This document shows positions 1 through 64,000 of a stretch of DNA of 64,000 bases, piece after piece. How positions within the stretch are numbered: the stretch's first letter is position 1; the number at the start of each line of letters is the position of its first letter. The notes below the pieces were generated by a model that saw only the letters and a program-made list of their open reading frames with translations, had not been told where the DNA came from and ran no database searches. The stretch covers positions 32,001 to 96,000 of the IMG/VR virus record IMGVR_UViG_3300028048_000055. One strand, given 5' to 3'. Made by a program: the position numbers and the translations under genes. The stretch is from a virus (taxonomy: Duplodnaviria > Caudoviricetes).

Positions 1-5
1 AAAGA

Positions 6-395
6 TTGAAAGGTAATGTAAAAGTAATGACTAAGGCTTTTGAAAATTATCTGGAAAATCAAATCATTGCATTATTGCTGCAGGAACCATCAAATGATGT
101 ATGTTTTTTAAATGACAATTTTTCAAGATTTATTGATGATTTTCGCATGAGACATTCAGATTGCATAATTACAAAAAATAGCATCTGTAAAATGTTAAAT
201 AAATGCCATGAATTAAATAATGGCATGAAATGTTGGTATAATACGCCTAAAATTAATGATAAATGGTATTGGCATTTGGATGCGACTGATATAGATAATA
301 TTAATAATATTAAACTTATGGTTGCATTCAGGGATGTTAAACGCGCTGAAACATTAATTGATGGTCATAATATGATCTATAACTTTCAAGGATAA
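6..395 (+). CDS. hypothetical protein
   Basis: ORF in a tightly packed + strand run; true start may be slightly downstream. Confidence 0.6.
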   Translation: MKGNVKVMTKAFENYLENQIIALLLQEPSNDVCFLNDNFSRFIDDFRMRHSDCIITKNSICKMLNKCHELNNGMKCWYNTPKINDKWYWHLDATDIDNINNIKLMVAFRDVKRAETLIDGHNMIYNFQG

Positions 396-404
396 ATTTG
401 AATT

Positions 405-698
405 ATGTGTAAACGTCATTATTATATTGCTGTAAAAAATAAGTTTAATGCATGGGCTACAATTTATTGTGGAACCAACCTTCCTAAAATGTCAAAAGCT
501 TTCTGTAAATTAGAAAAACAGATGGAAGGCTACGGATTTAAATTTAAGCTTGATATTGATGAAAATTATGATTCAGATTGCGGTGCATTTAAAACTTATG
601 AGCAGGTTTTTGGTGAACCTTCACAAGTAGGACCTACATTAGCATTTGATAATGTACTTTGTGATATTAGAAAAGAATTTGGCGAAGAGGCAGATTGA
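405..698 (+). CDS. hypothetical protein
   Basis: ORF in + strand run. Confidence 0.65.
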   Translation: MCKRHYYIAVKNKFNAWATIYCGTNLPKMSKAFCKLEKQMEGYGFKFKLDIDENYDSDCGAFKTYEQVFGEPSQVGPTLAFDNVLCDIRKEFGEEAD

Positions 699-755
699 TG
701 AAAGATTATATTGTTTTTATTGGTGTTACCGTTATTGTTATAGCTATAGCTATTA

Positions 756-1259
756 TTGGAATTTAATATGCAAAAACTTTATTGCTTTAGTCGAAAAGAC
801 TTTAATACTTATATGGATATATGCGACTGGGATGATAATACTCTTCCTGATAGTGTCACAGTTATCTCTATTTGTTGTACAGAACCGGTTATTAAGAATT
901 ATCATTCCGAACATTATCAAGGAAAACATGATATACATCGTTTTTCGTCCAGAAACAACGTTCTGAACCTCGATTTCGATGACATAGATGAAGAAGTAAG
1001 GGAATGTTCCGGCGGGTTTACAGCAACCAATATAACGAAAGAACAAGCAGATAAAGCTGTAGCTTTTATTGAAGCTCATAAGGATTCTGATTTTTTTATT
1101 CATTGTAATGCTGGAAAATCCAGAAGCCAGGCATTTGTCAAGTATATTAAGGAACAATATCCTTATATTGAATGGGACACGAATCCAAAAAATCCGTGTC
1201 TTTATCCGAATGTCTATGTTTCTAACATGTTAAAAAGATCAGCACGAGAAATCTTATAA
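756..1259 (+). CDS. protein-tyrosine/dual-specificity phosphatase-like protein
   Basis: HCNAGKSRS matches the HCx5R catalytic motif; upstream LDFDD acid loop. Confidence 0.8.
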   Translation: MEFNMQKLYCFSRKDFNTYMDICDWDDNTLPDSVTVISICCTEPVIKNYHSEHYQGKHDIHRFSSRNNVLNLDFDDIDEEVRECSGGFTATNITKEQADKAVAFIEAHKDSDFFIHCNAGKSRSQAFVKYIKEQYPYIEWDTNPKNPCLYPNVYVSNMLKRSAREIL

Positions 1260-1274
1260 TTAATGGAGTAAAAT

Positions 1275-1736
1275 ATGCTTAATGAGTATAAAGAATGCTT
1301 TATAACAATTGGTAAATGGATTGGTAAATTCCTTTATGGTATTTTAATCCTTTTGCCTGCACTTGTATGGATTATACATTGTGTGATAATGAATATACAA
1401 GAACCACCAGTATTAGATGCAATCTGTATGGTTGTACTGAATATTGTATGGGCACTTATTCCGGTATGGTTTACTTGGGGTAAGCAATTTGGTACAAAAA
1501 AAGAATATTGTAAAGAATATTTCTCGTCATTTAGCCTCTGCATTATAGCAGTTGTTTTAATGGTTGGCTGTTTGTTTTATATTGTTCTGCCGGCATCATT
1601 GTATGTTATTTACCTATGTATAAATGGACCTGAACCACCACTACATTGGTATGATGTATTTATTATACCGATAACATTACTGTGGTTTCCGTTTGGAAAA
1701 TGGTCAATAGACAAGTTTTGGGCGTTATTAGATTAA
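1275..1736 (+). CDS. hypothetical membrane protein
   Basis: GGAG SD; about 4 hydrophobic segments. Confidence 0.7.
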   Translation: MLNEYKECFITIGKWIGKFLYGILILLPALVWIIHCVIMNIQEPPVLDAICMVVLNIVWALIPVWFTWGKQFGTKKEYCKEYFSSFSLCIIAVVLMVGCLFYIVLPASLYVIYLCINGPEPPLHWYDVFIIPITLLWFPFGKWSIDKFWALLD

Positions 1737-1788
1737 AATAAAGTAAGAAGGGTTAACAAAACCCTTCTTTTTTACTATATTATTTAAT

Positions 1789-2079
1789 ATGAGTAAAATT
1801 TTAAAGATATTTGGTATATTTAATATAAACACGATATGGAAATCTATATTCTGGATTATCTGGGATATTACATTTGCTTTATATGATTTCATCAATGCAA
1901 AAACATGGACAGTTTATTTGTTTGGTGTTACAATGTGTGTATTTTTAGTATTTCATATTATAATGTATTTAGATCTTAGAAACAAGCAACGGGAAAAAAT
2001 AAATAAATTAGTATCTGATTTTATGAGATGGTTTCCGGAAAATTATAAGAATATTGTAGAATCTAAGACAAATGAATGA
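1789..2079 (+). CDS. hypothetical membrane protein
   Basis: ATG just after a TTAACA/TATATT promoter; hydrophobic segments. Confidence 0.65.
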   Translation: MSKILKIFGIFNINTIWKSIFWIIWDITFALYDFINAKTWTVYLFGVTMCVFLVFHIIMYLDLRNKQREKINKLVSDFMRWFPENYKNIVESKTNE

Positions 2080-2662
2080 GTTTGTTGTATCAAAAGCTGA
2101 ATTAAGGCGTCATACGTTAGATATGCTTGAAACTAAGTTCAAGCTGTTTGAACCGTTTGATGTAAAAGCTGAACCGATTTATTCATGCTGTTTTGACGAT
2201 GATGGTGTTATAGCAAATCAAAAATATAGAATCGGCCATAAAAATATCATGTTTAATAGGGTTATACCTGCTGGAATGAAATTATTTACACTTAGTAATC
2301 CAAATGTTCCAGCTTATGAATGTAAACCTGACCAAGCAATAATTATTGAAAAGTCATTTGTTGATAATTCTGATTTTTTCTATAAAGACGATTTGCTTTT
2401 TACATATAAACTTGTTAAAATGACAGATTTTTGTAGGATGTATAATGAACATGAAAGTTCTAACCCTTTATTGATTAGAGAATACAATGAGTTAAACAAG
2501 TTTACAGATTGGTATTTTAAAACTTATTCATATTTTCCAGATTATAAAGTTTTAAGAAGGGCATATCGTTCTTATTTTGAGAATAGAAAAACTGCATTAT
2601 TTAATTATGATGATTTTATGCAATATTATACTTACTATACAAATAATAGATATTTAGTTTAA
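2072..2662 (+). CDS. hypothetical protein
   Basis: ORF overlapping the upstream stop. Confidence 0.7.
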   Translation: MNEFVVSKAELRRHTLDMLETKFKLFEPFDVKAEPIYSCCFDDDGVIANQKYRIGHKNIMFNRVIPAGMKLFTLSNPNVPAYECKPDQAIIIEKSFVDNSDFFYKDDLLFTYKLVKMTDFCRMYNEHESSNPLLIREYNELNKFTDWYFKTYSYFPDYKVLRRAYRSYFENRKTALFNYDDFMQYYTYYTNNRYLV

Positions 2663-2672
2663 GGAGAAATTA

Positions 2673-3038
2673 ATGTTTTGGGCAGCAGGTTATATTGCAA
2701 TTAGTTGCGTAATTTGTATATTTGTATTTTTAGGCATTTTATGGATTATAACATCAATTAATTCTACCGGTAAAATTGCAGATATTATCGGAGATAGTAG
2801 TATTATACTTTGTATTGTATCATTTATTACATGTGTTGTATTTTTATGTATCTATGATACAGATAAGGCTAAGGTAGAAAGATATCTTCATCAGGTTGAA
2901 ATTCGTGATGCCCTAGTAAATGTATGTCCAATTGAAAATAAGTCCGCACGGTGCGAATATGAGTGGTTAAACTATAGAAATGACAGTCTTAGAGCTTATA
3001 AAGTATATTCTGATGTTATAAAGAGGATGGAGAAGTAA
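2673..3038 (+). CDS. hypothetical membrane protein
   Basis: AGGAG SD; two N-terminal TM segments. Confidence 0.7.
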   Translation: MFWAAGYIAISCVICIFVFLGILWIITSINSTGKIADIIGDSSIILCIVSFITCVVFLCIYDTDKAKVERYLHQVEIRDALVNVCPIENKSARCEYEWLNYRNDSLRAYKVYSDVIKRMEK

Positions 3039-3235
3039 TGATTGACGGAACTGCATATTTCAGCGAATTAAGAATGAAAGAATATAAGAAGTTTCCATAT
3101 AGGCATTTATTTGAAAATGCAAATCGTAACTGTGGAAAAACAACATATTGGTTATGTAAATTTTTATGCTATATGTTAACTGACCCTGATTTTAAAAGAA
3201 AATATGATTATAGGACAAAGTTAATGTATGATTGA
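3038..3235 (+). CDS. hypothetical protein
   Basis: TAATG translational coupling. Confidence 0.55.
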   Translation: MIDGTAYFSELRMKEYKKFPYRHLFENANRNCGKTTYWLCKFLCYMLTDPDFKRKYDYRTKLMYD

Positions 3236-3432
3236 GGGGAAAGGTGTTATTTTGGTTTTTAATCTGCTGCTGGGTCATAATGACTACAGCCATGGTAATA
3301 GGATTATATAAAATTATTAAATTAAAGATGGATATTGTTGAATTATCCACCATTGTCTTACCAATAAGCATATTGTATATTGCCGCAACAATATGTTTCT
3401 ATAAAATTATATTAGAATAAGGAGTTATCTAT

Positions 3433-4314
3433 ATGTGGCCGTTTACTAGACAGAAAGCAATCACTGACCCGAATATACTTGGAAGGGCAAATTTTATTAC
3501 TGATGTAAATAACATTAGTTTTCAACTTGATTTGTTAGACGGATCTGGTCCAATTGATTATAAGTTCTGTGAAATTTTTTATATTACGAAAGATGGTTGC
3601 ATTGCTATAAAGCCTGATGCTAATATTCTTACCGCAGATCCATTTAATTTTACCTACGCTAGTTTGTCTGGGCTTAAAACATATGGTTCAAATACGACAG
3701 TATTAAAACTTTATACTAAAGAATTTCGTTCACTTCATTCAGATTGTAATAAGCTTAGTCATATTTACGGGATTACTTTGAATCCATGGTCTTCAGACCG
3801 TGTTTATCATAATTGTTATGATGATAAAAAAGAATATAGTAAATCATTTGATGCCATTAAGGCTGCAGTTGATAATCAAGTAGATTGTATTCAAAAATAT
3901 GTAAATAAGTTTAAACAAGATTTTAATTGCATTAATACAGATTTAATTACACTAAACTTTAAGGGTTTTGGCTATAATTCTATTGTTATTTCAATTAAAC
4001 CGTGTAATGTAAATAAGTATATTGAATATTTAAAGGCTGTTGGTATAACAGAACATATTGACGGTTATCGTAATTATATTATTGAAGAACTTGCAAATAA
4101 ATCATTATATAGTCGTGAAAAAAATGAAGTAGCAAAAAGAAATATTCAATATGATAAACCTATTGCAGAAATTGATTCATATAATAGTTGGCATAAAATT
4201 TATTTAGCACAGCGTGAACGCATTCGTAAAAATAAAGAAAATGAAGCTATTATTAATGAAATTGACGCAAAACGAGATGAGATTATTAAAGAAAAAAATC
4301 TTAAAGTAGTTTAA
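3433..4314 (+). CDS. hypothetical protein
   Basis: 293-aa ORF with GGAG SD. Confidence 0.75.
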   Translation: MWPFTRQKAITDPNILGRANFITDVNNISFQLDLLDGSGPIDYKFCEIFYITKDGCIAIKPDANILTADPFNFTYASLSGLKTYGSNTTVLKLYTKEFRSLHSDCNKLSHIYGITLNPWSSDRVYHNCYDDKKEYSKSFDAIKAAVDNQVDCIQKYVNKFKQDFNCINTDLITLNFKGFGYNSIVISIKPCNVNKYIEYLKAVGITEHIDGYRNYIIEELANKSLYSREKNEVAKRNIQYDKPIAEIDSYNSWHKIYLAQRERIRKNKENEAIINEIDAKRDEIIKEKNLKVV

Positions 4315-4315
4315 T

Positions 4316-4597
4316 ATGGAAAATTGTACTTGTCCAACATGTAGATTCGTAAAAGGCGAGATTTCTAAAGAAGCATATGCTTGGTATCTTAAGGGTTCTA
4401 TTGAGGCTGCTCATAGAATTCTTAAGACTTATAATGAAAAAGATACTAACATGTCTCCGATTTCATGGAAATCTGCAGCACAATATGAACTCGATAATGA
4501 TATTGTAACATTACAGCAATTAATTGAATCAAACTTTGAAAATCCAGATCCTGCATTAGTGCATCCGGAAGAATATTTAGCAAAGATAGAAAAATGA
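4316..4597 (+). CDS. hypothetical protein
   Basis: coupled ORF. Confidence 0.65.
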   Translation: MENCTCPTCRFVKGEISKEAYAWYLKGSIEAAHRILKTYNEKDTNMSPISWKSAAQYELDNDIVTLQQLIESNFENPDPALVHPEEYLAKIEK

Positions 4598-5499
4598 AAT
4601 ATTTAGTATTATCAGACGTTCATGCTGATTTTAATTTTGAACAGTTTCAACGAAAATTGGGTTTTCCCGTATTAAAAGATGATTGGGAAGATGATGAAGC
4701 TGAAAAAGCATTTCAAGAATGGTATGACGTTTATAAAATTCCATCAGCTGATGGTATAATTATTGCTGGCGATATATCTAATGATTATCGTTCATTTAAG
4801 CAATTTATAAATTTTATTTCTAAGAAATATAAAGAAGTTATACTTACACTTGGAAATCATGATTTAGTTATTAAGGGTGGAACTTGTTCTAAGTCAAATC
4901 AGGAATTTATTAATTCTGAAGGTAAAATCAAGAAGATGATTGAATATTGTTCTAAATTTGACAATGTTCATTTTCTTGAAGGTAATACTTATAAGGATTT
5001 TGCTGGTTGTATGGGCATGTGTGATTTTGAAGCAGATGCAAATCCATTATATAAGCACAATTTACCATTAATGTGGCGTAACAACTGGTTTGACGGTTGT
5101 TATTGGAATTATTTTAATCAGCAACCTGCTGTAATCTGGGATCATTATGAAAAAATGATGATGGATTTGGTTAAAAAACAGCCTAAGGTAATGATTACTC
5201 ATTTCTGCCCTATTGAATTAGGCATTTCTTGGGAATATAGGAATAATGTAATGAATCCTATGTTCTATTTTGTCGGAAAGAAATTTCTTGATGAAATGGC
5301 TGATGGTTCTATCTGGATTTGCGGACATATCCACACAAATGCCACTACAGTTTATACAAATGCTAAAGGAAATAAGATAACTATTATGGCTCGTCCAAAT
5401 GGCTATCCTGGCGAATCACCCAAAGATGGTTATACATGGACAAGCGGAACTTATCTTTCTCAGCATTATACATGGGACGATTATTTTATCGAGGTCTAA
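4594..5499 (+). CDS. calcineurin-like metallophosphoesterase
   Basis: SDVH, AGD, GNHD, THF and GHIH motifs. Confidence 0.9.
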   Translation: MKYLVLSDVHADFNFEQFQRKLGFPVLKDDWEDDEAEKAFQEWYDVYKIPSADGIIIAGDISNDYRSFKQFINFISKKYKEVILTLGNHDLVIKGGTCSKSNQEFINSEGKIKKMIEYCSKFDNVHFLEGNTYKDFAGCMGMCDFEADANPLYKHNLPLMWRNNWFDGCYWNYFNQQPAVIWDHYEKMMMDLVKKQPKVMITHFCPIELGISWEYRNNVMNPMFYFVGKKFLDEMADGSIWICGHIHTNATTVYTNAKGNKITIMARPNGYPGESPKDGYTWTSGTYLSQHYTWDDYFIEV

Positions 5500-6090
5500 A
5501 TGAATAAGGAATGTTTAAATTTACTTGGAAAAATGAATGGCTATGATCAAATCTTGTTTTTACGATTTGTGAAAGTTCTTGGCCAAACTGATCCTGAACA
5601 ATATAATATGGGTCTTGTTTATGGTGGTTTATCAAGTTGTAAGCGTTGGAAAGCAACTAGCGATTCAAATAATGAACTTAATGAGACTATCTGGAACAAG
5701 ATTAAAGAAATTGCAACAGTAAGAGAATTTAAGGCTTCAGATAATCCTAATTATGATGTTTTATTTGCTCATATTTGTGCAGAATGTAATAATATAGCAC
5801 TTAGTTCTCATAGAACTGCTGGTAATGTTTTTGTTTATAATAATCAGTTTGCACCACATCTTGAAAAGTTAGCACCATATTATAATGGTGAAATGAAAGT
5901 TCTTAATGGTGTTATTCCTTGTTATCCTTCTCATATAGATGGAGATAAACCTGAAGCTATTATTGCTTATGTTGGATATGGCAAGGGTGATTTTGGTAAT
6001 GGCTATATTGAACATGAAGATAATAAGTATGAATTTTATTGGGATGTTCCTGGCAATAATAATTACTATAGGTTGATTAGACTTGCGTAA
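5500..6090 (+). CDS. hypothetical protein (weak resemblance to part of a T4 gp23-like capsid protein)
   Basis: CNNIALSSHRTAGNVFV recalls the gp23 IARxTxRGAGNF segment; unverified. Confidence 0.45.
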   Translation: MNKECLNLLGKMNGYDQILFLRFVKVLGQTDPEQYNMGLVYGGLSSCKRWKATSDSNNELNETIWNKIKEIATVREFKASDNPNYDVLFAHICAECNNIALSSHRTAGNVFVYNNQFAPHLEKLAPYYNGEMKVLNGVIPCYPSHIDGDKPEAIIAYVGYGKGDFGNGYIEHEDNKYEFYWDVPGNNNYYRLIRLA

Positions 6091-6139
6091 TTAATCTATT
6101 GCCTTTCATATATAATAAGTATAAACGAACACGACGTTT

Positions 6140-7156
6140 ATGCTTATTTTATTTTCGTGCATAGGAAACTATCATATGGAAGGCAAATTAATGACGTTCG
6201 AAGAATTCGAACGAATGAGTTATTCTTTTAAGAAACAATTATCAAAACAAAAATTACGCTATGAAGCAATCTTAAAAGAAAAAGAAGAAGCAATAAGAAA
6301 TCTATTACAGCAAGTTCAAGGGCCTGGAATAGAACATCGATTAGACGGTTCCATAGTCTATAATCCAAATTCAGTTACAGAAGTTAAATATGGCGATGTA
6401 TCAAATTTCATGAAAATGAAATATGATTTAGGTTTTTTCGCCAGATATATTCTTAAAGAAGTCTATGATTTAGAATTAAGACAATATCAAAAAGGTTGGC
6501 TTGATTTATTTGTCAATAATCATAATTGTGCTATAAATGCATTTAGACAGTCTGGTAAATCTTTAATTTCTGATATCTATGCTGTTTGGTATATAATTTT
6601 TAATTCTAGTAAAATTGTTGCGATGGGTGCAATAAAAAATGATCTTTGTAAAGAGCATAAAAAAGAGCTTACAAAGATTTTAGAATTCCTTGAAAGTAAA
6701 CGTTATATTTCAATTATTAGAAATAATAAAAATGTAATTGAACTAGAAAATGGTTCACAAATTAGATTTGTATCTGGCGAAAATTTAAATACAGCTAGAG
6801 GATTTGGAATAAATCTTTTTATATTTGATGATTATGCATTCTGGAAATGTGGTGAAGAAGTTTTAAAAACAATTTTTCCAACAATGAATAGTGCTAATCC
6901 AAAAGATCATCAAATGATTTTTATTTCTACACCATTTGGGCTAAATCATTTTCATAAAGTCTATACTAATCCAGAAGTTACAAGTATAACTACCACCATA
7001 GAGGGAAGTTTTGAATATTGGTATAATAAAGTACAGCAATTAATTACAAATATTGGTCTAATGGCTGTTAGACAAGAATATTATTGTGAATTTATTGGTC
7101 CTGCTGATAAAGGTATCAAAATACAGTTAGGAAATCATGATTTTTTCTATAAGTAA
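6140..7156 (+). CDS. terminase large subunit-like ATPase (N-terminal domain only, T4 gp17-like)
   Basis: LRQYQ adenine motif, RQSGKS Walker A, FIFDDYAF Walker B, ISTP coupling motif, QEYYCEF; no nuclease domain. Confidence 0.8.
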   Translation: MLILFSCIGNYHMEGKLMTFEEFERMSYSFKKQLSKQKLRYEAILKEKEEAIRNLLQQVQGPGIEHRLDGSIVYNPNSVTEVKYGDVSNFMKMKYDLGFFARYILKEVYDLELRQYQKGWLDLFVNNHNCAINAFRQSGKSLISDIYAVWYIIFNSSKIVAMGAIKNDLCKEHKKELTKILEFLESKRYISIIRNNKNVIELENGSQIRFVSGENLNTARGFGINLFIFDDYAFWKCGEEVLKTIFPTMNSANPKDHQMIFISTPFGLNHFHKVYTNPEVTSITTTIEGSFEYWYNKVQQLITNIGLMAVRQEYYCEFIGPADKGIKIQLGNHDFFYK

Positions 7157-7218
7157 AAAATTCAAATAAAATATAAATCATTAAATATGATTTATATTTT
7201 TCTATATTTTAATATGAG

Positions 7219-7461
7219 GTGATAATTATGACCCCGGAAGAAGAAATAATTCAGAAAGAAGTTAAAAAAATTATGGATAGAACACCAAAACCGACTATTA
7301 GATTGAACTGTTGTAGTTTACCATTACTTGTTGGTATTGTAGGCGCAGTATGCACAAGTTGGTATTTTAACCATTCTGCACTATGGGCTATTTTCCATGG
7401 TTTCTTGAACTGGTTTTATCTGGCATATAAAACAATCTGGTATTTTGTAACACATTTTTAA
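7219..7461 (+). CDS. small membrane protein
   Basis: SWYFNHSALWAIFHG hydrophobic motif. Confidence 0.6.
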   Translation: MIIMTPEEEIIQKEVKKIMDRTPKPTIRLNCCSLPLLVGIVGAVCTSWYFNHSALWAIFHGFLNWFYLAYKTIWYFVTHF

Positions 7462-7462
7462 T

Positions 7463-7663
7463 ATGAAAAAGAACAAATGGAATTCTGTAAATGAAATCTT
7501 ACCCGATAACAACAGGAATGTACTTGTTGTATCTTGTGGTAGAGTATGTATTGGCGATTATGATGGAGTCATTAATCATCAATGGTGGGTTAATGATACT
7601 GAAGGTTATCATAAAACCATGTCTGTCTCACATTGGATGGAATTGCCAGAATTGCCGAAATAA
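7463..7663 (+). CDS. DUF551-like protein
   Basis: WNSVNEILP...VSHWMELPELP signature. Confidence 0.75.
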   Translation: MKKNKWNSVNEILPDNNRNVLVVSCGRVCIGDYDGVINHQWWVNDTEGYHKTMSVSHWMELPELPK

Positions 7664-7678
7664 AAAGAGGAAACTAAA

Positions 7679-7870
7679 ATGGGTTTAATTGAAATTTGGA
7701 CAATCGTCGCTATTATTCTGCATTTTGCAGGTGTAGGTGATTTTGCTACATGGCCGGTAATTGCAAGTCCGTTCTCATGGTCTTGTCTTTGCCTTGAAAT
7801 GTGGGTCTTTATTCTATACATAGCATTTTTTGTGTTTATAATTCTTGGCACAATGTTTGGTAAGAAGTAA
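7679..7870 (+). CDS. small membrane protein
   Basis: GAGG SD; two TM segments. Confidence 0.6.
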   Translation: MGLIEIWTIVAIILHFAGVGDFATWPVIASPFSWSCLCLEMWVFILYIAFFVFIILGTMFGKK

Positions 7871-8108
7871 ACTGGACAAATGTATTTAATTAAAGTAACC
7901 GTTTACAGAACGGTTATTTTTTGTTATATTTGATAGGTAATTATGGGTAAAAAGAAAGAAAAAGAACAAGTCGCTCCAGATTACACAGTTTATATCGAAG
8001 TCTGGGACACTGATAGAAAACCTCATCGATATAAAATTGATAAAGACGGTGAATTTACTATTCGTGGCGGTTCTACAACTGAAACAACTACTCAACAAGG
8101 AGTTTAAT

Positions 8109-8774
8109 ATGTGTACAAAGCTTAATCTTGATGAAAAGGTAGCAAAGTATAATTCAGATAATATTTTCTTCGTAAGTGATTTACATTTTAACCATACAAA
8201 GCTCTGTAATGGTTATGAAGTTCATTTTGACAGAACTCGTAAGTATGCAACTATCGAGGAAATGAATGCAGATATTATTAAACAGTGGAATGATACTGTT
8301 GGCGAAAACGATATTGTAATTTTCCTTGGCGATATGTTCATGGGAACTCCAGGTAGTAAGTTGCTTGAAAATTACAGGCATTATGTTAGCCAGCTTAAGT
8401 TCAAGAGAATGTATTTCCTTCGTGGAAATCATGATTATGATATCTTTAAGAGATTGAATAAGTTTCCGACTTGGGAAGATGAAAGAGTTCTTCGTTTCCC
8501 TGTTGATTATATAACTGCTACTTATAAGGGTAAGAATTATTTTATCCAGCATTATGCAATCGATAAGGATCCGATGTTTGGAATTGTTGATAGTCTTAAT
8601 AAGTGTGTTAATGAAGGCATGAATTTCGATTACATTGTCCATGGTCATACTCATTCTGACGTTAAACTTTCTGAAATTAAGGATGTTGATAATTATAAGA
8701 TTCAGAATAATGTCTGTTGGGATGCTTGGTATCGTCCAGTGAATATTAACGAACTTGTAGCAACTAGGGATTAA
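8109..8774 (+). CDS. metallophosphoesterase
   Basis: SDLHFNH, LGD, GNHD and HGHTH motifs; start at ATG after AAGGAG. Confidence 0.9.
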   Translation: MCTKLNLDEKVAKYNSDNIFFVSDLHFNHTKLCNGYEVHFDRTRKYATIEEMNADIIKQWNDTVGENDIVIFLGDMFMGTPGSKLLENYRHYVSQLKFKRMYFLRGNHDYDIFKRLNKFPTWEDERVLRFPVDYITATYKGKNYFIQHYAIDKDPMFGIVDSLNKCVNEGMNFDYIVHGHTHSDVKLSEIKDVDNYKIQNNVCWDAWYRPVNINELVATRD

Positions 8775-8775
8775 T

Positions 8776-9279
8776 ATGTCAAGGACAAATGGATTATATG
8801 TTGGTTCATTTGACCCGCTTACTGTTGGTCATATGGATATTATCAAAAGAGCTGCAAAGCTATTTGATTCACTTTATGTTGGTATTGCCACCAATTCTAC
8901 AAAGAATTATTTATTTACTGAACCTGAACGTTATAAAATGGTTCAAGAAGCAATAAGATATCAAGGAATAGGCAATGTCTCAATTATTAGCATTCCTGAT
9001 CAAATGACGACAGATGTAATGATTAACTATAATATTCAGACATTGGTTAGAGGAGTTCGTAATTCTAAAGACATGGAAGATGAATATATATTGAATCAAT
9101 ATTATACGAATCTTAAGTATGATATGGAAGAAATTATATTGTTTAGTAGATTTCCAGCTGTTAGTTCTACATTTGTAAAAGAATGTATTAAATACGATAA
9201 ATTTGAACGACTCGGTGAAAAATCGCTATTTGTACCAGCTAATGTGTCAAGTATGATTTTAGATAGATTTAAGAGATAG
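8776..9279 (+). CDS. coaD: phosphopantetheine adenylyltransferase
   Basis: YVGSFDPLTVGHMDII, LVRGVR and VSSTFVKE motifs. Confidence 0.85.
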   Translation: MSRTNGLYVGSFDPLTVGHMDIIKRAAKLFDSLYVGIATNSTKNYLFTEPERYKMVQEAIRYQGIGNVSIISIPDQMTTDVMINYNIQTLVRGVRNSKDMEDEYILNQYYTNLKYDMEEIILFSRFPAVSSTFVKECIKYDKFERLGEKSLFVPANVSSMILDRFKR

Positions 9280-9283
9280 TAAT

Positions 9284-9913
9284 ATGGCAAGAAAGAAAAG
9301 CGAAAATTGTTCAGATGTAATTCAGATTCTAGGCGGTGCTAATCATGATACCGTCCGTGAAGAAGATGATTTTTATGCCACTCCGACAATAGCTGTTCAA
9401 AAACTTATCGATTCTTTTGGTTCTGTATTGAAAATCGGTAATGCAACAATATTTGATCCGTGTGTAGGTAAAGGTCATATCTTAAAGCCGTTCAGGGATC
9501 AAAAATACAATGTTGATGGAACAGATTTAATATCAAGAACTGATTTATGGGATTCACATATTGAATATCAAGGCGGTCAGGATTTTTTGAGCAGAATAGA
9601 ACCTCTTCATGGTTGTAATATCGTAACAAATCCGCCATATAAGATTTGTCTTGATTTCGCTAAGAAAGGCATAGAACTTATTGACGATAATCGTTATATG
9701 TGTATGCTTCTTAAGATTCAGTTCCTTGAAACTAAGGCAAGATATGAATTCTTTAAAGAATATCCACCCAAGTATGTCTATGTATTCGTAAATCGAATCG
9801 GTTGTATTCCTGGTGGAGAAACTGACATCAATAAACCGTCTGCTATTTGCTATGCATGGTATATTTGGCAAAAAGGATATAATGGCGATCCGATGATTAA
9901 ATGGATTGTATAG
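9284..9913 (+). CDS. N6A/N4C DNA methyltransferase
   Basis: DFYATP, DPCVGKG (motif I) and TNPPY (motif IV). Confidence 0.8.
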   Translation: MARKKSENCSDVIQILGGANHDTVREEDDFYATPTIAVQKLIDSFGSVLKIGNATIFDPCVGKGHILKPFRDQKYNVDGTDLISRTDLWDSHIEYQGGQDFLSRIEPLHGCNIVTNPPYKICLDFAKKGIELIDDNRYMCMLLKIQFLETKARYEFFKEYPPKYVYVFVNRIGCIPGGETDINKPSAICYAWYIWQKGYNGDPMIKWIV

Positions 9914-9921
9914 GAGATAAA

Positions 9922-10269
9922 ATGAATTTCAGTTATATTAATGATGATTTTGAATTAGAAGCATCTTTTACAAGTAATGATGCATTAAATGCATTTAATA
10001 AAAAGATTGTAGAATTTGCATATTATAATGATAAAACTCATACTGATTTCCGTGGTAAGCCATATATTAAGTTTGAATATAGTAAAGGTAATGAATTAGT
10101 TCTCTGCGGTAAAGATACTGATCAGCTAATTGAAATTCTTAATATGTTCAATGATGTTATGATTAATTCTAGTGAACTTAATAAGTATAATATTGAAACA
10201 TATAAAGAATATGTACGGAAAGCTGCAAAAGAAGAAAAAGAAAACGGAATAAAAATTATTTCATGGTAA
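9922..10269 (+). CDS. hypothetical protein
   Basis: AGGAG SD before ATG 9922. Confidence 0.65.
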   Translation: MNFSYINDDFELEASFTSNDALNAFNKKIVEFAYYNDKTHTDFRGKPYIKFEYSKGNELVLCGKDTDQLIEILNMFNDVMINSSELNKYNIETYKEYVRKAAKEEKENGIKIISW

Positions 10270-10272
10270 GGG

Positions 10273-10301
10273 TTTACAAAACAAGAAATAATTACTATAT
10301 T
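10273..10301 (+). promoter_or_regulatory. sigma70-like phage promoter
   Basis: TTTACA-N17-TATATT. Confidence 0.7.
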
Positions 10302-10307
10302 ATATGA

Positions 10308-10438
10308 TGTTGATTGTGAATGTCTGATAGACGATCAATAAAATGAAGTAAGAACAGTTGTTAGTGGTTAACCTGCAAATTACCGGTAGGTCTGGTCTTA
10401 CATGAGGGTGACGAATCGGTATTCCTTCAAGACATTCT
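10308..10438 (+). ncRNA. unidentified structured RNA
   Basis: ORF-free segment after a promoter; GAATGTCT/AGACATTC closing stem. Confidence 0.35.
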
Positions 10439-10451
10439 TTAAAAATAGGGG

Positions 10452-10480
10452 TTTACAAAACAAGAAAAAATTTCTATATT
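10452..10480 (+). promoter_or_regulatory. promoter of tRNA block 1
   Basis: TTTACA-N17-TATATT. Confidence 0.75.
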
Positions 10481-10542
10481 AATCAACGTAAAAACGAAAA
10501 ATGAAAAAAAGTTTTTATATATAATATAAAATGAGGATGAAA

Positions 10543-10605
10543 ATGCAATTAGTAATAACAACAAACATGACACCAGTCAATAATCCAAAGGTAACTTTCG
10601 ATTAG
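10543..10605 (+). CDS. attenuator leader peptide 1 (MQLVITTNMTPVNNPKVTFD)
   Basis: GAGGA SD; T/N/V/P/M-rich; followed by a terminator and Asn/Thr/Met/Pro/Val tRNAs. Confidence 0.8.
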   Translation: MQLVITTNMTPVNNPKVTFD

Positions 10606-10631
10606 TTTGTTTCATTACTCGATTTCATTTG

Positions 10632-10666
10632 AATCCTGTATGAGACAAACTCAAACAGGATTTTTT
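10632..10666 (+). terminator. attenuator terminator 1
   Basis: AATCCTGT/ACAGGATT stem plus T tract; competing pairing 10604-10615 with 10640-10651. Confidence 0.8.
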
Positions 10667-10680
10667 AATTTTCCTTTTAT

Positions 10681-10994
10681 TGTTCCATAGCTCAGTTGGT
10701 AGAGCGACGGACTGTTTGAAATAGACACTTATATTGGAAACGATATATGAAAATCATCGCTAAGTCGGTGAAACCTGTAAAATGGCAACGCCGAGCAAGG
10801 ATTAGAAATAATCTATGTGTAGAGACTTTATACGATGAGCCTAAGTCAGTAATGATATGGCTAAGACAAAGTCCAGACTACAAACGAGTGTCCAATTTGC
10901 GCGGTGGGGGGCTTAACACCCATGCGGATGCTTGGTAACGAAAGTTATAGTAGTATGAATCCGTTGGTCCCTGGTTCGAGTCCAGGTGGAACAG
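10681..10994 (+). tRNA. tRNA-Asn(GTT), interrupted by a group I intron
   Basis: exons 10681-10716 and 10958-10994 rebuild the cloverleaf (ACGGA-CTGTTAA-TCCGT; TGTTCCA/TGGAACA). Confidence 0.9.
10717..10957 (+). mobile_element. group I intron (no ORF) in the tRNA-Asn anticodon loop
   Basis: P/Q/R/S-like core (TCGGTGAAAC, GGCAACGCCGAGCAAG, GTAGAGACT, AAGACAAAGTCC); U before the 5' splice site and terminal G. Confidence 0.85.
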
Positions 10995-11135
10995 CTAACA
11001 CTTAGACAGTAATTGTTCATTGTTACAACGTTATTGTTACGCACGATGAAATTCATGCAAGTTTGGAATCGACAATATTTTGTTAATTCTGGGTAAAGTT
11101 TCAATGAATAGCGGGTGATTATTATCTAAGTAGAT

Positions 11136-11208
11136 GCTGATGTAGCACAGCTGGTAGTGCAGCGGCTTTGTAATCCGCAGGTCGGGGGTTCGGATCCCTC
11201 CATCAGCG
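11136..11208 (+). tRNA. tRNA-Thr(TGT)
   Basis: cloverleaf, loop TTTGTAA. Confidence 0.9.
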
Positions 11209-11398
11209 CTAAAAATATTGTTAGGCGTTATTTAGAAGCTGCAGACTCTTTATAATGCTAAGCCGGGTGCAGCAACGGGATGTCAGCTGCGGGAAGAGCT
11301 GGTATAATCAGAGACCTCCAGTAACAATATAATTTTTACATTAGGTGGTAGTCCACTAGGAAGTTGGATCTCCTTTAAACCAACAAAAGAGAATTTAT

Positions 11399-11482
11399 CG
11401 CGGGATAGTCTAATGGTAAGATATTGGGCTCATAACCCAAGGACTGGTAAAGCTTGTCTCGGTTCGACTCCGAGTCCCGCTA
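11399..11482 (+). tRNA. tRNA-Met(CAT), initiator-like, long variable region
   Basis: unpaired 1:72, GGG/CCC anticodon stem, loop CTCATAA. Confidence 0.8.
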
Positions 11483-11521
11483 TAGTTTAGAGCAGTGGTT
11501 AGCTTATATTATAAATATTAT

Positions 11522-12280
11522 ATGGAATTAAAAATAAAACATATATGTAAATTTTGTAATATGGAGTTTACTACTGGGGCACAATTAGGAACACATATTT
11601 CTAAACAATGTCTTAAAAATCCAAATAGAGGAATACAAAAGAATTCTAAAATTTGGAAATGTTCAATTTGTGGTAATGATTTTCTTTCACGAAGAAGATT
11701 ACAACAGCATCGCAAAGATGAACATATTAACGAAATTAAAAGCAAATACTATGGGTATCATCCGATATTGAATATACCTTGTCAATTTTGCGGTTTAATT
11801 TGTAAAAGAGCTCGTGATTTAACAAGACATGAAAAATTTTGCAAAGAAAACCCAAATAAACAAATTTGGCAAGGACATAAAACTTCGGATGAAACTAAAA
11901 AGAAATTATCAGAAGCGGCTATTAAAAATCTTAGTGGTACACATTGTAATTGGTTAAATAAAAAGAAATCTTATGCTGAAGAATATTTTGAAACTATATT
12001 TACAAATGCTGAATCACAATATCAAGTTGGAAGATACGTATTAGATTTTGCATGGACTAAATCAAAAATTTATATTGAAGTTGATGGTGAACAGCATTAT
12101 ACTAAAGAAGGTATCGAACACGATAAGATTAGGACAGAATTTTTAATAGAAAATGGTTGGAGACTTTTAAAAAGAATTAGATGGTCTGAATTTCAAAAAC
12201 TTTCTAAAGCTGAACGTGAAAATGAAATTTATAGATTATTACAGACTATCAAAATTCAAGAAGAAACTAAAACGTTATGA
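11522..12280 (+). CDS. Zn-finger + NUMOD3-like + DUF559/Vsr-like putative homing endonuclease
   Basis: C2H2/CxxC repeats, HKTSDETKKKLS, LDFAW...IEVDGEQHY; TATAAATA-N4-ATG. Confidence 0.8.
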   Translation: MELKIKHICKFCNMEFTTGAQLGTHISKQCLKNPNRGIQKNSKIWKCSICGNDFLSRRRLQQHRKDEHINEIKSKYYGYHPILNIPCQFCGLICKRARDLTRHEKFCKENPNKQIWQGHKTSDETKKKLSEAAIKNLSGTHCNWLNKKKSYAEEYFETIFTNAESQYQVGRYVLDFAWTKSKIYIEVDGEQHYTKEGIEHDKIRTEFLIENGWRLLKRIRWSEFQKLSKAERENEIYRLLQTIKIQEETKTL

Positions 12281-12318
12281 TCGTAGTCGGTCGGTGGTGG
12301 AACCACCTAAAAAACTTG

Positions 12319-12392
12319 CGGAGTGTAGCTCAGCCTGGTAGAGCATCTGCTTTGGGAGCAGAGGGTCGTGAGTTCGAATCTCGCTACTCCGA
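12319..12392 (+). tRNA. tRNA-Pro(TGG)
   Basis: canonical cloverleaf. Confidence 0.92.
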
Positions 12393-12395
12393 TAA

Positions 12396-12458
12396 AAGAC
12401 ATAGGAAGTTCCTATTAATGAATATTTTTTAGGCAAATAAAATTATACTTCCCGTCTT
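12396..12458 (+). ncRNA. UCCUAU scaffold copy 1 (TAG anticodon-like stem-loop cargo)
   Basis: AAGAC-ATA-GGAAGT-TCCTAT...TAC-TTCC-C-GTCTT. Confidence 0.75.
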
Positions 12459-12460
12459 AA

Positions 12461-12535
12461 CTCTCCTTCGCCTAGCTGGTCATGGCACTTGCCTTACAAG
12501 CAAGCAAAACCTTGGTTCAAATCCAAGAGGGGAGA
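12461..12535 (+). tRNA. tRNA-Val(TAC)
   Basis: cloverleaf, loop CTTACAA. Confidence 0.85.
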
Positions 12536-12541
12536 TAAAAA

Positions 12542-12660
12542 TATAGCATAGGTAGTTCCTATTACTAAGCGTATAGCTCAACTGGTGGAGCAGTTACCGA
12601 AAGGTAAAAGGTTGTCGGTTCGAATCCGATTGTGCTTGCCATTCGATACTACCCGCTATA
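12542..12660 (+). ncRNA. UCCUAU scaffold copy 2 carrying an anticodon-less tRNA mimic (GAAA loop, CCA end)
   Basis: TATAGC-ATA-GGTAGT-TCCTAT...TAC-TACC-C-GCTATA enclosing tRNA-like 12567-12641. Confidence 0.8.
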
Positions 12661-12670
12661 AGGGTTTAAC

Positions 12671-12739
12671 GGCATAAGACGTTCCTATTTAGCTCATGTG
12701 AGCGTTTGATTGATATTCAAAAGGTTATTACGTCTCGCC
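12671..12739 (+). ncRNA. UCCUAU scaffold copy 3 (mini D-arm + GAT/Ile anticodon arm)
   Basis: GGC-ATA-AGACGT-TCCTAT...TAC-GTCT-C-GCC; TTTGA-TTGATAT-TCAAA. Confidence 0.8.
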
Positions 12740-12796
12740 AAACTTTTAACAAAAAGAGAACAAACAAAAACATAAATAAACAAAAGAGAAAATAAA

Positions 12797-12862
12797 ATGA
12801 CTTACGTTATGAACACAAATAATACCAACCCTAATAATAACCCTGAGGTTCTACAGGATTAG
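12797..12862 (+). CDS. attenuator leader peptide 2 (MTYVMNTNNTNPNNNPEVLQD)
   Basis: 7 Asn, 3 Thr, 2 Pro; precedes a terminator and Asn/Pro/Thr tRNAs. Confidence 0.85.
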   Translation: MTYVMNTNNTNPNNNPEVLQD

Positions 12863-12894
12863 TTTTGTTTCATAACTTGATGAATTTTTAAACT

Positions 12895-12934
12895 GGATCC
12901 TGTAAGATATTAGAACTTACAGGATTTCTTTTTT
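12895..12934 (+). terminator. attenuator terminator 2
   Basis: ATCCTGTAAG/CTTACAGGAT plus T tract; TACAGGATTAGTTT over the stop codon competes. Confidence 0.85.
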
Positions 12935-12936
12935 AT

Positions 12937-13021
12937 TCTAGTGTACCCGAGTTGGTAGCAGGGGGAGGACTGTTAATCCTTTGGCGAAAGCCCGTCGCAC
13001 GTCCGAGTCGTGCCACTAGAG
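12937..13021 (+). tRNA. tRNA-Asn(GTT) with long variable arm
   Basis: TCTAGTG/CACTAGA acceptor, loop CTGTTAA, GGC-GAAA-GCC extra arm. Confidence 0.8.
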
Positions 13022-13030
13022 CTAAATTAT

Positions 13031-13114
13031 TGGTAGGTACCCGAGTGGTAGCAGGGGGCGGCCTGTTAAGCCGTTGGCGAAAGCCCGTCGTTGGTTCGAA
13101 TCCAACGTGGACAG
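13031..13114 (+). tRNA. tRNA-Asn(GTT), poorly paired acceptor stem (possible pseudo-tRNA)
   Basis: D, anticodon and T arms intact; TGGTAGG/GTGGACA mismatched. Confidence 0.6.
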
Positions 13115-13123
13115 CTAAAATAT

Positions 13124-13203
13124 TGTCTTGTGGCGGAATTGGTAAACGCACTGCACTGTTAATGCAGCACTTCGGTTTGTAGGTTCGATGCCTACCAAGA
13201 CAG
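13124..13203 (+). tRNA. tRNA-Asn(GTT)
   Basis: TGTCTTG/CAAGACA acceptor, loop CTGTTAA. Confidence 0.8.
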
Positions 13204-13213
13204 TTAGATAAAA

Positions 13214-13286
13214 CAGAATGTAGCTCAGATGGCAGAGCGCACCGTTCGGGGCGGTGAGGCCGGAGGATCGTAACCTCTCATTCTGA
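13214..13286 (+). tRNA. tRNA-Pro(CGG)
   Basis: CACCG-TTCGGGG-CGGTG. Confidence 0.8.
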
Positions 13287-13294
13287 TAAAATAA

Positions 13295-13367
13295 CAGGGT
13301 GTAGGCTAGTTGGTTAGTCGCATGGCCTGGGACCATGTTCACGCAAGTTCGAATCTTGCCACCCTGA
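13295..13367 (+). tRNA. tRNA-Pro(TGG) with C33
   Basis: CATGG-CCTGGGA-CCATG. Confidence 0.75.
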
Positions 13368-13403
13368 TACAACCGAGCACTCTGACTGTATTATAAATAT
13401 AAT

Positions 13404-14039
13404 ATGAATGAATATATATGTAAATTTTGCGGTAAGATTTGTAAAAACATAAATTCTTTAAAAAATCATGAAAGATTATGTAAATTAAATCCTAATAGAC
13501 AAATATCGCCATTTGTAAAATATAATGCAGAGCATGAAACAAGTTGGAATAAAGGGCTTACAAAAGAAAATGATGAAAGAGTTAAGCAAATGGCTGAAAC
13601 TATGAGTCAAAAAATAAGAGCAGGCCTAATACATAACTATGATCATCAAAAAGTATGGACAGAAGAACGTAGAAAAGCACAATCTGAAAGGAAAAAGAAA
13701 TTTTATGAAGAACACCCAGAAAAGCATCCTAATAGCTTAGTAGCTGGTGCACTTAATAAAATGACATATCCTGAAAAATTAGTTACTGAATATTTAAAAG
13801 AACATAATATAACAGCAGAACATAATTGGTATTTTAAAACAGAAAAATTTACAAGATATATAGATTTTTATATAGATGAATTAAAATTATTTATTGAAGT
13901 TGATGGAGAATATTGGCACAAAGATAAACAAAAAGATATTGATAAAGATAATGATGCATTAATGTATGGTTATAAAACATTAAGGTTAAAACCAAAAACA
14001 GTTATAACACAATTAAATGAATTTTTTAATATGGCATAG
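13404..14039 (+). CDS. Zn-finger + DUF559/Vsr-like putative homing endonuclease
   Basis: YICKFCGK...HERLC, WNKGLTKE, IDFY...IEVDGEYWH. Confidence 0.8.
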   Translation: MNEYICKFCGKICKNINSLKNHERLCKLNPNRQISPFVKYNAEHETSWNKGLTKENDERVKQMAETMSQKIRAGLIHNYDHQKVWTEERRKAQSERKKKFYEEHPEKHPNSLVAGALNKMTYPEKLVTEYLKEHNITAEHNWYFKTEKFTRYIDFYIDELKLFIEVDGEYWHKDKQKDIDKDNDALMYGYKTLRLKPKTVITQLNEFFNMA

Positions 14040-14098
14040 GAAGTTCCTATTAGCTCAATGAGCATTTGATTGTTAATCAAAAGGTTTTACTTCCCGCC
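14033..14098 (+). ncRNA. UCCUAU scaffold copy 4 (mini D-arm + GTT/Asn anticodon arm)
   Basis: GGC-ATA-GGAAGT-TCCTAT...TAC-TTCC-C-GCC; TTTGA-TTGTTAA-TCAAA. Confidence 0.8.
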
Positions 14099-14109
14099 TA
14101 AATTTTTTA

Positions 14110-14180
14110 GCTTCTATAATTCAATGGTAAAATGCCGGTTTAGTAGTCCGGATTTCTTGGTTCGAGTCCAGGTGGAAGCG
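14110..14180 (+). tRNA. tRNA-Thr(AGT)
   Basis: GCTTCTA/TGGAAGC acceptor; loop TTAGTAG. Confidence 0.7.
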
Positions 14181-14222
14181 TAAAAATCTAAACTTCTGCT
14201 CTACCGAATTTATAAATATAAT

Positions 14223-14882
14223 ATGGAAGAAAATTATATTTGTAAATTTTGTGGGAAACAATGTAAAAATGCTAATTCTTTACGAAATCACGAAAGATTT
14301 TGTAAAGAAAACCCTGAACACCAAGAATCTCCATGGATAAAATTTAATCATGAACGAGGCGCTTGGAATAAAGGATTAACTAAAGATACGGATGAACGTA
14401 TTAAAAAACGTAGCGAAACATTTTCAAAACGCTATAAAGGCACTGAAGAAGGGAAACGAATTTTTAGTCATCCGCAATCTGAAGAACATAAACAAAAAAT
14501 GCGTAAAATTGCAACAGAAAGACATTGGGGCGGTTGGCATACCTCAAAATCTATTGAATTTAATGGTATAAATTTAGATTCTAGTTATGAAGTTGAAGTA
14601 GCAAATCAACTTAATGAAAATAAAATAAAATGGGAAAGACCTACTTATTTTCTATGGGAAGATACTAATGGAGTAAAACATCGTTATTATCCTGATTTTT
14701 ATCTTCCAGAATATAATGTATATCTTGACCCAAAAAATGATTATTTAATAAATAATAAATCTAAAAAATTTGGTATTACTGATGTTGAAAAAATAATGAA
14801 AGTTGAACAACAAAATGGAATACGTATAATTATTTTAGATAAAGATAATTTAACATGGGAAAACATTAAAGAAAAGATTTAA
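14223..14882 (+). CDS. Zn-finger + PD-(D/E)xK putative homing endonuclease
   Basis: same N-terminal Zn finger as 13404; DSSYE...YYPDFYL...DPK. Confidence 0.75.
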   Translation: MEENYICKFCGKQCKNANSLRNHERFCKENPEHQESPWIKFNHERGAWNKGLTKDTDERIKKRSETFSKRYKGTEEGKRIFSHPQSEEHKQKMRKIATERHWGGWHTSKSIEFNGINLDSSYEVEVANQLNENKIKWERPTYFLWEDTNGVKHRYYPDFYLPEYNVYLDPKNDYLINNKSKKFGITDVEKIMKVEQQNGIRIIILDKDNLTWENIKEKI

Positions 14883-14886
14883 GTTA

Positions 14887-14914
14887 GTCGGGAGTTCGAA
14901 TCTCTCACCAGGCG
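14887..14914 (+). pseudogene. orphan 3' half of a tRNA
   Basis: GGGAG-TTCGAAT-CTCTC T arm plus ACCAGGCG; no 5' half nearby. Confidence 0.55.
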
Positions 14915-14981
14915 TATCAATGAGAAAGGGTTGACATTTGTCGACCTTTTTTCTATATTAAAAGAAAAAGGAAATATAATA

Positions 14982-15902
14982 ATGTTTAAGAAAATTATCG
15001 ATAAAATTGAACAAGCAACCATCAATTATACGATTAAGCATAGGAAGCCATTTACTTATTACTTGAATAGACCTGACGGAAAACGTTGTAAAACCCGTCA
15101 TACATCCTTTAATGCACAGTCAAAGTATTTCTATGACGATAAAGGTCGTGAAATTGCATGGATATATTCTAATAACGGGAAAATAACTAGTTGTACTACT
15201 TACGAATATAAAAATAACGAGAGTAATGAACAAAGTAAGCGTTGGAAGCGTGAATTTAAAATTGTTGATAATAAGCGTGTTTTAATCGAAGATTCGTTAG
15301 TTGTTTACAATGATGATGGTACATATACTGTTACAGAAAACGGTATTACGACAACAAAACATATTATTAAGCCTACGGTTATTAAAGATAATAATGGCAA
15401 TATTATTGAAGAAAAATCATTTGACCCTGATGAAAATGAAGATTTTCATGCTGTAATGTCATATGACGAACAAAATAGATTAATTCGTAAAGTAACAACA
15501 TATACAGTCAATAATGTGATTAAAAACAAATATATTGATGAAAATGCATATGATGCTGAAGGCCATATTATAAAACATACATGGTATATGAATACTGATT
15601 ATGGTACTGATGAAAGTACTACTATTGACTATAATGTATATGACAAGAAAAATCGTTTAGTTAAATGCTGTTCACATACATCTTATAATAGAGCTTGTTT
15701 GGGTAAGCATAAGTATATAGATACTACATATTATAAGTATGATGAAAAAAATAATGCTGAAATAACTTTACATGAATATACTAATTGGTTATCTAAGTGT
15801 TATGATAAAACTGTAACATTGCCAAATGGTTATACTGTTGAATCCCATTGGGATCTTCCGGTTTGGCCTGATAAGTTGCGTCGATTCTTTGGAGCATATT
15901 AA
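14982..15902 (+). CDS. YD/RHS-like repeat protein
   Basis: repeated Y-D-x-x-G/N-R motifs. Confidence 0.6.
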   Translation: MFKKIIDKIEQATINYTIKHRKPFTYYLNRPDGKRCKTRHTSFNAQSKYFYDDKGREIAWIYSNNGKITSCTTYEYKNNESNEQSKRWKREFKIVDNKRVLIEDSLVVYNDDGTYTVTENGITTTKHIIKPTVIKDNNGNIIEEKSFDPDENEDFHAVMSYDEQNRLIRKVTTYTVNNVIKNKYIDENAYDAEGHIIKHTWYMNTDYGTDESTTIDYNVYDKKNRLVKCCSHTSYNRACLGKHKYIDTTYYKYDEKNNAEITLHEYTNWLSKCYDKTVTLPNGYTVESHWDLPVWPDKLRRFFGAY

Positions 15903-15904
15903 TC

Positions 15905-16507
15905 ATGACAGAATTACTGATTATCGCAAGTGTAATTACGGTTACAGTAATTCTTAGTTATTATTTCGGTATTCAGCTTTTATATAAGTATAGAAAAGGA
16001 ATAACGAAGATTCTTGGACTTATTACATTTATTTCTGTTATCGGATATGGAATGTATAAAGATTATCAAGACGAAAAAATTCTTGAAAATGTACTTACTG
16101 AAGTAACAACTGAAATTAATAGCACAGATAGAAGTATGTTAACTGATGATGGTTTTCATGAATTTGTGGAACATTTTGTTATGAAGAAAAACGACGTAAA
16201 TTTTAAAGTCGTTCCACAAATTGATACAGCAATTTTGAAAATCAATAAAGTCTACCAGAATGTACTTAATGACCCTGATTATAAGATTCTTATAACGAGC
16301 GCAAATGATTCGAAGTCACATTCGAAAAATTCTGCACATTATCGTGGTGAAGCAGTAGATATTCGTATCAAGAATATTGATCGACATTCGAAGAATGAAA
16401 TTATATCTACAGTTAAAGAAATTCTTGGAGATAGATTTTTCATATTGCATGAAGATCGAGGAAAACCCAATGAACATTTACATATTCAATTAAAAAATAA
16501 GGGTTGA
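15905..16507 (+). CDS. membrane-anchored peptidase M15-like Zn peptidase
   Basis: two N-terminal TM segments; SAHYRGEAVDIR and HLHIQ motifs. Confidence 0.75.
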   Translation: MTELLIIASVITVTVILSYYFGIQLLYKYRKGITKILGLITFISVIGYGMYKDYQDEKILENVLTEVTTEINSTDRSMLTDDGFHEFVEHFVMKKNDVNFKVVPQIDTAILKINKVYQNVLNDPDYKILITSANDSKSHSKNSAHYRGEAVDIRIKNIDRHSKNEIISTVKEILGDRFFILHEDRGKPNEHLHIQLKNKG

Positions 16508-16532
16508 CAAAGAGAATATAATTTACTATATT
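16504..16532 (+). promoter_or_regulatory. promoter of the scaffold/tRNA-mimic unit
   Basis: TTGACA-N17-TATATT. Confidence 0.75.
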
Positions 16533-16539
16533 TAACATC

Positions 16540-16608
16540 GTTAAAGCAAAGAATGTTCCTATTAATATCAAATTATTTTTAGCAGATGACAATACATTCC
16601 GCTTTAAC
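16540..16608 (+). ncRNA. UCCUAU scaffold copy 5
   Basis: GTTAAAGC-AAA-GAATGT-TCCTAT...TAC-ATTC-C-GCTTTAAC. Confidence 0.75.
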
Positions 16609-16612
16609 AATT

Positions 16613-16734
16613 CGACGAGTAGCTCAATTGGTAGAGCACATGTTTTTTATACCAACCGCTACTTGGCAAACTTGGTTCCTATTAATTATGGAATAGGTCC
16701 ATGGGGGTTGTAGGTTCGAGTCCTACCTTCCCGG
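16613..16734 (+). ncRNA. tRNA-like RNA with a circularly permuted UCCUAU scaffold (copy 6) in place of the anticodon loop
   Basis: D arm and T arm flank TACCAAC-C-GCTA-CT-TGGC-AAA-CTTGGT-TCCTAT. Confidence 0.65.
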
Positions 16735-16748
16735 TTATAAAAAATTTA

Positions 16749-16910
16749 TCGCTGAATGCTCTATCGTCTAGTGGTTTAGGACAGCCGGGGGTTAAACCGG
16801 TGAACAGTGGGTTCGAATCCCCTTAGAGGTAACTAAATATTGATTGCAGTCAATATATTCTTCAGCGAGAGGTATACTGATTGACGCCTGCAAACGTTGT
16901 GATGTATACC
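16749..16910 (+). ncRNA. tRNA-like module enclosed in a longer structured RNA
   Basis: TCGCTGAA/TTCAGCGA stem encloses a tRNA-like fold with an 8-nt loop; extra hairpins. Confidence 0.5.
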
Positions 16911-16941
16911 GGCGCTATTAAAAATATTTTAAAAAGAGGGG

Positions 16942-16970
16942 TTGACAAACCAAAAACTTTTTACTATATT
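16942..16970 (+). promoter_or_regulatory. promoter of tRNA block 3
   Basis: TTGACA-N17-TATATT. Confidence 0.75.
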
Positions 16971-17032
16971 TTAATCAAACAAAAAACAAAAACAGGAAAA
17001 AAATTTTTATATATAATATAAAAGGTAACAAA

Positions 17033-17140
17033 ATGAACAAGAACTTTAACATTGAATTCATCGCGATTGCAGCAGAACGTATTGCAGAATTTGCAGAACG
17101 TGTTTTTGCGATTGACAATTCAGTGCACAGGTTCAAGTAA
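17033..17140 (+). CDS. attenuator leader peptide 3 (MNKNFNIEFIAIAAERIAEFAERVFAIDNSVHRFK)
   Basis: 6 Ala, 5 Ile, 5 Phe, 4 Glu; precedes Glu/Ala/Phe/Val/Ile tRNAs. Confidence 0.85.
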   Translation: MNKNFNIEFIAIAAERIAEFAERVFAIDNSVHRFK

Positions 17141-17170
17141 ACGAAATTACTTAAGGTATGAAGAATTTAC

Positions 17171-17205
17171 GGTTCCTGTGTATAACACAGGGACCTTAAT
17201 TTTTT
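17171..17205 (+). terminator. attenuator terminator 3
   Basis: GGTTCCTGTG/CACAGGGACC plus T-rich tract; GTGCACAGG (17123-17131) competes. Confidence 0.85.
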
Positions 17206-17215
17206 ATATAACTTT

Positions 17216-17289
17216 GGGACTTTAGAATACGTTAGCTAGTTCACCGCCCTTTCACGGCGGAGAATCGGGGGCAGCACCCGGAAGTCCTA
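17216..17289 (+). tRNA. tRNA-Glu(TTC)
   Basis: loop CTTTCAC; atypical T loop (GGCAGCA). Confidence 0.75.
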
Positions 17290-17297
17290 CTAATTTT

Positions 17298-17368
17298 GGG
17301 CTTATGATGTAATGGTAGCATAATAGCTTTGCAAGCTATTTGTTAGGTTTCGAATACCTATAGGTCCA
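17298..17368 (+). tRNA. tRNA-Ala(TGC)
   Basis: G3:U70, loop TTTGCAA. Confidence 0.8.
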
Positions 17369-17377
17369 CTATATTAT

Positions 17378-17451
17378 GCCGCTCAATCCGAATCCAGTGA
17401 TCGGACGGGACTGAAAATCCCAGAAGCTCAGGGCAGCACTGAGGGGCGGCA
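17378..17451 (+). tRNA. tRNA-Phe(GAA)
   Basis: loop CTGAAAA; atypical D and T loops. Confidence 0.7.
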
Positions 17452-17463
17452 CGAAAACATTAT

Positions 17464-17537
17464 GGGCCAGTAGCCTAGTAGGAAAGGCACCGCACCTGCA
17501 ATGCGGAGTTCATGGGTTCGATCCCCATCTGTGTCCA
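17464..17537 (+). tRNA. tRNA-Ala(TGC) with C33
   Basis: G3:U70; CCGCA-CCTGCAA-TGCGG. Confidence 0.8.
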
Positions 17538-17547
17538 CTAAATTTTT

Positions 17548-17620
17548 GGGCTCGCATGTACCCTGGAGGCGAGCTGGCCTTGCAAGCCGGCTGAGATGGG
17601 TTCGACACCCACCGGGTCCA
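17548..17620 (+). tRNA. tRNA-Ala(TGC)
   Basis: G3:U70; loop CTTGCAA; degenerate D arm. Confidence 0.75.
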
Positions 17621-17677
17621 TGAAAATAAATTTACATTAAGGAGTTAAAATGGGAACTGATATGTAAAAATAAATAT

Positions 17678-17750
17678 GGGCTTATGGTGTAATTGGTAAC
17701 ATGTCGGCTTTGCAAGCCGAAGAGTCCGGAATCGTCCTCCGGTAGGTCCA
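17678..17750 (+). tRNA. tRNA-Ala(TGC)
   Basis: G3:U70; loop TTTGCAA. Confidence 0.78.
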
Positions 17751-17755
17751 CTAAT

Positions 17756-17830
17756 GGGGGCAAAGGTTACTTTTCGCAACTTTTGCACAAAGAGTTCCTA
17801 ACTATATTGGTTCAATTCCAATAGCCTCCA
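17756..17830 (+). ncRNA. Ala-acceptor tRNA-like RNA resembling a tmRNA tRNA-like domain
   Basis: GGGGGC/GCCTCC-A with G3:U70 and a T arm; no D stem or canonical anticodon arm. Confidence 0.5.
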
Positions 17831-17840
17831 CTAAATTTAT

Positions 17841-17915
17841 GGGGCTGTAGCTCAGTTTTGGTGGAGCGGAAGACTGAAGATCTTCGCGTCGCAGGTTCGA
17901 TTCCTGCCGGGGGCA
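17841..17915 (+). tRNA. tRNA-Phe(GAA), mismatched acceptor stem
   Basis: GAAGA-CTGAAGA-TCTTC; GGGGCTG/CGGGGGC poorly paired. Confidence 0.6.
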
Positions 17916-17922
17916 CTAATAT

Positions 17923-17997
17923 GGTTCTATCGTCTACGGAAGGCTAGGATGTAACCCTCTCAAGGTTATGAATTTGGTTCGACCCCAAATGGAACTA
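17923..17997 (+). tRNA. tRNA-Glu(CTC)
   Basis: TAACC-CTCTCAA-GGTTA. Confidence 0.82.
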
Positions 17998-18007
17998 TTA
18001 AAAATAT

Positions 18008-18081
18008 GGGACTTTAGAATATGCTGGTTAGTTCGCTGCCCTTTCAAGGCGGAAAGTCCGGATCATCGCCGGAAAGTCCTA
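18008..18081 (+). tRNA. tRNA-Glu(TTC)
   Basis: paralog of 17216; loop CTTTCAA. Confidence 0.75.
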
Positions 18082-18090
18082 CTAAAATAT

Positions 18091-18164
18091 ATCCGATTAA
18101 CTCAGTGGTTCAGAGTGACGCTTTGACTAAGCGTAAGTCATAGGTTCGAATCCTTTATTGGGTA
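18091..18164 (+). tRNA. tRNA-Val(GAC)
   Basis: ACGCT-TTGACTA-AGCGT. Confidence 0.75.
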
Positions 18165-18168
18165 CTAT

Positions 18169-18245
18169 CCATAGGCATAACGATTGGTTTTCCGTTTGCC
18201 ACTCTGATAAGGTGGAGACTGTAGGTTCAAATCCTACCCTATGGA
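18169..18245 (+). tRNA. tRNA-Ile(GAT)
   Basis: CCATAGG/CCTATGG acceptor; loop CTGATAA. Confidence 0.72.
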
Positions 18246-18254
18246 CTAAAATAT

Positions 18255-18331
18255 CGGCAACTATCTCCTCGCTCTGATAAGGCGTTGAAAGAGTAATTGG
18301 TTACATGTAGGTTCAATTCCTATGTTGCCGA
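18255..18331 (+). tRNA. rearranged tRNA-Ile(GAT)-like RNA lacking a D arm at the normal position
   Basis: CGGCAAC/GTTGCCG acceptor, CTGATAA loop, T arm; a D-like hairpin follows the anticodon arm. Confidence 0.55.
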
Positions 18332-18352
18332 CTAAATTAAATTTTAATATTT

Positions 18353-18388
18353 AAAAGGATTGACATTAGTCAATCCTTTTTCTATATT
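18353..18388 (+). terminator. fused terminator and promoter
   Basis: AAAAGGATTGAC/GTCAATCCTTTT hairpin contains TTGACA; TATATT 17 nt later. Confidence 0.7.
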
Positions 18389-18395
18389 ATAGTAT

Positions 18396-19247
18396 ATGGG
18401 AAGAATTTTTAATAAAATGTATATTGTGTCTGGTGCGGTTAAACCTACTGATATATTGGACTATTATCGTTTTCAAACAAAGAAGATGTTAGATGATATT
18501 CCTTATGGTTATACTCATCAGTTATTTGATGAAGCCATTGAAGTTGATTCTACTGGAAAGCATATTGAATATGATAAATTCCACTGTGATAATTATTGGA
18601 CCACATCAGATGAAACACAGCTTAAAGATTTAAATTGTCATCGAGTTGCAAAGATTAACGGTGTTTGGATGACACTTGATATTGATCCGTTTGAAGACGA
18701 TGTAGTTGATTACCTTGAAGGAAATGGCTATTATCAGAAACTTGGTGAATATGGTTCAGGCTGGTTTGATAAAAATCATAGACCAGAATTTAAACAAGCA
18801 ATTTTTACGAGAATTCATCAGTCATTAAAATTAGAATGGGATTTTAAACATAATTGTTATGCTGGTATTGTTCCAAATATGAAAAAAGATGAACTTACAA
18901 TTTACGCTGGTGATCGCCCTTACAATTATAAAAAACAAATTGGTAATATTAAGGTTGACGGTAAAAAAGTAATTGTAAAAGTTAATGACGACATTTATGA
19001 ATTTGAAAAAGAAACTGATCAAGGCTTTATTGATTTCGTAAAACTTTGTCTTGATGCAAAAAATAAAGTTGTCTTTGGTCGTGAAACGGGTGAAACTGAA
19101 TGGGATAAGTCAGAATGGTCAGACCGTAGGATTATGACAGAAGCACGAATGAAAGCAAGGAATGTAACTCTCGATGAATTAACTAAAGATGAGATTACAT
19201 GGAAGCAAGAAGATTTTAACAAACTTTTTAATGCATATAATGAATGA
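18396..19247 (+). CDS. hypothetical protein (apparently leaderless)
   Basis: 283-aa ORF; ATG 7 nt after the -10 box. Confidence 0.75.
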   Translation: MGRIFNKMYIVSGAVKPTDILDYYRFQTKKMLDDIPYGYTHQLFDEAIEVDSTGKHIEYDKFHCDNYWTTSDETQLKDLNCHRVAKINGVWMTLDIDPFEDDVVDYLEGNGYYQKLGEYGSGWFDKNHRPEFKQAIFTRIHQSLKLEWDFKHNCYAGIVPNMKKDELTIYAGDRPYNYKKQIGNIKVDGKKVIVKVNDDIYEFEKETDQGFIDFVKLCLDAKNKVVFGRETGETEWDKSEWSDRRIMTEARMKARNVTLDELTKDEITWKQEDFNKLFNAYNE

Positions 19248-19353
19248 GTTATTTCTTGGTGAAATAGACGCCACAGTTTAAGTAAAAGAGATTAAGTAAT
19301 AAAAATAAGGATTGACTAATGTCAATCCTTATTTAAATTTTTATAATAATTTA

Positions 19354-19848
19354 TTAATTTCCTTCTATAGAATTACAAAAGCTATTAACGAAATTTGTTG
19401 CATAATCTTTTACTTTTGCTTCAAATTCTTGACTATCTGTATCTGTTAATAACTCACCGTCTTCATCATATTCTAACAGATCGTCGATTAAACCAGCACC
19501 ATTAAGTTCAAAATTATCTATATTTGCAAGGCGTAATAATGTTACGCGCTCACGTGGACTAAGGGTTTCTTTATTTAATGCTTTTTGCATTATTCGTATA
19601 TCAGCATCCCTATCTAAATAACACAACCCACCATATGTTATATCATCAGGACCATAATTAATAAAACCTATTACTTGTTTAATTAATTCATTTCTGTCTG
19701 ATGTTACCGCCTTGACATATGCCCATTCTGGTCTTTCATGTGCACGATCGCCAGATATTTCATAAAACATATATGTTGGACTATTATTTTCTTTAATCAG
19801 CTTATAGCCAGCAGATTTAAGAGTTTTTATAGCTTCATTTAAATTCAT
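19354..19848 (-). CDS. hypothetical late protein
   Basis: TATAAATA and AGGAG upstream on the minus strand; N-terminal MNLNEAIKTLKSAGY motif. Confidence 0.75.
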   Translation of the reverse strand: MNLNEAIKTLKSAGYKLIKENNSPTYMFYEISGDRAHERPEWAYVKAVTSDRNELIKQVIGFINYGPDDITYGGLCYLDRDADIRIMQKALNKETLSPRERVTLLRLANIDNFELNGAGLIDDLLEYDEDGELLTDTDSQEFEAKVKDYATNFVNSFCNSIEGN

Positions 19849-19901
19849 TTGATGTTCTCCTTAAATTATATATTATTTATAAAAAAAATTATTTTAGGGG
19901 G

Positions 19902-19930
19902 TTTACAAGAGTTAAATAATTTACTATATT
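19902..19930 (+). promoter_or_regulatory. promoter of tRNA block 4
   Basis: TTTACA-N17-TATATT. Confidence 0.75.
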
Positions 19931-19951
19931 TAACAACGTAAATAAAACAAG

Positions 19952-20071
19952 AATAGCAAAAGCGGTTCCTATAACCAGAGGAATAGCTTAGTTGGTTAGA
20001 GCAACGCAGCAATGCGGAGGCCGTCGGTTCGAGTCCGATTTCCCCTACCATCAAGTTTACTGCTCGCTATT
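19952..20071 (+). ncRNA. UCCUAU scaffold copy 7 carrying an anticodon-less tRNA mimic (GCAA loop, ACCA end)
   Basis: AATAGC-AAA-AGCGGT-TCCTAT...TAC-TGCT-C-GCTATT enclosing tRNA-like 19977-20050. Confidence 0.8.
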
Positions 20072-20121
20072 TTTACAAAAACAGGAAAAAATTTTTTATA
20101 TATAATATAAAGGTTAAGAAA

Positions 20122-20223
20122 ATGACAAAGTTTGTAGTTGATATGCATGATGTTGATACTCGCCGCGATGGACGAGGTTTCGGCAAGCATGATAAGGATC
20201 GCTACAGACACAGGGTCATTTGA
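20122..20223 (+). CDS. attenuator leader peptide 4 (MTKFVVDMHDVDTRRDGRGFGKHDKDRYRHRVI)
   Basis: 6 Asp, 6 Arg, 3 Gly, 3 His, 3 Lys; precedes Asp/Arg/Gly/Lys/His tRNAs. Confidence 0.85.
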   Translation: MTKFVVDMHDVDTRRDGRGFGKHDKDRYRHRVI

Positions 20224-20247
20224 TATTAACTATATAAAGAGTTTATA

Positions 20248-20283
20248 AAGATGATTCCTGTGTAAAAACGGGAATCATTTTTT
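20248..20283 (+). terminator. attenuator terminator 4
   Basis: ATGATTCCTGT/ACGGGAATCAT plus T tract; ACACAGGGTCATTT (20208-20221) competes. Confidence 0.85.
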
Positions 20284-20287
20284 ATTT

Positions 20288-20358
20288 GGTCTCATCGTTT
20301 AATGGATGGACACTAGCTTGTCACGCTAGAAGTACGGGATCGTGACCCGTTGAGACCG
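20288..20358 (+). tRNA. tRNA-Asp(GTC)
   Basis: CTAGC-TTGTCAC-GCTAG. Confidence 0.8.
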
Positions 20359-20365
20359 CTAATAA

Positions 20366-20430
20366 AATAGCATAAGAAGTTCCTATTGAAAAATACAGAC
20401 TGCAAATCCGTTAATATACTTCTCGCTATT
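20366..20430 (+). ncRNA. UCCUAU scaffold copy 8 (GCA/Cys anticodon arm)
   Basis: AATAGC-ATA-AGAAGT-TCCTAT...TAC-TTCT-C-GCTATT; ACAGA-CTGCAAA-TCCGT. Confidence 0.8.
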
Positions 20431-20435
20431 AATTT

Positions 20436-20509
20436 GGTACCTTAGTTCAGTTGGTTAGAATGCCAGCCTGTCACGCTGGAGGTCACGAGATCGAAGCTCG
20501 TAGGTATCG
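20436..20509 (+). tRNA. tRNA-Asp(GTC)
   Basis: CCAGC-CTGTCAC-GCTGG. Confidence 0.85.
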
Positions 20510-20566
20510 TTAAGTCTGTTAAATTATTTTTGACAGGTTCGAAGAATAAAGAATTATATATAATAT

Positions 20567-21331
20567 ATGAATTACAGAAACATATATTATAAGATAATTG
20601 AGAAAGCAAAAAACGAGGATAAAAATGGACACAGACAGTTAGGTTATTTTGAAAAACATCATATATTACCTAAGTCATTAGGCGGTAGTAATGATAAAAA
20701 TAATTTAGTTAAACTTACAGCACGTGAACATTTTATTTGTCATTGGCTACTTGTTAAAATGTATGATAAAGGAACTGATGAAAGAAATAAAATGCTATGT
20801 GCTCTTTGGCGAATGCGTTCAAATCCATTACAAAATCATATACGGTATACTAATGCTAGAACATATGAAAATTTAAGAATAGAATATTCAAAAATTATAA
20901 GTAATCAAATGCATATTATACAAATGGGTAAAAACAATTCACAATTTGGAACTAAATGGTATACAAATAGAAATACAGGAGAAAGTAAAAAATTTAAAGA
21001 AAAACCAAAAGAAGAATATTGGATTGAAGGTAGAAATTTGTTTCATGGCGAAAGCAGTGTATTAAAAATAAAATTAATAACATTACGACATACTGAAACT
21101 AAAGTGCCGCAAAAAAATTATTTAAAATCAGTTGATGATGCACATAAATTATGGGATGAGTTTCATTCTGGAACTTATGAAAAATTAGATGACTTTGCTA
21201 AAATACACAATAAAACTAGAAGTGCAATATTTGTAAAATTTAAAAGATATATACCAGCATTTAATACAGATAAAAAACGTAGTTGCAGAAGTTATAAATC
21301 AAATAATATATTAATTGGAAAATATGAATAA
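20567..21331 (+). CDS. HNH homing endonuclease (MobE-like)
   Basis: EKHHILPKSLGGSN...NLVKLTAREHFICHWLL. Confidence 0.85.
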   Translation: MNYRNIYYKIIEKAKNEDKNGHRQLGYFEKHHILPKSLGGSNDKNNLVKLTAREHFICHWLLVKMYDKGTDERNKMLCALWRMRSNPLQNHIRYTNARTYENLRIEYSKIISNQMHIIQMGKNNSQFGTKWYTNRNTGESKKFKEKPKEEYWIEGRNLFHGESSVLKIKLITLRHTETKVPQKNYLKSVDDAHKLWDEFHSGTYEKLDDFAKIHNKTRSAIFVKFKRYIPAFNTDKKRSCRSYKSNNILIGKYE

Positions 21332-21344
21332 TAGTTTTGAATAT

Positions 21345-21419
21345 AGTCTCGTAGGCTAAGTGGATTTAAACCAGAAGACTACGAATCTTCAATTTCCAGT
21401 TCGAATCTGGACGAGACTA
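21345..21419 (+). tRNA. tRNA-Arg(ACG)
   Basis: GAAGA-CTACGAA-TCTTC. Confidence 0.82.
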
Positions 21420-21567
21420 CTAGAGTTGTCAGCTTAACAACTTTAAATAAATGAGTTCCTGGAGTTTGTAGGTAGCTTCTGCACAAAATCAAAAACCTTC
21501 ATTATGCGGTGGGAGTTTTGCTGGCTTCTCGTGTCCGACACCGGGCAGATAAAAAACCAGTATTTAT

Positions 21568-21641
21568 GCGGTAGTAGCTCAACTGGTAGAGCACCGGATT
21601 GCCATTTCGGAGGTTTGTGGGTTCGAGACCCATCTACCGCT
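21568..21641 (+). tRNA. tRNA-Gly(GCC)
   Basis: GCGGTAG/CTACCGC-U73; loop TTGCCAT. Confidence 0.88.
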
Positions 21642-21650
21642 CTAAAATTT

Positions 21651-21722
21651 GGATCTGTAACTCAGAGGAAGAGTACCTGCCTCTTAAGCAGGGAGTCGTG
21701 ATATCGTAATTCACCAGGTCCA
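21651..21722 (+). tRNA. tRNA-Lys(CTT)
   Basis: CCTGC-CTCTTAA-GCAGG; atypical T loop. Confidence 0.78.
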
Positions 21723-21737
21723 TTAAAAAATTTCATC

Positions 21738-21808
21738 CCATGTGTAGTGTAACGGTAGCACGCAAGTTTGTGGCACTTGAAGATTGGATTCGACTTCCAA
21801 CCTATGGA
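21738..21808 (+). tRNA. tRNA-His(GTG), no encoded G-1
   Basis: CAAGT-TTGTGGC-ACTTG; C at -1, A73. Confidence 0.75.
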
Positions 21809-21812
21809 TAAT

Positions 21813-21884
21813 GCGGTTATGGTGTAACTGGCAACATAATAGTCTTCCAAACTGTAGTTTCGGGATCGTACCCCGATAGCCGCT
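21813..21884 (+). tRNA. tRNA-Gly(TCC)
   Basis: GCGGTTA/TAGCCGC-U73; loop CTTCCAA. Confidence 0.82.
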
Positions 21885-21887
21885 CTA

Positions 21888-22607
21888 ATGAATTACTTAG
21901 AATTAAATGATAAAGGTAAGCTCGGAAGTGATGAGCAAAAATTGGCCGACTATTTTGGAGTCGGTCATTATACTACATTTTATAAAAAGCATTTTTTACA
22001 AAATAAAATAAAACTCACTAAGGATGATTTTATTGCAGGCGTAATTCCAGTAATGTTTTGCGCTATGAAAAAACTTAACATTGATTATAAGCATGATGAT
22101 TATCCTGAACAGCTACAAAAATATCTTCATCGTAGAATTTGGGAATCGACTCTTGGTCGTATAAAAACTAGTGTCTTTAATGATTATCTATTTGGACCTG
22201 TTTTTATTAAACCAAAAGATAAATTAAAAAAGTTTACTGGTTTTGTTTTAAATTCAAGAGATGATTGGCTTCTTACTGAAGGCGCAGGCGATAGCACGAA
22301 AATTATCTGTTCAAAACCGGTAAAATGGGTTACAGAATATCGTATTCCTGTAATTAATGGCGTCGCAAGAGATTATTGTCATTATTTTGGAAATCCAGGT
22401 ATATTTGTAGATAAGGCTGTAATTCAAAATATGATAGGTGATTGGAAAGATTCTCCAAAAGCATATTGCTTGGATGTTGGAGTCTTAGATACTGGAGAAA
22501 CTGCATTAATAGAAGTTAATGATGCATTTAGCTGCGGTAGTTACTCAATGAGTGCTGAAACCTATGGTGATTTACTGACAACAAGATGGAATGAGTTAAA
22601 AGGTTGA
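21888..22607 (+). CDS. ATP-grasp domain protein (DUF4343/R2K-like)
   Basis: VFIKP...KKFTG, EYR, LDVG...LIEVND motifs. Confidence 0.8.
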   Translation: MNYLELNDKGKLGSDEQKLADYFGVGHYTTFYKKHFLQNKIKLTKDDFIAGVIPVMFCAMKKLNIDYKHDDYPEQLQKYLHRRIWESTLGRIKTSVFNDYLFGPVFIKPKDKLKKFTGFVLNSRDDWLLTEGAGDSTKIICSKPVKWVTEYRIPVINGVARDYCHYFGNPGIFVDKAVIQNMIGDWKDSPKAYCLDVGVLDTGETALIEVNDAFSCGSYSMSAETYGDLLTTRWNELKG

Positions 22608-22638
22608 CGAAAGTCAACCTTTTTTCTATATTTAAATT

Positions 22639-22953
22639 ATGTTCAAAAAGTTGGTTAAAAAAATATTAAAAGAAAACCTACCAGTAATTGAATTTGTCGA
22701 TTATACTGGTGAATATCCATGTCTTTGTTCAGGGACATTGACTATTAAAGTTAACGGCAAAGAATATGAAATCGACCATTTGCGTTCCGGTGGACATGTT
22801 TGGTTTGATGATGATTGGGGTGATCATGTCGAGACAGGGCCGTGGCGCATTGACGAAGACGATATACCAGAAGAAATTCGGCAGTATAAGGACGAAATAG
22901 AGGATGTTGTCAATAAACACGTGCCGCATGGCTGTTGTGGTGGTTGTGTTTAA
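22639..22953 (+). CDS. hypothetical protein (GCCGGC C-terminus)
   Basis: YTGEYPCLCSG...HGCCGGCV. Confidence 0.7.
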   Translation: MFKKLVKKILKENLPVIEFVDYTGEYPCLCSGTLTIKVNGKEYEIDHLRSGGHVWFDDDWGDHVETGPWRIDEDDIPEEIRQYKDEIEDVVNKHVPHGCCGGCV

Positions 22954-23017
22954 TAGGATAAAGGTTGACGAAAGTCAATCTTTTTTCTATATTATAATAT
23001 GGAATAAAGGATTAATA

Positions 23018-23398
23018 ATGGATATTCTTAAATGTATGGGTTTATTAGCTGCATCGATTATGGTTTTCATAATTGCTGGAGGCGGAGCTGATTTACATAA
23101 GGATAGATCTACTTATGTCGAAAAGACTTATGAAAAGTCAGAACTCATTAATGCTGGTAAAGTGTTAGTGGAAATGCATACAATTATCGATGACGGTATT
23201 ACAAGACGAGTTTTAAAGTCTCAGATTCTTGTTGATTCTATTCAAGAAAGAGATGTAGAATATCTTAATTCTGCTATAAAAAATATGACCTATAATAATA
23301 TTGTTGCCAGACAGCATGAAATTGACAATAAGACGGGTAGTTATAGGGATAATATTATCATAAATCCGACTTTGGAAATGACTCCAGTAAATTATTAA
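23018..23398 (+). CDS. hypothetical exported protein
   Basis: AAGGA SD; N-terminal hydrophobic segment. Confidence 0.6.
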   Translation: MDILKCMGLLAASIMVFIIAGGGADLHKDRSTYVEKTYEKSELINAGKVLVEMHTIIDDGITRRVLKSQILVDSIQERDVEYLNSAIKNMTYNNIVARQHEIDNKTGSYRDNIIINPTLEMTPVNY

Positions 23399-23408
23399 GA
23401 GATTTAAT

Positions 23409-23852
23409 ATGAGAAGACTATTTATTATTAGAAAAGATTTACATCTTACAGGCGGTAAACTAGCCGCCATGATAGGACATTGTGCAGAATGTTATTGGAT
23501 GAACTTAATTAAATCTGCCAATCGACCGTTTAATGACGGTCCAGGTACATTAGTATCTTTTGTCATCGACGATGATGTTATGCAAAATTATATTCAAGGT
23601 ATTTTCACTAAGACCATTTGTGAAGCAAAGAACCTTAATCATTTGATGAAGGTTGTTGATATTGCTAAAAAACTTGGTCTTGTTGAAGGTACTGATTACG
23701 GTTTTATCGATGATGTATGTAAGACAGAACTTACTCCAGAATTTACCGATGAAAATGGTGTTGACCGTTGTCGTGTAGGAATCTGGTTTAAACCGTTGTC
23801 GGATGAAATCAGTCATAAGCTTAGTAAGAAATATCAATTATACAAGGGTTGA
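23409..23852 (+). CDS. peptidyl-tRNA hydrolase, Pth2 family
   Basis: IIRKDLHLTGGKLAAMIGH, IDDVCKTE and VGIWFKP motifs. Confidence 0.8.
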   Translation: MRRLFIIRKDLHLTGGKLAAMIGHCAECYWMNLIKSANRPFNDGPGTLVSFVIDDDVMQNYIQGIFTKTICEAKNLNHLMKVVDIAKKLGLVEGTDYGFIDDVCKTELTPEFTDENGVDRCRVGIWFKPLSDEISHKLSKKYQLYKG

Positions 23853-24328
23853 TTATGAAAAATGAAAGAGTATTTACTAACGGTAATGAAGTATCTAAAG
23901 CATCAATGGTTCTTTTTGACATTAATGCCCATGTAAAAGAAATTGCAAAAAAATATAAAAATTATGCAATGACTGCATTTAATGAGTTTAAAGAAGTCAT
24001 GTATATTGCTAAAACTGATAAACGGTTTAAAGTTACTAAAGGCTTAAAACTAAAGCAGTCTTTTATTGACAAGACAAAGCAGACGCTTGTATTTCATTTT
24101 CAGGATGTAGTTGATAAAGTTAATTGCGAACTTGTCATGCAACCTTATTGTCGGGATTCTGATAGTCCTGAAGCAGAACTTGATTATGGTTATCATCTTT
24201 ATCTTGAAATGGAAAAAAATAAAGAAACAACTACCTTAAGTGATCCAGCACGAGACTTTGAAGAACGATATGAAAAATATAAAAATGAATTATTGGATTC
24301 TTTAAAATACAAGAACAAAAAATCCTAA
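23849..24328 (+). CDS. hypothetical protein
   Basis: coupled ORF. Confidence 0.65.
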   Translation: MIMKNERVFTNGNEVSKASMVLFDINAHVKEIAKKYKNYAMTAFNEFKEVMYIAKTDKRFKVTKGLKLKQSFIDKTKQTLVFHFQDVVDKVNCELVMQPYCRDSDSPEAELDYGYHLYLEMEKNKETTTLSDPARDFEERYEKYKNELLDSLKYKNKKS

Positions 24329-24364
24329 AAAATTAAATTACGAAATATAGGAATTATATTCACG

Positions 24365-24946
24365 ATGTTATACGATGATTTTAAAAAGGTTCTAGATCAG
24401 CAAGGAATCGGTATAGTTGCAGATGGAATAGGAAATGCTGCTATCTATTATATTGTCAAGGCCGGCGATGGCCGTAAGGATATACATATTGATCTTGGTG
24501 GCTATTGCGATATGGAACCGTTCAAGTGGTCTGTTGATTCTGAATGGAATGTAGCGAAAAATACGAAAAACTATCATGGTCAACCGTGGGATATCATTTC
24601 CGTGAAATCTGAATATGTCGATAGCGAATTTGGTGGTGGTTATTATGATATAGATACAAAAACCTATCTTGCAGACGAAGAATATCTGAAGCAAATCATC
24701 GCGGCAAAAGACAAACTATTGTCTATATTACCGGAATTGACGGAAATGAGCAAAGCTGTTTTCGATGATGCAATGAAAGATGTCTTTAGCTTAAGTATCG
24801 AGAAAAACTACATATCAAAGAAATGGGTTGGGCATCTTACTTATAAAGGCATAAGAAAACATACAAAAAGTTGTACTAGTTTCTTCGAAGCCAAAGAAGA
24901 GCTCGATAAGCTCTATACTGAGGCTTATGCTATGGACCATTCCTAA
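24365..24946 (+). CDS. hypothetical protein
   Basis: 193-aa ORF. Confidence 0.65.
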   Translation: MLYDDFKKVLDQQGIGIVADGIGNAAIYYIVKAGDGRKDIHIDLGGYCDMEPFKWSVDSEWNVAKNTKNYHGQPWDIISVKSEYVDSEFGGGYYDIDTKTYLADEEYLKQIIAAKDKLLSILPELTEMSKAVFDDAMKDVFSLSIEKNYISKKWVGHLTYKGIRKHTKSCTSFFEAKEELDKLYTEAYAMDHS

Positions 24947-25041
24947 GTATCAATTAAATAAACCAATATTACTAGTCCAGAATATACAAAATTACGTAAT
25001 TCACCAGAATTCAAGAAATTGATTCATAATGAGGAATAAAT

Positions 25042-25272
25042 ATGGCCAATCCAAAAGAAAAATATTTTAATATTGATACTGATGAAGTTGTATGTCCATA
25101 TTGTGGTGCTGAAGTAATGGATTCATGGGAATTACCTGATTGTGATGATATTGAATGCTGGGAATGTGGAAAGAAATTTCATTATGAAAGAGAAGTAACT
25201 GTAACTTACTGGTCACATAGAATTAAAGACGATGGTAAAGTAGATTATAAAGATGAATTAATTGAACAATAA
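25042..25272 (+). CDS. small Zn-ribbon protein
   Basis: CPYC...CWEC. Confidence 0.7.
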   Translation: MANPKEKYFNIDTDEVVCPYCGAEVMDSWELPDCDDIECWECGKKFHYEREVTVTYWSHRIKDDGKVDYKDELIEQ

Positions 25273-25285
25273 TTTATTTTTAGGG

Positions 25286-25314
25286 TTTACAAACAGAAAA
25301 TAATTTACTATATT
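25286..25314 (+). promoter_or_regulatory. promoter of tRNA block 5
   Basis: TTTACA-N17-TATATT. Confidence 0.75.
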
Positions 25315-25376
25315 TAACAACGTAAAATAACAAAAAAGAAGAAAAAAATTTTATATATAATATAAAGGTTTAAAAA

Positions 25377-25463
25377 ATGAAGACTCTTAGTTTAACACTT
25401 GTCCTACTCAGTAGCCTGCTCCTCAGCTGGTTATTGCGTCGTAATATAGTGGGAACTAAGTAG
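25377..25463 (+). CDS. attenuator leader peptide 5 (MKTLSLTLVLLSSLLLSWLLRRNIVGTK)
   Basis: 10 Leu using all six codons, 4 Ser (all AGY), 1 Trp; precedes Trp/Leu/Ser(GCT) tRNAs. Confidence 0.85.
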   Translation: MKTLSLTLVLLSSLLLSWLLRRNIVGTK

Positions 25464-25491
25464 TTCGGTTTTTTAATCGTATGAATTTATA

Positions 25492-25524
25492 AAGGTTCCC
25501 ATAAGTTGGGGACCTTAATTTTTT
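25492..25524 (+). terminator. attenuator terminator 5
   Basis: AAGGTTCCCA/TGGGGACCTT plus T tract; GTGGGAACT (25449-25457) competes. Confidence 0.85.
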
Positions 25525-25528
25525 ATAT

Positions 25529-25600
25529 AGCTCTATGAGGTAACGGTAGCCTACGAGACTCCAAATCTGCGAAATCCCTGTTCGAATCGGGGTAGGGCTG
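25529..25600 (+). tRNA. tRNA-Trp(CCA)
   Basis: loop CTCCAAA; G73. Confidence 0.78.
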
Positions 25601-25604
25601 TAAA

Positions 25605-25694
25605 CGGTCTGTGATTGGAATTGGTATACAGCATCGGCTTAAACCCGGTGGCCGAGATAAATACGGATTGGGGGTTCGAGTCCCTTCAGGCCGA
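25605..25694 (+). tRNA. tRNA-Leu(TAA)
   Basis: loop CTTAAAC; long variable arm. Confidence 0.82.
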
Positions 25695-25704
25695 TAAAAT
25701 ATAA

Positions 25705-25786
25705 CGGTATGTGATGGAATGTATACATGCGGGCTTGAGAGGTCCGTGCCCAAAAGGGATTGGGAGTGCGAATCTCCCCGTACCGA
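25705..25786 (+). tRNA. tRNA-Leu(GAG)
   Basis: loop TTGAGAG; long variable arm. Confidence 0.8.
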
Positions 25787-25794
25787 TAACATAA

Positions 25795-25878
25795 CGTCAG
25801 GTGGAGTAATTGGTAGCCTCGCAAGAACGAGAGTCTTGTGGTAGAAATACCGTGAGGGTTCGAGTCCCTCTCTGACGA
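25795..25878 (+). tRNA. tRNA-Leu(GAG) with A32/C33
   Basis: CAAGA-ACGAGAG-TCTTG. Confidence 0.75.
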
Positions 25879-25887
25879 TAAATTAAT

Positions 25888-25972
25888 GGAAGCGTAGGCT
25901 AATAGGTAAGCCAGCACTTTGCTAAAGTGCCGTGGAGAAATCTGCTTGAAGGTTCGAGCCCTTCCGCTTCCG
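25888..25972 (+). tRNA. tRNA-Ser(GCT)
   Basis: GCACT-TTGCTAA-AGTGC; G73; long variable arm. Confidence 0.87.
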
Positions 25973-25980
25973 CTACATAT

Positions 25981-26092
25981 TGCTTGGTGGTGAAAATCGT
26001 GTGGCCTAGGCGCATCGTAGGTAAACACGCCCCGCATAGTAGGGGTGTCTACTTAGCTGGTAGACTTGTTGGTTCGAGTCCAACCTAAGCAG
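25981..26092 (+). tRNA. atypical tRNA (Leu-like) with D-loop insertion and 8-nt anticodon loop
   Basis: acceptor, T arm and variable arm present; GCCCC-GCATAGTA-GGGGT. Confidence 0.55.
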
Positions 26093-26100
26093 TTAAATAT

Positions 26101-26174
26101 CCACTGGTGATGGAACTGGCATACATATCGGATTCAAAACCCGAGTTTTGAGGGTTCGACTCCCTCCTGGTGGA
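26101..26174 (+). tRNA. tRNA-Leu(CAA) with short variable loop
   Basis: loop TTCAAAA. Confidence 0.75.
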
Positions 26175-26180
26175 CTAAAT

Positions 26181-26265
26181 GGCCGAGTGATGGAACTGGC
26201 GAGACAACGGTGCCTTAGAAGCATCGGTCCGAAAGGGCGTGTGGGTTCGAATCCCACCTTGGCCA
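26181..26265 (+). tRNA. tRNA-Leu(TAG)
   Basis: GGTGC-CTTAGAA-GCATC; long variable arm. Confidence 0.87.
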
Positions 26266-26267
26266 CT

Positions 26268-26489
26268 ATGACTAACTTTGAAATGTGAAAGGAATCGCTC
26301 ACTGCAGAAGAGTGGGCAAATAAATTTGTAGAACTGGATTATTGTCCAAAATGTCCAGCCTATAGTTTTTGTAGAGATTGTGATATATTGAATCCAACAA
26401 AGTTAGATGGAACAGTCAATACAGAAGAATGTAATAATACTTGTAGAAAGAGATTTCTTACTTGGGCAAATAAAGATGCACAATGTTAA
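26268..26489 (+). pseudogene. small Cys-rich gene with an in-frame TGA at codon 7
   Basis: MTNFEM*KESLTAEEW...CPKCP...C reads through to TAA 26487. Confidence 0.5.
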
Positions 26490-26799
26490 ACATGCATATG
26501 TATATTGTAATGATAAGCTTGCGGGTCATTTGTTAAGAAACCGCAAGCATTATGTTTTTATATACGATAAAGATTATGTTGGTCCATCTATTGCCATAAA
26601 TTTTCCTAAATCAACTAGATACTATTCTAGTCCGTATTTATTTCCGTATTTTTATGGATTGTTGCCAGAAGGTGAAAATAAAGAATTCTATTGCAAAATA
26701 TTTCACCTTAATCCAGATGATAATTTTGAAATCCTGACAAATTTAGCATGGCATGAAACAATTGGTCCTGTTACTGTAAGACCTTTCAAAAACGGTTGA
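26476..26799 (+). CDS. stand-alone HipA N-terminal domain protein (HipS-like)
   Basis: AYVY...AGHL...YVFIYD...LFPYFYGLLPEG...IGPVTV. Confidence 0.8.
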   Translation: MHNVKHAYVYCNDKLAGHLLRNRKHYVFIYDKDYVGPSIAINFPKSTRYYSSPYLFPYFYGLLPEGENKEFYCKIFHLNPDDNFEILTNLAWHETIGPVTVRPFKNG

Positions 26800-26845
26800 C
26801 AAAACATTAATAGTTTTCTATATTAAAATAAAAAAGAGAACCTTA

Positions 26846-27250
26846 ATGTATACATGTAATCCAGATAGAGTTTTTCGTGGACCACGTGAAGCACAAGAAC
26901 ATGATATGGTAGTTGACTTTACTCATGAAGTTGCTAAAAAACTTGAAAAACTTAAATTACCTACATTTGGTAATAATGAAAAATTATTTTCATATATCGA
27001 ACGTGAAAACAGAGATAAGTTATATTTGTCATTTAAATGTGATTATAGAAAAGAATCCATTTTCGTAGAAATTCCTTCAGTTGATTTTGGTATATCTTTA
27101 CACGTAAAAGATTTAAAAAAGATTAAAACTAAACTTAAACCTGATGGTTATCTTATAAAAGCTATTAATGAAGGTGAAGATTTAATAAGGCAAATTCGTA
27201 GTACAATAAAGTCGAAAATTCATACAGCAATTACATTGGATGAAGTATAA
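26846..27250 (+). CDS. hypothetical protein, tandem paralog 1
   Basis: RVFRGPREA...KKLEK...DGYLIKAI. Confidence 0.7.
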   Translation: MYTCNPDRVFRGPREAQEHDMVVDFTHEVAKKLEKLKLPTFGNNEKLFSYIERENRDKLYLSFKCDYRKESIFVEIPSVDFGISLHVKDLKKIKTKLKPDGYLIKAINEGEDLIRQIRSTIKSKIHTAITLDEV

Positions 27251-27702
27251 TGCATGAAATTATAGATGATAGACAATGGCGTGGACCGACTGATGCTGTA
27301 ACATTTAAGAGAACTTGTGAAAATAATCATAGTTTAGCACAAAAACTTGAAAAACAAGGTATTAAGACTAGTGGTATAAATGATGAACTTTATGCTTGTT
27401 TAAAAATTAATAAGCATCCATTATTAATACAACCTAGTTGGCGTTATATTGATTGTTGGGGTTCGCATCCTAGTGGTAAAGATCCATATGATGTTAATAT
27501 TATGATTCCTGCGGTAGGAGTAACAATTCCTGTTAAACTTGCTAAAATTAAAAAGACATTTGAATCTAAAACTTATCTTGTAAAAGCATTGACCGAATAT
27601 AGTGCGGCATTAGCTGCTGCAAAAAGTAAAAAAGCAAAAAAATCTGTAGACTTGGCATATACAAGTATAATTGAATCAGCTCAAGCATTTGATGAGGCAT
27701 AA
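27250..27702 (+). CDS. hypothetical protein, tandem paralog 2
   Basis: RQWRGPTDA...KLEKQGI...DPYDVNI. Confidence 0.75.
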   Translation: MHEIIDDRQWRGPTDAVTFKRTCENNHSLAQKLEKQGIKTSGINDELYACLKINKHPLLIQPSWRYIDCWGSHPSGKDPYDVNIMIPAVGVTIPVKLAKIKKTFESKTYLVKALTEYSAALAAAKSKKAKKSVDLAYTSIIESAQAFDEA

Positions 27703-27704
27703 TT

Positions 27705-28130
27705 ATGCATATAATTGAAAGAGATAGTACATGGCGTGGTCCAAGCGAAGCTGTGGCATTCAATAGAGAGTGTAATGATAAGCATGATCTTGCTGTAAAA
27801 CTTGAAAAACAAGGTATTATAACTGAAGGTGTAAATACTACACTTTATGGTTATATTAACTTAGGAGAAAGATTTTTACGAATAATTCCTTCTTGGCGTT
27901 ATGATGGCTATTGGAGAACTAAAGATGGTAAATCAGATCCATATGATGTCAATATTGAAATTCCATCATTTGATGTAACTATTCCGGCTAAGCTTGATAA
28001 TATTAAGAAAGTATTTAGTTCTGACGGATATCTTATGAAAGCTATTAAAGAATATGAAGCATCTTTGCATACTGCAAAGCTTGTATTCGCAAATACTATT
28101 AAAGCAGCACAAGCATTGGATGAAGTATAA
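27705..28130 (+). CDS. hypothetical protein, tandem paralog 3
   Basis: STWRGPSEA...KLEKQGI...DPYDVNI. Confidence 0.75.
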   Translation: MHIIERDSTWRGPSEAVAFNRECNDKHDLAVKLEKQGIITEGVNTTLYGYINLGERFLRIIPSWRYDGYWRTKDGKSDPYDVNIEIPSFDVTIPAKLDNIKKVFSSDGYLMKAIKEYEASLHTAKLVFANTIKAAQALDEV

Positions 28131-28262
28131 ATGGAAACTTATATTTTATTTGGAATTCCTGCAGTAATTTTTGGTTACATGTTTTTTGGAACCATTGGAA
28201 GTATTCTTAAAACCCGAAAAGAAATTTTAAGATTAAGACATGAAAAAAATTATTTTTATGGG

Positions 28263-28291
28263 TTTACAAACAGAAAATAAATTACTATATT
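28263..28291 (+). promoter_or_regulatory. promoter of tRNA block 6
   Basis: TTTACA-N17-TATATT; near-identical to 25286. Confidence 0.75.
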
Positions 28292-28357
28292 TAACAACGT
28301 AAAATAACGAAAAACAAGAAAAAACTTTTATATATAATAATAAAGGATAAAAGCAAA

Positions 28358-28447
28358 ATGAACTATCAGTTATATACATCATGCACTTCTTCATGCAGAC
28401 AGCAGTCTTCATGTTATTGCATGTATTCCATTAAAACTGATGGGTGA
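28358..28447 (+). CDS. attenuator leader peptide 6 (MNYQLYTSCTSSCRQQSSCYCMYSIKTDG)
   Basis: 6 Ser (all TCN), 4 Tyr, 4 Cys, 3 Gln (all CAG); precedes Tyr/Cys/Met/Ser/Gln tRNAs. Confidence 0.85.
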   Translation: MNYQLYTSCTSSCRQQSSCYCMYSIKTDG

Positions 28448-28477
28448 CATCATTAAAGTTTGTATATAAACTTTTAT

Positions 28478-28508
28478 GGCGTCACGAAAAGTGACGCTTT
28501 TATTTTTT
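28478..28508 (+). terminator. attenuator terminator 6
   Basis: GGCGTCAC/GTGACGCT plus T tract; GTGACATCAT over the stop codon competes. Confidence 0.85.
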
Positions 28509-28516
28509 ATTAATTT

Positions 28517-28601
28517 GGCAGTTTCGGATAGCGGCAATTCCTGGAGGCTGTAACCCTCCCGCCTTAACGGGCTTCCGTAGGTTCGAGTCCTACAGCTGTC
28601 A
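28517..28601 (+). tRNA. tRNA-Tyr(GTA)
   Basis: GGAGG-CTGTAAC-CCTCC. Confidence 0.85.
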
Positions 28602-28621
28602 CTAAAAATTTATGAATTTAT

Positions 28622-28708
28622 GCTAGTTTGGCAGAGTGGCGAATGCGCGTGACTGTAGATCACGTCTCTAACGAGTTAACATCAGGGGTTCGACTCCCTT
28701 AGCTAGCA
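28622..28708 (+). tRNA. tRNA-Tyr(GTA)
   Basis: CGTGA-CTGTAGA-TCACG. Confidence 0.85.
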
Positions 28709-28725
28709 CTAAAATATAGGTAAAA

Positions 28726-29262
28726 ATGTCAATAAGTTTAATTGAAAAATATGGAGAAGATTATATACGTAATGTTTTTAAAACTGCCAAAACAGTTGAT
28801 GAAGCATGTGAAAAATTACAAACAATAACAAAATATTTAAATTATTATGCAAAAGAATTAAATTGTATTGATGATTATAATAGAATAAAAATTAATTCTA
28901 GTCAAATTGTTAAAGAACGTTTAAAAGATTATCCAGATGCATACATAATGAAAAATGTTAATGGTGTAGTTACACGTACTATAAATGATGATGCATGGCT
29001 TAAATTAATTTTTGAAAATAAAATTAGTAGTAAAAAACAAACAATATTACGTATTCTTATTAAAGCAGGATATAAAGAAAATAAATGTGAATGTTGCGGT
29101 ATTAATGAATGGAATAAAAAACCAATAACTTTACAATTACATCACAAAAATGGAAATCCACGTGATAATTGTTTAGAAAATTTAGAAATATTATGTCCAA
29201 ATTGTCATTCACAAACTAATAATTATGGAAGTAAAAATGCGGCATTACATATAAAAGATTAA
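28726..29262 (+). CDS. HNH endonuclease
   Basis: CECCG...LQLHHKNGNPRDN...LCPNCHSQT. Confidence 0.85.
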   Translation: MSISLIEKYGEDYIRNVFKTAKTVDEACEKLQTITKYLNYYAKELNCIDDYNRIKINSSQIVKERLKDYPDAYIMKNVNGVVTRTINDDAWLKLIFENKISSKKQTILRILIKAGYKENKCECCGINEWNKKPITLQLHHKNGNPRDNCLENLEILCPNCHSQTNNYGSKNAALHIKD

Positions 29263-29529
29263 AACACAAACGAGTAGAACCCGTGTTGCATCATTCTTGA
29301 TTTCATGCTAACGGGCTAACCCAGATGGGGAAAACTCTGGGACGAGGAATCTGCTCTTGCGAATTAGATGAATAACAGAATGATGGTCGCAAGAGTGTAG
29401 TATTGGCTCTACTAAAATATGCCACGTGAGGCCACTTGAAATAAGAGTGAGCGGAGAGAAATTCTGGATTAACCACCTGCTGTGCTCCTTAATCAGTCCT
29501 TGCAATTAGGACGCCTGTAAGTTTGTGTT
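29263..29529 (+). ncRNA. unidentified ~265-nt structured RNA
   Basis: AACACAAAC/GTTTGTGTT closing stem, several helices and a crossing pairing. Confidence 0.6.
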
Positions 29530-29535
29530 AATTGT

Positions 29536-29608
29536 GCTGATATAGCCAAGTCTGGTAAGGCTGATGGTTGCAACCCATCGATCGGGAGTTCGAATCTCTC
29601 TATCAGCT
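29536..29608 (+). tRNA. tRNA-Cys(GCA)
   Basis: GATGG-TTGCAAC-CCATC; U73. Confidence 0.87.
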
Positions 29609-29613
29609 CTACA

Positions 29614-29708
29614 TGTAGCATAGGATGTTCCTATTAATGGAAGATAGGCCATCAGGCCTTGATTCGGTTCAAATCCGAAAGCCGAAAGGCAAATTACATC
29701 CCGCTATA
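29614..29708 (+). ncRNA. UCCUAU scaffold copy 9 (T-arm mimic plus two hairpins)
   Basis: TGTAGC-ATA-GGATGT-TCCTAT...TAC-ATCC-C-GCTATA; TTCGG-TTCAAAT-CCGAA. Confidence 0.8.
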
Positions 29709-29719
29709 AGAAATTAAAA

Positions 29720-29792
29720 AATGGCATAAGAAGTTCCTATTTCGCCCGTTAGGGCATCCGACTTGAAATCAGACTAATTACTTCTCGCTATT
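29720..29792 (+). ncRNA. UCCUAU scaffold copy 10 (mini D-arm + TGA/Ser anticodon arm)
   Basis: TGGC-ATA-AGAAGT-TCCTAT...TAC-TTCT-C-GCTA; TCCGA-CTTGAAA-TCAGA. Confidence 0.8.
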
Positions 29793-29796
29793 TAAC

Positions 29797-29868
29797 GGCA
29801 GTATAACACAATGGTTAGTGTAGCGGAATCATAATCCGTTAATATTGGTTCGAATCCAGTTATTGCTA
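29797..29868 (+). tRNA. tRNA-Met(CAT) (elongator, or Ile2)
   Basis: GCGGA-ATCATAA-TCCGT. Confidence 0.8.
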
Positions 29869-29884
29869 TAATAAAAAATTAATT

Positions 29885-30718
29885 ATGAAGTTAAAATACA
29901 TATGTCAATATTGTAATAAAGAATTAACTAGGCCATGTGCATTAGCTATACATCAACGTGTTTGTAAATTAAATCCAAATAGACAACCGTTAATAAATAA
30001 TGGTAATTTAAATATAGCTAAATATCATAAACCTAAGGCTCCATATGGAACATGGAAATGTAAGTGGTGTAATAATGACATTATTTTTGATACTAGAAAA
30101 CAATTAAAAGAACATTTAAAAGAAAAACATCCAGAAAAACGTAATGCATGGAATAAAGGCTTAACAAAAGAAACTGATGAACGTGTTAAACAATTTGGTC
30201 AAACATATTCTAAGCGAATAAAAAATAAAGAAATATCTGCACTTTTTGCAGGCAAAAAACATACAGATGAATGGCGAAAAAATCATTCAGAATTACAAAA
30301 AGAAAGATATAAAGGAATATCGATATATGCAACCGTAAGGGAAAAACGAAAATCTTATCCTGAACAATATTTTGATAAAATATTTAGTGATGCAGAAAAA
30401 CAATATCATGTAGATAGTTATTTTTTAGATTATGCATGGCCATATATTAAATTATATATTGAAGTTGATGGTGAACAACATTATACTGAATCTGGTTTAC
30501 TTCATGATAAAGAAAGAGCAGAAATATTAAGTAAATTAGGTTGGAATTGTATTACGCGTATTAGATGGAAAAATTATATAAAATTAACAACTAATGAAAA
30601 AGAAAATTTTATAAATAATTTATTAAATAAAATTAATATTTTTAAAAATGAAACTATAGGAAGCAAAACAGACTGCCGGCTCCTATATACGGTGTACAAC
30701 GTCGAAGATAAGGTCTAG
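29885..30718 (+). CDS. Zn-finger + DUF559/Vsr-like putative homing endonuclease
   Basis: paralog of 11522: KSYPEQYF...LDYAW...IEVDGEQHY. Confidence 0.8.
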   Translation: MKLKYICQYCNKELTRPCALAIHQRVCKLNPNRQPLINNGNLNIAKYHKPKAPYGTWKCKWCNNDIIFDTRKQLKEHLKEKHPEKRNAWNKGLTKETDERVKQFGQTYSKRIKNKEISALFAGKKHTDEWRKNHSELQKERYKGISIYATVREKRKSYPEQYFDKIFSDAEKQYHVDSYFLDYAWPYIKLYIEVDGEQHYTESGLLHDKERAEILSKLGWNCITRIRWKNYIKLTTNEKENFINNLLNKINIFKNETIGSKTDCRLLYTVYNVEDKV

Positions 30719-30784
30719 GGTTTGTAAGTTTCAGTATTGGAGAAACTTATACGGCAAGGTTCACCGGGAACAATGAACCATTTT

Positions 30785-30870
30785 TGAGGATTAACCCTAA
30801 TTGGTAAGGGCACGGTTTGGAATACCGTCGTGGGTTTACTCACTTGAAAGTTCGAGTCTTTCATCCTCAG
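30785..30870 (+). tRNA. tRNA-Ser(GGA)
   Basis: ACGGT-TTGGAAT-ACCGT. Confidence 0.82.
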
Positions 30871-30972
30871 CTACGTATGGTGTTAGCGTTAAAACGGCAT
30901 AGGTATACATATGCACGGCACTGCACAGATGAACTATGCGTATTACTGTGCAAAATAAAAAATACGCTGTCT

Positions 30973-31056
30973 GGAAGAGCATCAGATTGGCGACTCAAGC
31001 TGTCCTGAAAACAGTAGTTCCGCAAGGGCTTGTGGGTTCAAATCCCTCCTCTTCCT
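30973..31056 (+). tRNA. tRNA-Ser(TGA) with C33
   Basis: GCTGT-CCTGAAA-ACAGT. Confidence 0.75.
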
Positions 31057-31061
31057 CTAAT

Positions 31062-31142
31062 GGAAGATTAGACTAACTGGTAAGTCAGCAATTTCGAACG
31101 TTGCCGCCGAAAGGCTTGGGTGTTCGAGTCACTCATCTTCCG
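31062..31142 (+). tRNA. tRNA-Ser(CGA)
   Basis: GCAAT-TTCGAAC-GTTGC. Confidence 0.82.
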
Positions 31143-31152
31143 TTATATTTTC

Positions 31153-31228
31153 TGTCCGTTAGCCAAGTCTGTTCTAAGGCAGGGGTCTCTGAAGCCTCCA
31201 TTCGGTGGTTAAAATCCATCACGGACAA
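31153..31228 (+). tRNA. tRNA-Gln(CTG)
   Basis: U1-A72; GGGGT-CTCTGAA-GCCTC. Confidence 0.82.
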
Positions 31229-31246
31229 TATTTTCAAATCTTTTTT

Positions 31247-31277
31247 ATAACGGTCATCATTGACCGTTATTTTTTTA
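31247..31277 (+). terminator. terminator ending tRNA block 6
   Basis: ATAACGGTCA/TGACCGTTAT plus T tract. Confidence 0.8.
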
Positions 31278-31313
31278 TATTTGTTTTTATAAAAACAAAA
31301 ATAGGAAACAAAT

Positions 31314-32201
31314 ATGAGTCATTTTACCACATACGTTTTTACAAAAACTAACGATCAAGAAGAACTGGATAGATTAATGCTTCCATATCATGAATATGAA
31401 TGCACAGGCATTACTGACTATTGTATTCATCAGGATATTACAGCAGAATGTCAAAAAGATTTTGATGATACTGATGAAGAAGATTATAATAGACTTGACC
31501 CGACTGCAATCGAACAGTTCCTTGAAGATGATCGTGGAATTACTAATTATTATGAAGAAGAACCTAGAAAAAAGCCATTGAATTCTTATGCTGTTATTAA
31601 GGACGGTAAGTTAATCGCCGCATATGACTTTACTAATCCTAATCATAAGTGGGATTATTATGTTCCATATTCTTGGCAAAAGTCTGAATATGTCGATGTT
31701 GATGATGACGATGAATCAAAGGCAATTCTTAAGTCTAAATTTGATATTGCAAAATATTTGAAGCGTGCTGAAAATAAAGCTAGAGATAAATTTAATCTTG
31801 TAAAGCCTCATATTAAAGAAGGTTATATTACATGGAAGCAAGCTCGCGAGCAGAATGCTGACAATATTGATAAGGCCCGTGAAATTTATAATGGTCAAGC
31901 ATCGCAGGTAAGTTTAAAAAATGCAATAGATAGTCGTACATATTTTGATTTGACTTTTAACTGCAATACGGTTGACGATATTGCCATAATGAATGAAGAA
32001 GATTATGTCAAGCATGTATTAAGAACTGCGGCACCATTCTGGGCTATGGTTAATCCGGAAGGTGAATGGATTGAAGCTGGTCATATGGGCTGGTGGGCTG
32101 TTACTTGGGATGAAGATGAAGATTTCAGCAAGACTTGGCAAGAAGCATGGAAAAAGATTCCTGATGATTGCTATATTTGGGTTTGCGATTGCCATACTTA
32201 A
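31314..32201 (+). CDS. hypothetical phage protein
   Basis: MSHF...NPNHKWDYY...GHMGWW...DCH. Confidence 0.8.
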   Translation: MSHFTTYVFTKTNDQEELDRLMLPYHEYECTGITDYCIHQDITAECQKDFDDTDEEDYNRLDPTAIEQFLEDDRGITNYYEEEPRKKPLNSYAVIKDGKLIAAYDFTNPNHKWDYYVPYSWQKSEYVDVDDDDESKAILKSKFDIAKYLKRAENKARDKFNLVKPHIKEGYITWKQAREQNADNIDKAREIYNGQASQVSLKNAIDSRTYFDLTFNCNTVDDIAIMNEEDYVKHVLRTAAPFWAMVNPEGEWIEAGHMGWWAVTWDEDEDFSKTWQEAWKKIPDDCYIWVCDCHT

Positions 32202-32216
32202 TAAAGGAATAGAATA

Positions 32217-32447
32217 ATGAAGAAAATTGTATTTGCATGTTGTTTACTCGCATCATTTGTTTTTGCAAAGGATCTTAAGATTGATGTTTGCAGAGGCGAT
32301 AATTGTTATACTTATTTAATTTCTGATGCAAAGGATTATCGTTATATCCATGACGCAACTGGTAGAAAGTATCTTCGTATTTTTAAGTATAATAATAAGA
32401 TTCTGGATATCTTTGTTGACGGTATGACTGTAAAGGTTGGTAAGTAA
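32217..32447 (+). CDS. small exported protein
   Basis: signal peptide MKKIVFACCLLASFVFA. Confidence 0.7.
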   Translation: MKKIVFACCLLASFVFAKDLKIDVCRGDNCYTYLISDAKDYRYIHDATGRKYLRIFKYNNKILDIFVDGMTVKVGK

Positions 32448-32806
32448 TGTATTATAATGACCTTGAAGATGAATGTTCTGACATTAGACATCTCATTAAG
32501 CGTAATATGCGAGATGATGAAGATCGTAAAAAGGATATTATTATATTCACCGAAGACGAATGTAAAGAAATTTTAAGAATGATTGAAAAAGTCGAAGATG
32601 AATATACTGATATGGCTAATGAGTTAGATTGTAAAGAAAGTGAGATCAGTGACTTGGAAGACGAAATTGATAGTTTGAAATATCATGAAGATGTTCCTGA
32701 AGAACTTGCAAGATTACTTGACCACAGTGACTTTGATGTTGGTACGGTTCAAATTCTTGAAGAATCAATATCAAATATTTTAAAAGCTAGAGGCTATAAT
32801 GTTTAA
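32447..32806 (+). CDS. acidic coiled-coil hypothetical protein
   Basis: coupled ORF. Confidence 0.7.
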   Translation: MYYNDLEDECSDIRHLIKRNMRDDEDRKKDIIIFTEDECKEILRMIEKVEDEYTDMANELDCKESEISDLEDEIDSLKYHEDVPEELARLLDHSDFDVGTVQILEESISNILKARGYNV

Positions 32807-32866
32807 AGAACATTTGTAAAGACTAAAGGGTTTACAAACCCTTTATTTTTTTATATATTTGACTTT

Positions 32867-33088
32867 ATGGGAAAAGAAGAAGTAAAATTAAAAGAATATT
32901 CATTTGAAATCCAATCAACTGATGATACAAGTGAAACTGTAGGTATTGTTGGTGAAGAATATTCTAGCGTTTATAGTGATGAAAAGTTTTATCGTAAAGA
33001 AGATGTTGATGCTTTACTTGCAGAAAAGGATAAAGAAATTAAGCAGCTAGAATATTTGTTACATATTTCTACAAAGCAGGTACGTTAG
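32867..33088 (+). CDS. hypothetical protein
   Basis: ORF after a promoter. Confidence 0.6.
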   Translation: MGKEEVKLKEYSFEIQSTDDTSETVGIVGEEYSSVYSDEKFYRKEDVDALLAEKDKEIKQLEYLLHISTKQVR

Positions 33089-33089
33089 T

Positions 33090-33497
33090 ATGAAACCGAT
33101 TTTTATTAGTGGAAGTTCAAAAATTCATGAATTGAATGCTGAAATGAAAGATGCATTGAATAATGTAATTAAACGTAATATTCCAGTGCTTGTTGGCGAT
33201 TGTTTCGGCGTTGATTCTCTTGTCCAACGATATTTAAATGAGCAGAATTATACAAATGTAACTGTTTATTGTTCTGGTTCATATCCTCGTTGTTATAACA
33301 ATAAGTTTCAGTTAAAACATTGTGTAGATGAAACAATGTCTAAGTCTGGTCGAGACTTTTATGAAATAAAGGATATTCAAATGACTGAAGATTGTGCTGG
33401 AGCACTTATGTTCTGGGACGGAAAAAGTATTGGAACAAAAAACAATATCGAACGTTGTAGGGCGCTTAATAAAAATTATAAAATAATCAAGGCATAA
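33090..33497 (+). CDS. SLOG-superfamily-like protein
   Basis: FISGS...VGDCFGVD...WDGKSIGT. Confidence 0.65.
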   Translation: MKPIFISGSSKIHELNAEMKDALNNVIKRNIPVLVGDCFGVDSLVQRYLNEQNYTNVTVYCSGSYPRCYNNKFQLKHCVDETMSKSGRDFYEIKDIQMTEDCAGALMFWDGKSIGTKNNIERCRALNKNYKIIKA

Positions 33498-33499
33498 TT

Positions 33500-34318
33500 A
33501 TGGGAAGTATCAAAGAAGAAAATATTAAGATTTTTAATCATACACAAGAAATTATTAAAAAAGATAAGACTTTATTAGCATCTATTGAAAATTCAATTAA
33601 GAATTCTGAATTTTTTCCAGCAAATATGACAGTTGATATTTATTGTGATAATAAAATTCCAGCAAATATCAAGGTTACAAAGAATAGTTCTTTCAATGCA
33701 GCGAGAAATTATACTGGTAAAGTAGCAGTTCTTAATTTTGCATCTGCCACTAATCCTGGTGGCGGTGTAACAAAGGGTTCTAATGCTCAGGAAGAATGTC
33801 TTTGTCGTTGTTCTACTCTTTATAATGTTTTGTCTGATAAAAAGTTTGATGAACTTTTTTATTCGCCTAATAAAAACTACGGTAATGCACTTCATACTGA
33901 TGATTTGATTTATACTCCTGATATTCAAATTATCAAGTCTGATAATTATAATATGTTATATCGACCATTTTCTGTTGATGTAATTACTTGTGCTGCACCT
34001 AATCTTCGTGAAACTCCTGCCAATGCATATAATCATGAACGTGGCGAACATCCGAATATTACAGATGACGAATTAAGACAACTTCATCTTCGTAGAGCAC
34101 TTCATATTCTTGAAATGGCAGCAGCTAAGGGTGATAAAACTATTATTCTTGGTGCATTTGGTTGTGGTGCATTTAAGAATCCACCGGAAATTGTTGCAAC
34201 TGCCTATAAGCAAGCGATTGAAGGTATGAAATATCTATTTAAGAATATTGAATTTGCTGTCTATTGTGGAAAAGATTCTGTAAATTATGATGTATTTAAG
34301 AAAATAATTGAAGGATAA
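33500..34318 (+). CDS. microbial-type PARG / TIGR02452 macrodomain ADP-ribose glycohydrolase
   Basis: LNFASATNPGGG...AQEECLCRCS and LGAFGCGAF motifs. Confidence 0.88.
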   Translation: MGSIKEENIKIFNHTQEIIKKDKTLLASIENSIKNSEFFPANMTVDIYCDNKIPANIKVTKNSSFNAARNYTGKVAVLNFASATNPGGGVTKGSNAQEECLCRCSTLYNVLSDKKFDELFYSPNKNYGNALHTDDLIYTPDIQIIKSDNYNMLYRPFSVDVITCAAPNLRETPANAYNHERGEHPNITDDELRQLHLRRALHILEMAAAKGDKTIILGAFGCGAFKNPPEIVATAYKQAIEGMKYLFKNIEFAVYCGKDSVNYDVFKKIIEG

Positions 34319-34883
34319 TAACGAATTTATTATGAGCCAAGACATAAATAATTACGTAATTAATGCTATACTTAATACAAAGGAAAATTCTCCTGATTAT
34401 TTTATAGCATGTCTTAAACAGCGTCTCGCTGACGGACAAGGAAGTACGACTGATTTTAAAACAGTTGAAGAGCTTGAGAAAGCACTTCTTGCCGCTGATT
34501 GGGAAAAGTTTGAACACCCAAATATAGCAGAAAATTGTTTAGGTTTTATTACCAAGTCTTTCGGTGGTCATATGGGTATGATTCCACTTGAATATTTATC
34601 TAATCAGTTAATTTGTCGACTTGATGATATTAAAGGAACTGGAAAGCTTTCATTGACTTGTTATGCTGATAGTGATAGATATCCAGTTGACTATAATGTC
34701 TTGATTATTGGCGATGACGGATTTGGCCCATGTATGTTTACGTTCCATCCTGGTGAACCACTGAAACCGTCTACTTTATCGTCTGATGGTAATAATGAAT
34801 TCGGATTGAAAGAGGGCGATACTATAAATGTAGCGCAAGCTAAAAAATTCGGGTTCAAATATGTAAAACTTCTCACAATTTAG
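34308..34883 (+). CDS. hypothetical protein
   Basis: ORF with FTFHPGEP motif. Confidence 0.7.
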   Translation: MKDNNEFIMSQDINNYVINAILNTKENSPDYFIACLKQRLADGQGSTTDFKTVEELEKALLAADWEKFEHPNIAENCLGFITKSFGGHMGMIPLEYLSNQLICRLDDIKGTGKLSLTCYADSDRYPVDYNVLIIGDDGFGPCMFTFHPGEPLKPSTLSSDGNNEFGLKEGDTINVAQAKKFGFKYVKLLTI

Positions 34884-34939
34884 GGATTTACAAAAGTAAA
34901 ATCATTTACTATATTTAATTTCACAAAATGAATAAAAAC

Positions 34940-34989
34940 GCATAGAGAGTTCCTATGAAATGGTTCTAGGAAAACTGAATACTCTCCGC
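34940..34989 (+). promoter_or_regulatory. UCCUAU scaffold copy 11 in the 5' UTR of the 650-aa gene
   Basis: GC-ATA-GAGAGT-TCCTAT...TAC-TCTC-C-GC between promoter 34887-34915 and the AAAGGA SD. Confidence 0.75.
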
Positions 34990-35006
34990 TAAAAAGGAAA
35001 CAAAAA

Positions 35007-36959
35007 ATGTCTAAGAACTTTAATGTAAAGCTCATCACCATGTTTAACGTCGCTCCGGTTGTTGAAAAGTCAGAACAGCTGTCTTTCGAGGAAGTCAACC
35101 AGGAAGCATCTAAGTATGGATATATTATCCATCCTGATTGTTGTTCTAAAATCGTGCTTGATTGGATTAAGCAGGAAGCGAAGACTAATTATAACGCTAC
35201 CTTCTACAAGCAGTGGTCTGATATTACATCTAAGACCCGTTTTGAGCTTTTGATTGACCAGATCCGTCATTATGCTACTACTTATGGTACTGATTATACT
35301 GCTGGTCAGGGTTATGTTCCGAATGATACTCCGAATGTAGAAATTCCGTTTGAAAAGTTTAAGGTTATTATGCCGGCAACTATCAAGGAAATCTATGACC
35401 GTGCTGTTGGTATGTTTACCAGTGGTATCGCACTCAATGAAGATACTGTCAATATTTTGACTGACTTCGTTTCCTATCATATCAAGCATTCTAAGTTTGA
35501 ATTCGATGTTGATAAGGTTAAGAATAAGGAAGTTCAGGTCAAGCTTTGTGATGAATTTGGTTTGACTCCGAAGGATCCGTTTGCACTTTTGCGTTACCTT
35601 GTTTACAAGGCAACTGGTAAGCTCATGCTTATTAAGGACCGTAATACTATCAAGGCTTTAAAGGAAAACCATGATAAGTATACTCTTACTAACCTTACTC
35701 AGGAACAGAAGATTGCTCTTGCATCTATCTTCTACCGTTTCAAGCCGTTGTTCCTCGCTATGAAGTCTACTTCTGGTGCTTCTAAGTCTATGACTACTGA
35801 AGCTTTCCGTAAGGCTGCAAAGTCAATCGGTGTTAATGTTGCTAAGTCTGCAACTAATGCAAGTGTTGTCAACGAAATTCGTCGTTTGGCAAAGACTTAT
35901 CATAAGCCGTTTAAGTCTGGTCTTTGGGAAACTGTTCTTTGCGAAAAGAAGGATCTCGAACAGGTAAAGGCTCATCTTGGTGATATTACCAACTTCAAGA
36001 AGATTACTCTTATGCAGGGCATCATGGCTAAGCTCCAGAAGTGCAATGGTAAGATGTATGTTATCCGTAATGGTAAGATGTGGGTTGATGCCGATTACAA
36101 GCCGAAGAGCGATAACACTTCTTATTTGATGTTTCTTTATAACATTCTTGAACAGTCTATCGTTGATTCTATCAAGGGTAAGGCTGGTTACGTTGTTGTT
36201 CCGAAGAATGTTATTTTCGCAGTTCCGACTTCTGAAAAGAACTTTATCGGTAACTATCCATTTGGTACTTCCGTAGAACTTAGCAACACTAACAATGTTG
36301 TTGGTATCTACTGGCGTAATGAATGGAAGACTCGTGACTTTGACCTTCACATGTATGATCTTGCTGGTAATAGCTATGGTTGGAACTCCAGCTATACTAA
36401 CGGTAAGAACACTGTCATCTATTCTGGTGATATGACTAATGCTGAACCGGAAGCTACTGAGATGTTCTACTTCTCTAAGGAAATCGGTTCTGGTAAGATC
36501 AGTGTTAACCAGTTTAATGGTGAAACTAAGTCTCAGTTCAAGCTCTTCGTAGCAACTGAAGATGTTCGTAATAAGCTTAAGGGTGTTGATACTTACCGTC
36601 GTCAGAATGGTTGTGTCATGTGTGACCCGAACAATGTTAAGGCTGAATTCATGATTCCGGTCGATAATGAACGTCAGAAGGAATGTGCATTGATTACCGA
36701 TAACAAGGTATATCTCATGGACCTCACCTCTGGTAATGGTCGTGTTCCGGACCGTAAGTATACCAAGGTTTACCTTGAACAGCTCGAAATCAAGTGCCGT
36801 TCGTTCATTAGCTTGAACGATATCCTTGATAAGGCTGGATTTACTTTGGTCAATGAATTGCCGGAAGTTGCAGAAAATGAAGCTAAGCCGGAAGTAGTGC
36901 TTGATTTGACTAATCCGTCTAAGGATTCTCTTATCAGCCTCTTCAGTGAAGCAAAGTAA
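35007..36959 (+). CDS. 650-aa protein with TerD-like C-terminal domain; candidate RNA-binding partner of the scaffold RNAs
   Basis: GIYW...DFDLH...IYSGDMT...ATE TerD-like motif; strongly biased codon usage. Confidence 0.6.
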   Translation: MSKNFNVKLITMFNVAPVVEKSEQLSFEEVNQEASKYGYIIHPDCCSKIVLDWIKQEAKTNYNATFYKQWSDITSKTRFELLIDQIRHYATTYGTDYTAGQGYVPNDTPNVEIPFEKFKVIMPATIKEIYDRAVGMFTSGIALNEDTVNILTDFVSYHIKHSKFEFDVDKVKNKEVQVKLCDEFGLTPKDPFALLRYLVYKATGKLMLIKDRNTIKALKENHDKYTLTNLTQEQKIALASIFYRFKPLFLAMKSTSGASKSMTTEAFRKAAKSIGVNVAKSATNASVVNEIRRLAKTYHKPFKSGLWETVLCEKKDLEQVKAHLGDITNFKKITLMQGIMAKLQKCNGKMYVIRNGKMWVDADYKPKSDNTSYLMFLYNILEQSIVDSIKGKAGYVVVPKNVIFAVPTSEKNFIGNYPFGTSVELSNTNNVVGIYWRNEWKTRDFDLHMYDLAGNSYGWNSSYTNGKNTVIYSGDMTNAEPEATEMFYFSKEIGSGKISVNQFNGETKSQFKLFVATEDVRNKLKGVDTYRRQNGCVMCDPNNVKAEFMIPVDNERQKECALITDNKVYLMDLTSGNGRVPDRKYTKVYLEQLEIKCRSFISLNDILDKAGFTLVNELPEVAENEAKPEVVLDLTNPSKDSLISLFSEAK

Positions 36960-37262
36960 ACAGAAACTTAAGGGGAATAGTAAAATATTCCCCTTTTATA
37001 ATAAAAAGGAATAAAAATGAAATCTTTACTAACTCTTATTTTACTGCTTATTGTCATTTTCTTCTTGTTTAAGGCATTTGTAGTAGTTGTAGTTCCTGCG
37101 GCCACATTTGTTGGTCTTATTATACTTGCTTTTGTGCTTCTTCGACTTTTGCTGTAAAAAAGCGAAAATGAAAATTCAAAAATCATATATACTATATAAC
37201 ATTTGACAATACGCATGGCTTTTGACCATGCGTATATTTATTTTTAAAATAGTGAGGTATAT

Positions 37263-37634
37263 ATGAGAAATGTTGTTCAAGTAGTAAGATTTTACTTGAT
37301 TTGCAAGACTACTGGTATGAGATCAATAGATAGCTTGCTTGATAATCCTAATTATAATCCACTTCTAAAGAAATGTGTTGATGATATTAAGCGTTATCCA
37401 GATGCAAGCATCCAGGACTGTAAGTATTACAGAGCACAGCTTGATAAGGGCACATTTAAGTTCGATTCTGGAACCTGGGCCATGGATATTCGAGAAGAAG
37501 ACCTTCCTAAAGGCACAACTACTGAATATTTGGATTTAAAGAATGCATTTCAAGCCATTATTGACTGGATTAAGGCAAATCGAGATACATTTACAAAAAG
37601 ACTCCAAATGGAAGAAGAATTACGATATGCTTAA
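37263..37634 (+). CDS. hypothetical protein
   Basis: GAGGT SD. Confidence 0.7.
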   Translation: MRNVVQVVRFYLICKTTGMRSIDSLLDNPNYNPLLKKCVDDIKRYPDASIQDCKYYRAQLDKGTFKFDSGTWAMDIREEDLPKGTTTEYLDLKNAFQAIIDWIKANRDTFTKRLQMEEELRYA

Positions 37635-37698
37635 TATAAAACCTGGTTAATGGCCAGGTTTTTGTTATAAATAATATAAAAGTTTGAGGTTTTTAAAT

Positions 37699-40077
37699 AT
37701 GGAACAGAATTTTAATCAATATTTGAATGAAATGAAGGAAAAGAACCTTTATTCAACAGATATTAAATCTGATTTTTTGAATGAAGCTGATCATTGGTGG
37801 CAGACAAGACTTGACCCATTTAAAACAGATAAGAAATCCAGACCTTGTATTTCAATCGCAATCAGTTTTACTGCTGATAAGTTTATTGATAATGTCGCAG
37901 AACAGATTAAGGACATTTCTGGTGATGAATCTGAAAGTCAGAAGAAAATTACTGATAAAATCAGTGAATATATTTTAAAAATTAATAAGGCATTTAAAGA
38001 AACTTCTGGACATCTTTTTGTCAGAGGTCTTGATAATGGAACATTAAAATATTACTTCAAGATGTATTCTAAGACTGACCCTGAGGGTAATGCCAATGAT
38101 TTTAAGAGCCGTATTGATAAAGACCTTGAATTGTCTTTCGTAAAAAACAATATGACTGTCAAGGATGATACATATACCAAGATTGAACTTATTAATCTTA
38201 AAGATAAGCCAAATGAACTGAATCCTGGTAAAAATGAAAGCGATGATAAAGTTAAAGATCGTTTGAATAATTCTGTATTTGTAAAGAATATTGTTGAAAA
38301 GATTTCTGGAACAATCAAGTCCAGAATTGAAAAGGCAAATAATTTAGCTAAAAATGGTGAACTTAAACAAGTTTATTGTGTTCCATTTAAAATTTCCGAT
38401 ACACTTATTAACTCTGCAAAGGAAAACGCTAAAACAGAAGACCAATTCTGGTTAGATTTAATTACTGAAATTAATGACAATCTTATAAATGCTTTAGAAA
38501 ATATCGGAGATGCTATTAATTCTTATATTGGTATTGTCCCTATTAAGGCATATGGTTTTAACATTTACTTCACTGATAGAGATGCTGCTGAACAGTTTGC
38601 CGAACAGTTCAATCAAGAAGGTGATACAAAGATTTCTGAAAGAAAGAGATATGAAAAGAAGATTGCAAATTATGTTCAAGTCTTACAAGATTCTCCGGAA
38701 ACTGTTAATGGTAAAACACTAGAACCTCGTGAAGTTGGTTCTCTTGGTCCACAGCTTTATTTCCAGAGTACTTTATTTGCTCGTGAAAAAATTGCACCTG
38801 CTATAAAGGATAAATTTGATAATGCTGCATTAATTCAGGTAAATCGTTATACATTTGAAATTACCAAGGAAGTTATTAATACCATTATGCAAGGTAAAGA
38901 TGCTACTGGTAATGTTCAATTAGATCCTGTTCATGTATATGCTTATATCTATCAGAACTTAGTTAGATACTGTGAAGAATCTGATGAATTTATTGGTGCT
39001 GGTTCTACTACTGATGCACAAATTGAATTATACTTCTCAACAAATGCTTCTATTGAATATGTTAAGAATTTAGTTTCTCAACATTTGAGAATAGATAAAG
39101 ATAATAGCATTAAAGTTAAACAAGTTGCATTGACTAGAACTGAAATCGAAAAAGCTAAAGAAATCATGAAGAATGCAAATACTGCAGCTGAAAATTTTGA
39201 ATCTTTTGTCAGTGAACTTAAGAATAACAGTGAACATAATAAACTTGAGTTAGATGCATTAGAGCTTACATTATCTGATAAGACTAAAGAAGTTCTTGTT
39301 CAAGCTAAAAATTTTGGAAGAACTACTAGTTTCAATGGCGCTGTACAAACTATCATTAAGTCTATTGAGAATAAATTTAAATCTGTTAATGGTTATGTCG
39401 GTTTTATTTTTGATGATGAATATAAGGTTACAGTTTACTTCGAAAATGAAAATGGCGTAAACTATACTAAAGAACATTATAAGAGCGATGGCGAATTTAG
39501 TATTGGTGAATCCAAAACCGTTACTGTAAGTAATACTGAATTAGATAGAATTAAAGATTTACACTTAAGCGATGGCTTATATAAGTCTATTGATAAGACT
39601 ATTGCCAATAATAAAGCAGCAGAAGAAACTAAAGAATATAAGTATTCTATTTCTTATAATTTAGTTAATAAAGATTTAAAAATTAGTGAATTTGTAGAAG
39701 TATATAAGAAAATACCTAATACTATTAATGAATCTTTCCATTCTACATTATTTGCTTACTTGATGAATAAAGTTAATCTTAATGAAGCTGAATCTAATTT
39801 TGATAAAGCTAAGAAAATATTAGGTAAACCAGAAAATCAAGATAAAACAATAAGCGATTTCTTTGCAGAAGTTACATTAGTTTTACGTACTAAAATAGCT
39901 AGCTTATGTTCTGTAGCTAAAGAAAATTATGGTGAAAAAATGTTTAATTATAAGTCACTTAATAATGATGAACAATTTATGACTATCACTTGTGTCGGTA
40001 AAATAAAAGACACAATTGAAACTAAATTATTAAAACCATTAAATGATACAAATTTAGTTAAATGTAAAAAGCTTTAG
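37699..40077 (+). CDS. large hypothetical late protein
   Basis: TATAAATA upstream; GAGG SD. Confidence 0.75.
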   Translation: MEQNFNQYLNEMKEKNLYSTDIKSDFLNEADHWWQTRLDPFKTDKKSRPCISIAISFTADKFIDNVAEQIKDISGDESESQKKITDKISEYILKINKAFKETSGHLFVRGLDNGTLKYYFKMYSKTDPEGNANDFKSRIDKDLELSFVKNNMTVKDDTYTKIELINLKDKPNELNPGKNESDDKVKDRLNNSVFVKNIVEKISGTIKSRIEKANNLAKNGELKQVYCVPFKISDTLINSAKENAKTEDQFWLDLITEINDNLINALENIGDAINSYIGIVPIKAYGFNIYFTDRDAAEQFAEQFNQEGDTKISERKRYEKKIANYVQVLQDSPETVNGKTLEPREVGSLGPQLYFQSTLFAREKIAPAIKDKFDNAALIQVNRYTFEITKEVINTIMQGKDATGNVQLDPVHVYAYIYQNLVRYCEESDEFIGAGSTTDAQIELYFSTNASIEYVKNLVSQHLRIDKDNSIKVKQVALTRTEIEKAKEIMKNANTAAENFESFVSELKNNSEHNKLELDALELTLSDKTKEVLVQAKNFGRTTSFNGAVQTIIKSIENKFKSVNGYVGFIFDDEYKVTVYFENENGVNYTKEHYKSDGEFSIGESKTVTVSNTELDRIKDLHLSDGLYKSIDKTIANNKAAEETKEYKYSISYNLVNKDLKISEFVEVYKKIPNTINESFHSTLFAYLMNKVNLNEAESNFDKAKKILGKPENQDKTISDFFAEVTLVLRTKIASLCSVAKENYGEKMFNYKSLNNDEQFMTITCVGKIKDTIETKLLKPLNDTNLVKCKKL

Positions 40078-40137
40078 TATTAAATATTAGTTAATAAAAC
40101 CGGATATCACTATCCGGTTTTTCTTTATAAATAAGAT

Positions 40138-40710
40138 ATGAGTGGAATTACACAACATATTAATGACTTTAGTAATAACAAGTTTGTGGTCCGATTCTCA
40201 AATATTGTCAATATGACAAATTTTGAATTGGATAGTCACATCCTAGATAACTATGTAAAAAATGTCAGCGTCCCTGATCTTTCTATTCCTATGTTGGATA
40301 GTAGATATAAGCATGAACGACAGTTACATCCGAATCCAGTTGGCGCTCGTGAATTACAGACTATGAATATCGAGTTCATTCTTGATGAACATATGTGTAA
40401 TTACTATCTTTTCTATTCATGGATTTACTGGATGCGTTTTGGTGAACCTTGCGGAAAGACTAGCCTTAAAGGTGAAGAGCTTCTTCGTATGGACTGTGTT
40501 GACGCAATCGAATTAGTTTCTTTAAATAATAATAACAAGATTATTTCAAAGATGAAATTCAAACATGCGATTCCTACAACATTGTCTAACTTAAGCCTTC
40601 AATATGGTTCCGCAGACCAAGTAACATTTGTAGTTACATTCGAATATGAACTTATTGACTTGATGCTTGAAAATACAGAAGATATTACTGGTAAAACTGG
40701 TATTCAATAA
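40138..40710 (+). CDS. T4 gp3/gp19-like tail protein
   Basis: NVSVPDLS...EFILDE..NY...W...VTFEY pattern; late promoter. Confidence 0.6.
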   Translation: MSGITQHINDFSNNKFVVRFSNIVNMTNFELDSHILDNYVKNVSVPDLSIPMLDSRYKHERQLHPNPVGARELQTMNIEFILDEHMCNYYLFYSWIYWMRFGEPCGKTSLKGEELLRMDCVDAIELVSLNNNNKIISKMKFKHAIPTTLSNLSLQYGSADQVTFVVTFEYELIDLMLENTEDITGKTGIQ

Positions 40711-40719
40711 GAGGTTAAA

Positions 40720-41307
40720 ATGTATTCTGAAGAATGTCTAAATTATATAAATGAATCTCTTATTGTCGATAAGATTAAAGCTAAGATTAATGATTTAAAA
40801 AATCGAAAAGCTAAATGTAAAAATAAAGCTGAACTTAATAAGGTTCAAAATACTGTTAAAGCATTAGGCAGTAAAGTTAAAAATTCTACTTTAAGTTCTA
40901 ATGTAAAAAAAGCATTGCTTATAAGTATTTTTGGTCTTTTAACAACGGCTAGCCATGCTAATACATTTGCAGAACTCCAATCTCAATATAATTTAAAACC
41001 GACTACTATTGAATATGAAGGTAGTGGTGCATTTGATGAGCCTTTTGAAGAAGATATTATTGAAGATGCAAAATATCTAGCTGTTGCTACAAAGGGTGCA
41101 AATATAAAAGGTATTGAATTAGAAAATACTGATGTCGATGACCCAGACGAAGATGTTACCAGAGTTTATAACTTTACAAATGGTATATCTATTACAGTTA
41201 ATGTTCATGACGCAATATTTGTTTATGATAATGGTATTTTAATCAGACAATATGAAGCACATAATCCAGCAATGGATGCTTTATTAGATGTCGCAAGAAA
41301 TTTTTAG
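40720..41307 (+). CDS. hypothetical protein
   Basis: GAGG SD. Confidence 0.7.
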   Translation: MYSEECLNYINESLIVDKIKAKINDLKNRKAKCKNKAELNKVQNTVKALGSKVKNSTLSSNVKKALLISIFGLLTTASHANTFAELQSQYNLKPTTIEYEGSGAFDEPFEEDIIEDAKYLAVATKGANIKGIELENTDVDDPDEDVTRVYNFTNGISITVNVHDAIFVYDNGILIRQYEAHNPAMDALLDVARNF

Positions 41308-41375
41308 AATAATTCTATTATAATATTAAAAATGGTTTACAAATAACCATTTTTCTTTATATTATAAATATATAA

Positions 41376-41870
41376 ATGTTTGAAGATTCTTTAAGACAAC
41401 AAATTGATTTTTTTGAATGTGAACCGACTAACGAAGTAGTTAACGGTTTTTTCTACATATTAGAATATAAAGCTACACATGAAGTTTCTATAAAAGAAGG
41501 TTATGATAGAAACCCTGTTATATATTGTTTTATGCCTGATGAACGCAATATAAACTGTTTCTGGGGTATAAATTTCCATTGCTTTAATCAACCAGAGCAA
41601 CACCTGATTTTTACAAAGATGTTAAAATATTATAATATTATGGAACATAATAATAAAAGAGTAGTCTTATCTGGAGAACAGCTTAATAGAATCTATACCA
41701 ATATTGGTATTGGTCTTAGATGCTATAGTCGTAAAAATGTTAGAGCAGCATATAAGATACACAATTATTATATTCCAAAGTATTTAAATTTCGAACCTGA
41801 CTTCTATATAAAGAATAAGGAATTGATTAACATTGACTTTAAGCTTGCACCTGGTAATAAAGGATTTTAA
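41376..41870 (+). CDS. T4 gp2-like DNA end protector
   Basis: YDRNPVI...FWGINFH...RCY motif order. Confidence 0.55.
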   Translation: MFEDSLRQQIDFFECEPTNEVVNGFFYILEYKATHEVSIKEGYDRNPVIYCFMPDERNINCFWGINFHCFNQPEQHLIFTKMLKYYNIMEHNNKRVVLSGEQLNRIYTNIGIGLRCYSRKNVRAAYKIHNYYIPKYLNFEPDFYIKNKELINIDFKLAPGNKGF

Positions 41871-42160
41871 TGAACTATAGCAAAATTTATGATATGATTA
41901 TATATAGAGCACAAACAAGAGATAATAATGCATTATTGGAGGTTGAACGACACCATATACTTCCAAGATCAGAAGGTGGTTCTTCTAAAAAGACCAATCT
42001 TGTCGAGCTCACTTTAAAAGAACATTTTATAGCACACATGTTACTCATTAAAATGGGTAAGTGTTTGCGATATTGCTATAGACATTTAAATTCTAGTCGT
42101 GAATACGTAATCGAAAAACGAAAAGAACGTAAAAAGAAAGGCTTGTATTACGAAGAATAG
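41870..42160 (+). CDS. short HNH protein (MobE-like N-terminal domain)
   Basis: ERHHILPRSEGGS...NLVELTLKEHFIAHMLL. Confidence 0.75.
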   Translation: MNYSKIYDMIIYRAQTRDNNALLEVERHHILPRSEGGSSKKTNLVELTLKEHFIAHMLLIKMGKCLRYCYRHLNSSREYVIEKRKERKKKGLYYEE

Positions 42161-42177
42161 AATGTTATAAATAATGT

Positions 42178-44532
42178 ATGATATTACAAGAAGTTTCTAG
42201 CTCAGTTATAAAGAATACTTATAAGGTATTTACAAAGTTATTATTTAATAATGACGCCTCCAAAGGCGAACAGGTTATGACCAGAAATGGTGAACCTGTT
42301 CTTGTTATGGGTGGTGCACAACAGACTGTTAATCAGTTCTGTGAACGTATGTTGGCGGATGCTTTATTTCATAATAATGCAGATAGGCGTTTCGAACCTG
42401 GAGCTGCTAGAATAGCTATTTCTGAATGCAAATGGAATCCACTTCTTGAACAAAACCCTGATTTAGATGCAACAAAATTAGGAATACTTAAAGATATTCT
42501 TAATTATATAACAGAACATCATAATGATCGTGCTATTATTTCAAATGATTTAAATGGTAAAACATATCAAGAATTATACAATAATTTTGGAACTGCAGTA
42601 AAACAAGCTAATGATGCAAAAAATGCAGAATTAGATAATATAAAATTTAAAAAGTCTGATCATGAATATAAAATAATTAGAATTGATACTTTTGAAGAAG
42701 CTAAAAAATATAATGCTTATACTAATCCAAATTCAAGATGGTGTCTTACATATTCTATAGAAAATTATAATTCCTATCTAAATTATGGCAAAAATACAAT
42801 GTATTTTTGTTTACGAGATGATATTAATACCGTAGAATATAAAGTCGGTGAAAATTGTCCGTTAGATGACTATGGCAAATCAATGCTTTGTGTTATAGTC
42901 AATCCAAGCGGTGAGCTTAGTACTTTTACTACACGTTGGAATCATAAAGATGCAAATGGTAAAGCAGTAGCCGCAGATAAAGGTGTTGGCGATAAAAAGA
43001 CAATCAGTGAACTTATTGGCGCAAATTTTAATAAAGTATTTATTCCTGACGAAGAAAAAGTTAAACATGCATTAGAAGTAGTTAAGCGTTATCATTTAGA
43101 TAATATAGATGATTTAAATGAAGATGATTCTTTATTTGTTAATGAAATAAATAGAAATTTAGAAAATCTTAATGATGAATTAGTAGATGAATATAATCCT
43201 GATTCTGATGAAACTGACCCAGATGATATGAGTTGGGCAGATATATTAGACTATATTAATTGGGATCTTACTAGAGCATTTGGCGGAGATGTTGCTGGTT
43301 TCCTAGACGCAGAAAAATGTTCAGCACATGAAAATGTTTTATTAATATGCACTTCTAATAATTACTTTAAATTGATGCACCCAATAATAGGTCACAATCG
43401 TACAATGGAATCTATTACAAATTGGTGTGATGATATTAAACCAATTCGTACTAATAGAAAAAATGGAATATTTGCAGTAAAAGAACATAATGAAACTTAT
43501 TATAAATTAATTACTGTAGATTTAGAATATGGTGAGTTAAAAAAATTACAATTAGATTTTGAAAATAAAATTTTATTTGCACATGTTCCTAATGACCTAG
43601 CTAATAGTAATGAAATTTTTATAACACTCCCAGGTAATAAATTAGGTCTTATTACATTTTCACGCGATTATAAAACAGTATCTTTAAAAGCAAAAGATAT
43701 AGATTTACCTGAATCTTATATTGTTAATAACAATTATGCAGATTTAATTTGTGGTGAACATAAAAATGATAATTTATTATTTAAAATAAAAAATAATGCT
43801 AGTGGAAAATTTAATTTAATATATCAAAAGCATGGATTTAAATTAGAACTTGCTCCTGAAGATGAATTTGAAATAGTTGATAATGATTATGAGCTTAATC
43901 GCTATGTTGAAGAAAATAATATAGATGATATAACAACAATGAATATTCCATTAATTGTTTATGCTAATGATAAACGATATTTGATTGACTTGAAAACATT
44001 TAAATCTCTTTTTGATAAAAAGGGAAACGTTGATTACACCCAAGATGTTAGATTATTCTTCCGTGCTACAGATGAGGAAAAATTCAGTAGTTTTCGTGAT
44101 GAATTAAATAAACATAATCTTGAAATGTATTATTTTAATAAAGATGGTTCTATAGATATTGGTAAAATTGATAATATATATTGTAGTTTATACATGTATT
44201 GCAGTATGGGAGATGAATCAAAATATAAAGGTAAAACAATAATGTTTGGATATACTGATCCCGAATGTACAAAAATTGCAATATTTGATTTTGAAGGCAA
44301 TATGTTATATAAAAGTGAAGAACCAATAGAATATCTTAAAAATATGAAAACAGAAAATAAAAGACATGTTAAATTAACGATTACTTCTTATGGTGATTTA
44401 AAGTTATCTTGTTTTTATGAACGTTCTTCTTATGTTTTACCTAATGATGTTCTACGAGAAATATCTAAAAATATAGCATCTGCAAAAAATGAATCTATCA
44501 TATTAAAATATGCAGCTTATTTATTAGATTAA
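42178..44532 (+). CDS. large late protein, paralog of 50301
   Basis: WCLT...YFC...YGKSMLCVIVN...TRWNH; C-terminal AAYLL. Confidence 0.75.
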   Translation: MILQEVSSSVIKNTYKVFTKLLFNNDASKGEQVMTRNGEPVLVMGGAQQTVNQFCERMLADALFHNNADRRFEPGAARIAISECKWNPLLEQNPDLDATKLGILKDILNYITEHHNDRAIISNDLNGKTYQELYNNFGTAVKQANDAKNAELDNIKFKKSDHEYKIIRIDTFEEAKKYNAYTNPNSRWCLTYSIENYNSYLNYGKNTMYFCLRDDINTVEYKVGENCPLDDYGKSMLCVIVNPSGELSTFTTRWNHKDANGKAVAADKGVGDKKTISELIGANFNKVFIPDEEKVKHALEVVKRYHLDNIDDLNEDDSLFVNEINRNLENLNDELVDEYNPDSDETDPDDMSWADILDYINWDLTRAFGGDVAGFLDAEKCSAHENVLLICTSNNYFKLMHPIIGHNRTMESITNWCDDIKPIRTNRKNGIFAVKEHNETYYKLITVDLEYGELKKLQLDFENKILFAHVPNDLANSNEIFITLPGNKLGLITFSRDYKTVSLKAKDIDLPESYIVNNNYADLICGEHKNDNLLFKIKNNASGKFNLIYQKHGFKLELAPEDEFEIVDNDYELNRYVEENNIDDITTMNIPLIVYANDKRYLIDLKTFKSLFDKKGNVDYTQDVRLFFRATDEEKFSSFRDELNKHNLEMYYFNKDGSIDIGKIDNIYCSLYMYCSMGDESKYKGKTIMFGYTDPECTKIAIFDFEGNMLYKSEEPIEYLKNMKTENKRHVKLTITSYGDLKLSCFYERSSYVLPNDVLREISKNIASAKNESIILKYAAYLLD

Positions 44533-44608
44533 AAAAATTAAATAAATTTTACAAAGTATCGCTTTTGCGATACTTTTTCTATATTTAATGTAAAAATAAG
44601 GAAACATA

Positions 44609-45445
44609 ATGAAGGTTCTAATTTTTGACATATCAAATTTAATGATGAGATGCCTTTTTGCACAGAAAGTAGATCCTGCAGAAAAAAGATTTGATTTATT
44701 CAAACTTACTTTTCTTGGTTCATTTACAAAGGCATTAAAACAACATAAACCAGATAGAGTTATCTGGGTTGAAGATTCTGAAAGCTGGCGAAAAGAAATA
44801 AATCCAGATTATAAGGCAAACCGTGCAGCAAAACGCGAACAGTCTACTGTTAATTTCGATGTATTCTTCCCGGTTGCAACAGAATTTTTCGAAAGCTTAC
44901 ATAAAGCATTTAGAAATATTCCATTTATCCGTGTGCCCAACGCCGAGGCTGACGATTGTATAGCCACGATCGTGAAACATAAGCCGGAATGGAATATTAT
45001 TAACATTTCATCTGATAAAGACTTTTATCAGTTGTTCAAATATCCCAACTATGCCCAATATGACGCTGTTAAGCATGAATTTGTAGAATGCTTGAATCCA
45101 GAACAGGCTTTATTAGTAAAGATTCTTACTGGTGATAAATCTGATAATATTCCTGGTGTTCAGAGAGGTGTAGGTCCAGTAAAAGCATTGAAGATTATCA
45201 ATGAAGATTTGGATAAATGGATAGATGAACAAGGACTGAGAGAAAAGTATGAGCTTAATACAAAATTAATCTCATTTAATTGTATACCTAAGGAAATCGA
45301 ACTCGCAATCTTGAAAGAACTTGATTCTTTTGAGTATCAAGAATTCGATGCTAAAGCATACTTTAAATTTGTTCAGATGAATGGACTTGTAGAACTTATG
45401 GACAATATGTCTGAATTTACTAATTTAATTAAAGGACTCAAATAA
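44609..45445 (+). CDS. rnh: T4-like RNase H / 5'-3' exonuclease
   Basis: YKANR, EADD, SSDKDF and GDKSDNIPGV motifs. Confidence 0.9.
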   Translation: MKVLIFDISNLMMRCLFAQKVDPAEKRFDLFKLTFLGSFTKALKQHKPDRVIWVEDSESWRKEINPDYKANRAAKREQSTVNFDVFFPVATEFFESLHKAFRNIPFIRVPNAEADDCIATIVKHKPEWNIINISSDKDFYQLFKYPNYAQYDAVKHEFVECLNPEQALLVKILTGDKSDNIPGVQRGVGPVKALKIINEDLDKWIDEQGLREKYELNTKLISFNCIPKEIELAILKELDSFEYQEFDAKAYFKFVQMNGLVELMDNMSEFTNLIKGLK

Positions 45446-46059
45446 TGTACACAAAAGAAATATACGAGATTGACGATATTATTAAACTATTTAAAAGCAA
45501 ACTCGATATTGATGAATTGAAAGATAGACTAACAAAAAATCCATTAAACGAAGGCAAAGGTGCATCAAAAACAGGTGAATCGGAGGAACGACAATATATA
45601 AGCACTGTTCCAGAGCTTAATTTTGTCCATGCAAATGATATTATTAGTAATGACCCAAATGTGCATCTTGCATCATATAATCAGTATGAAGGCGATATAA
45701 TTTATTGTGAAGATAAAGAATCACTTACGGATATGGCAACATTGAAGGAAGCAAATACGATTAATTTCGATATTAAGATTTCATCAAGAGCGCCACTAGT
45801 AGAAGAGAATTCACCATATCCTAAATGGTTCGTAGGATGTATAACAAAAGATTCACTTAAAGGATTCGGTGCACCAAATCATTTCTATCTTTCGTTCTCA
45901 AAAAATTGTGATACTTGTGTAATCGGTGATTCATATTTAATTAAAAGAGATATTCAGCATAGTCAACTTCATTATAAATACACAAAGTCAAACGAAGCAT
46001 TTATAACGTTTAACCAGATGACAGAAGGCGTGCACTGGAAATATCTGTATAAGAGGTAA
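45445..46059 (+). CDS. hypothetical protein
   Basis: coupled ORF. Confidence 0.65.
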   Translation: MYTKEIYEIDDIIKLFKSKLDIDELKDRLTKNPLNEGKGASKTGESEERQYISTVPELNFVHANDIISNDPNVHLASYNQYEGDIIYCEDKESLTDMATLKEANTINFDIKISSRAPLVEENSPYPKWFVGCITKDSLKGFGAPNHFYLSFSKNCDTCVIGDSYLIKRDIQHSQLHYKYTKSNEAFITFNQMTEGVHWKYLYKR

Positions 46060-46568
46060 TGATGAGTAATATAAACTATAGTATGATTGTAGCAGTTTCC
46101 GATAACAATGTTATAGGAAAAAATGGTCAACTTCCATGGCATCTTAAAACTGATTTGCAAAGATTTAAAAAATTAACAGAAAATCATGTTATAATCATGG
46201 GTCGTAAGTGCTTCAATTCTATTGGTAGACCTTTACCTAATAGAACAAATATTGTCGTTTCTTCTAATCAAGATTTAGTCATACCTGGATGTGTAGTCAA
46301 ACCTTCTTTACAGTTTGCCGCAGATTATGCGAATTCCAAAAATGACCTTACACCATTTATTATCGGTGGCGGAACTTTATATAGGCAGGCTATAAATCTT
46401 GTTAATTATCTATACCTTACCAAAGTCCATACGACAATCGAGGACGGAGATACTTTCTTCCCTGATATCAATATGGATCAATGGGAAATATTGTCCCAGG
46501 AAGAGTTTAAAGCAGATAAAGACAATGATTTCGATACTACATATATGGTTTTAAAAAGAAAGCGCTAA
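46059..46568 (+). CDS. folA: dihydrofolate reductase
   Basis: IGKNGQLPWHLKTDL, MGRK, RPLPNR, IIGGG and GDTFFP motifs. Confidence 0.95.
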   Translation: MMSNINYSMIVAVSDNNVIGKNGQLPWHLKTDLQRFKKLTENHVIIMGRKCFNSIGRPLPNRTNIVVSSNQDLVIPGCVVKPSLQFAADYANSKNDLTPFIIGGGTLYRQAINLVNYLYLTKVHTTIEDGDTFFPDINMDQWEILSQEEFKADKDNDFDTTYMVLKRKR

Positions 46569-46587
46569 TTTCTATTATAAATAATGT

Positions 46588-46923
46588 ATGATAGTAAATT
46601 TTAAAGAAGTCGATAAGAAAATTGAAAAAATCTTAAACATATTGGTCTCCAAAGGATTCTCGTATGAGATTTTTTCGGAAAAGAGATTTAATATAATAGA
46701 TAACAATGTAAATTTCGCTGAAAAGAGAAATATCGGAGTTATTACTCAGTTCAATGATGGTAAGATTTCAGTTAGAATCTATGGCCATAAGAATCGTCAT
46801 AAGCTGAAAGATATTATGAAAGTCAATGAAGTAGTAATTAAACCGTCTGAAGGTGTATCTGATGCCTCTTCTAAGACAACAAAGTTAGTTAATCATTACA
46901 TTAAATCCGTAAAATCATTATAA
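46588..46923 (+). CDS. hypothetical late protein
   Basis: TATAAATA-N4-ATG. Confidence 0.7.
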   Translation: MIVNFKEVDKKIEKILNILVSKGFSYEIFSEKRFNIIDNNVNFAEKRNIGVITQFNDGKISVRIYGHKNRHKLKDIMKVNEVVIKPSEGVSDASSKTTKLVNHYIKSVKSL

Positions 46924-46954
46924 ATAATATAAAGAAATTAGGAGATTAATTACT

Positions 46955-47341
46955 ATGGACTTTAAACAGCAATTTAAAGAATATTATGAAAAGAAGCTTC
47001 AGGAAGACTTAGCTGTCGCCCAGCAGTCAGCTGCAGAACAGAGTTATCAGACTCAGGCGATGAATAGTTCTCTTGATTCTGTCGTATTGAAATATGTCGG
47101 CAATGGCGACATTAAGGAAGGACTTAAGCAGCTTGCAACAGACCTCGGTACAGCAATTTATAATTATGTTATTTCCGACAAGTATGTTCAGGATGAGCTC
47201 TTCAATGCCCCGGATGACAAGGCTAAGTATGTTAACTTAATGACTCAGAAGATTCAGCAAGGTGCTTGTACAACTCTCGTTGACCTCTTGCGTCATATGG
47301 CCGTTGATATCTCTAACGCCAAGAATACTATTACTAAGTAA
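46955..47341 (+). CDS. hypothetical late protein
   Basis: TATAAATA and AGGAG SD. Confidence 0.75.
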   Translation: MDFKQQFKEYYEKKLQEDLAVAQQSAAEQSYQTQAMNSSLDSVVLKYVGNGDIKEGLKQLATDLGTAIYNYVISDKYVQDELFNAPDDKAKYVNLMTQKIQQGACTTLVDLLRHMAVDISNAKNTITK

Positions 47342-47709
47342 TATTCAAAATAACTTTATAAATAAACGGTGTAAAAACCGTTTATTTTTTCTATATTTGT
47401 GAACAGTGTTTTATAAACAGATGGTGAATCTTTTAAATATTTGCAATTATACAAAACTGTCGCCACTTTTTTATATGAAAAATATAAAATCTAACGAGGT
47501 GACAGGTGATTTTGTATTTGTAGATTTATTAAGGCACAAAATTGATGTTCTATCTATAAAGGATAAATTTTTATGGTTTAAATGTAAACCAAAACTTATC
47601 AAGAAAGAACAACAATTTCTTACACTTTCTGAATTTAAAAGACTCCTGGTTCATAATAAAAAAGTAGAAGAAGAATTTATAGATAAATATATAGACTGGG
47701 AGAATAGAA

Positions 47710-47931
47710 ATGAATCCTTATGAACAATACATGTATAATGGTTCTTTGATAGAAAGTGTAAAAGATACTTTATTAAAATATGGCTATGTTTATGATGAAC
47801 ATCATGGCTGGTATAATGAGAATGAAAAATTCCTATCAGAAGATCAAAAGCGAATTGCTAGAATCGGAATCGAAAAGATGAAGAAAGCAGTCGAAGAAAA
47901 TAATAAGCTTATTAAAGAATTGAAACTTTAA
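47710..47931 (+). CDS. hypothetical protein
   Basis: GGGAG SD. Confidence 0.6.
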   Translation: MNPYEQYMYNGSLIESVKDTLLKYGYVYDEHHGWYNENEKFLSEDQKRIARIGIEKMKKAVEENNKLIKELKL

Positions 47932-47963
47932 ATTAAAAACCCCAGATTATTCTGGGGTATTTT

Positions 47964-48431
47964 TTATGCATTTTTAATTTCAGCTTTCATAAGTCGTTTC
48001 TTGTTATTATCAAGGTCATCAGAACCCCAATGGTCTTTTCCACCGCCAAATATTTCAAGACACTTATCAGCTATTCCAGCCTTAAATCTACTTATACCGC
48101 TACATCTCCAGATGCCTCGAATAAAATCGTCAGCTTCTTCCCTTGAAAATATTCCAAGACCTTTTAATGTATAAAGACAGTCATGAACAATGGCTCCACA
48201 ATTATACTTCATGTTCTTAGAATCCCATTTAGGAAGGAACCAAGTAAAAGCAGACGGAATAGAAGCACCGTCAGTTCTGAAACCTCTATACAAAGATAAA
48301 ACAAGTTTATAAGTCTTGTCCTTTTTTATATATGTAACTATTATATTTGCAGGATTCATGAATGTATAAATTCCATTTTCCTTGCTTGTCATTATTTGTG
48401 AGTAGTTGATACTCTTTACTGTAATCGCCAT
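47964..48431 (-). CDS. DUF1353 family protein
   Basis: GFRTDGASIP...AIVHDCLY...SREEAD. Confidence 0.85.
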   Translation of the reverse strand: MAITVKSINYSQIMTSKENGIYTFMNPANIIVTYIKKDKTYKLVLSLYRGFRTDGASIPSAFTWFLPKWDSKNMKYNCGAIVHDCLYTLKGLGIFSREEADDFIRGIWRCSGISRFKAGIADKCLEIFGGGKDHWGSDDLDNNKKRLMKAEIKNA

Positions 48432-48478
48432 ATTATACCTCCTTTGTGGCCCTCTATATTATTTATTATAAATAAGAT

Positions 48479-49033
48479 ATGTTGAGTTTTACAGAATATA
48501 AGCAGCAATATAGTAGATATTTGAACCTTGTGGTCAAGTATTTACAAACTTACTTGTTGATAACATATCTTGGTAATTATGATATTCTACATGATAAGAA
48601 TGGCCGAAAGAATCCGAAATATCATCAGGCTACAAAGTTCCTTGACTATATGTTCTATGATGCATATAAGGATAGAACTATGGAAAACTTACTTAGCCGA
48701 GAAGGCACAGCAGTAAGGGAAGATGTTCCAGATGAATATCCGTATTATCATTTCTATGACCCAACACATCTTGATCAGATATTCCTTAGTGAGACACTTA
48801 TAAAGAACACATGGTTGCGTTTTAGACAGTTTATAGACCACGATTACTTTAGGGTAATAGAAACTTGTATGTCAGAATATAAGAGTCCAGAAACGTGTTA
48901 TATGGAGATTCTAGGACTATTATGTAGTTCAATCAATTTACCTATGCAAGATGAGTCTAAACCACCTGAAGGGGACGGATTAGATGTAGCTGATGAATAT
49001 AACGAAGAAATTCCTCCTGACGGTAATAAATAA
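48479..49033 (+). CDS. hypothetical late protein
   Basis: TATAAATA-N4-ATG. Confidence 0.7.
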   Translation: MLSFTEYKQQYSRYLNLVVKYLQTYLLITYLGNYDILHDKNGRKNPKYHQATKFLDYMFYDAYKDRTMENLLSREGTAVREDVPDEYPYYHFYDPTHLDQIFLSETLIKNTWLRFRQFIDHDYFRVIETCMSEYKSPETCYMEILGLLCSSINLPMQDESKPPEGDGLDVADEYNEEIPPDGNK

Positions 49034-49051
49034 TATAAAGTAGGAGAATTT

Positions 49052-49366
49052 ATGACAATTAACGAAGCAAAACGAATTCTTAAAGAAAATGGCTACCTTG
49101 TAGAAGATACAAACAAAACAGAGATTGACTGTAGTAATTGGCACTGGGTAAAGTCAATGTCTAGTTATAACAATAATTACTATTACGATACTTTGAGTGA
49201 TGTTGAATTTTATCTTGAAGAATGCGATGAAGATTATGGAGATTATCTTTATTACGCCTGCGATAAATCAGGAAAGAAGCTAAAATACCTAGGATATACA
49301 AATCGTGAAGGTAGTGTTGAAAACTGTGAAGGTAAACTTGTATTAGACCCAAGTATGCCTACATAA
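49052..49366 (+). CDS. hypothetical protein with MxxxEAKxIL..NGY N-terminus
   Basis: AGGAG SD; shared N-terminal motif. Confidence 0.7.
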   Translation: MTINEAKRILKENGYLVEDTNKTEIDCSNWHWVKSMSSYNNNYYYDTLSDVEFYLEECDEDYGDYLYYACDKSGKKLKYLGYTNREGSVENCEGKLVLDPSMPT

Positions 49367-49531
49367 ATAAAGTAGTTTATTATTAGTGAGTGAATTTATG
49401 AAAGAAGAAAAACATTTTTGTGGCACTACTTGTGCGAATCCCGAAGTTAATGGTAATAAGGCAGATGCGGCTTGGAAACAAGTACCGATGTATAAACCTA
49501 GTTTATGGACTAGATTTATTTGGTGGTTAAT

Positions 49532-49831
49532 ATGAAGTTAGAAGAAGCTAAACAAATCCTTAATGATAATGGCTATCAGATTAATGAAATGATTGGTCCA
49601 TTTATGTTACAGGATTATACAGCTACATTTACAAATTCCGATTCTGGCGAAACTGTAGAAAAGAAAGTTAAAGCCTTTAATTTAGTTAACGCTGCTGAAC
49701 TTGCAAATAAGTATAGGCTCAAAGATGAAGATTTATCTTGTCATTATTCATTAACTAAGGTTGAATTAATCCCTGGCACATATAGATCAATGACTAATGA
49801 TGATCTTGAAGGTGATCCGGTAGGCGATTAA
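49532..49831 (+). CDS. hypothetical protein with MxxxEAKxIL..NGY N-terminus
   Basis: shared N-terminal motif. Confidence 0.7.
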   Translation: MKLEEAKQILNDNGYQINEMIGPFMLQDYTATFTNSDSGETVEKKVKAFNLVNAAELANKYRLKDEDLSCHYSLTKVELIPGTYRSMTNDDLEGDPVGD

Positions 49832-49909
49832 TCCTAGTATAAAAAATTCAAATATAAAACGTTAATTAATTTTAACGTTTTATTTTTTATTATATTTGTT
49901 TTTACATTT

Positions 49910-50260
49910 TTGAAGTCTATTTCCTCGGAGCGAAGACCAACTCAATGGAATTGTCGGTAGAGGGATAGCCGTTTCGCATGGAAATAGTCATGCGGGTTAA
50001 AAACTATGCAGTTTTTAATAACGAATCGGCAAATTGTCAAATTGACATGTCACGGTTAACGAAAATCTATTATCGAAGTATAATTATAGCAGAATTATAC
50101 ACTTAGCCGCCCTTGGTAGTATTAGGATGTAGCTGGAATACAGGAGGACCGATCCATAAGCCTAATATATAAATCCCGATGGTCGAAGACGATAGTCGTC
50201 TTCTAGCCTATCTTCCTGGATAGGCTCAAAGTCTCTGACGATAATTTTGACGTATGAGTA
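49910..50260 (+). ncRNA. unidentified ~350-nt structured non-coding region
   Basis: no long ORF, GC above background, many short inverted repeats. Confidence 0.45.
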
Positions 50261-50300
50261 TAAGAAGATATAAATATATAAAATAATTTAAAAGGATTTT

Positions 50301-53294
50301 ATGAACTCAATTCTTGATATTGCTGCACAATTCTTAAGTGAAAATACAAATCCCATAATGGAATCTTTCCATGATGAAAGTGTAGACCAAGCTAAGAAAT
50401 ACATAGAAAATAATTATGACGAATTATATAAGTTTAAGGGTTTTCAAAAGTTTGCACCGATAAAACCCAGTAATTTAAAAGAATTTGCCAATACTAAAGT
50501 TAGAGATATTCAAAGATTGATTATCAGTCCTTTTATCTATGCTCCGAGAAACGAGCTTAAATGGATGAATTCATATGTCTTAGGTCTTACAAGAATTATG
50601 TATAAGGACCTTTTATATGATAAACCGAAATTTAAAAAGAATTTACTTCAAGATTTAAAAAAGATATATTTAACTGCAGTATATGCTAGACAAGACGGTA
50701 TCGCTAATGGTGATAAGTCATTAATGATGGATAAGAACATGAATAATCTTTCATTCAATGAACTGAAAACAAAATTCATGCCATTATTTAATCATTATTA
50801 TGATATCTATAAAAAGAATAAACAAGAATATATTAATATCCATACACGTAATGCTACAACAAATACAAATCTTGTAGCAAATACAGCAATAAAATATGAT
50901 GGTGCAGGTAACGAATTAAACGATACTGAATATGAGGAACCGTATCATGAAAATTCTTTCAAGATAGGAAAATATAATGCATGTTTAATTCCTAACCATA
51001 AAGCTGCAGCTACATGGAACCGCTTTACTAATAAGACAAGTGATTCTAACGGGTGTAACTGGTGTATCACAATACCGTCTACAGATGATCACTGGGAAAG
51101 CTATGAATGCGGTAAAACTAGAACAGTCTATTTCTGTTGGACAGATAATTTCCTTAATTTAAACATAAAAGATTTTAATGACGGTTCTGCCCCGTATAAT
51201 GAATGGGGTAAGAGTCTCATGTGTGTAATGGTTAATGATTCAGATGACATTAATAAATTCGTTTGTCAAGTAACATCTCGATATAACCATTGTAATGGTA
51301 AAGGTGAAAACGCATCATCTTCTTTAGGTTTCGGTGATTATTTCTGTGGTGATCCAGATAGTGAAGGTCTTGCTGCAAATCTCGCACAGATATTAGGCTG
51401 TTCTGCAGAAGATATTCAGGAAAAGTTTTTATTTGACGGGGATATGGATGCGTCCAGTGAAAAAGGAGAACAGATATATGAAGATATAGCAGAAAGAATA
51501 AATTATTATTTAGAGAGACATAATTTTAATAATTTAGAAGTCGATACGATATTACCTGATAATTATGTATTAGCTACTTATTCCGATAAGGATTATACAG
51601 TAAATGTATTATTAAAAAATAATACATTAGTACCTAATTTCATATATACTTATATTTATCCGATTTATATAGGCAAGACTATAGATGATTGTATTTTTGA
51701 AGTAATAGATGCAACTGCTGAATATAGTGATCGTACTAAAAATATAGCATATGGTCCAAATGCAGATACTTATTTTGATCATGACATGGCAGAGATAATT
51801 CCAATTTATAAATTAAATAGAAGTTATTCGTCAGAGTATAATGATGAAAAATATAAAACAAAACATAGAATCGTCGCTTTAGCACCATATCATAATCATG
51901 AATATAATTTGTTTGATCTGGATAAAAAAGAATTCATGTTAAATGATGAATTCTTTATTCAGTCAGTATTTGAAAAAGATGGTCAGTTAAATTTAGCAAT
52001 AACAACCGGTGAAAATAGTGCTGAAAGAAATATCAGCAATGTATGTGTTTATAATATTGACACAAAGAAAACATATTATATAAAGAATGAATATTTAACT
52101 GATTTACAAGCAAGACTTGGTGATAACTATTTAAGATTTAATAATGCATATATGTATGCAAATGAAAGTAATGTTATATTATTTGACTTACTTAATATGA
52201 AACCTATAGAAGGTAATTATACTTATGTTCTTGAATCTCGTATTGCTTTTAAAGATTATTTAATTACACTAGATGAAAGTGCTAAAAATTTTGATTATAC
52301 TATATTTTATAAAGGTAACGTAATAGATACATTCCCAGCAAGAACACATATATATTGTCCAAAGGATAATACAAGAAGTACAGATGTATTCATAATTAAT
52401 TATAATAATGATTCCGAAAGCAGAATCTATTATAAAGGTAAATTAATTTATGCAAGCAATAGTGAAACCGATAATATTAAGACTTCTAGAGGCCCATTTG
52501 TAATCGGAAATGTATTATATGTCCGGCTTAAAGAAGAAAAAAATATAACAAATGATTATTCAGCACAAGCATTTAAGCTTATCGATATTAATACACAAAA
52601 AGTAATTACAGAAGATATTTGCATGGATGGAGAATATGCATTAGAAACAGCTGTTCGAAAAGATATACCTGTACTTGCTTTTAAAGTTAATCCAAAAACA
52701 AATGCTATCGAGTATGTCGTTATAGATAATAATGGAAAAATTAATAATTTAAATAACGAAGAAGATGAATTTATTGATTATAATATATTAAAGAGTGGAG
52801 ATAGCACTGTAATTGCATCGGATTCAGAAATTCGTATTAATGATGGCGATGCTAATATTACGATGCAATATATTAAATTCTATTCAAATGCAAAGATAAA
52901 ATTATATAATCCGGATGGTTCTATTTTCTATAAGCCGAATGATGATGACTTCCAGGGATTAAATTATGTATCATTAGCCCCATTAGGTTATGGATTCTGG
53001 CTGTTAACAAGAAAGATAAAATATTCTCGTATAGGATTACTTGAAATACACGATATAATCGATAAAAATGGTAAGCTTATTATCGGTAATACAGACAGTT
53101 CCCCGGTCAGCATTAATATTATTGATAATTTTAACGAAAATGAAGACCTATTAATAACAGCAACAAAATATGCCAAGGATATTGATTCTCGTGACTATAG
53201 TATTTCTAAAAACGGCGAACTTAAAAAATTGCCATACGGTTGGCAAAGCGCAAATGAAAACTATATTCAGAATCTTGCCGCATATTTATTATAG
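50301..53294 (+). CDS. large late protein, paralog of 42178
   Basis: WCIT...YFC...WGKSLMCVMVN...SRYNH; C-terminal AAYLL. Confidence 0.75.
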   Translation: MNSILDIAAQFLSENTNPIMESFHDESVDQAKKYIENNYDELYKFKGFQKFAPIKPSNLKEFANTKVRDIQRLIISPFIYAPRNELKWMNSYVLGLTRIMYKDLLYDKPKFKKNLLQDLKKIYLTAVYARQDGIANGDKSLMMDKNMNNLSFNELKTKFMPLFNHYYDIYKKNKQEYINIHTRNATTNTNLVANTAIKYDGAGNELNDTEYEEPYHENSFKIGKYNACLIPNHKAAATWNRFTNKTSDSNGCNWCITIPSTDDHWESYECGKTRTVYFCWTDNFLNLNIKDFNDGSAPYNEWGKSLMCVMVNDSDDINKFVCQVTSRYNHCNGKGENASSSLGFGDYFCGDPDSEGLAANLAQILGCSAEDIQEKFLFDGDMDASSEKGEQIYEDIAERINYYLERHNFNNLEVDTILPDNYVLATYSDKDYTVNVLLKNNTLVPNFIYTYIYPIYIGKTIDDCIFEVIDATAEYSDRTKNIAYGPNADTYFDHDMAEIIPIYKLNRSYSSEYNDEKYKTKHRIVALAPYHNHEYNLFDLDKKEFMLNDEFFIQSVFEKDGQLNLAITTGENSAERNISNVCVYNIDTKKTYYIKNEYLTDLQARLGDNYLRFNNAYMYANESNVILFDLLNMKPIEGNYTYVLESRIAFKDYLITLDESAKNFDYTIFYKGNVIDTFPARTHIYCPKDNTRSTDVFIINYNNDSESRIYYKGKLIYASNSETDNIKTSRGPFVIGNVLYVRLKEEKNITNDYSAQAFKLIDINTQKVITEDICMDGEYALETAVRKDIPVLAFKVNPKTNAIEYVVIDNNGKINNLNNEEDEFIDYNILKSGDSTVIASDSEIRINDGDANITMQYIKFYSNAKIKLYNPDGSIFYKPNDDDFQGLNYVSLAPLGYGFWLLTRKIKYSRIGLLEIHDIIDKNGKLIIGNTDSSPVSINIIDNFNENEDLLITATKYAKDIDSRDYSISKNGELKKLPYGWQSANENYIQNLAAYLL

Positions 53295-53350
53295 GGGTTT
53301 ACATTAATCTTTAAATTTACTATATTTAATTATCAAAATAGGTGAAAGTT

Positions 53351-53689
53351 ATGTTTAAAAAATTCTTTAAAAAGATTTTTACAAAAGCTACAGCTAAATT
53401 TAGTGGACGATGTAAGCTTATTGATGCTGAACTTGATACATATTTCTATTATCTTGCAGCAGAAAATATATCGTTAGACGAACTAGATGACTTTTTAGGG
53501 AATTACTTTGATTATGATTTTTATGGAGGTGGTATAGTTATATGGCCAGATCCATATAATAAAGTTTATATTCACAAACCTTATTTCTTCCCGTTTAATA
53601 CATATATTGTTAAATACATATATGAAAATGAAATAATACTAAAATGTTATTCCGTTTCTGAATTTAAAAAAATATACCGGATTGTTTAA
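53351..53689 (+). CDS. hypothetical protein
   Basis: ORF after a TTTACA/TATATT promoter. Confidence 0.6.
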   Translation: MFKKFFKKIFTKATAKFSGRCKLIDAELDTYFYYLAAENISLDELDDFLGNYFDYDFYGGGIVIWPDPYNKVYIHKPYFFPFNTYIVKYIYENEIILKCYSVSEFKKIYRIV

Positions 53690-53934
53690 TCCGGTTTTTT
53701 ATTTTATAATTTTATATTCATTTGTTTTTTATTTAAATTATTTAAAAAATTATTACCGTATTTATTTTTAACATAATTTAAATATTTATCACAATTTAAA
53801 ATTATTTTAATATTATGTTTTTTCATACATTTATATTTTGCTGAGTCTATTCTGCAACATGCTATATTATTTATAAAAAGTTAGACCAGTCCTGCAAGAC
53901 TGGTCAAGTGTAACTGAGGTAACACCTGTCCTTT

Positions 53935-55080
53935 TTATGATTTAGGTCTTACACAAATCATAAAACCTAAAAATCCTAATAAATATAATCCTGCTAAAAT
54001 TAAATATAATGTATTGTCGGTAAATGTATTAGCTAAAATCACTGAAGTAATTCCAGCTAAACCCCAACCAGAAAGAGTCATAGAATGAACTGTTGATAAA
54101 CAACTACTTCCAAATTCTTTAGCTAATAATGAAGGCAATACAGAAAAATTACCACCATAAGAAAATTCACAACATAATATACCGATAACCAAAAGAATAG
54201 GATTTTGTGTATAGCAAAGGAATGCACCAAGTATTCCAAGGCTTGCAACCCAGTGATACGCAGCCTTTCGACCAATATAGTCAGAAGCAGTGCTCATTCC
54301 AAATCTACCGCCGACATTAGCAATAGCAGTCGCAGCCATCAATGTAGCAATCGCAGTATAACCAGCATTAAGGAATAATCCTTTTTCTTGTGAAATCAAT
54401 GCAAGACCACATGTGATATTAATAAAGAACATAAACCATACAGAAATATATTCCTTGGTCAAGAATTTATCTTTTACCAATACCTTATAAGGTATAGCTG
54501 TATATTTAGTAGAAATATAATTTGGATTAGGTTTATAAAGCCATGAACATAATGACATTATAACCAAGAATATTCCAGACAGAATCAAGAATACGTTTGG
54601 TAATGTAAAGTTATTCAATAAGTATTCAATAACTGGAGCAAATACGAATTTACCAGTTCCGAAACCAGTAATAGCCAAACCAGAACAAAGACCAGCATGA
54701 TCCTGGAAGTTTGCCACTAGTTGTTTAATAGGCGCAGTGTAACCTATACCAGTTCCTGTTCCCATGAATATACATGCTATATAATATAATGGTAATATAG
54801 CAAGACTGGTAGCAGCAAATAATGCTAGCATACCGATAGAGAAAAGGACGGTAGAAACAACAGCCATCTTTTTAGGATTCATTTCTACCATTCTACCGAA
54901 TACGGCTGCACCCATTCCAAGGAAGAATATTATAAGCATAAAGCCTATATCGCCTTGGAATTTAGAAATGTCGAATAATTGTTGAATATTTGCCGAATAT
55001 TGTGAAAAATTATATACTGTTCCAAGAGACATCGGCAAAAGAATCCCTGGAAGCAGTATTTGAGTGAATCTATTTGTCAT
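53935..55080 (-). CDS. MFS transporter, oxalate:formate antiporter (OFA) family
   Basis: about 12 TM segments; GLAITGFG, NVGGRF...SDYIGR and YGGNFS motifs. Confidence 0.85.
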   Translation of the reverse strand: MTNRFTQILLPGILLPMSLGTVYNFSQYSANIQQLFDISKFQGDIGFMLIIFFLGMGAAVFGRMVEMNPKKMAVVSTVLFSIGMLALFAATSLAILPLYYIACIFMGTGTGIGYTAPIKQLVANFQDHAGLCSGLAITGFGTGKFVFAPVIEYLLNNFTLPNVFLILSGIFLVIMSLCSWLYKPNPNYISTKYTAIPYKVLVKDKFLTKEYISVWFMFFINITCGLALISQEKGLFLNAGYTAIATLMAATAIANVGGRFGMSTASDYIGRKAAYHWVASLGILGAFLCYTQNPILLVIGILCCEFSYGGNFSVLPSLLAKEFGSSCLSTVHSMTLSGWGLAGITSVILANTFTDNTLYLILAGLYLLGFLGFMICVRPKS

Positions 55081-55239
55081 ACAGTCTATTTATGTTATAA
55101 ATAATTAAAAAGGACTGATATGAAAAATAATAATTATTTCAACGATGACATAACCGACAAGGTATTGGATATTGTCGTAGCAGTTCTTCTGTTAGGCAGT
55201 ATTGCGGGTATAATATTCTTATTTTGTAGGGTTTAATAT

Positions 55240-56142
55240 ATGTTGATAGATCAAATTCGTCATATTATGCAAGAAGACGGGTTAGAAATGACCATTGATG
55301 ATGCTTTATTAAAATTGGCAGAATCTGGATATCTTGTATATGATAAAAATCAGAATCTTTTAAATGAAGGTATTTTAAAGAAAGCATTAGGAGTAGGAGC
55401 TCTTGCAGCTGGTTTAGCATTTGGTAATAGTGGTGTTCAGCAGAAACAAGTTCAAGATGATTCCTTTGGTAAAGGTTCTACCGTTCATGTCCAGCTAAGA
55501 AAAGATTTACCGTCTGATAAATATGGCGTCCCAACCAGTTATAAGGTTAAGGATAAGTCAGTTGTTAAAGGAATGAGTCTTAGAGAAGAAATCGAGTTGA
55601 CTAAGAAGAAAATTCTTGCTACGCCTGATTCGATGTTAAAGAAAGAAGGAAAAGATGATATAGATAGGATAGCAAAGTATATTACAAATACAGCTAATGC
55701 CTATAATGTCGATGTTGATATCTTATTGGCTATTGCAGGAGCAGAATCCAATTATAAACATGGTGGCACTGTAAGTAATAAAGGTGCAAGAGGATTAATG
55801 CAGTTAACAAAAGTTGCTGCTAAAGACACTCATGTAAGATTAAAAGGTAATTCTGAAGAAACGTTTAATTTTGACGATATGTGGGATCTTAAAAAGAATA
55901 TAGATGCTGCAGGTCGAATGATTGCTAACCTTTCACAGAAGCATAAGAATGTTATTGAAATGATGCTTGCTGCTTATAACGGTGGTCAGAAACAAGCTAC
56001 AGCATGGAGAGCATATAAAGCTAATTCAAAATATGACAAAGATGGTAATATTGCTCCAAAGCTTACAAAAGAAAGTCGACAATATGTTGAAAAATGTATG
56101 CGACTATATAAAATATATAAGAAAATTCAAAATAATGCATAG
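55240..56142 (+). CDS. lytic transglycosylase (SLT domain)
   Basis: AES...SNKGARGLMQL...LAAYNGG. Confidence 0.88.
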   Translation: MLIDQIRHIMQEDGLEMTIDDALLKLAESGYLVYDKNQNLLNEGILKKALGVGALAAGLAFGNSGVQQKQVQDDSFGKGSTVHVQLRKDLPSDKYGVPTSYKVKDKSVVKGMSLREEIELTKKKILATPDSMLKKEGKDDIDRIAKYITNTANAYNVDVDILLAIAGAESNYKHGGTVSNKGARGLMQLTKVAAKDTHVRLKGNSEETFNFDDMWDLKKNIDAAGRMIANLSQKHKNVIEMMLAAYNGGQKQATAWRAYKANSKYDKDGNIAPKLTKESRQYVEKCMRLYKIYKKIQNNA

Positions 56143-56202
56143 TTGATACGGGTTTACAAAACCCGTTTTCTTTTCTATATTGTATATGTTATAGAGGATA
56201 TT

Positions 56203-56580
56203 ATGTCGAATTTACAAGAAGAAAATACAATTCTCGTCGGAAGACTTGATGCATTGTCTAAAGACCATACAAGGGTATGTGATGAAAATGTCGAACTTAA
56301 GAATCAGATTAAGGCTCTTAAGTCTGAAATCGCAACCAATACAAAGACTTCGCCAAATATGGTTTTTGTAAAGCGAGAATTTATTGACTTGATTATGCAT
56401 CAAGCACTTACATGGGCTAAACAATTTAATATTAAAATTGATAGTTATAAGACAGAAGGCTCTAAGACAACTTTAGTTCTTGATAGTGGAGAATATCAGA
56501 ATCCAGATTTATTTAATGACATGGTAACTATTCTTCAATCTGAAATTACAAAGGAAATTGATAAACAGGAAGCTAAGTAA
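56203..56580 (+). CDS. hypothetical coiled-coil protein
   Basis: GAGGA SD. Confidence 0.65.
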   Translation: MSNLQEENTILVGRLDALSKDHTRVCDENVELKNQIKALKSEIATNTKTSPNMVFVKREFIDLIMHQALTWAKQFNIKIDSYKTEGSKTTLVLDSGEYQNPDLFNDMVTILQSEITKEIDKQEAK

Positions 56581-56870
56581 TGAACTTAACAGATTTTGCA
56601 ATATGGCGTTTTCGTAATGCAGAAGGCGTTATGGATTATGTAGAATCATGGAACGCTACTGAATGTCGTTTAAATGTAAACGGAAAACATATTAAAATTA
56701 CATATGATATCGAGCATGAAATAGCTACGATTTCTAATCTTGATAATGAGTTTATGTTCGATACAAAAGTATCATTTAAGGATTTTGTTTCTACTTTGAC
56801 TAGCCTTGGCTATTACAAAGAAAGAACAGTTAATCGTCATTCTTTAAGTTATAAGGACAGAAGAGACTAA
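56580..56870 (+). CDS. hypothetical protein
   Basis: TAATG coupling. Confidence 0.65.
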   Translation: MNLTDFAIWRFRNAEGVMDYVESWNATECRLNVNGKHIKITYDIEHEIATISNLDNEFMFDTKVSFKDFVSTLTSLGYYKERTVNRHSLSYKDRRD

Positions 56871-57181
56871 TGAGTAGTTATAAAGTAGAACGATATCATG
56901 ATATTAAGAATGTATTTAACAATATAACAAGTATTGCTGATCCTGCTTTCTGTAATTATGTTGAACTAAAAGAAAATACTGATGCACTTGCATTAAATTT
57001 TATTGTCAAGAGCCCAATGGTTGAAGGCAAGATTGATTATTATTATCAATTTGGTGATTCGCAAGTACATAGGTTTCTTAATGATCAAGATGAACGGGTT
57101 ATGACAATTAATCCGGAAAAACTTCATAATCATGTTATGATGGATATTAATGATTTTGTGAGAGGAAAGGCTATAGCATGA
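56870..57181 (+). CDS. hypothetical protein
   Basis: TAATG coupling. Confidence 0.65.
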   Translation: MSSYKVERYHDIKNVFNNITSIADPAFCNYVELKENTDALALNFIVKSPMVEGKIDYYYQFGDSQVHRFLNDQDERVMTINPEKLHNHVMMDINDFVRGKAIA

Positions 57182-57390
57182 TTGCGGGTGATGAAATTAA
57201 ATATACAACAGAACGACTTAAGTTGATCGTAAATAACAGTGATTCCGAAGTCGAAAGATTTATTGCTGTTCAAGCTATTAATTCTTTAGCACAATTACAA
57301 GCTGGAATAGCTAATTTGGAAAATCATCCAAAGCTTGAAGACATGGCTTCAGAATTTTTTAAAGATGAGGTGAATAATGACAATACTTGA
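57178..57390 (+). CDS. hypothetical protein
   Basis: ATGA coupling. Confidence 0.6.
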   Translation: MIAGDEIKYTTERLKLIVNNSDSEVERFIAVQAINSLAQLQAGIANLENHPKLEDMASEFFKDEVNNDNT

Positions 57391-57637
57391 GTTGTTTAGA
57401 AAGGTGTTTGGTTGTTTTAGTGATGATGATACATATATTGAAATAACCGATGACGATCATGTACTTAAAATCGATAATCTTACTGATGCATATAATAATA
57501 AAGAAAAATCAGAAGTTATCGGTAATATTGTTTCCGCAGTAATTGATGAAAAAGAAAAGTCATTTGTTTCTTATACAGAAGAAGCAATGGATGAAGTTAC
57601 TAACGGAAAGTTCAAGTTTAAGAAGTATAGAAAATAA
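57377..57637 (+). CDS. hypothetical protein
   Basis: GAGGTG SD. Confidence 0.6.
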   Translation: MTILELFRKVFGCFSDDDTYIEITDDDHVLKIDNLTDAYNNKEKSEVIGNIVSAVIDEKEKSFVSYTEEAMDEVTNGKFKFKKYRK

Positions 57638-57693
57638 CAAAAAACTCAGATACCTCGACATAAATACAACAAGATTTTCTAAGGAGAGTTTTT

Positions 57694-57918
57694 ATGGCGA
57701 AGTATTACACAGAACGTTGCGAATTTGATGACGATGTTGATGCTGATGAAATCTATGAATCAATTATTTCAGATATCGAAAGTAATCGAGATGAAAGAGT
57801 TAATTGGCGTCAAGCGAAATCAGTTCTAAAGTATATTAAGGAATCTATTGATGAAGGAGTAAATTCTGATGATATCTATGAAGCTGCTATGCATCAATTA
57901 GATGAATTAGAACTTTAA
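57694..57918 (+). CDS. small acidic protein
   Basis: AAGGAG SD; very D/E-rich. Confidence 0.65.
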   Translation: MAKYYTERCEFDDDVDADEIYESIISDIESNRDERVNWRQAKSVLKYIKESIDEGVNSDDIYEAAMHQLDELEL

Positions 57919-58120
57919 TCTATGGAATTTTTATCAGAAAGTGTTAAATATGGCATTATTCTTAGTTTTATAGAACTTATCATATTAATAATTTCAGCAT
58001 TCTTTTATAATAACGAAACGGACGATCTCATGGAACGAGCTTGTTCGTTTTTAAAATTTATATTAGCTTTTATAGTTTTAAATATAACATTTATTGGAAT
58101 TTTAAATTATAGGTGACAAA

Positions 58121-58891
58121 ATGGACGAAAACAAGACAAGAAATATAGAATTTACCGCAGTCGTTTGTAGTTATAAGGCGAATCGTGCATTTAAGTTGTG
58201 TCTACATCAGTTAGCTAGATATGGATTCAATAAGGATTCATTAATTATTTCTGAAAATAGCCCTACTTATTATACAAGTAATAGGGCTTTGCTTGATAAG
58301 TATAATATTAAGTATATTCAGAATCCGGATGCAAATCTAACTGATGCACTTAATGCTATATTGCCGACCATAAAGACAAAGTATGCTTTGATTATCGATA
58401 CTGATACATTCTGTGTCATTGACCCGATTAAGGTATTCGAAAATGTAAAGAAGCATAAGTTGCAGCTTTTTGGTAATATTACTAATACTCGTGGCGGTTT
58501 TAAGACTCATAAGAGAGTAGAACCTTGTTATTGCTTTATCGATGTAGAATTTATGAACAAAAATAAGATTCTCTTTAATGATATGGCAAGAATCAATGCT
58601 ACAAATTCATTATCAATGGTTGACAGAAACCATTTCATGGATAACAAGAATCTTAATGCAGTTTATTATGACGCTGGTTCTACTATGTTCGAAGATGTTC
58701 AGAAAGCTGGTGGTGTAGTAGGTGATATTGGCGAATTCTTGCCTTATATTCATATCGGTACAGTTAGCTGGCAAGAACTGTTGAATAATAAGGAACTGAT
58801 TGCCAAAAATGATAATTGGATTGACTTGCTTTATGGTAAGCTCCAGTTCGACGAACAATATTTAAGATTGCTTGGTGAAAAGAAGTCATAA
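58121..58891 (+). CDS. glycosyltransferase (GT-A/GT2-like)
   Basis: AVVCSY...ISENS...LIIDTDTF (DxD). Confidence 0.7.
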   Translation: MDENKTRNIEFTAVVCSYKANRAFKLCLHQLARYGFNKDSLIISENSPTYYTSNRALLDKYNIKYIQNPDANLTDALNAILPTIKTKYALIIDTDTFCVIDPIKVFENVKKHKLQLFGNITNTRGGFKTHKRVEPCYCFIDVEFMNKNKILFNDMARINATNSLSMVDRNHFMDNKNLNAVYYDAGSTMFEDVQKAGGVVGDIGEFLPYIHIGTVSWQELLNNKELIAKNDNWIDLLYGKLQFDEQYLRLLGEKKS

Positions 58892-58898
58892 ATAATAC

Positions 58899-59678
58899 AT
58901 GGAATGGTCACTTGTTGATTTAAAAAACCTAGTAGCAGAATATAATAAAACATATTTCAATGATGAAATAGAAAAGCCTATAGTAATTAAATGGGACTAT
59001 AGTTCTTTCAAGAATGTTGAGTGTACATATGCTACTATGCAATATAAGAACAAGACCCATATTCTAAGGGTTAATCCTATTCTACATGATTGTTCCCCAG
59101 AATTAATGAAAAATACATTGGTCCATGAACTTATACATGCATGGCAAGATGAATGGGAAGATCAGTCAGCAAAGGATTATGATCCTCATAAAGGCAAGTT
59201 TATTGAATGGTGTCAATATTTAAATAGTAATTTTAATTTTAAGTTTCCAATAGATGAACTTGCTTCCAAAAAAGAAGGTAAATCCTTAAAAAGAACTATC
59301 TACAGTTTGTATTACGTCTATAAGGATTTTCAAGCCAAAGACGGAAATACCCATACTGTAGGTCTTTTTATAAAAGTTATATCTGCGGCAGATATTGGTA
59401 GATTAAAAGCACATGGCCTTAAAGTAAAACATTATTTACATCCTAAGGGTTCATCAGAATGTGAACGTTCAGAATATATTGGTAAGCCAATTAGAACGTT
59501 TATTGATAAAGAAGGCTATACCCATCCTGTTACTGTTCCATTAGCACCAGTTTTAAAGATGTCAGGCGAATCCGCACAAAAATTCTTACATGATATCCAA
59601 TCTTTAACTAATAAGAATTATATGCCAAGCACTTGGTGGGATTTTGAATTTAATTTCGAAGACGGAATTGAAAAATAG
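58899..59678 (+). CDS. SprT-like metalloprotease
   Basis: YNKTYF...TLVHELIH...H.GKF. Confidence 0.8.
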   Translation: MEWSLVDLKNLVAEYNKTYFNDEIEKPIVIKWDYSSFKNVECTYATMQYKNKTHILRVNPILHDCSPELMKNTLVHELIHAWQDEWEDQSAKDYDPHKGKFIEWCQYLNSNFNFKFPIDELASKKEGKSLKRTIYSLYYVYKDFQAKDGNTHTVGLFIKVISAADIGRLKAHGLKVKHYLHPKGSSECERSEYIGKPIRTFIDKEGYTHPVTVPLAPVLKMSGESAQKFLHDIQSLTNKNYMPSTWWDFEFNFEDGIEK

Positions 59679-59757
59679 TTAAAACTTTAAAAAAGGGGTT
59701 TACAATCCCTTTTTATTTGTTATATTATATTAAGTTTAACTTTTAAGGAGAAACACA

Positions 59758-61542
59758 ATGACAAAACTAAAATCATTAATCTTGTGCTTGTTAATGTGTG
59801 TATCAATGGCTTTTGCAGGTCTTGCAGACAATGCTTCAAAGTTCGTTGGTAATATCACTACTAATGGACAAATTCGTTCTGACTTTGGTCAGTATTGGAA
59901 TCAGATTACAGCAGAAAATGAATGTAAGTGGGCTTCAATTGAAGGCACTCGTGGGCGTTATAACTTCACCGGCTGTAAGAACGCTTACAACTGGGCAAAG
60001 CAGAATAATAGCTACTTTAAGTTCCATGCATTGCTTTGGGGTTCACAATATCCGAACTGGCTTGAAGGATTGAGCGTTGATGACACGAAGACAGCTATTA
60101 TGAACTGGTTTGATGCAGTCAAGAAGGAATTCCCAGACATTGACATGATTGACGTTGTTAATGAAGCTATCCGAACTGGCAATAATCAGTACCATTCCAA
60201 CTACCCGAAGACAAAGATCATTGAAGCAATGGGCGGAGATAATGGCAACTATACATTCATTGTCAATGCGTTTAAGGAAGCAAGAAAGAGATGGCCAAAT
60301 GCAGTCTTGATTTATAATGACTATAATACAGTTCAGTGGCAGAAGAATGAAGGTATTGATTTAATTAATAAGATTAAGCAGGGTGGTGCTCCGGTTGACG
60401 CATATGGTCTTCAGGCTCATGACATGCAAGTTGGCGGTGGTGGAAACAACGGAACTGGTGCTAATGGTTCTTGTTTGCCTCTAAGTCAGTTGAAGTCAGC
60501 GATTGAAGAAATTTGGACTAAGACACAGACACCAATGTTCATTTCAGAGTATGACATTGCGACAACTGATGACAATGACCAGAAGAATTGCTATTCTCAG
60601 CAGATTTCTTACTTCATGGAAAATGAACATATTGCTGGTATTACTATTTGGGGTTATATCTATGGTTCTACTTGGACAAGCGGTGGTAACTCTGGCATTA
60701 TCAGAAATGGTCAAGATAGACCTGCAATGACTTGGCTTAAGGAATATTTGCCTTCTCATCCAGGTAACAATACAACAGGATTGCTTGGAAGTATAGCAGT
60801 TGAGCCTGAACCACAGAAACCGTTTAAGGGTAAGGCATTTGATTTGACCTCTCCTATTGAAGCAGAAGATTTCGATATTCCTGGTAAGGGTAGAAATGAA
60901 GACGGAACAAATAATAATTCCTATTCTGCAAGTGGTTCTTGCGATGATACTTGGAATACAACATATCGTGAAGGAACAACTGTTAGTATTGGCGAAAAGA
61001 ATGGTGGTTTAGTTATTGGTTGTAATCCTACTGGAAACTATTATGAATATACAATTAAGGTTCCAGAAGCTGGTAATTATATCGTATATGTTACTGTAGC
61101 TGCAGATGGTGAAGGCGCAGTTGTCTTCAAGAATGGTGATAAGGTAATTTCTGATACTATTAATTATTCTGGTGATTCTTGGACTAAGTTTGAAACAGCT
61201 AAGGGTCATGTAACATTTGATGCTCCTGGCGAACAGATTTTAACACTTGAAATCGCTAAGGGTTATATCGATGTCGATAAGTTCGAATTTATGGTAACAG
61301 ATTGTGCTCCAGGTGATGTAACTTGCGGTGGTCCGTCTATTGACTGTGATGCACATCCTGATGCTCCAGGTTGTGATATTGTAAGCTTTATGCCGATTAG
61401 ACAAGAACCTGTATTGCAGCATTTTAAGATTTTTGACCTTAATGGTAATTATCTTGGATTGGTAAGCGGCTATAGTAAGACTGGTGCAGCAAATGTAGTT
61501 GCAAATAAGTTACATACTCGTGTAATTTTGATTAAAAAGTAA
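59758..61542 (+). CDS. secreted GH10 endo-1,4-beta-xylanase with CBM6-like module
   Basis: signal peptide; QITAENECKW, FHALLW, DVVNE, YNDYN, GLQAH and ISEYD; IEAEDFD CBM. Confidence 0.9.
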   Translation: MTKLKSLILCLLMCVSMAFAGLADNASKFVGNITTNGQIRSDFGQYWNQITAENECKWASIEGTRGRYNFTGCKNAYNWAKQNNSYFKFHALLWGSQYPNWLEGLSVDDTKTAIMNWFDAVKKEFPDIDMIDVVNEAIRTGNNQYHSNYPKTKIIEAMGGDNGNYTFIVNAFKEARKRWPNAVLIYNDYNTVQWQKNEGIDLINKIKQGGAPVDAYGLQAHDMQVGGGGNNGTGANGSCLPLSQLKSAIEEIWTKTQTPMFISEYDIATTDDNDQKNCYSQQISYFMENEHIAGITIWGYIYGSTWTSGGNSGIIRNGQDRPAMTWLKEYLPSHPGNNTTGLLGSIAVEPEPQKPFKGKAFDLTSPIEAEDFDIPGKGRNEDGTNNNSYSASGSCDDTWNTTYREGTTVSIGEKNGGLVIGCNPTGNYYEYTIKVPEAGNYIVYVTVAADGEGAVVFKNGDKVISDTINYSGDSWTKFETAKGHVTFDAPGEQILTLEIAKGYIDVDKFEFMVTDCAPGDVTCGGPSIDCDAHPDAPGCDIVSFMPIRQEPVLQHFKIFDLNGNYLGLVSGYSKTGAANVVANKLHTRVILIKK

Positions 61543-61870
61543 TTATAGATTATATAAAAAATAAAAAGGCGGATTTTTTAATCCGTCTTTTTTATTAATC
61601 ATTTTTATATCCAATAATTATTTATAAGTCAAATATATTTACAAATTAAACATTTTTTACTATATTTTATTAAAAAGGATTGTTATATATGTTTGGATTT
61701 TTGAAAAAGATTTTTCCGGGTATGCCTGATATAGAAGAATGTGTACCACATCTTGTTAAACAGTCGGAAAAATATGATATCAAGAATATTCCATCAAAGG
61801 AAGAAATTGAAAAGTTTGTCGAATGCTTAGAACAAGATTCTAAGACAGGAGAAGTAGAAGAGGAATAAAA

Positions 61871-62143
61871 ATGAAAAAGTTAGCTATTATTTTAGTACTT
61901 ATGGCAAGTTTTGTATTTGCCGATGTCAAGTCTGATTTCACTTATGAAGTTGAAAATCGCGGTTGTCAACTTACAACTTGGATTGAAAACGATTTCGAGA
62001 GTGGAGTCGAATGGAAGTATTATGCAAAGTTTACTTGCACCGGTAAAGTAAAGCTTCCAGCAAAGATTTATGAACTTCAGTTCCTTGATGTTTCATATAA
62101 TCTTAAGGGCGAGCAAGTATTTACTTATGGAGTTGAAAAGTGA
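61871..62143 (+). CDS. small exported protein
   Basis: signal peptide MKKLAIILVLMASFVFA. Confidence 0.7.
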   Translation: MKKLAIILVLMASFVFADVKSDFTYEVENRGCQLTTWIENDFESGVEWKYYAKFTCTGKVKLPAKIYELQFLDVSYNLKGEQVFTYGVEK

Positions 62144-62464
62144 GTTTAAATAAATGTCTTAAATTTTTTGTCGCTGGTGCTTTAGGTGCTTTAACTGGTG
62201 TACTAGGAATGCCTCTTTGGACTGCATTCTTAGTTGGTATTATGGTTGGTATTTTATGGCCGGAAGGTTAATAGGAAAGCAAGATCCAGAAACTTGTGAG
62301 TTCTGTCATTTTGAAGGTTCAGAAGGTCCTAATATCGATTATGATGGTCTTGCCACTGACAGGTTTCATTTATATAATGCTGCACCTGGAAGATGGTTTA
62401 TAGAATGTTATGCTGACCAGAGTTCTAGGATTTTTTGCTGTCCTATGTGCGGGAGAGATTTACC

Positions 62465-62734
62465 ATGATACTTTATTATCTTGAAAATAAAGCGAAAACA
62501 AAATATGATAAGTATTATCGTAATGGTGCCGATTGTGGTGGCGAGCATTATGATGGAACACCTGATTTAATTTATGCACGTTTCTTTCTTGACGAAGAAA
62601 CTGCGAAGAAGCATATTAAGCGTGCTAATAACTAGTGGACTAAATATGACTTTGAAGTAAAGTCTATTGAGTTTGAAGATTTAATTAAACAAGAGAAGAA
62701 ATTAAAAACATTTTTTATAGATATTGAGGGCTAA
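62465..62734 (+). pseudogene. small gene with an in-frame TAG
   Basis: frame continues past TAG 62633 to TAA 62732, abutting the thg1 start. Confidence 0.4.
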
Positions 62735-62735
62735 A

Positions 62736-63542
62736 ATGATTGATAAAATGGGTGATAGACTTAAGTATTTAGAGGGTATAGAAGCAGGACGTGTTTTAAT
62801 TCCCCATTTGCCTATCTGTGTCCGTGTTGACGGTCGAGCCTTCCATACATTCACCCGAGGAATGAAACGACCATATGACATAGATATGAGCAATTCTATG
62901 ATAGAAACAATGAAGTATTTGGTCGAGAAGACAAATGCATGTATTGGTTATGTCCAATCAGATGAAATTTCATTGATTCTTTCTGATACTAAAGACCCTA
63001 TGTTTGGCGGTCGTGTTCAGAAACTTACTTCTGTTATTGCTTCTATGGCTACAGCTAAGTTTAATCAGGAAATTCATAAGTATTATCCTAATAAGCCACT
63101 TGCAGAATTCGATTGCCGTGTTTGGGTAGTTCCTAATAGAACTGAAGCAGCTAATACTATTCTTTGGAGAGAATATGATGCTATAAAGAACAGTATCTCT
63201 ATGGCAGCACGTGCATATTATTCTGATAAGCAATGCCTTGGTAAGAACAGTGACCAAAAGAAAGAAATGCTTAAGGAAAAAGATGTTGATTGGGATGCTT
63301 ATCCTGGATTCTTCAAGAGAGGAACTTATGCTCGTAGGATTACTACTCAACGTAAGTTGACCGTTGAAGAGATTAGTAAACTTCCGGAGCGTCATAATGC
63401 TAGACAGAATCCTGACTTGCTTGTAACTAGGTCAGAAATTAAGGTTATTGATAATATGCCTTATTTTGAATATATTACAAACAGAGAAGCATTTATTTTT
63501 GACAATGCGGAACCAGAATTACCGGAATTTATTTTGGAATAA
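62736..63542 (+). CDS. thg1: tRNA(His) guanylyltransferase / Thg1-like protein
   Basis: VRVDGRAFHTFT, YVQSDEISL, FGGRVQKL, FDCR and KRG motifs. Confidence 0.92.
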   Translation: MIDKMGDRLKYLEGIEAGRVLIPHLPICVRVDGRAFHTFTRGMKRPYDIDMSNSMIETMKYLVEKTNACIGYVQSDEISLILSDTKDPMFGGRVQKLTSVIASMATAKFNQEIHKYYPNKPLAEFDCRVWVVPNRTEAANTILWREYDAIKNSISMAARAYYSDKQCLGKNSDQKKEMLKEKDVDWDAYPGFFKRGTYARRITTQRKLTVEEISKLPERHNARQNPDLLVTRSEIKVIDNMPYFEYITNREAFIFDNAEPELPEFILE

Positions 63543-63546
63543 TATA

Positions 63547-63852
63547 ATGAATAATATGATACCATCTGAAGCATTAGCTGATGTCTTTGATTTTGTTGCT
63601 TTATTTGCTAGACATGAGTTTTTTACAAAAGAACTTTATAAGCAAGTAGAGTGTGACGTAGATACAAGAGATAAAGCAGAAGTATTTATTGCATTTTTAT
63701 GTAATATGCTTTATGCTAGAGGAATTTATGTTACACCGTGTGGCAGTGCATGGTTCCATGTTTGGGACGACAGTAAAATGTGTGAAACTTATCGTGAAAT
63801 GTGGATGCCTGTTTATCAAGCATATACTGATTGGCAACTTAAACAGAGGTAG
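63547..63852 (+). CDS. hypothetical protein
   Basis: ORF downstream of thg1. Confidence 0.6.
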   Translation: MNNMIPSEALADVFDFVALFARHEFFTKELYKQVECDVDTRDKAEVFIAFLCNMLYARGIYVTPCGSAWFHVWDDSKMCETYREMWMPVYQAYTDWQLKQR

Positions 63853-64000
63853 TAATGGAATTGCTAGAAGTTATTGGGGATTTTGTAGTTAGCTTTTTTG
63901 AAGCATTTTTCTTATTTACAGACCCTGATATTAAGGATAAAAAGAAAAATATTAAAAATGTCAGTAATGAAAAGGAGTCTGAATAATGGTTAGAATTAAA

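Follow-up and report, generated by a model that had tools for sequence, protein, structure and literature searches.

The window analysed here comprises 64,000 nucleotides (positions 32,001 to 96,000) of the viral record IMGVR_UViG_3300028048_000055. It belongs to a giant uncultured phage with six tRNA gene blocks, each of which lies behind a short ORF and an apparently switchable transcription stop. This arrangement raises the question of whether the short ORFs control the tRNA genes. An earlier note, made from the sequence alone, had read them as leader peptides of trp/ilv-type attenuators. Our analysis favours the same answer: the tRNA set is probably made only when ribosomes read the leader codons slowly.

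Layout of the six units

All six leader ORFs were found at their claimed starts (Table 1) and the claimed layout is the same in each unit: an ORF of 20-35 codons is followed by an intrinsic terminator (hairpin and T-run) and then by the tRNA block. The T-run is separated from the first tRNA by 3-20 nt; the earlier note had placed this tRNA within about 15 nt of the terminator. The combined blocks encode tRNAs for all 20 amino acids, as had been stated. Several of the tRNAs on which the claimed match depends were overlooked by the default run of ARAGORN, namely Asn(GTT) (10681-10995, with a 241-nt insert), Glu at 17215-17292, two Phe, two Ile and Ser(TGA). We recovered them by eye, with Rfam and with our own cloverleaf scan.

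The claim that the leaders gate the tRNA genes holds for the six blocks but not for every tRNA gene. The tRNA or tRNA-like genes at 16612-16831 have no leader in front, and a further one (19977-20050) sits between the promoter-like site and leader 4, so it is outside the leader gating. In the relative G002 a Leu/Thr/Asn/Pro/Met tRNA block lies ungated behind a plain promoter. Block 4 runs directly into an ATP-grasp gene. Several units are adjoined by tRNA-like elements and repeated scaffold RNAs; the tRNA-like RNA in block 1 has an anticodon stem capped by GAAA.

Table 1. Positions in the window of leaders, predicted control elements and tRNA blocks, by unit.
Feature	Position	Strand	Details
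Sigma-70-like promoter, leader 1	10452-10480	+	TTTACA-17-TATATT; consensus match only
Motif TTTATATATAATATAAA	10514-10530	+	12 nt 5' of leader 1 ATG; contains TATAAT
Leader 1 MQLVITTNMTPVNNPKVTFD	10543-10605	+	20 aa; Thr, Asn, Val, Pro, Met codons
Antiterminator 5' strand 1	10604-10618	+	+1 to +15 from stop; partner 10638-10651
Terminator hairpin 1	10631-10663	+	T-run after
Block 1	10681-12641	+	Asn(GTT, 241-nt insert), Thr(TGT), Met(CAT), homing endonuclease gene, Pro(TGG), Val(TAC), tRNA-like RNA
Leader 2 MTYVMNTNNTNPNNNPEVLQD	12797-12862	+	21 aa; Asn, Thr, Pro codons
Antiterminator 5' strand 2	12843-12863	+	-17 to +3; partner 12892-12913
Terminator hairpin 2	12895-12927	+	T-run after
Block 2	12937-14180	+	Asn(GTT) x3, Pro(CGG), Pro(TGG), endonuclease gene, Thr(AGT)
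Promoter-like site, leader 3	16942-16970	+	TTGACA-17-TATATT
Motif TTTATATATAATATAAA	17006-17022	+	upstream of leader 3
Leader 3 MNKNFNIEFIAIAAERIAEFAERVFAIDNSVHRFK	17033-17140	+	35 aa; Ala, Ile, Phe, Glu, Val codons
Antiterminator 5' strand 3	17123-17139	+	-15 to +1; partner 17168-17183
Terminator hairpin 3	17171-17195	+	T-run after
Block 3	17215-18335	+	Glu(TTC), Ala(TGC) x4, Phe(GAA) x2, Glu(CTC), Glu(TTC), Val(GAC), Ile(GAT) x2
Block-3-end terminator	18353-18380	+	stem carries TTGACA box of next promoter
Promoter-like site, unit 4	19902-19930	+	
Motif TTTATATATAATATAAA	20095-20111	+	upstream of leader 4
Leader 4 MTKFVVDMHDVDTRRDGRGFGKHDKDRYRHRVI	20122-20223	+	33 aa; Asp, Arg-CGN, Gly, His, Lys-AAG codons
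Antiterminator 5' strand 4	20208-20226	+	-13 to +5; partner 20245-20263
Terminator hairpin 4	20248-20281	+	T-run after
Block 4	20288-21885	+	Asp(GTC) x2, HNH endonuclease gene, Arg(ACG), Gly(GCC), Lys(CTT), His(GTG), Gly(TCC)
ATP-grasp ORF	21888-22607		begins 3 nt past block 4
Terminator, block 4 / ATP-grasp region	22598-22623		
Promoter-like site, unit 5	25286-25314	+	
Motif TTTATATATAATATAAA	25350-25366	+	upstream of leader 5
Leader 5 MKTLSLTLVLLSSLLLSWLLRRNIVGTK	25377-25463	+	28 aa; all six Leu codons, Ser-AGY, Trp
Antiterminator 5' strand 5	25449-25457	+	-12 to -4; partner 25494-25502
Terminator hairpin 5	25492-25516	+	T-run after
Block 5	25528-26266	+	Trp(CCA), Leu(TAA), Leu(GAG) x2, Ser(GCT), atypical element, Leu(CAA), Leu(TAG)
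Atypical element in block 5	25980-26093		
Promoter-like site, unit 6	28263-28291	+	
Leader 6 MNYQLYTSCTSSCRQQSSCYCMYSIKTDG	28358-28447	+	29 aa; Ser-TCN, Tyr, Cys, Gln-CAG, Met codons
Antiterminator 5' strand 6	28444-28453	+	-1 to +8; partner 28476-28485
Terminator hairpin 6	28478-28498	+	T-run after
Block 6	28517-31228	+	Tyr(GTA) x2, HNH gene, Cys(GCA), Met(CAT), endonuclease gene, Ser(GGA), Ser(TGA), Ser(CGA), Gln(CTG)
Block-6-end terminator	31247-31270		

For leader 2 we found no promoter-like site of its own; this unit sits in series behind block 1. Across the whole 165 kb record the motif TTTATATATAATATAAA occurs in exact form just four times, each directly 5' of a leader, and is possibly a second promoter or a translation element. 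Shine-Dalgarno-like motifs are weak, with AAGG 9-14 nt upstream of the leaders and merely AGAGAA for leader 2. Among the variants compared, the position of the leader stop is conserved while its codon changes between TGA, TAG and TAA, and indels inside the ORFs are multiples of three. We take both features as signs that the leaders are translated.

Codon match between leaders and tRNA blocks

The residues of each leader had been said to fit the tRNAs downstream, and the codon counts bear this out. Between 50% and 64% of the codons of a leader are read by its own block (0.50-0.64 on the diagonal), compared to 0-19% for unrelated blocks. When the leaders were compared against shuffled block pairings, the true pairing ranked best of all 720. 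Per leader, binomial P values ranged from 5e-5 to 2e-9 with the codon usage of the phage genes as background, and only 0-4 of about 12,000 gene windows equalled the match of a leader.

The match extends to synonymous codons, and every codon-level claim of the earlier note was reproduced. In leader 5, which precedes Ser(GCT), all four Ser codons are AGY, and in leader 6, which precedes Ser(GGA/TGA/CGA), all six are TCN. Lys is AAG in 3/3 cases in leader 4 before Lys(CTT) and Gln is CAG in 3/3 cases in leader 6 before Gln(CTG). Given phage gene codon usage, the joint probability that these choices fit the anticodons is about 3e-6. The leaders also make heavy use of codons that are rare in phage genes, such as CTC and CGC, each of which accounts for 3% of its family there. 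The match is not complete. Under strict wobble rules there is no cognate leader codon for Glu(CTC), Ser(CGA) or the block 2 tRNAs Pro(CGG) and Pro(TGG), and non-cognate codons occur, e.g. CGT in leaders 3 and 5.

Leader codons in related phages

We compared related phages of ∼415-424 kb, including a complete genome of 424 kb with seven units (G001). For G001 the true pairing was the best of 5040 and for G002 and G003 it was the best of 720 in each. Where tRNA genes differ in their block, the leader codons shift with them. In the window and in G001, block 6 contains Cys(GCA) and Gln(CTG); leader 6 there has 3-4 Cys codons and three CAG, and leader 5 has none. In G002, G003 and G005 the two genes are in block 5; here leader 5 has two Cys codons and two CAG and leader 6 has none. 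In a third lineage (L012) block 5 holds Cys without Gln, and leader 5 has two Cys codons and no Gln. Ile(GAT) behaves similarly: the window and G002 carry it in block 3, with 4-6 ATY codons in leader 3, whereas in G001, L035 and L041 it is in block 6, with 3-4 ATT in leader 6 and none in the central run of leader 3. The relatives also carry a seventh class of leader, with AGA, CAA, AAA and ATA before Arg(TCT), Gln(TTG), Lys(TTT) and Ile(TAT); in contrast, the Arg and Lys codons of leader 4 are CGN and AAG, and the Gln codon of leader 6 is CAG. The match is thus conserved in the relatives, a check that had been proposed along with the original claim. That leader codons track the moves of tRNA genes between blocks is hard to explain unless ribosomes read the leader as a tRNA sensor.

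Pairing between the leader stop and the terminator

A segment at or just before the stop codon that can pair into the terminator had been claimed for each unit. We found such pairing in all six and in every variant: in the nascent RNA a stop-proximal stretch, which in the six units of the window lies between -17 and +15 nt of the stop, pairs with the 5' arm of the terminator, with z-scores of -3.0 to -5.1. The own terminator arm was the best partner of the leader in 8/11 cases, and none of 20,000 random leader-arm pairings reached the observed total. For class 4, 94.8% of the cells of the helix are paired across 11 variants, including one AU/GC/GU pair. As the relatives are close, the helices show little covariation: class 4 has a single compensatory pair, and the class 5 lineages have a few. 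In class 5 of L012 a gap of about 14 nt separates the end of the antiterminator strand from the stop, which puts it at the edge of the footprint of a terminating ribosome.

The leaders were also folded with the stop-proximal segment free or masked. For the full-length RNA at equilibrium the terminator was preferred in 5/6 units even with the segment free. A working switch would therefore have to act kinetically, like that of trp. In five of the six leaders the first codons are able to pair with the last codons.

Proposed mechanism and alternative explanations

The short ORF, its cognate codons, the intrinsic terminator and the competing antiterminator at the stop support the trp/ilv-type reading of the earlier note, and we consider it likely that the units are transcription attenuators of the ribosome-mediated (leader-peptide) type, each set before its own tRNA operon. 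Transcription would begin at the sigma-70-like promoter, and perhaps also at a second AT-rich promoter 10-14 nt 5' of the ATG, and a ribosome would translate the leader while RNA polymerase proceeds downstream. If every codon family of the leader is decoded fast, the ribosome at the stop would cover the segment from about -17 to +15 nt, so that the terminator can fold and the polymerase stops short of the tRNAs. A ribosome stalled anywhere in the central run, whose codons are those read by the tRNAs encoded downstream, would leave this segment free to pair with the terminator 5' arm once it is made; no terminator would then form and the tRNA block would be transcribed. An untranslated leader is predicted to terminate as well, as in trp, through the pairing of first and last codons. 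A block would thus be switched on by a shortage of charged tRNA for any one of its codon families and off once the supply returns. If this is true, the net effect is a closed-loop, block-by-block control of decoding capacity. Amino-acid starvation would not be eased by extra tRNA, so the purpose is more coherently seen as feedback on decoding capacity or as making good tRNAs that have been lost. The physiological trigger may be supply feedback or a tRNA-cleaving defence.

Several other explanations have to be weighed against attenuation. The leaders could be translated and sense decoding speed while the output is processing or decay of the precursor (access of RNase E, P or Z) or Rho-dependent termination, the hairpin being a constitutive leaky terminator or a stabiliser. 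The equilibrium folds, which favour the terminator whether or not the segment is free, agree with this, and with tRNA-like and scaffold RNAs beside several units RNA processing is certainly active here. The stop-proximal segment nevertheless fits the terminator arm of its own unit across many different arm sequences and changes together with it between lineages. Such three-way complementarity is required by a terminator/antiterminator switch and useless to a processing model, which makes the latter improbable. More doubtful still is a reversed or feed-forward logic, by which efficient leader translation favours readthrough and abundant tRNA leads to more tRNA synthesis. Some translation would indeed be needed for readthrough if an untranslated leader terminates, but in 6/6 units the antiterminator 5' strand is placed where a ribosome completing the leader masks it, and the cognate codons stop just where a stalled ribosome would start covering that strand.

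The weak ribosome-binding sites could mean that the ORFs are untranslated and that their triplets contact tRNA directly in the manner of a T-box or are tRNA-related leftovers. We regard this as very unlikely: the cognate triplets share one frame between ATG and stop, the stop keeps its position though its codon varies, indels come in threes, and an Rfam search (E<=0.01) reported tRNAs alone, with no T-box and no leader family. Moreover, a T-box reads one specifier codon, whereas the leaders offer 10-20. Short ORFs are common in AT-rich DNA, so ordinary small genes, noise or base composition have to be considered too; given the permutation, binomial and codon-level tests, the co-variation with tRNA content in relatives and the negative controls in other phages, chance has a negligible probability.

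Comparison with known systems

Our literature search found no description of leader-peptide attenuation controlling tRNA genes, and the claim that such control of phage tRNA arrays is undescribed therefore stands. Six cultured tRNA-rich phages were surveyed; one of them, Agrobacterium phage Atu_ph07, has a candidate unit (gp469), and no comparable leader ORF was found in the other five, which serve as negative controls.

Multivalent attenuators are known from enterobacterial amino-acid operons, such as the ilvGMEDA leader (Leu/Val/Ile) and thrL (Thr/Ile), alongside trpL, hisL, leuL and pheL. The phage units share with them the short leader rich in control codons, the mutually exclusive antiterminator and terminator hairpins, the probable sensing of several amino acids by one leader, and the predicted responses: termination with the ribosome at the stop or with an untranslated leader, readthrough with a stalled ribosome. 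They differ in that they would regulate tRNAs and not biosynthetic enzymes, that the match goes down to codon and anticodon with up to nine tRNA species per leader, that six or seven phage-encoded units jointly cover all 20 amino acids, and that their leaders have no sequence similarity to the known ones (no Rfam leader family). The pheST attenuator (pheM leader) controls the phenylalanyl-tRNA synthetase of E. coli. Here too, part of the decoding machinery responds to charged tRNA by way of a leader peptide, but the system belongs to the host, has a synthetase as target and senses a single amino acid. Attenuation of the trpL type is described in PMC6614838.

T-box riboswitches also let tRNA status choose between terminator and antiterminator before translation-related genes. 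They bind uncharged tRNA directly, by one specifier codon and the T-box motif and without a ribosome, whereas the phage control codons would be read in frame. In mycobacteria, cysteine-responsive polycysteine leaderless short ORFs attenuate downstream genes (bioRxiv 10.1101/834739). They resemble the phage leaders as short ORFs rich in one codon family, but respond to one amino acid and control protein-coding operons, by a reported mechanism other than a terminator switch before tRNAs.

A T5 tRNA counters PARIS, a tRNA-targeting immunity (PMC11464382), and anticodon-loop variants of phage tRNAs counter tRNA-targeting immunity as well (PMC10264068). Neither paper gives an account of how phage tRNA genes are regulated, and the words 'attenuat', 'leader' and 'terminator' do not occur in the text of PMC10264068. 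Like the tRNAs of these two studies, those of the six blocks would be phage-encoded copies replacing host tRNAs lost in infection, and such immunity supplies a plausible reason for a phage to sense a shortage of tRNA.

Units and tRNA inventory

The earlier note had described six units in the window, each made up of a short leader ORF, an intrinsic terminator and a tRNA block, and this observation was confirmed. All six ORFs are present, start with ATG and have 20-35 codons. Each leader is followed by a hairpin containing G+C and a T-run (6/6 units, z −3.7 to −7.6), and the first tRNA, which had been placed close behind the terminator, starts 3-20 nt past the T-run. AAGG or GAGGA occurs 5-14 nt upstream of the leader ATGs, weakly so for leader 2. 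Promoter-like sites were found upstream of five of the six leaders; these are consensus matches only, and the region overall is not enriched for them over shuffles. Leader 2 is without such a site and stands in series behind block 1. The positions of all features are collected in the table.

The ARAGORN default run gave 38 tRNAs in the window. It missed an Asn(GTT) right behind terminator 1, which is split by a 241-nt insert, a Glu(TTC) right behind terminator 3, and also two Phe(GAA), two Ile(GAT), one Asn and a Ser(TGA). These were recovered via Rfam matches, reading by eye and a simple cloverleaf scan; the scan and the inspection by eye replaced an ARAGORN run with relaxed threshold, which was too noisy. 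In the completed inventory the tRNAs of the six blocks cover all 20 amino acids, as had been claimed. The insert in the split tRNA-Asn sits directly after the anticodon and gave no Rfam group I intron match at E≤0.01.

Not every tRNA is gated. One stretch of the window holds tRNA or tRNA-like genes without a gating leader, and a tRNA-like gene between promoter and leader 4 is likewise ungated. In G002, a complete related uncultured phage, a Leu/Thr/Asn/Pro/Met tRNA block lies behind a plain TTGACA-17-TATATT promoter without a leader (L058 8950-9520). Attenuation is therefore not universal within these genomes.

Positions of features in the window (leaders numbered along the window, all on the plus strand)
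Feature	Positions
Leader 1	10543-10605
Leader 2	12797-12862
Leader 3	17033-17140
Leader 4	20122-20223
Leader 5	25377-25463
Leader 6	28358-28447
T-runs of terminators 1-6	~10668, ~12934, ~17205, ~20284, ~25524, ~28510
Split tRNA-Asn(GTT)	10681-10995
tRNA or tRNA-like genes without gating leader	16612-16831
tRNA-like genes with abnormal anticodon loop	12567-12641, 16757-16831, 19977-20050
RNA with CATAGGAAGTTCCTATT-type motif, anticodon stem-loop GAT	12672-12742
RNA with CATAGGAAGTTCCTATT-type motif, anticodon stem-loop GTT	14037-14107
Other RNAs with CATAGGAAGTTCCTATT-type motif	12399-12415, 12548-12565, 16675-16700, 20372-20388, 29613-29700, 29725-29790
Homing-endonuclease-like genes between tRNAs	11495-12280, 13404-14039, 14223-14882, 20567-21331, 28726-29262, 29885-30718
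Block-end terminators of the form aGGGTTGACAnnnGTCAACCTTTTTTCTATATT	14927-14948, 18353-18380, 22598-22623, 22960-22983
R2K-clade ATP-grasp gene	21888-22607
PTH2 peptidyl-tRNA hydrolase gene	23409-23852

Codon match between leaders and blocks

For every leader and every block we computed the share of leader codons (start codon left out) that the block anticodons can read under conservative wobble. Leader codons had been said to match the tRNAs behind them, and this was borne out: the score was 0.50-0.64 on the diagonal, compared to 0-0.19 for unrelated leader-block pairs. Cross-matches were seen only for leaders 1 and 2, the blocks of which have Asn, Thr and Pro in common. When the pairings were permuted, the true one was the best of all 720. 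Against the codon usage of 47 long ORFs of the window, the binomial P values for the six leaders were 5e-5, 2e-4, 2e-6, 6e-7, 2e-8 and 2e-9, and only 0-4 of ~12,000 gene windows of equal length reached the observed count.

The match extends to synonymous codons. The examples in the earlier note, in which synonymous choices agree with the anticodons, are real and have a joint probability of ~3e-6. The leaders also use codons that are avoided by phage genes, namely CTC (3% of Leu) and CGC (3% of Arg). By our count they cover 30 of the window's 34 distinct combinations of block and anticodon. Cognate codons make up a central run, with the first 2-5 and last 5-9 codons mostly non-cognate, and these runs stop 1-4 codons ahead of the antiterminator 5' strand, the stop-proximal leader segment that pairs with the terminator 5' arm.

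Covariation in related phages

The 165 kb IMG/VR virus from which the window was taken (its bases 32001-96000) is ~40% complete by CheckV estimate, and all of its tRNAs fall within the window, which has a G+C content of ~30%. Its terminase fragment is T4-like with ~30% identity to cultured phages. The GenBank phage set contained no close relative (megablast gave no match and blastn matched tRNAs only). IMG/VR holds uncultured relatives that measure 415-424 kb and have terminal repeats. We pulled homologous units from IMG/VR with the motif TTTATATATAATATAAA and a degenerate leader 4 pattern. The tRNA regions that we compared came from two complete genomes (G001, G002) and from three fragments. 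In the 165 kb record the motif has four exact copies, which lie on the upstream side of leaders only.

The relatives are the strongest evidence for the proposed link between leaders and tRNAs. The check for conservation that the earlier note had called for gave the true pairing as the best in each of three relatives (1/5040 for G001, 1/720 for G002 and 1/720 for the homologous DNA G003). Across the window and its relatives, leader codons track tRNA genes that were relocated between blocks. Block 6 contains Cys(GCA) and Gln(CTG) in the window and G001, and there leader 6 has 3-4 Cys codons and three CAG, with none in leader 5. In G002, G003 and G005 these two tRNAs are in block 5 instead, and two Cys codons and two CAG are present in leader 5, with none left in leader 6. 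A third lineage (L012, L025, L032, L052) has Cys without Gln in block 5, and its leader 5 contains two Cys codons and no Gln codon. Ile(GAT) behaves alike: where it is part of block 3 (window, G002) leader 3 carries 4-6 ATY codons, and where it is part of block 6 (G001, L035, L041) leader 6 carries 3-4 ATT, with none in the central run of leader 3.

The complete relatives have a seventh unit, in which the leader uses AGA, CAA, AAA and ATA and the tRNAs are Arg(TCT), Gln(TTG), Lys(TTT) and Ile(TAT). These codon choices are complementary to those of leaders 4 and 6. DNA of this seventh class had no match in the 165 kb record, which CheckV puts at ~40% completeness. Among the phages the stop codon of leader 4 is TGA, TAG or TAA at an unchanged position, and indels within the leader ORFs are multiples of three. 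Both features point to translation with the standard code.

Terminator and predicted antiterminator

The leader segment close to the stop codon had been noted as able to pair into the terminator. We folded the nascent RNA up to the terminator 3' arm, with the arm itself left out, and in 6/6 units the folds joined the terminator 5' arm to the stop-proximal segment by a long-range helix. These folds were more stable than dinucleotide shuffles (z −3.0 to −5.1). The antiterminator 5' strand lies between −17 and +15 nt relative to the first base of the stop codon in all six units. From its position, this strand is predicted to be under a ribosome at the stop codon and clear of a ribosome stalled at the control codons.

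The nascent-RNA folds showed the antiterminator helix in every variant examined, including classes (homologues of one unit) with quite different terminator sequences. In 8 of 11 cases the stop-proximal segment had the arm of its own terminator as best partner, and the total observed over all pairings was matched by 0 of 20,000 random ones. For the 11 variants of class 4 the helix was 94.8% paired, compared to 33-52% when it was slid. One compensatory pair of this class changes from AU to GC through GU and has its 3' partner in the terminator loop, a change that is explained by the predicted antiterminator only. Between lineages of class 5 the terminator 5' arm shows a C-to-U change, and the leader segment as well as the 3' arm change from G to A to match it.

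The two structures have comparable energies (antiterminator −15 to −22, terminator −13 to −19 kcal/mol). An equilibrium fold of the full leader with a masked ribosome made no switch visible, and the terminator won in 5/6 units. As the complete RNA prefers the terminator at equilibrium, the choice would have to be kinetic and be made during transcription. The choice in trp attenuation is likewise kinetic and made during transcription. In 5/6 free-RNA folds the start of the leader pairs with its end (z −2.0 to −3.6; absent in leader 2), so an untranslated leader may also terminate.

Neighbouring genes and other RNAs

PHROGs and Pfam searches with the neighbouring ORFs gave context only. The R2K-clade ATP-grasp gene begins 3 nt downstream of the final tRNA in block 4 and may share the attenuator of this block. 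Together with the gene for PTH2 it fits a translation-centred region. The homing-endonuclease-like genes encode a C2H2 zinc finger with a DUF559/Vsr-like domain, or HNH. Most have TATAAATA(T/A)AAT directly upstream, a few bases ahead of the ATG. This sequence looks like a late promoter of the T4 type with next to no 5' UTR.

The near-palindromic motif CATAGGAAGTTCCTATT and its variants are repeated and close small structured RNAs scattered among the tRNAs, some of which have a tRNA-like anticodon stem-loop without a T arm. Three tRNA-like genes have abnormal anticodon loops. In one of them a GAAA tetraloop replaces the loop, and the CCA end is encoded. Another, which is kept between promoter and leader 4 in relatives, has a loop of 6 nt, and in the remaining one the loop measures 8 nt. 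Such genes might act as decoys or processing signals, or be frameshift-type tRNAs. The stem of the block-end terminators holds a TTGACA box 17 nt before TATATT, so that a single aGGGTTGACAnnnGTCAACCTTTTTTCTATATT element may serve as terminator and next promoter in one.

Search in cultured phages

A blind finder scored short ORFs ≤200 nt upstream of the first tRNA in a run against local codon usage. It recovered the leaders of the window at P values of 1e-4 to 2e-8, except leader 3, which reached only 2e-3 because the finder uses ARAGORN default tRNA calls. Nothing significant was found in Stenotrophomonas phage RAS14, Vibrio phage KVP40, T5, Mycobacterium phage Bxz1 and Cronobacter phage GAP32. 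The top candidate of KVP40 turned out to be a duplicated promoter region that lacks a terminator, and was discarded.

For the Agrobacterium phage Atu_ph07 the finder picked the annotated hypothetical gene FDI40_gp469 (NC_042013.1 complement(339118..339246), our L081:7619-7747:-). Each of the nine tRNAs behind this 42-codon ORF (Ala, Arg, Phe, Pro, Ile, Tyr, Trp, Met, Glu) has one or more of its codons in it, and 18 of 21 consecutive codons are cognate, which was reached by 0 of 3842 gene windows. The ORF is followed by an intrinsic terminator with a 5' arm perfectly complementary to leader codons 32-35. The gene looks like a codon-matched leader with antiterminator and terminator and is a lead, not an established case. 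With a candidate unit in a cultured phage, the question becomes testable in a real infection.

Proposed mechanism and comparison with known systems

Judged by sequence statistics, structure and comparison, the units are probably codon-sensing attenuators of tRNA operons, and we predict that readthrough is regulated in response to charged cognate tRNA. In their layout they correspond to classical leader-peptide attenuators. A ribosome completing the leader would mask the antiterminator strand and transcription would stop; a ribosome stalled in the central run would leave the strand free and the tRNA block would be transcribed. As each leader samples nearly every anticodon of its own block, shortage of any one species should open the whole block. 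Since the product is tRNA, the loop would close on decoding capacity and not on amino-acid supply. Candidate uses are an economical supply feedback, or the replacement of tRNAs lost to host nucleases or phage-induced decay.

More tentatively, and with less than even confidence, the six units (seven in the complete relatives) could form a full codon-resolved sensor of decoding capacity. A giant phage could then rebuild the tRNA pool block by block when tRNAs vanish, either through host tRNA-cleaving immunity or through the phage's own destruction of host tRNAs, and the design would be a general, unpublished rule for giant-phage tRNA arrays including that of Atu_ph07.

To our knowledge, how phages control their own tRNAs is almost unknown. 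If the attenuation reading is true, these would be the first tRNA genes known to be regulated by how well their own products decode. The array would act as a natural sensor with several inputs, one module for each tRNA set, and would tie phage tRNA arrays to current research on tRNA-targeting immunity. At ~150-250 nt the units are small and portable, directly testable by reporters and potential codon-specific biosensors. The reason for phage tRNAs has been debated for ~50 years (PMC10264068); that paper, which deals with the function of phage tRNAs, says nothing of such regulation. Full-text literature searches turned up no account of tRNA genes under attenuation control, whether in phages or in cells.

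We compared the units with known systems. A T-box, with its stem I specifier loop and its conserved sequence in the antiterminator bulge, was not matched: at E≤0.01 the Rfam hits within 9500-32500 were to tRNA and tRNA-Sec only. The Rfam enterobacterial leader families (His, Thr, Trp, Leu and Phe leaders) gave no match at E≤0.01. The resemblance to the trp, ilv and thr attenuators is hence one of design and not of descent. Leader-peptide attenuation is a known kind of control, and its probable use on tRNA genes would be a new form of it.

Follow-up and report, generated by a model that had tools for sequence, protein, structure and literature searches.

The DNA analysed here, referred to as the window, is a stretch of 64,000 nucleotides that corresponds to positions 32001-96000 of the 165-kb IMG/VR record IMGVR_UViG_3300028048_000055, a caudoviricete virus record estimated to be about 40% complete. 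The window is AT-rich in composition and contains 38 tRNA genes called by ARAGORN, without exception on the + strand, to which several further tRNA genes were added by Rfam. Under genetic code 11 the coding density of the window is normal, and TAG, TGA and TAA are each used as stops. The genes nearby are of the type found in large phages and encode a calcineurin-like phosphoesterase, a cytidylyltransferase, a DUF559/zinc-finger endonuclease and a family 10 glycosyl hydrolase. The phage-encoded glycosyl hydrolase is of the xylanase type and is found at window positions 59758-61542 (Pfam, E=1e-51).

The first tRNA block in this account begins with tRNA-Asn(GTT) and is preceded by a short leader, here termed attenuator 1. 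All of the features of this unit described below are on the + strand. A sigma-70-like promoter is located at 10450-10480 and consists of a G-rich lead-in, the hexamer TTTACA (10452-10457), a 17-nt spacer and the hexamer TATATT (10475-10480), scoring 10 out of 12. A second copy with an identical 18-mer begins at 10271. The two copies (10271-10301 and 10450-10480) are identical and 179 nt apart, with a noncoding stretch, 10302-10450, between them. The possibility that the 143 nt at 10308-10450 form a strongly folded RNA was unsupported, folding being no better than that of shuffled sequences (z=-1.3). The same type of promoter precedes four other leaders in the window.

Downstream of the promoter is an AT-rich, leader-specific 5'UTR motif (10513-10530) with a perfect TATAAT inside it. 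The motif occurs exactly five times in the 165-kb record, each time just upstream of a leader ORF, and it is also found in relatives. Because it is present at leaders only, a role as a general late promoter was ruled out. It may represent a second promoter, a ribosome-loading element or a pause element. The copies of the larger UTR element are found at 10497-10530, 16990-17022, 20078-20111, 25335-25366 and 28310-28343, and the element is able to form an all-A/U hairpin of 6-7 bp just 5' of the Shine-Dalgarno site. In attenuator 1 this site, read from the sequence, is GAGG at 10533-10536, 6 nt 5' of the start codon. The leader ORF that follows (10543-10605), identified by an ORF scan and codon counts, comprises 20 sense codons from ATG to TAG. 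The ATG at 10543 is kept in orthologues, while the in-frame ATGs upstream at 10531 and 10537 are not. The ORF is followed by a predicted intrinsic terminator (10632-10666), which is composed of a hairpin at 10632-10662 and a T tract.

The tRNA genes named in an earlier, preliminary description of this DNA were all recovered, with one amendment. The tRNA-Asn(GTT) gene (10681-10994), the first of the putatively gated genes, is real but split into exons at 10681-10716 and 10958-10994. When these are joined in silico, the product is a normal tRNA-Asn(GTT) in agreement with an orthologue that lacks the intron. The gene is followed by tRNA-Thr(TGT) at 11136-11209, an 86-nt tRNA-Met(CAT) at 11398-11483, tRNA-Pro(TGG) at 12319-12392 and tRNA-Val(TAC) at 12461-12535. 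The final member of the block is a tRNA-like gene at 12567-12641 with a 6-nt, GAA-like anticodon loop, and an equivalent odd tRNA, likewise called with an odd loop, follows Val in the orthologues. Similar oddities are found elsewhere in the window, where a second tRNA-like gene with a 6-nt anticodon loop is located at 19977-20047 and a 114-nt gene with an 8-nt loop lies inside the Leu block at 25980-26093. One of the two genes with 6-nt loops has a promoter on one side and the UTR of the Asp/Arg/Gly leader on the other. The gap between the attenuator 1 hairpin and tRNA-Asn is 18 nt, which leaves no room for another promoter. The corresponding gaps in the other five modules of the window, which are described below, range from 5 to 102 nt, four of them being 18 nt or shorter.

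The sequence that interrupts tRNA-Asn (10717-10957) is 241 nt long, lies directly after the anticodon and is probably a group I intron. The match to the Rfam model RF00028 extends over the full model length with E=8e-5 and 27.7 bits, compared to a gathering score of 50. Exon 1 ends with T and the intron ends with G, and the boundaries were fixed by means of the intronless orthologue in a 424-kb relative (L009:1636). Part of the intron, 10762-10885, has 73-76% identity to stretches of a 735-kb uncultured phage and of a Pelagibacter phage. A distant BLAST search of 10200-11500 against GenBank phages yielded no relative of the leader, all matches being to tRNAs or to the intron core. Genes for zinc-finger and DUF559-type endonucleases are located between the tRNAs of the block at window positions 11495-12280, and a similar endonuclease ORF is found between both blocks in a 411-kb relative (L022:2330-3055). 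These endonucleases look like free-standing homing endonucleases.

Leader codons and the tRNA blocks they precede

The codons that the preliminary description had listed for the leader, ACA three times, CCA twice and GTA twice, are all present at 10543-10605. The leader additionally holds three AAC/AAT codons and one internal ATG. When cognate codons were assigned by strict wobble rules and the phage's own long ORFs were taken as background, 11 of the 19 internal codons were cognate to the downstream tRNAs, compared to 16% in the long ORFs (binomial P=3.8e-5), and eight were non-cognate. An equally good match was found in only 7 of 200,000 random ORF windows, and the remaining two frames of the leader stretch have cognate fractions of 0.10 and 0.20. 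The cognate block is formed by codons 4-15, and the final five codons are mostly non-cognate. The preliminary description had also argued from the choice among synonymous codons, namely that the codons used are those read by UNN anticodons. This choice is mildly skewed in the expected direction (7 of 9 codons observed, 4.1 expected), which is modest when taken alone; against the argument, the fourth Thr codon varies among ACA, ACC and ACT in the orthologues.

Attenuator 1 is one of six modules of the same build in the window, each consisting of a promoter, the UTR motif, a Shine-Dalgarno site, an ORF of 20-35 codons, a hairpin with a T tract and a tRNA block. The exception is attenuator 2 (12797-12926, + strand; leader ORF 12797-12862, terminator 12896-12926), which possesses no promoter or UTR motif of its own. 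For this reason, attenuator 2 is probably fed by read-through from block 1, and the two gates would then act in series. A decayed promoter copy, with a G-rich lead-in and remnants of both hexamers, is found upstream of attenuator 2 at window positions 12663-12692.

When every leader was compared with every block, the fraction of codons cognate to the leader's own block ranged from 0.50 to 0.62, while the background was 0.11-0.24. Only 1 of the 720 possible permutations of leaders and blocks, the true one, reached the sum of this diagonal. The attenuator 1 leader fits block 2 nearly as well as its own block, with values of 0.47 and 0.58, respectively. Over the six leaders together, synonymous choice also fits the anticodons, with 42 codons observed and 26.7 expected (z=4.6). 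Specifically, Ser is encoded by AGY in the leader that precedes the Ser(GCT) block and by TCN in the one preceding the block that carries Ser(GGA), Ser(CGA) and Ser(TGA). Similarly, Lys AAG is found in the leader associated with Lys(CTT) and Gln CAG in the leader associated with Gln(CTG). Cognate codons are concentrated in the central part of the leaders (89 of 124 codons) and are rare in the last six codons (5 of 36; Fisher P=6e-10). An attenuator would require such a non-cognate tail because a ribosome stalled near the antiterminator would mask it.

Predicted terminator, antiterminator and protector pairings

The terminator hairpin at 10632-10662 was confirmed by RNAfold. It has a lower stem of 8 bp, an A.A mismatch, an upper stem of 4 bp and a loop of 5 nt, with a predicted energy of -14.4 to -15.1 kcal/mol. 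Four unpaired T residues follow, or six in a row if the last two stem bases are counted. A simple terminator scanner missed the hairpins of attenuators 1 and 2 on account of the mismatch and the long loop, and RNAfold was used instead. The alternative helix that had been postulated between 10604-10615 and 10640-10651 also holds, as the two strands form 12 consecutive pairs, including one G.U pair, at -12.8 kcal/mol. Among 2000 dinucleotide shuffles of the upstream stretch, five reached this duplex energy. The 5' strand of the antiterminator, segment 2 (10604-10615), begins within the TAG stop and is inside the footprint of a terminating ribosome. Its 3' strand, segment 3 (10640-10651), is made up of the 5' side of the terminator upper stem, the loop and two bases of the 3' side of the upper stem. 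Recoding of the stop codon, which would extend the leader ORF through segment 2, was ruled out by the normal code-11 coding density and the use of TAG and TGA as stops.

The 5' part of the ORF, segment 1 (10547-10566), is predicted to act as a protector that pairs with segment 2 when free of ribosomes. In the minimum-energy fold, 10560-66 pairs with 10605-11, 10551-56 pairs with 10614-19, and 10581-85 pairs with 10600-04. At equilibrium in the full transcript, the terminator forms with a probability of at least 0.83 at almost every ribosome position, the one exception being 0.44. Because the terminator wins at equilibrium, the switch must be kinetic, and the antiterminator must form first. To approximate the point at which the choice is made, the transcript was folded only as far as 10651 or 10654, where the lower 3' arm of the terminator has yet to emerge. 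In this fold, and with no ribosome present, segment 2 is sequestered by the beginning of the ORF with P=0.81, and the antiterminator has a probability of 0. When the A site is placed at codons 2-12, this probability rises to 0.85-0.94. With the A site at codons 14-17, the beginning of the ORF is exposed again and recaptures segment 2, and with a ribosome at the last codons or the stop, segment 2 is masked and the probability of the antiterminator is again 0. The responsive codons 2-12 include the run Val, Ile, Thr, Thr, Asn, Met, Thr, Pro, seven of which are cognate.

The antiterminator of attenuator 1 overlaps the upper stem and loop of the terminator, not the lower stem. Exclusion of the lower stem would follow, on steric grounds, from the 3-nt linker, which should be unable to span a 12-bp helix. 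The arrangement differs from that of the other leaders. Fourteen of the 15 leaders compared have an ORF whose 3' end is complementary to the 5' arm of the leader's own terminator, with energies of -7.5 to -15.6 kcal/mol for these own pairs, while pairs of different types have a mean of -6.8 kcal/mol (sd 3.1). Attenuator 1 is the exception at -2.6 kcal/mol, and its last codons do not copy the 3' arm of the terminator. This tail has been lost, and the top of its terminator is instead complementary to a stretch after the stop codon that is common to attenuators 1 and 2. These two attenuators can be aligned over their whole length, and the alignment indicates that they are paralogues.

Relatives and evolution of the putative attenuators

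A search of IMG/VR with the pattern of promoter plus UTR motif identified 19 loci, the longest contig being 424 kb. These loci show the same modules, and the composition of the leaders tracks the tRNA content. For instance, tRNA-Ile(GAT) is part of the Ala/Glu block in the window, and the Ala/Glu leader contains five Ile codons. In the 424-kb relative, tRNA-Ile is found in the Tyr/Cys/Ser block, and there are four Ile codons in the Tyr/Cys/Ser-type leader and one in the Ala/Glu-type leader. A parallel shift is seen for Cys, whose leader codons follow its tRNA between the Leu and Tyr blocks. Three related contigs of 411 kb, 291 kb and 50 kb (L012:4197-4300, L013 and L016) have a Tyr/Cys/Ser-type leader with an in-frame TAA after eight codons. 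Beyond the TAA, the frame resumes with text rich in Cys, Ser, Ile and Tyr codons and continues to the normal stop. These leaders could be disabled, shortened or read through.

Orthologues of attenuator 1 are present on ten further contigs, which represent five sequence variants. In the eight orthologues that were compared, segment 2 is invariant. Segment 3 is also invariant in the orthologues except for one A-to-G change, which keeps the pairing as G.U. No compensatory change in the 12-bp helix was found among the orthologues, the only changes being two one-sided ones that are compatible with G.U pairing. The spacer between the strands, several leader codons and the order of the tRNA genes are variable. 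Amino acid substitutions in the orthologous leaders involve only Val, Ile, Met and Ser and leave the general composition of the leader intact. The same set of tRNAs is found behind the leader in 7 of the 10 contigs, those with enough downstream sequence, in varying order.

Two further searches were directed at this type of leader. A loose DNA pattern for leaders of the L1/L2 type gave mostly chance matches, and a filter for a tRNA within 250 nt left eight leader places at seven loci. A back-translated leader pattern found two loci in IMG/VR and seven true loci in metagenomes. The small number of loci recovered with the back-translated pattern indicates that this type of leader is confined to a narrow clade, and it yields no covariation. 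In the 411-kb relative, an orthologous Asn-Pro-Thr-Met-Val block is located directly behind a promoter with no leader or terminator. The presence of an ungated block indicates that the attenuator 1 gate is a lineage-specific gain and dispensable.

Proposed mechanism and comparison with known systems

The promoter, the Shine-Dalgarno site, an ORF rich in cognate codons, the terminator and an alternative helix that is masked by a ribosome at the stop together support the proposal of the preliminary description that an attenuator precedes these tRNA genes. In view of the sequence anatomy, the codon statistics, the folding models and the conservation, the unit is quite probably a working, ribosome-mediated leader-peptide transcription attenuator of a phage tRNA block that senses decoding capacity. 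In the proposed mechanism, host RNA polymerase would start at the promoter at 10452-10480 and transcribe the leader. A ribosome would then load at GAGG/ATG and translate the ORF of 20 codons, whose central codons, Val, Thr, Thr, Asn, Met, Thr, Pro, Asn, Asn and Pro, are those of the downstream tRNAs. If decoding were fast, the ribosome would reach the TAG and cover 10604-10615, so that the hairpin at 10632-10662 could form and transcription would stop 18 nt before tRNA-Asn. If charged tRNAs were scarce, a ribosome stalled on the cognate block would occupy the beginning of the ORF and so keep it from sequestering 10604-10615. The freed segment would pair with 10640-10651 once this had been made, the terminator could not close, and read-through would reach Asn, Thr, Met, Pro and Val, and then attenuator 2. 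With no ribosome, the protector would hold 10604-10615 and termination would result. The net effect would be a negative feedback that tops up the decoding capacity for these codons during infection.

The anatomy is equal to that of the attenuators of amino acid operons, and a stalled ribosome cannot distinguish a missing tRNA from an uncharged one. The same switch might then respond to amino acid starvation through tRNA charging, linking the output of phage tRNAs to the nutrition of the host. This signal is nevertheless unlikely, because extra tRNA gives no relief from amino acid starvation, and the leaders separate synonymous codons (Ser AGY from TCN, and likewise Lys AAG and Gln CAG), which points to isoacceptors rather than to amino acids. 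A different explanation is that translation of the leader acts on the processing or decay of the tRNA precursor, or that the hairpin acts constitutively as a partial terminator that does no more than set a low basal level, in which case the alternative helix would be without function. The dominance of the terminator at equilibrium, a 12-bp helix that has no compensatory changes, and the absence from attenuator 1 of the antiterminator type of the other leaders are in its favor. It is quite improbable, however, given that a complementarity of this strength is rare among shuffles (5 of 2000) and that both strands, unlike the variable spacer that separates them, are invariant. Furthermore, the 5' strand lies exactly under the terminating ribosome, the fold profile reproduces the classical logic, and matched antiterminators are found in fourteen other leaders.

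The ORF itself is short and lies in AT-rich DNA, so that it might be a chance ORF or an independent gene for a small peptide with its own terminator, its match to the tRNAs being a coincidence. Such a coincidence is very hard to credit. The structure recurs six times with a block-specific match that only the true permutation among 720 achieves, a comparable match is very rare in random ORF windows, and it is missing from the other frames of the leader. In addition, relatives shift the composition of the leader along with the tRNA content, and the changes in the orthologues, limited to Val, Ile, Met and Ser, preserve the make-up of the leader.

The furthest-reaching reading, a demand-driven feedback on the phage tRNA genes, is as a whole somewhat more likely true than false. 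Under a demand-driven feedback, each tRNA block would be transcribed only if its own codons were decoded slowly, and the six leaders would together constitute a sensor of decoding capacity. Attenuator 1 would be a copy of attenuator 2 in which the antiterminator of the ORF tail was replaced by the pairing of the post-stop stretch with a remodelled terminator top. If this is true, the sensor could allow the phage to replace tRNAs depleted by host shut-off or by defence systems that cleave tRNAs, and the gates would have been gained, duplicated and rewired within one phage lineage. The matched leaders would provide a read-out of the codons that the phage treats as limiting. Moreover, the gated and ungated relatives of the same tRNA block would be natural controls.

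Transcription of tRNA genes is normally described as being controlled at the promoter, by growth rate and the stringent response. With an attenuator before tRNA genes, the speed of decoding would instead feed back directly on the supply of tRNA. The classical attenuators, such as thrL, ilvL/ivbL, trpL, hisL, leuL and pheL, are found in the amino acid operons of enterobacteria and possess a translated leader, a terminator, an antiterminator whose 5' strand is at the stop, and a protector pairing. Of these, pheL has been described as a leader-peptide attenuator (PMC3082878). As in the attenuators of amino acid operons, regulatory codons of more than one kind are present in the phage leader, and the predicted behavior is the same, with termination when translation is absent or fast and read-through upon stalling. 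In contrast to these systems, the phage unit targets tRNA genes and not biosynthetic enzymes, and its leader lists different codons, one to three of each, in place of a run for one amino acid. No Rfam leader family was matched, and those of the Thr, His, Leu, Trp and Phe leaders gave no hit in 10280-11420 at E up to 1.

Closer in its target is the pheST operon of E. coli, which encodes phenylalanyl-tRNA synthetase and is described as being under tRNA(Phe)-dependent attenuation (cited in PMC4082710). Like pheST, the phage unit would control a component of the translation apparatus by leader-peptide attenuation, with feedback through the decoding of cognate codons. However, pheST is a protein gene for a synthetase with a single amino acid specificity, while the phage unit comprises the tRNA genes themselves, with five specificities. 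T-box elements work independently of the ribosome, with a specifier codon and the T-box sequence making direct contact with uncharged tRNA. The phage unit resembles them in that translation-related genes are tied to the state of specific tRNAs by the choice between terminator and antiterminator, but differs in having a leader ORF. The T-box model RF00230 gave no match at the gathering score when 9000-33000 was scanned, and within 10280-11420 there was no match even at E up to 1.

The tRNA clusters of phages such as T4, T5 and the huge phages are explained by codon compensation or by escape from defences that target tRNAs (PMC10264068). Like other phage tRNA clusters, the window contains a large set of 38 tRNA genes, here with putative leader-peptide gates. 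A full-text literature search, largely limited to open-access papers, found no description of leader-peptide control of tRNA genes or of phage tRNA clusters. The attenuator would bear on why phages carry tRNAs and when these are used, and would make this question testable. Overall, the mechanism proposed is of a known kind and its target, tRNA genes, is new; the checklist-like leader and the phage setting also set it apart from the known systems.

What the first reader, a model, noticed from the sequence alone, without database searches (positions are those of the whole stretch)
12396..34989. An 11-copy covarying RNA scaffold that displays tRNA fragments
Seen: consensus (N)GC-AWA-N4GU-UCCUAU-[cargo]-UAC-N4'-C-GC(N') at 12396, 12542, 12671, 14033, 16540, 16649 (permuted), 19952, 20366, 29614, 29720 and 34940. 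The N4 helix covaries (GGAA/UUCC, GGUA/UACC, AGAC/GUCU, GAAU/AUUC, AGCG/UGCU, AGAA/UUCU, GGAU/AUCC, GAGA/UCUC), while the AWA/C internal loop and UCCUAU stay fixed, as expected for a protein-binding site. Cargos are tRNA parts: 5-bp/7-nt anticodon arms (GAT Ile, GTT Asn, GCA Cys, TGA Ser, TAG Leu), some with a mini D-arm, a T-arm mimic, or whole tRNA mimics. Inference: a modular RNP decoy library for anticodon nucleases or other tRNA-binding defence proteins. The architecture is analogous to bacterial Y RNAs (bulged helix plus tRNA-like module), but the sequence differs.
Basis: partly seen in the sequence, partly recalled or inferred. Interest (0 to 1): 0.92.

Follow-up and report, generated by a model that had tools for sequence, protein, structure and literature searches.

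The report
Phage handle RNAs with protein partner
This huge rumen phage encodes twelve small folded RNAs that share one conserved "handle" and often carry pieces of tRNA; the handle almost always lies next to the gene of one unstudied protein in phages and gut bacteria, so the two probably form an undescribed RNA-protein particle resembling the Ro60/Y-RNA particle.

Summary
All 11 reported copies exist on the + strand, and I found a 12th, permuted copy at 17768-17801. The fold is outer helix P1, an AWA/C internal loop, a 6-bp helix P2, then UCCUAU-cargo-U. Covariation across more than 160 instances in about 100 viral contigs supports it, and no Rfam family matches.

The main new result is a partner gene. 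Copy 11 lies 18 nt upstream of a 650-aa ORF (35007-36959) with a helical N-half and a TerD-fold domain. The handle flanks homologues of this gene in three independent sets:
- 38 of 60 viral loci fetched through the protein
- 68 of 76 bacterial or MAG loci, some clearly chromosomal
- the cultured cyanophages S-CRM01 and S-CBWM1, where the gene sits inside the tRNA arrays

No other neighbouring gene is conserved.

The best reading is a handle-plus-cargo small RNA bound by this protein. That is analogous to Ro60/Y RNA but shows no detectable relationship to it: no TROVE domain, no YrlA match and no GNCGAA motif. tRNA-like cargo is strongly enriched but present in a minority of copies, and a decoy role is untested. 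Earlier follow-ups in this scan reached the same RNA-protein reading on other genomes. I found no published description.

The parts
12396..12458 (+). Handle RNA copy 1. N4 is GGAA/UUCC. The 30-nt AU-rich cargo has a CCUA/UAGG pairing. It is packed 3 nt after tRNA-Pro and 2 nt before tRNA-Val.
   Evidence: (53.8 bits)
12542..12660 (+). Handle RNA copy 2. N4 is GGUA/UACC. The cargo is a whole tRNA-like body (12567-12641) whose anticodon loop is a GAAA tetraloop and which has an internal GCCA.
   Evidence: (tRNA-??? 'aa')
12671..12739 (+). Handle RNA copy 3. N4 is AGAC/GUCU. The cargo is a mini D-arm plus an anticodon arm (loop UUGAUAU), closed by CCU/AGG.
14033..14098 (+). Handle RNA copy 4. N4 is GGAA/UUCC. 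The cargo is a mini D-arm plus an anticodon arm (loop UUGUUAA), closed by CCU/AGG. It overlaps the stop of ORF 13404-14039.
   Evidence: (weak tRNA hit, model positions 8-63)
16542..16606 (+). Handle RNA copy 5. The internal loop is AAA, N4 is GAAU/AUUC and P1 is 8 bp. The cargo is 30 nt and AU-rich.
   Evidence: (52.4 bits)
16613..16734 (+). tRNA-like gene whose anticodon loop is replaced by the permuted handle (copy 6, core 16650-16682). P1 is closed by the loop UACUUG. N4 is CUUG/CAAC with one mismatch.
   Evidence: at least 15 equivalents in other phages
17755..17830 (+). New 12th copy. An acceptor/T-arm minihelix whose D and anticodon arms are replaced by a permuted handle (core 17768-17801, GUUCCUAA variant, N4 AAGA/UUUU).
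   Evidence: 1-mismatch hit at 17794; z -3.66; equivalents in L258, L265 and L273
19951..20072 (+). Handle RNA copy 7. The internal loop is AAA and N4 is AGCG/UGCU. The cargo is a tRNA-like body (19977-20047) with a GCAA tetraloop in place of the anticodon loop and an internal ACCA.
20366..20430 (+). Handle RNA copy 8. N4 is AGAA/UUCU. The cargo contains an anticodon-arm-like hairpin (loop CUGCAAA). It lies 6 nt after one tRNA-Asp and 4 nt before the next.
   Evidence: (57 bits); the same cargo occurs in L179
29614..29708 (+). Handle RNA copy 9. N4 is GGAU/AUCC. The cargo is a UCCUAU/AUAGG hairpin, a GGCC hairpin, a T-arm mimic (UUCGG-UUCAAAU-CCGAA) and a GCC-GAAA-GGC hairpin.
   Evidence: z -5.0; covarying equivalents in L172, L235 and L238
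29719..29793 (+). Handle RNA copy 10. N4 is AGAA/UUCU. The cargo is a mini hairpin plus an anticodon-arm-like element (loop CUUGAAA). It ends 3 nt before tRNA-Met.
   Evidence: the same cargo type occurs in L153, L168, L195 and L200
34940..34989 (+). Handle RNA copy 11, in the leader of the partner gene. N4 is GAGA/UCUC and there is a UCCUAU/CUAGGA hairpin. It lies about 20 nt after a TATATTTA box (34911-34918) and ends 18 nt before the ATG.
   Evidence: (45.7 bits); the same arrangement occurs in L321-L330
35007..36959 (+). Candidate partner protein, 650 aa. It has a helical N-half with no known fold match, a TerD-fold beta-sandwich (about residues 424-575) and a small C-terminal domain.
   Evidence: (Z 9.4 and 8.0 to TerD)

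Best explanation
The twelve elements are genes for small structured RNAs built from a constant handle and a variable cargo.

Handle. It consists of an outer helix P1 of 4-12 bp, a 3x1 internal loop (AWA opposite C), a 6-bp helix P2 that always ends G-C and U-A, then UCCUAU on one side and U on the other side of the cargo.

Proposed binding (inferred). The handle is the docking site for the 600-700-aa protein encoded at 35007-36959 (helical N-domain plus TerD-fold domain). Together they would form a ribonucleoprotein organised like Ro60 with a Y RNA, but built from parts with no detectable relationship to it.

Expression and release (inferred). The copy in the gene's own leader either feeds back on the protein's synthesis or is the founding RNA gene of the pair. 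In Bacteroidales chromosomes this unit has a GC-rich P1 followed by a U-tract just before the ATG, so most transcripts would end as free small RNA. In this phage the family has expanded into the tRNA arrays. There the RNAs lie 2-6 nt from neighbouring tRNAs and would be released by the same cuts that mature those tRNAs.

Cargo role (speculative). The cargo then decides what the particle touches. tRNA bodies without an anticodon, anticodon arms, T-arms and handles grafted into tRNA-like bodies would bring tRNA-binding enzymes or tRNA-targeting nucleases to the protein, or keep them away from real tRNAs.

Status of each step:
- Shown: the RNA fold, the family's spread, the RNA-gene linkage and the enrichment of tRNA-like cargo.
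- Inferred: binding, autoregulation and release by tRNA processing.
- Speculative: what the particle does.
For: RNA fold:
- 84 of 90 unconstrained matches are fully paired in N4, with 35 different N4 words.
- P2 is 100% paired. Covariation is 0.633 against 0.215 in shuffles and at most 0.20 in slid controls. G-U pairs are tolerated on one strand only.
- Minimum-free-energy folds reproduce P1, the internal loop and P2.

Partner gene:
- All 19 motif-bearing viral records, 10 of them at least 90% complete, encode exactly this protein family.
- In loci fetched through the protein alone, 38 of 60 viral loci have at least one handle within 500 nt upstream on the same strand. Of 138 plus-strand hits, 80 fall in that 4% of the sequence. 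Several further loci carry arrays just after the stop codon.
- In an independent set of 76 bacterial or MAG loci, 68 have the handle within 600 nt upstream. Of 96 plus-strand hits, 91 flank the gene.
- Protein identity to the window falls to 26-29% in these sets.
- The cultured cyanophages S-CRM01 (g174) and S-CBWM1 (gp22) carry the gene inside their tRNA arrays, with 4 and 1 handles directly upstream.
- No other protein-coding neighbour is conserved.
- Some loci are bacterial chromosome. Their neighbours include a GyrB/ParE-type topoisomerase, an acyl-CoA ligase and a flavin reductase.

Transcription unit: TAnnTTTG-type boxes lie upstream of the RNA, and P1 plus a U7 tract abuts the ATG.

Cargo:
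- tRNA-arm hairpins occur in 33 of 139 cargos against 3.9 +/- 1.8 in shuffles.
- Anticodon-less tRNA bodies recur with GAAA, GCAA or UUAU tetraloops in different phages.
- At least 15 permuted handles sit inside tRNA anticodon loops.

Packing: copies lie 2-6 nt from tRNAs. The motif-bearing loci hold 529 tRNAs in 783 kb.
Against: - There is no direct evidence of binding.
- The protein has no recognisable RNA-binding domain. Pfam, NCBIfam, PHROGs and PDB sequence searches are empty, and the N-domain has no fold match above Z 6.6.
- Linkage of an RNA to the start of a gene is also what a purely cis-acting leader would show.
- In this window, 11 of the 12 copies lie 5-22 kb from the gene.
- About 10-25% of protein loci have no handle that my scanner detects.
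- Expression evidence is weak. The only support is identical contigs in one bovine metatranscriptome covering 16572-16769, and this could be carried-over DNA.
Confidence: 0.6

Rival explanations
1. The tRNA-bearing copies are decoys or sponges. They would present anticodon arms, T-arms and anticodon-less tRNA bodies to host anticodon nucleases or other tRNA-directed defence proteins and so spare the real tRNAs. This is a special case of the ribonucleoprotein reading, not an alternative to it.
For: - tRNA-part cargo is strongly enriched.
- Anticodon-loop sequences such as CUGCAAA, CUUGAAA and CUGUUAA stay the same while their stems change between phages.
- Whole tRNA mimics have had their anticodon loop replaced by a tetraloop, so they cannot decode.
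- The expansion is seen in phages with large tRNA arrays.
Against: - About 60% of cargos are short AU-rich loops with no tRNA feature.
- The pair also exists as a single unit in bacterial chromosomes with a plain UUCG hairpin cargo.
- No tRNA nuclease or defence gene is linked to it.
- Nothing here tests protection.
Confidence: 0.2
2. The handle is only a cis-acting leader of the protein gene: a transcription attenuator or a translational operator. The dispersed copies would be by-products, or competitors that titrate the regulator.
For: - The handle ends 7-90 nt before the start codon in most loci.
- In Bacteroidales, P1 plus a U-tract looks like an intrinsic terminator directly before the ATG.
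- Many genomes have only this one copy.
Against: - Arrays of 4-9 handles with different, conserved cargos lie before the gene (L336, L363, L342).
- Some arrays lie after the gene's stop codon (L347, L353, L377).
- Eleven copies here lie kilobases away inside tRNA arrays.
- Handles are grafted into tRNA bodies.
- A leader has no need for swappable, conserved cargo.
Confidence: 0.12
3. The handle is a guide-RNA scaffold. The short, hypervariable, unstructured cargo (13-30 nt) would pair with a target nucleic acid for an RNA-guided activity of the neighbouring protein.
For: - The plan is a constant scaffold plus a variable 13-30-nt segment.
- Tandem arrays occur with a different segment in each unit (L154, L250, L320).
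- The RNA gene is adjacent to one protein gene, as with other RNA-guided systems.
Against: - No nuclease or other catalytic domain is recognisable in the protein.
- Many cargos are folded tRNA parts or stable hairpins, not open guides.
- I did not search for targets of the variable segments.
Confidence: 0.07
4. The handle is a small self-cleaving ribozyme or a nuclease processing signal that cuts tRNA-array transcripts, as the theta (HDV-like) ribozymes do.
For: - Copies abut tRNA ends at 2-6 nt.
- The core is invariant.
- Natural circular permutation occurs, as it does in hammerhead and twister ribozymes.
Against: - No hit to any Rfam ribozyme family, even at E up to 10.
- The helices are simply nested (A B B' A'), not the crossed double pseudoknot of HDV-like ribozymes (PMC10879173).
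- The tight link is to a protein gene, including loci with no tRNA.
- Bacterial loci are stand-alone units with their own terminator-like end.
Confidence: 0.06
5. It is a DNA-level element, such as a recombination site, a homing-endonuclease target or a miniature mobile element carrying tRNA fragments.
For: DUF559/zinc-finger and HNH endonuclease-like ORFs lie among the tRNA blocks. The element is dispersed and modular.
Against: - All copies share the strand of the tRNAs and genes: 0 of 11 on the - strand here, and about 6 to 1 in other loci, with the minus-strand hits lacking the consensus.
- The arms covary rather than being conserved.
- G-U pairs are accepted, which would be A-C mismatches on the other strand.
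Confidence: 0.02

Closest known systems
Bacterial and phage Y RNAs (YrlA/YrlB, Yrn1; Rfam RF02553) with Ro60/Rsr (Chen et al. 2014, PMC4201824)
   Same: - Small RNAs closed by a terminal stem that carries invariant bulged or looped nucleotides.
- A tRNA-like module in many members.
- Encoded on the same strand within a short distance of one protein gene, often several per locus.
- Found in both bacteria and phages.
   Different: - No match to the YrlA model. The only hit is 21 bits against a 69-bit threshold, and it lies on a tRNA.
- No GNCGAAN0-1G motif in the handle.
- No TROVE protein in this record or in 19 others.
- The partner has a TerD-fold domain where Ro60 has a vWA domain, and its helical domain does not match Ro60 in fold searches.
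- The cargo is far more varied, and the handle is also grafted, permuted, into tRNA bodies.
Theta / minimal HDV-like ribozymes next to phage tRNAs (Kienbeck et al. 2024, PMC10879173)
   Same: Short conserved RNAs in gut-phage tRNA regions that start a few nucleotides after a tRNA 3' end, with a UCC-containing conserved segment.
   Different: The helix topology is nested, not a double pseudoknot. There is no J4/2 catalytic-C context and no hit to HDV-type Rfam models. The handle is linked to a protein gene rather than to suppressor tRNAs.
tRNA T-arm / acceptor-T minihelix
   Same: P2 reads N4-G then UUC..., and closes with A-C-N4'. That is a 5-bp stem closed by a G-C pair and followed by U-U-C, like G53-T54-Psi55-C56...C61. 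P1 stacked on P2 has about the length of the acceptor/T-stem stack (sequence reading).
   Different: The loop is opened to hold 13-130 nt. The position equivalent to A58 is not kept in the 7-nt context. An AWA/C internal loop separates the two helices. There is no 3' NCCA end. The resemblance is my inference and was not tested.
Other 'handle plus tRNA cargo' RNAs noted by this scan (CAGCAA-type handle beside DUF2828/Ro60-like genes)
   Same: The same design in huge phages: a conserved handle, interchangeable tRNA-derived cargo, placement in tRNA arrays, and a copy in front of a large protein gene (AI notes).
   Different: The handle sequence and the partner family both differ. No DUF2828 or TROVE is present here. 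Those notes are unpublished and were not checked here.

Membership tests
Y RNA, YrlA type (Rfam RF02553) | Scores against the YrlA covariance model | tested here: not met
   In cmscan at E up to 10 over 12300-35100, the only YrlA hit is 21 bits (threshold 69) at 13177-13238, on tRNA genes and on no handle copy.
Y RNA, YrlA type (Rfam RF02553) | GNCGAAN0-1G (or GGUCCGA-like) Ro60/Rsr-contact motif near the 5' end (PMC4201824) | tested here: not met
   A regex over all 12 copies finds no occurrence in the handle. The one incidental GCCGAAAG lies inside a cargo hairpin of copy 9. The invariant GUUCCUA shares 5 of 7 letters with GGUCCGA, which is a lead only.
Y RNA, YrlA type (Rfam RF02553) | Encoded within a few kb of a TROVE-domain (Ro60/Rsr) gene on the same strand | tested here: not met
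   PF05731 is absent from this 165-kb record and from 19 other handle-bearing viral records, 10 of them at least 90% complete. The control genomes were detected.
Y RNA, YrlA type (Rfam RF02553) | tRNA-like domain with T and D arms | tested here: met
   Copies 2, 6 and 7 hold bodies scored as tRNA by Rfam and ARAGORN. Copies 3, 4, 9 and 12 hold D, anticodon or T arms. Only a minority of the wider family has this feature.
Y RNA, YrlA type (Rfam RF02553) | Binds Ro60/Rsr | not testable with these tools
   Needs biochemistry.
HDV-like / theta ribozymes | Nested double-pseudoknot topology (P1 P2 P3 P3' P1' P4 P4' P2') with a catalytic C in J4/2 | tested here: not met
   Covariation supports two simply nested helices, A B ... 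B' A'. No Rfam HDV-type model hits at E up to 10. The topology is taken from PMC10879173.
HDV-like / theta ribozymes | Self-cleavage | not testable with these tools
   Needs an in vitro assay.
Ro60 / TROVE (for the partner protein) | TROVE HEAT-repeat ring plus vWA domain | tested here: inconclusive
   - There is no Pfam hit at E up to 10 and no PDB profile hit.
- Fold searches of the whole model and of residues 1-400 list no Ro60 chain among their top rows (best Z 6.6, generic helical hairpins).
- The ESM Atlas returns only the protein's own uncharacterised family.
- The second domain is TerD-fold, not vWA.
- A distant relationship of the helical domain cannot be excluded.
TerD family (PF02342) (for the partner protein) | TerD beta-sandwich domain | tested here: met
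   - Fold: residues 424-575 match 2qz7_B (Z 9.4, rmsd 3.2, 122 residues aligned) and 2kxt (Z 8.0).
- Foldseek matches 3ibz with probability 1.0.
- Sequence: there is no Pfam TerD hit, so this is fold-level similarity only.

The most novel reading that the evidence does not exclude
A widespread, undescribed ribonucleoprotein, made of a handle RNA and a helical/TerD-fold protein, arose independently of Ro60/Y RNA. It is present in gut bacteria. Large phages have expanded it into a display platform for tRNA parts, with which they intercept tRNA-targeting host defences or recruit tRNA enzymes during infection.
Probability: 0.3. Interest if true: 0.9.

Novelty: new variant of a known kind. Interest (0 to 1): 0.8.

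Why it matters
If the pairing is real, it adds a second, apparently unrelated example of the Ro60/Y-RNA design: a protein docked on a small RNA whose free module mimics tRNA. The protein family has more than 1,200 clusters at 50% identity, and the RNA family is absent from Rfam.

It would explain many of the 'gaps' and 'pseudo-tRNAs' in phage tRNA arrays, including those of the cultured cyanophages S-CRM01 and S-CBWM1. It would also correct likely mis-annotations. Those two cyanophages could provide experimental systems for asking why phages carry tRNA-like RNAs that cannot decode.

The portable handle, which tolerates cargos of 13-130 nt and circular permutation, could also serve as an RNA scaffold.

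Tried and rejected
- Rfam at gathering and at E up to 10 gave nothing on any copy.
- Megablast of 12000-35100 against 50,697 phage records matched only a tRNA-Pro.
- The first two collection scans were too unspecific, with 14 specified bases and mostly chance hits. Filtering by the full grammar rescued them.
- Ro60 lead: TROVE and DUF2828 were not found in this record, and TROVE was not found in 19 others. Fold searches of the protein against the PDB (Foldseek, VIA wide) and the ESM Atlas gave only the TerD match.
- Sequence searches of the protein in Pfam, PHROGs, NCBIfam and the PDB found nothing.
- Tail-module idea: the ORF lies upstream of a tail-tube gene, but these neighbouring genes, the tail tube included, recur in only 4 close relatives. 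In cyanophages the gene sits in tRNA arrays.
- I looked for another conserved neighbouring gene in the viral loci and in the genome loci and found none. This includes RNA-repair genes, a lead from the earlier notes.
- The covariance model R1 does not find tRNA-sized or permuted copies.
- The tRNA-like cargos are not recent copies of any tRNA in the window.
- RNA-seq: only assembled contigs were available. They cannot show ends, strand or level. One exact contig lies over 16572-16769 in a bovine metatranscriptome, and parts without cover mean nothing.
- Two literature searches for a description of this RNA or protein found none.
- A first regex scan printed nothing because of a coding slip and was redone.

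Full report
**Setting.** The window is bases 32001-96000 of a 165-kb IMG/VR phage record estimated at about 40% complete. It carries 38 ARAGORN tRNAs plus several found only by Rfam, between 11.1 and 31.2 kb, all on the + strand. Between them lie small ORFs that include DUF559/zinc-finger and HNH endonuclease-like proteins.

**Observation.** Exact GTTCCTAT occurs 11 times on the + strand and never on the - strand. Every site shows the reported grammar. That grammar is a terminal helix P1 (GC/GC plus 2-8 further pairs), AWA opposite a single C, a helix N4-G-U / A-C-N4', then UCCUAU, a variable insert and a U.

- A structure-based scan finds no further standard copies.
- A search for the permuted order confirms the copy at 16650-16682 and adds a 12th at 17768-17801 with GUUCCUAA.
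- In the first permuted copy the handle replaces the anticodon loop of a tRNA-like gene.
- In the second it replaces the D and anticodon arms of an acceptor/T-arm minihelix.

**Is it more than chance, and is it RNA?** Three scans of IMG/VR, filtered by the full grammar, gave 163 distinct instances in about 80 loci.

- Of 90 unique matches to a pattern that does not require complementarity, 84 have all four N4 pairs, against 6 of 90 in a reversed control, with 35 different N4 words.
- On a 66-sequence alignment, P2 is paired in 100% of cells and P1 in 82%.
- Nine of the 13 pairs change on both sides.
- The covariation score is 0.633, against 0.215 in shuffles (0 of 500 reach it) and at most 0.20 when the partners are slid.
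- G-U pairs are accepted, and all copies share the strand of the tRNAs. This points to RNA rather than a DNA site.
- No Rfam family matches any copy, even at E up to 10.
- A covariance model built here recovers the eight standard copies with cargo up to 60 nt at E of 6e-6 or better.

**Cargo.** Cargo lengths cluster at 13-30 nt (the majority), 36-43 nt and 80-96 nt.

- Short cargos are AU-rich. About half contain a GG that can pair with the CC of UCCUAU: 56 of 101, against 29 +/- 3.8 in shuffles.
- Longer cargos extend this into CCU/AGG or UCCUAU/AUAGG helices that close the insert.
- Hairpins with the anticodon- or T-loop signature occur in 33 of 139 cargos of 60 nt or less, against 3.9 +/- 1.8 in shuffles.
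- The tRNA-sized cargos are cloverleaves whose anticodon loop is a tetraloop (GAAA, GCAA or UUAU) and whose CCA is internal. They recur in different phages.
- At least 15 further tRNA-like genes in other phages carry the permuted handle in place of the anticodon loop.

Across the family, however, tRNA parts are an enriched minority.

**The partner gene.** Copy 11 ends 18 nt before the ATG of a 650-aa ORF.

Protein features:
- It has more than 1,500 homologues and no Pfam, PHROG, NCBIfam or PDB sequence match.
- The AlphaFold model has mean pLDDT 78.
- It shows a helical N-half with no convincing fold match (best Z 6.6).
- It shows a TerD-fold beta-sandwich at residues 424-575 (Z 9.4 and 8.0).
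- Full-length look-alikes exist in Campylobacter phages IBB35 and CP21 and in Lactobacillus phage LpeD.
- The N-domain defines about 1,220 clusters at 50% identity. Most of the 150 listed have about the same length.

Linkage to the handle:
- All 19 handle-bearing viral records tested encode one copy of the family, while none has a TROVE protein.
- Among loci fetched through the protein alone, 38 of 60 viral loci have at least one handle within 500 nt upstream on the same strand. Of 138 plus-strand hits, 80 lie in that 4% of the sequence. Some loci have arrays of up to nine handles, and several more have arrays just after the stop codon.
- In an independent set of 76 GTDB genome loci (Bacteroidales, Fibrobacter, Selenomonadaceae and others), 68 have the handle within 600 nt upstream, and 91 of 96 plus-strand hits flank the gene.
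- Identity to the window's protein falls to 26-29% in these sets, and handle variants such as UCCUGU, UCCUUU and UCCUCU appear.
- No other neighbouring gene is conserved. The tail genes downstream in this window are shared by only four close relatives.

Cultured phages and bacterial chromosomes:
- In S-CRM01 and S-CBWM1 the homologue sits inside the tRNA array, with four and one handles directly upstream.
- Some genome loci are plainly bacterial chromosome. Their neighbours include a GyrB/ParE-type topoisomerase, an AMP-binding ligase, a flavin reductase and an MNT-HepT pair.
- In these chromosomal loci the RNA has a long GC-rich P1 followed by U7, ending 7 nt before the ATG. In several loci a TAnnTTTG-type box lies just upstream.

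**Mechanism.** The simplest account is that the handle is the binding site of this protein and that the RNAs are adaptor RNAs whose cargo sets the particle's contacts.

- The leader copy gives either feedback control or, through the terminator-like P1/U-tract, a fixed excess of free RNA over mRNA.
- In the phage arrays the RNAs lie 2-6 nt from tRNAs. They would be freed by the cuts that mature those tRNAs.
- These steps are inferences, and nothing here shows binding.
- What the particle does is open. The options include RNA surveillance or repair as for Ro60, recruiting or sequestering tRNA enzymes, and decoying tRNA-directed nucleases.

**Rivals.**
- A purely cis-acting leader does not explain the arrays, the copies placed after the gene, the distant copies or the grafts into tRNA bodies.
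- A ribozyme or processing signal fits the position next to tRNAs and the permutation. It does not fit the nested topology, the lack of any ribozyme match, or the stand-alone bacterial units.
- A guide RNA is possible for the short open cargos, but no catalytic domain is visible in the protein.
- A DNA element is made unlikely by the strand bias and the covariation.

**Comparison with known systems.** The closest known system is Ro60/Rsr with YrlA-type Y RNAs. The design is the same, but every testable membership criterion fails or is inconclusive. There is no YrlA model hit, no GNCGAA motif (motif from PMC4201824) and no TROVE gene. The partner is a TerD-fold protein with no recognisable TROVE or vWA domain.

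**Prior work.** Two literature searches found no description of this RNA or protein. Several earlier follow-ups of this scan on other genomes report the same handle/TerD-protein pairing. My linkage counts were made independently here and agree with them.

**Expression.** Only assembled contigs were available. One bovine metatranscriptome holds contigs identical to the window, including 16572-16769 across copies 5 and 6. This is weak evidence, because DNA carry-over cannot be excluded.

Noticed in passing
window 50072-50181 (+): Full-length match to Rfam cow-rumen-2 RNA (88 bits, threshold 66), about 120 nt upstream of the 997-aa ORF 50301-53294.
   Followed up: no
window 11495-12280, 13404-14039, 14223-14882, 29885-30718; 20567-21331, 28726-29262: ORFs between the tRNA blocks look like homing endonucleases. 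Three carry DUF559 (Vsr-like nuclease) with C2H2 zinc fingers, one has the zinc finger alone, and two have weak HNH hits.
   Followed up: partly
window 33500-34318 and 21888-22607: A microbial-type PARG (macro-like) domain protein lies just upstream of the partner-gene region. An R2K-clade ATP-grasp protein lies after a tRNA block.
   Followed up: no
window 59758-61542: A phage-encoded glycosyl hydrolase family 10 (xylanase-type) protein (E 1e-51). This fits a rumen or gut origin.
   Followed up: no
L380 (S-CRM01, HQ615693) 4719-4865, minus strand: The annotated hypothetical CDS g173c lies on top of handle RNA copies (L380 4678-4896, + strand). It is probably a mis-annotation.
   Followed up: partly
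L381 (S-CBWM1, MG450654) 7201-7377: Two features annotated as pseudo-tRNAs lie just downstream of the partner-gene homologue gp22/gp23. A handle-like GUUCCUUU site lies at about 7132. These may be handle-linked tRNA mimics.
   Followed up: no
L392 2709-3873: In one Bacteroidales chromosomal locus, an MNT nucleotidyltransferase / HepT (HEPN RNase) toxin-antitoxin pair lies about 1 kb upstream of the RNA-protein unit. This may be coincidence.
   Followed up: no
handle core, all copies: Two sequence resemblances that I did not test. N4-G-UUC...A-C-N4' reads like a tRNA T-arm (G53-T54-Psi55-C56...C61) with its loop opened. The invariant GUUCCUA shares 5 of 7 letters with the vertebrate Ro60-contact motif GGUCCGA.
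   Followed up: no
window 13038-13106: A partial tRNA match (model positions 8-63 only, 31.7 bits) lies between two tRNA-Asn genes. It is a tRNA core without an acceptor stem and is not enclosed by a handle.
   Followed up: no
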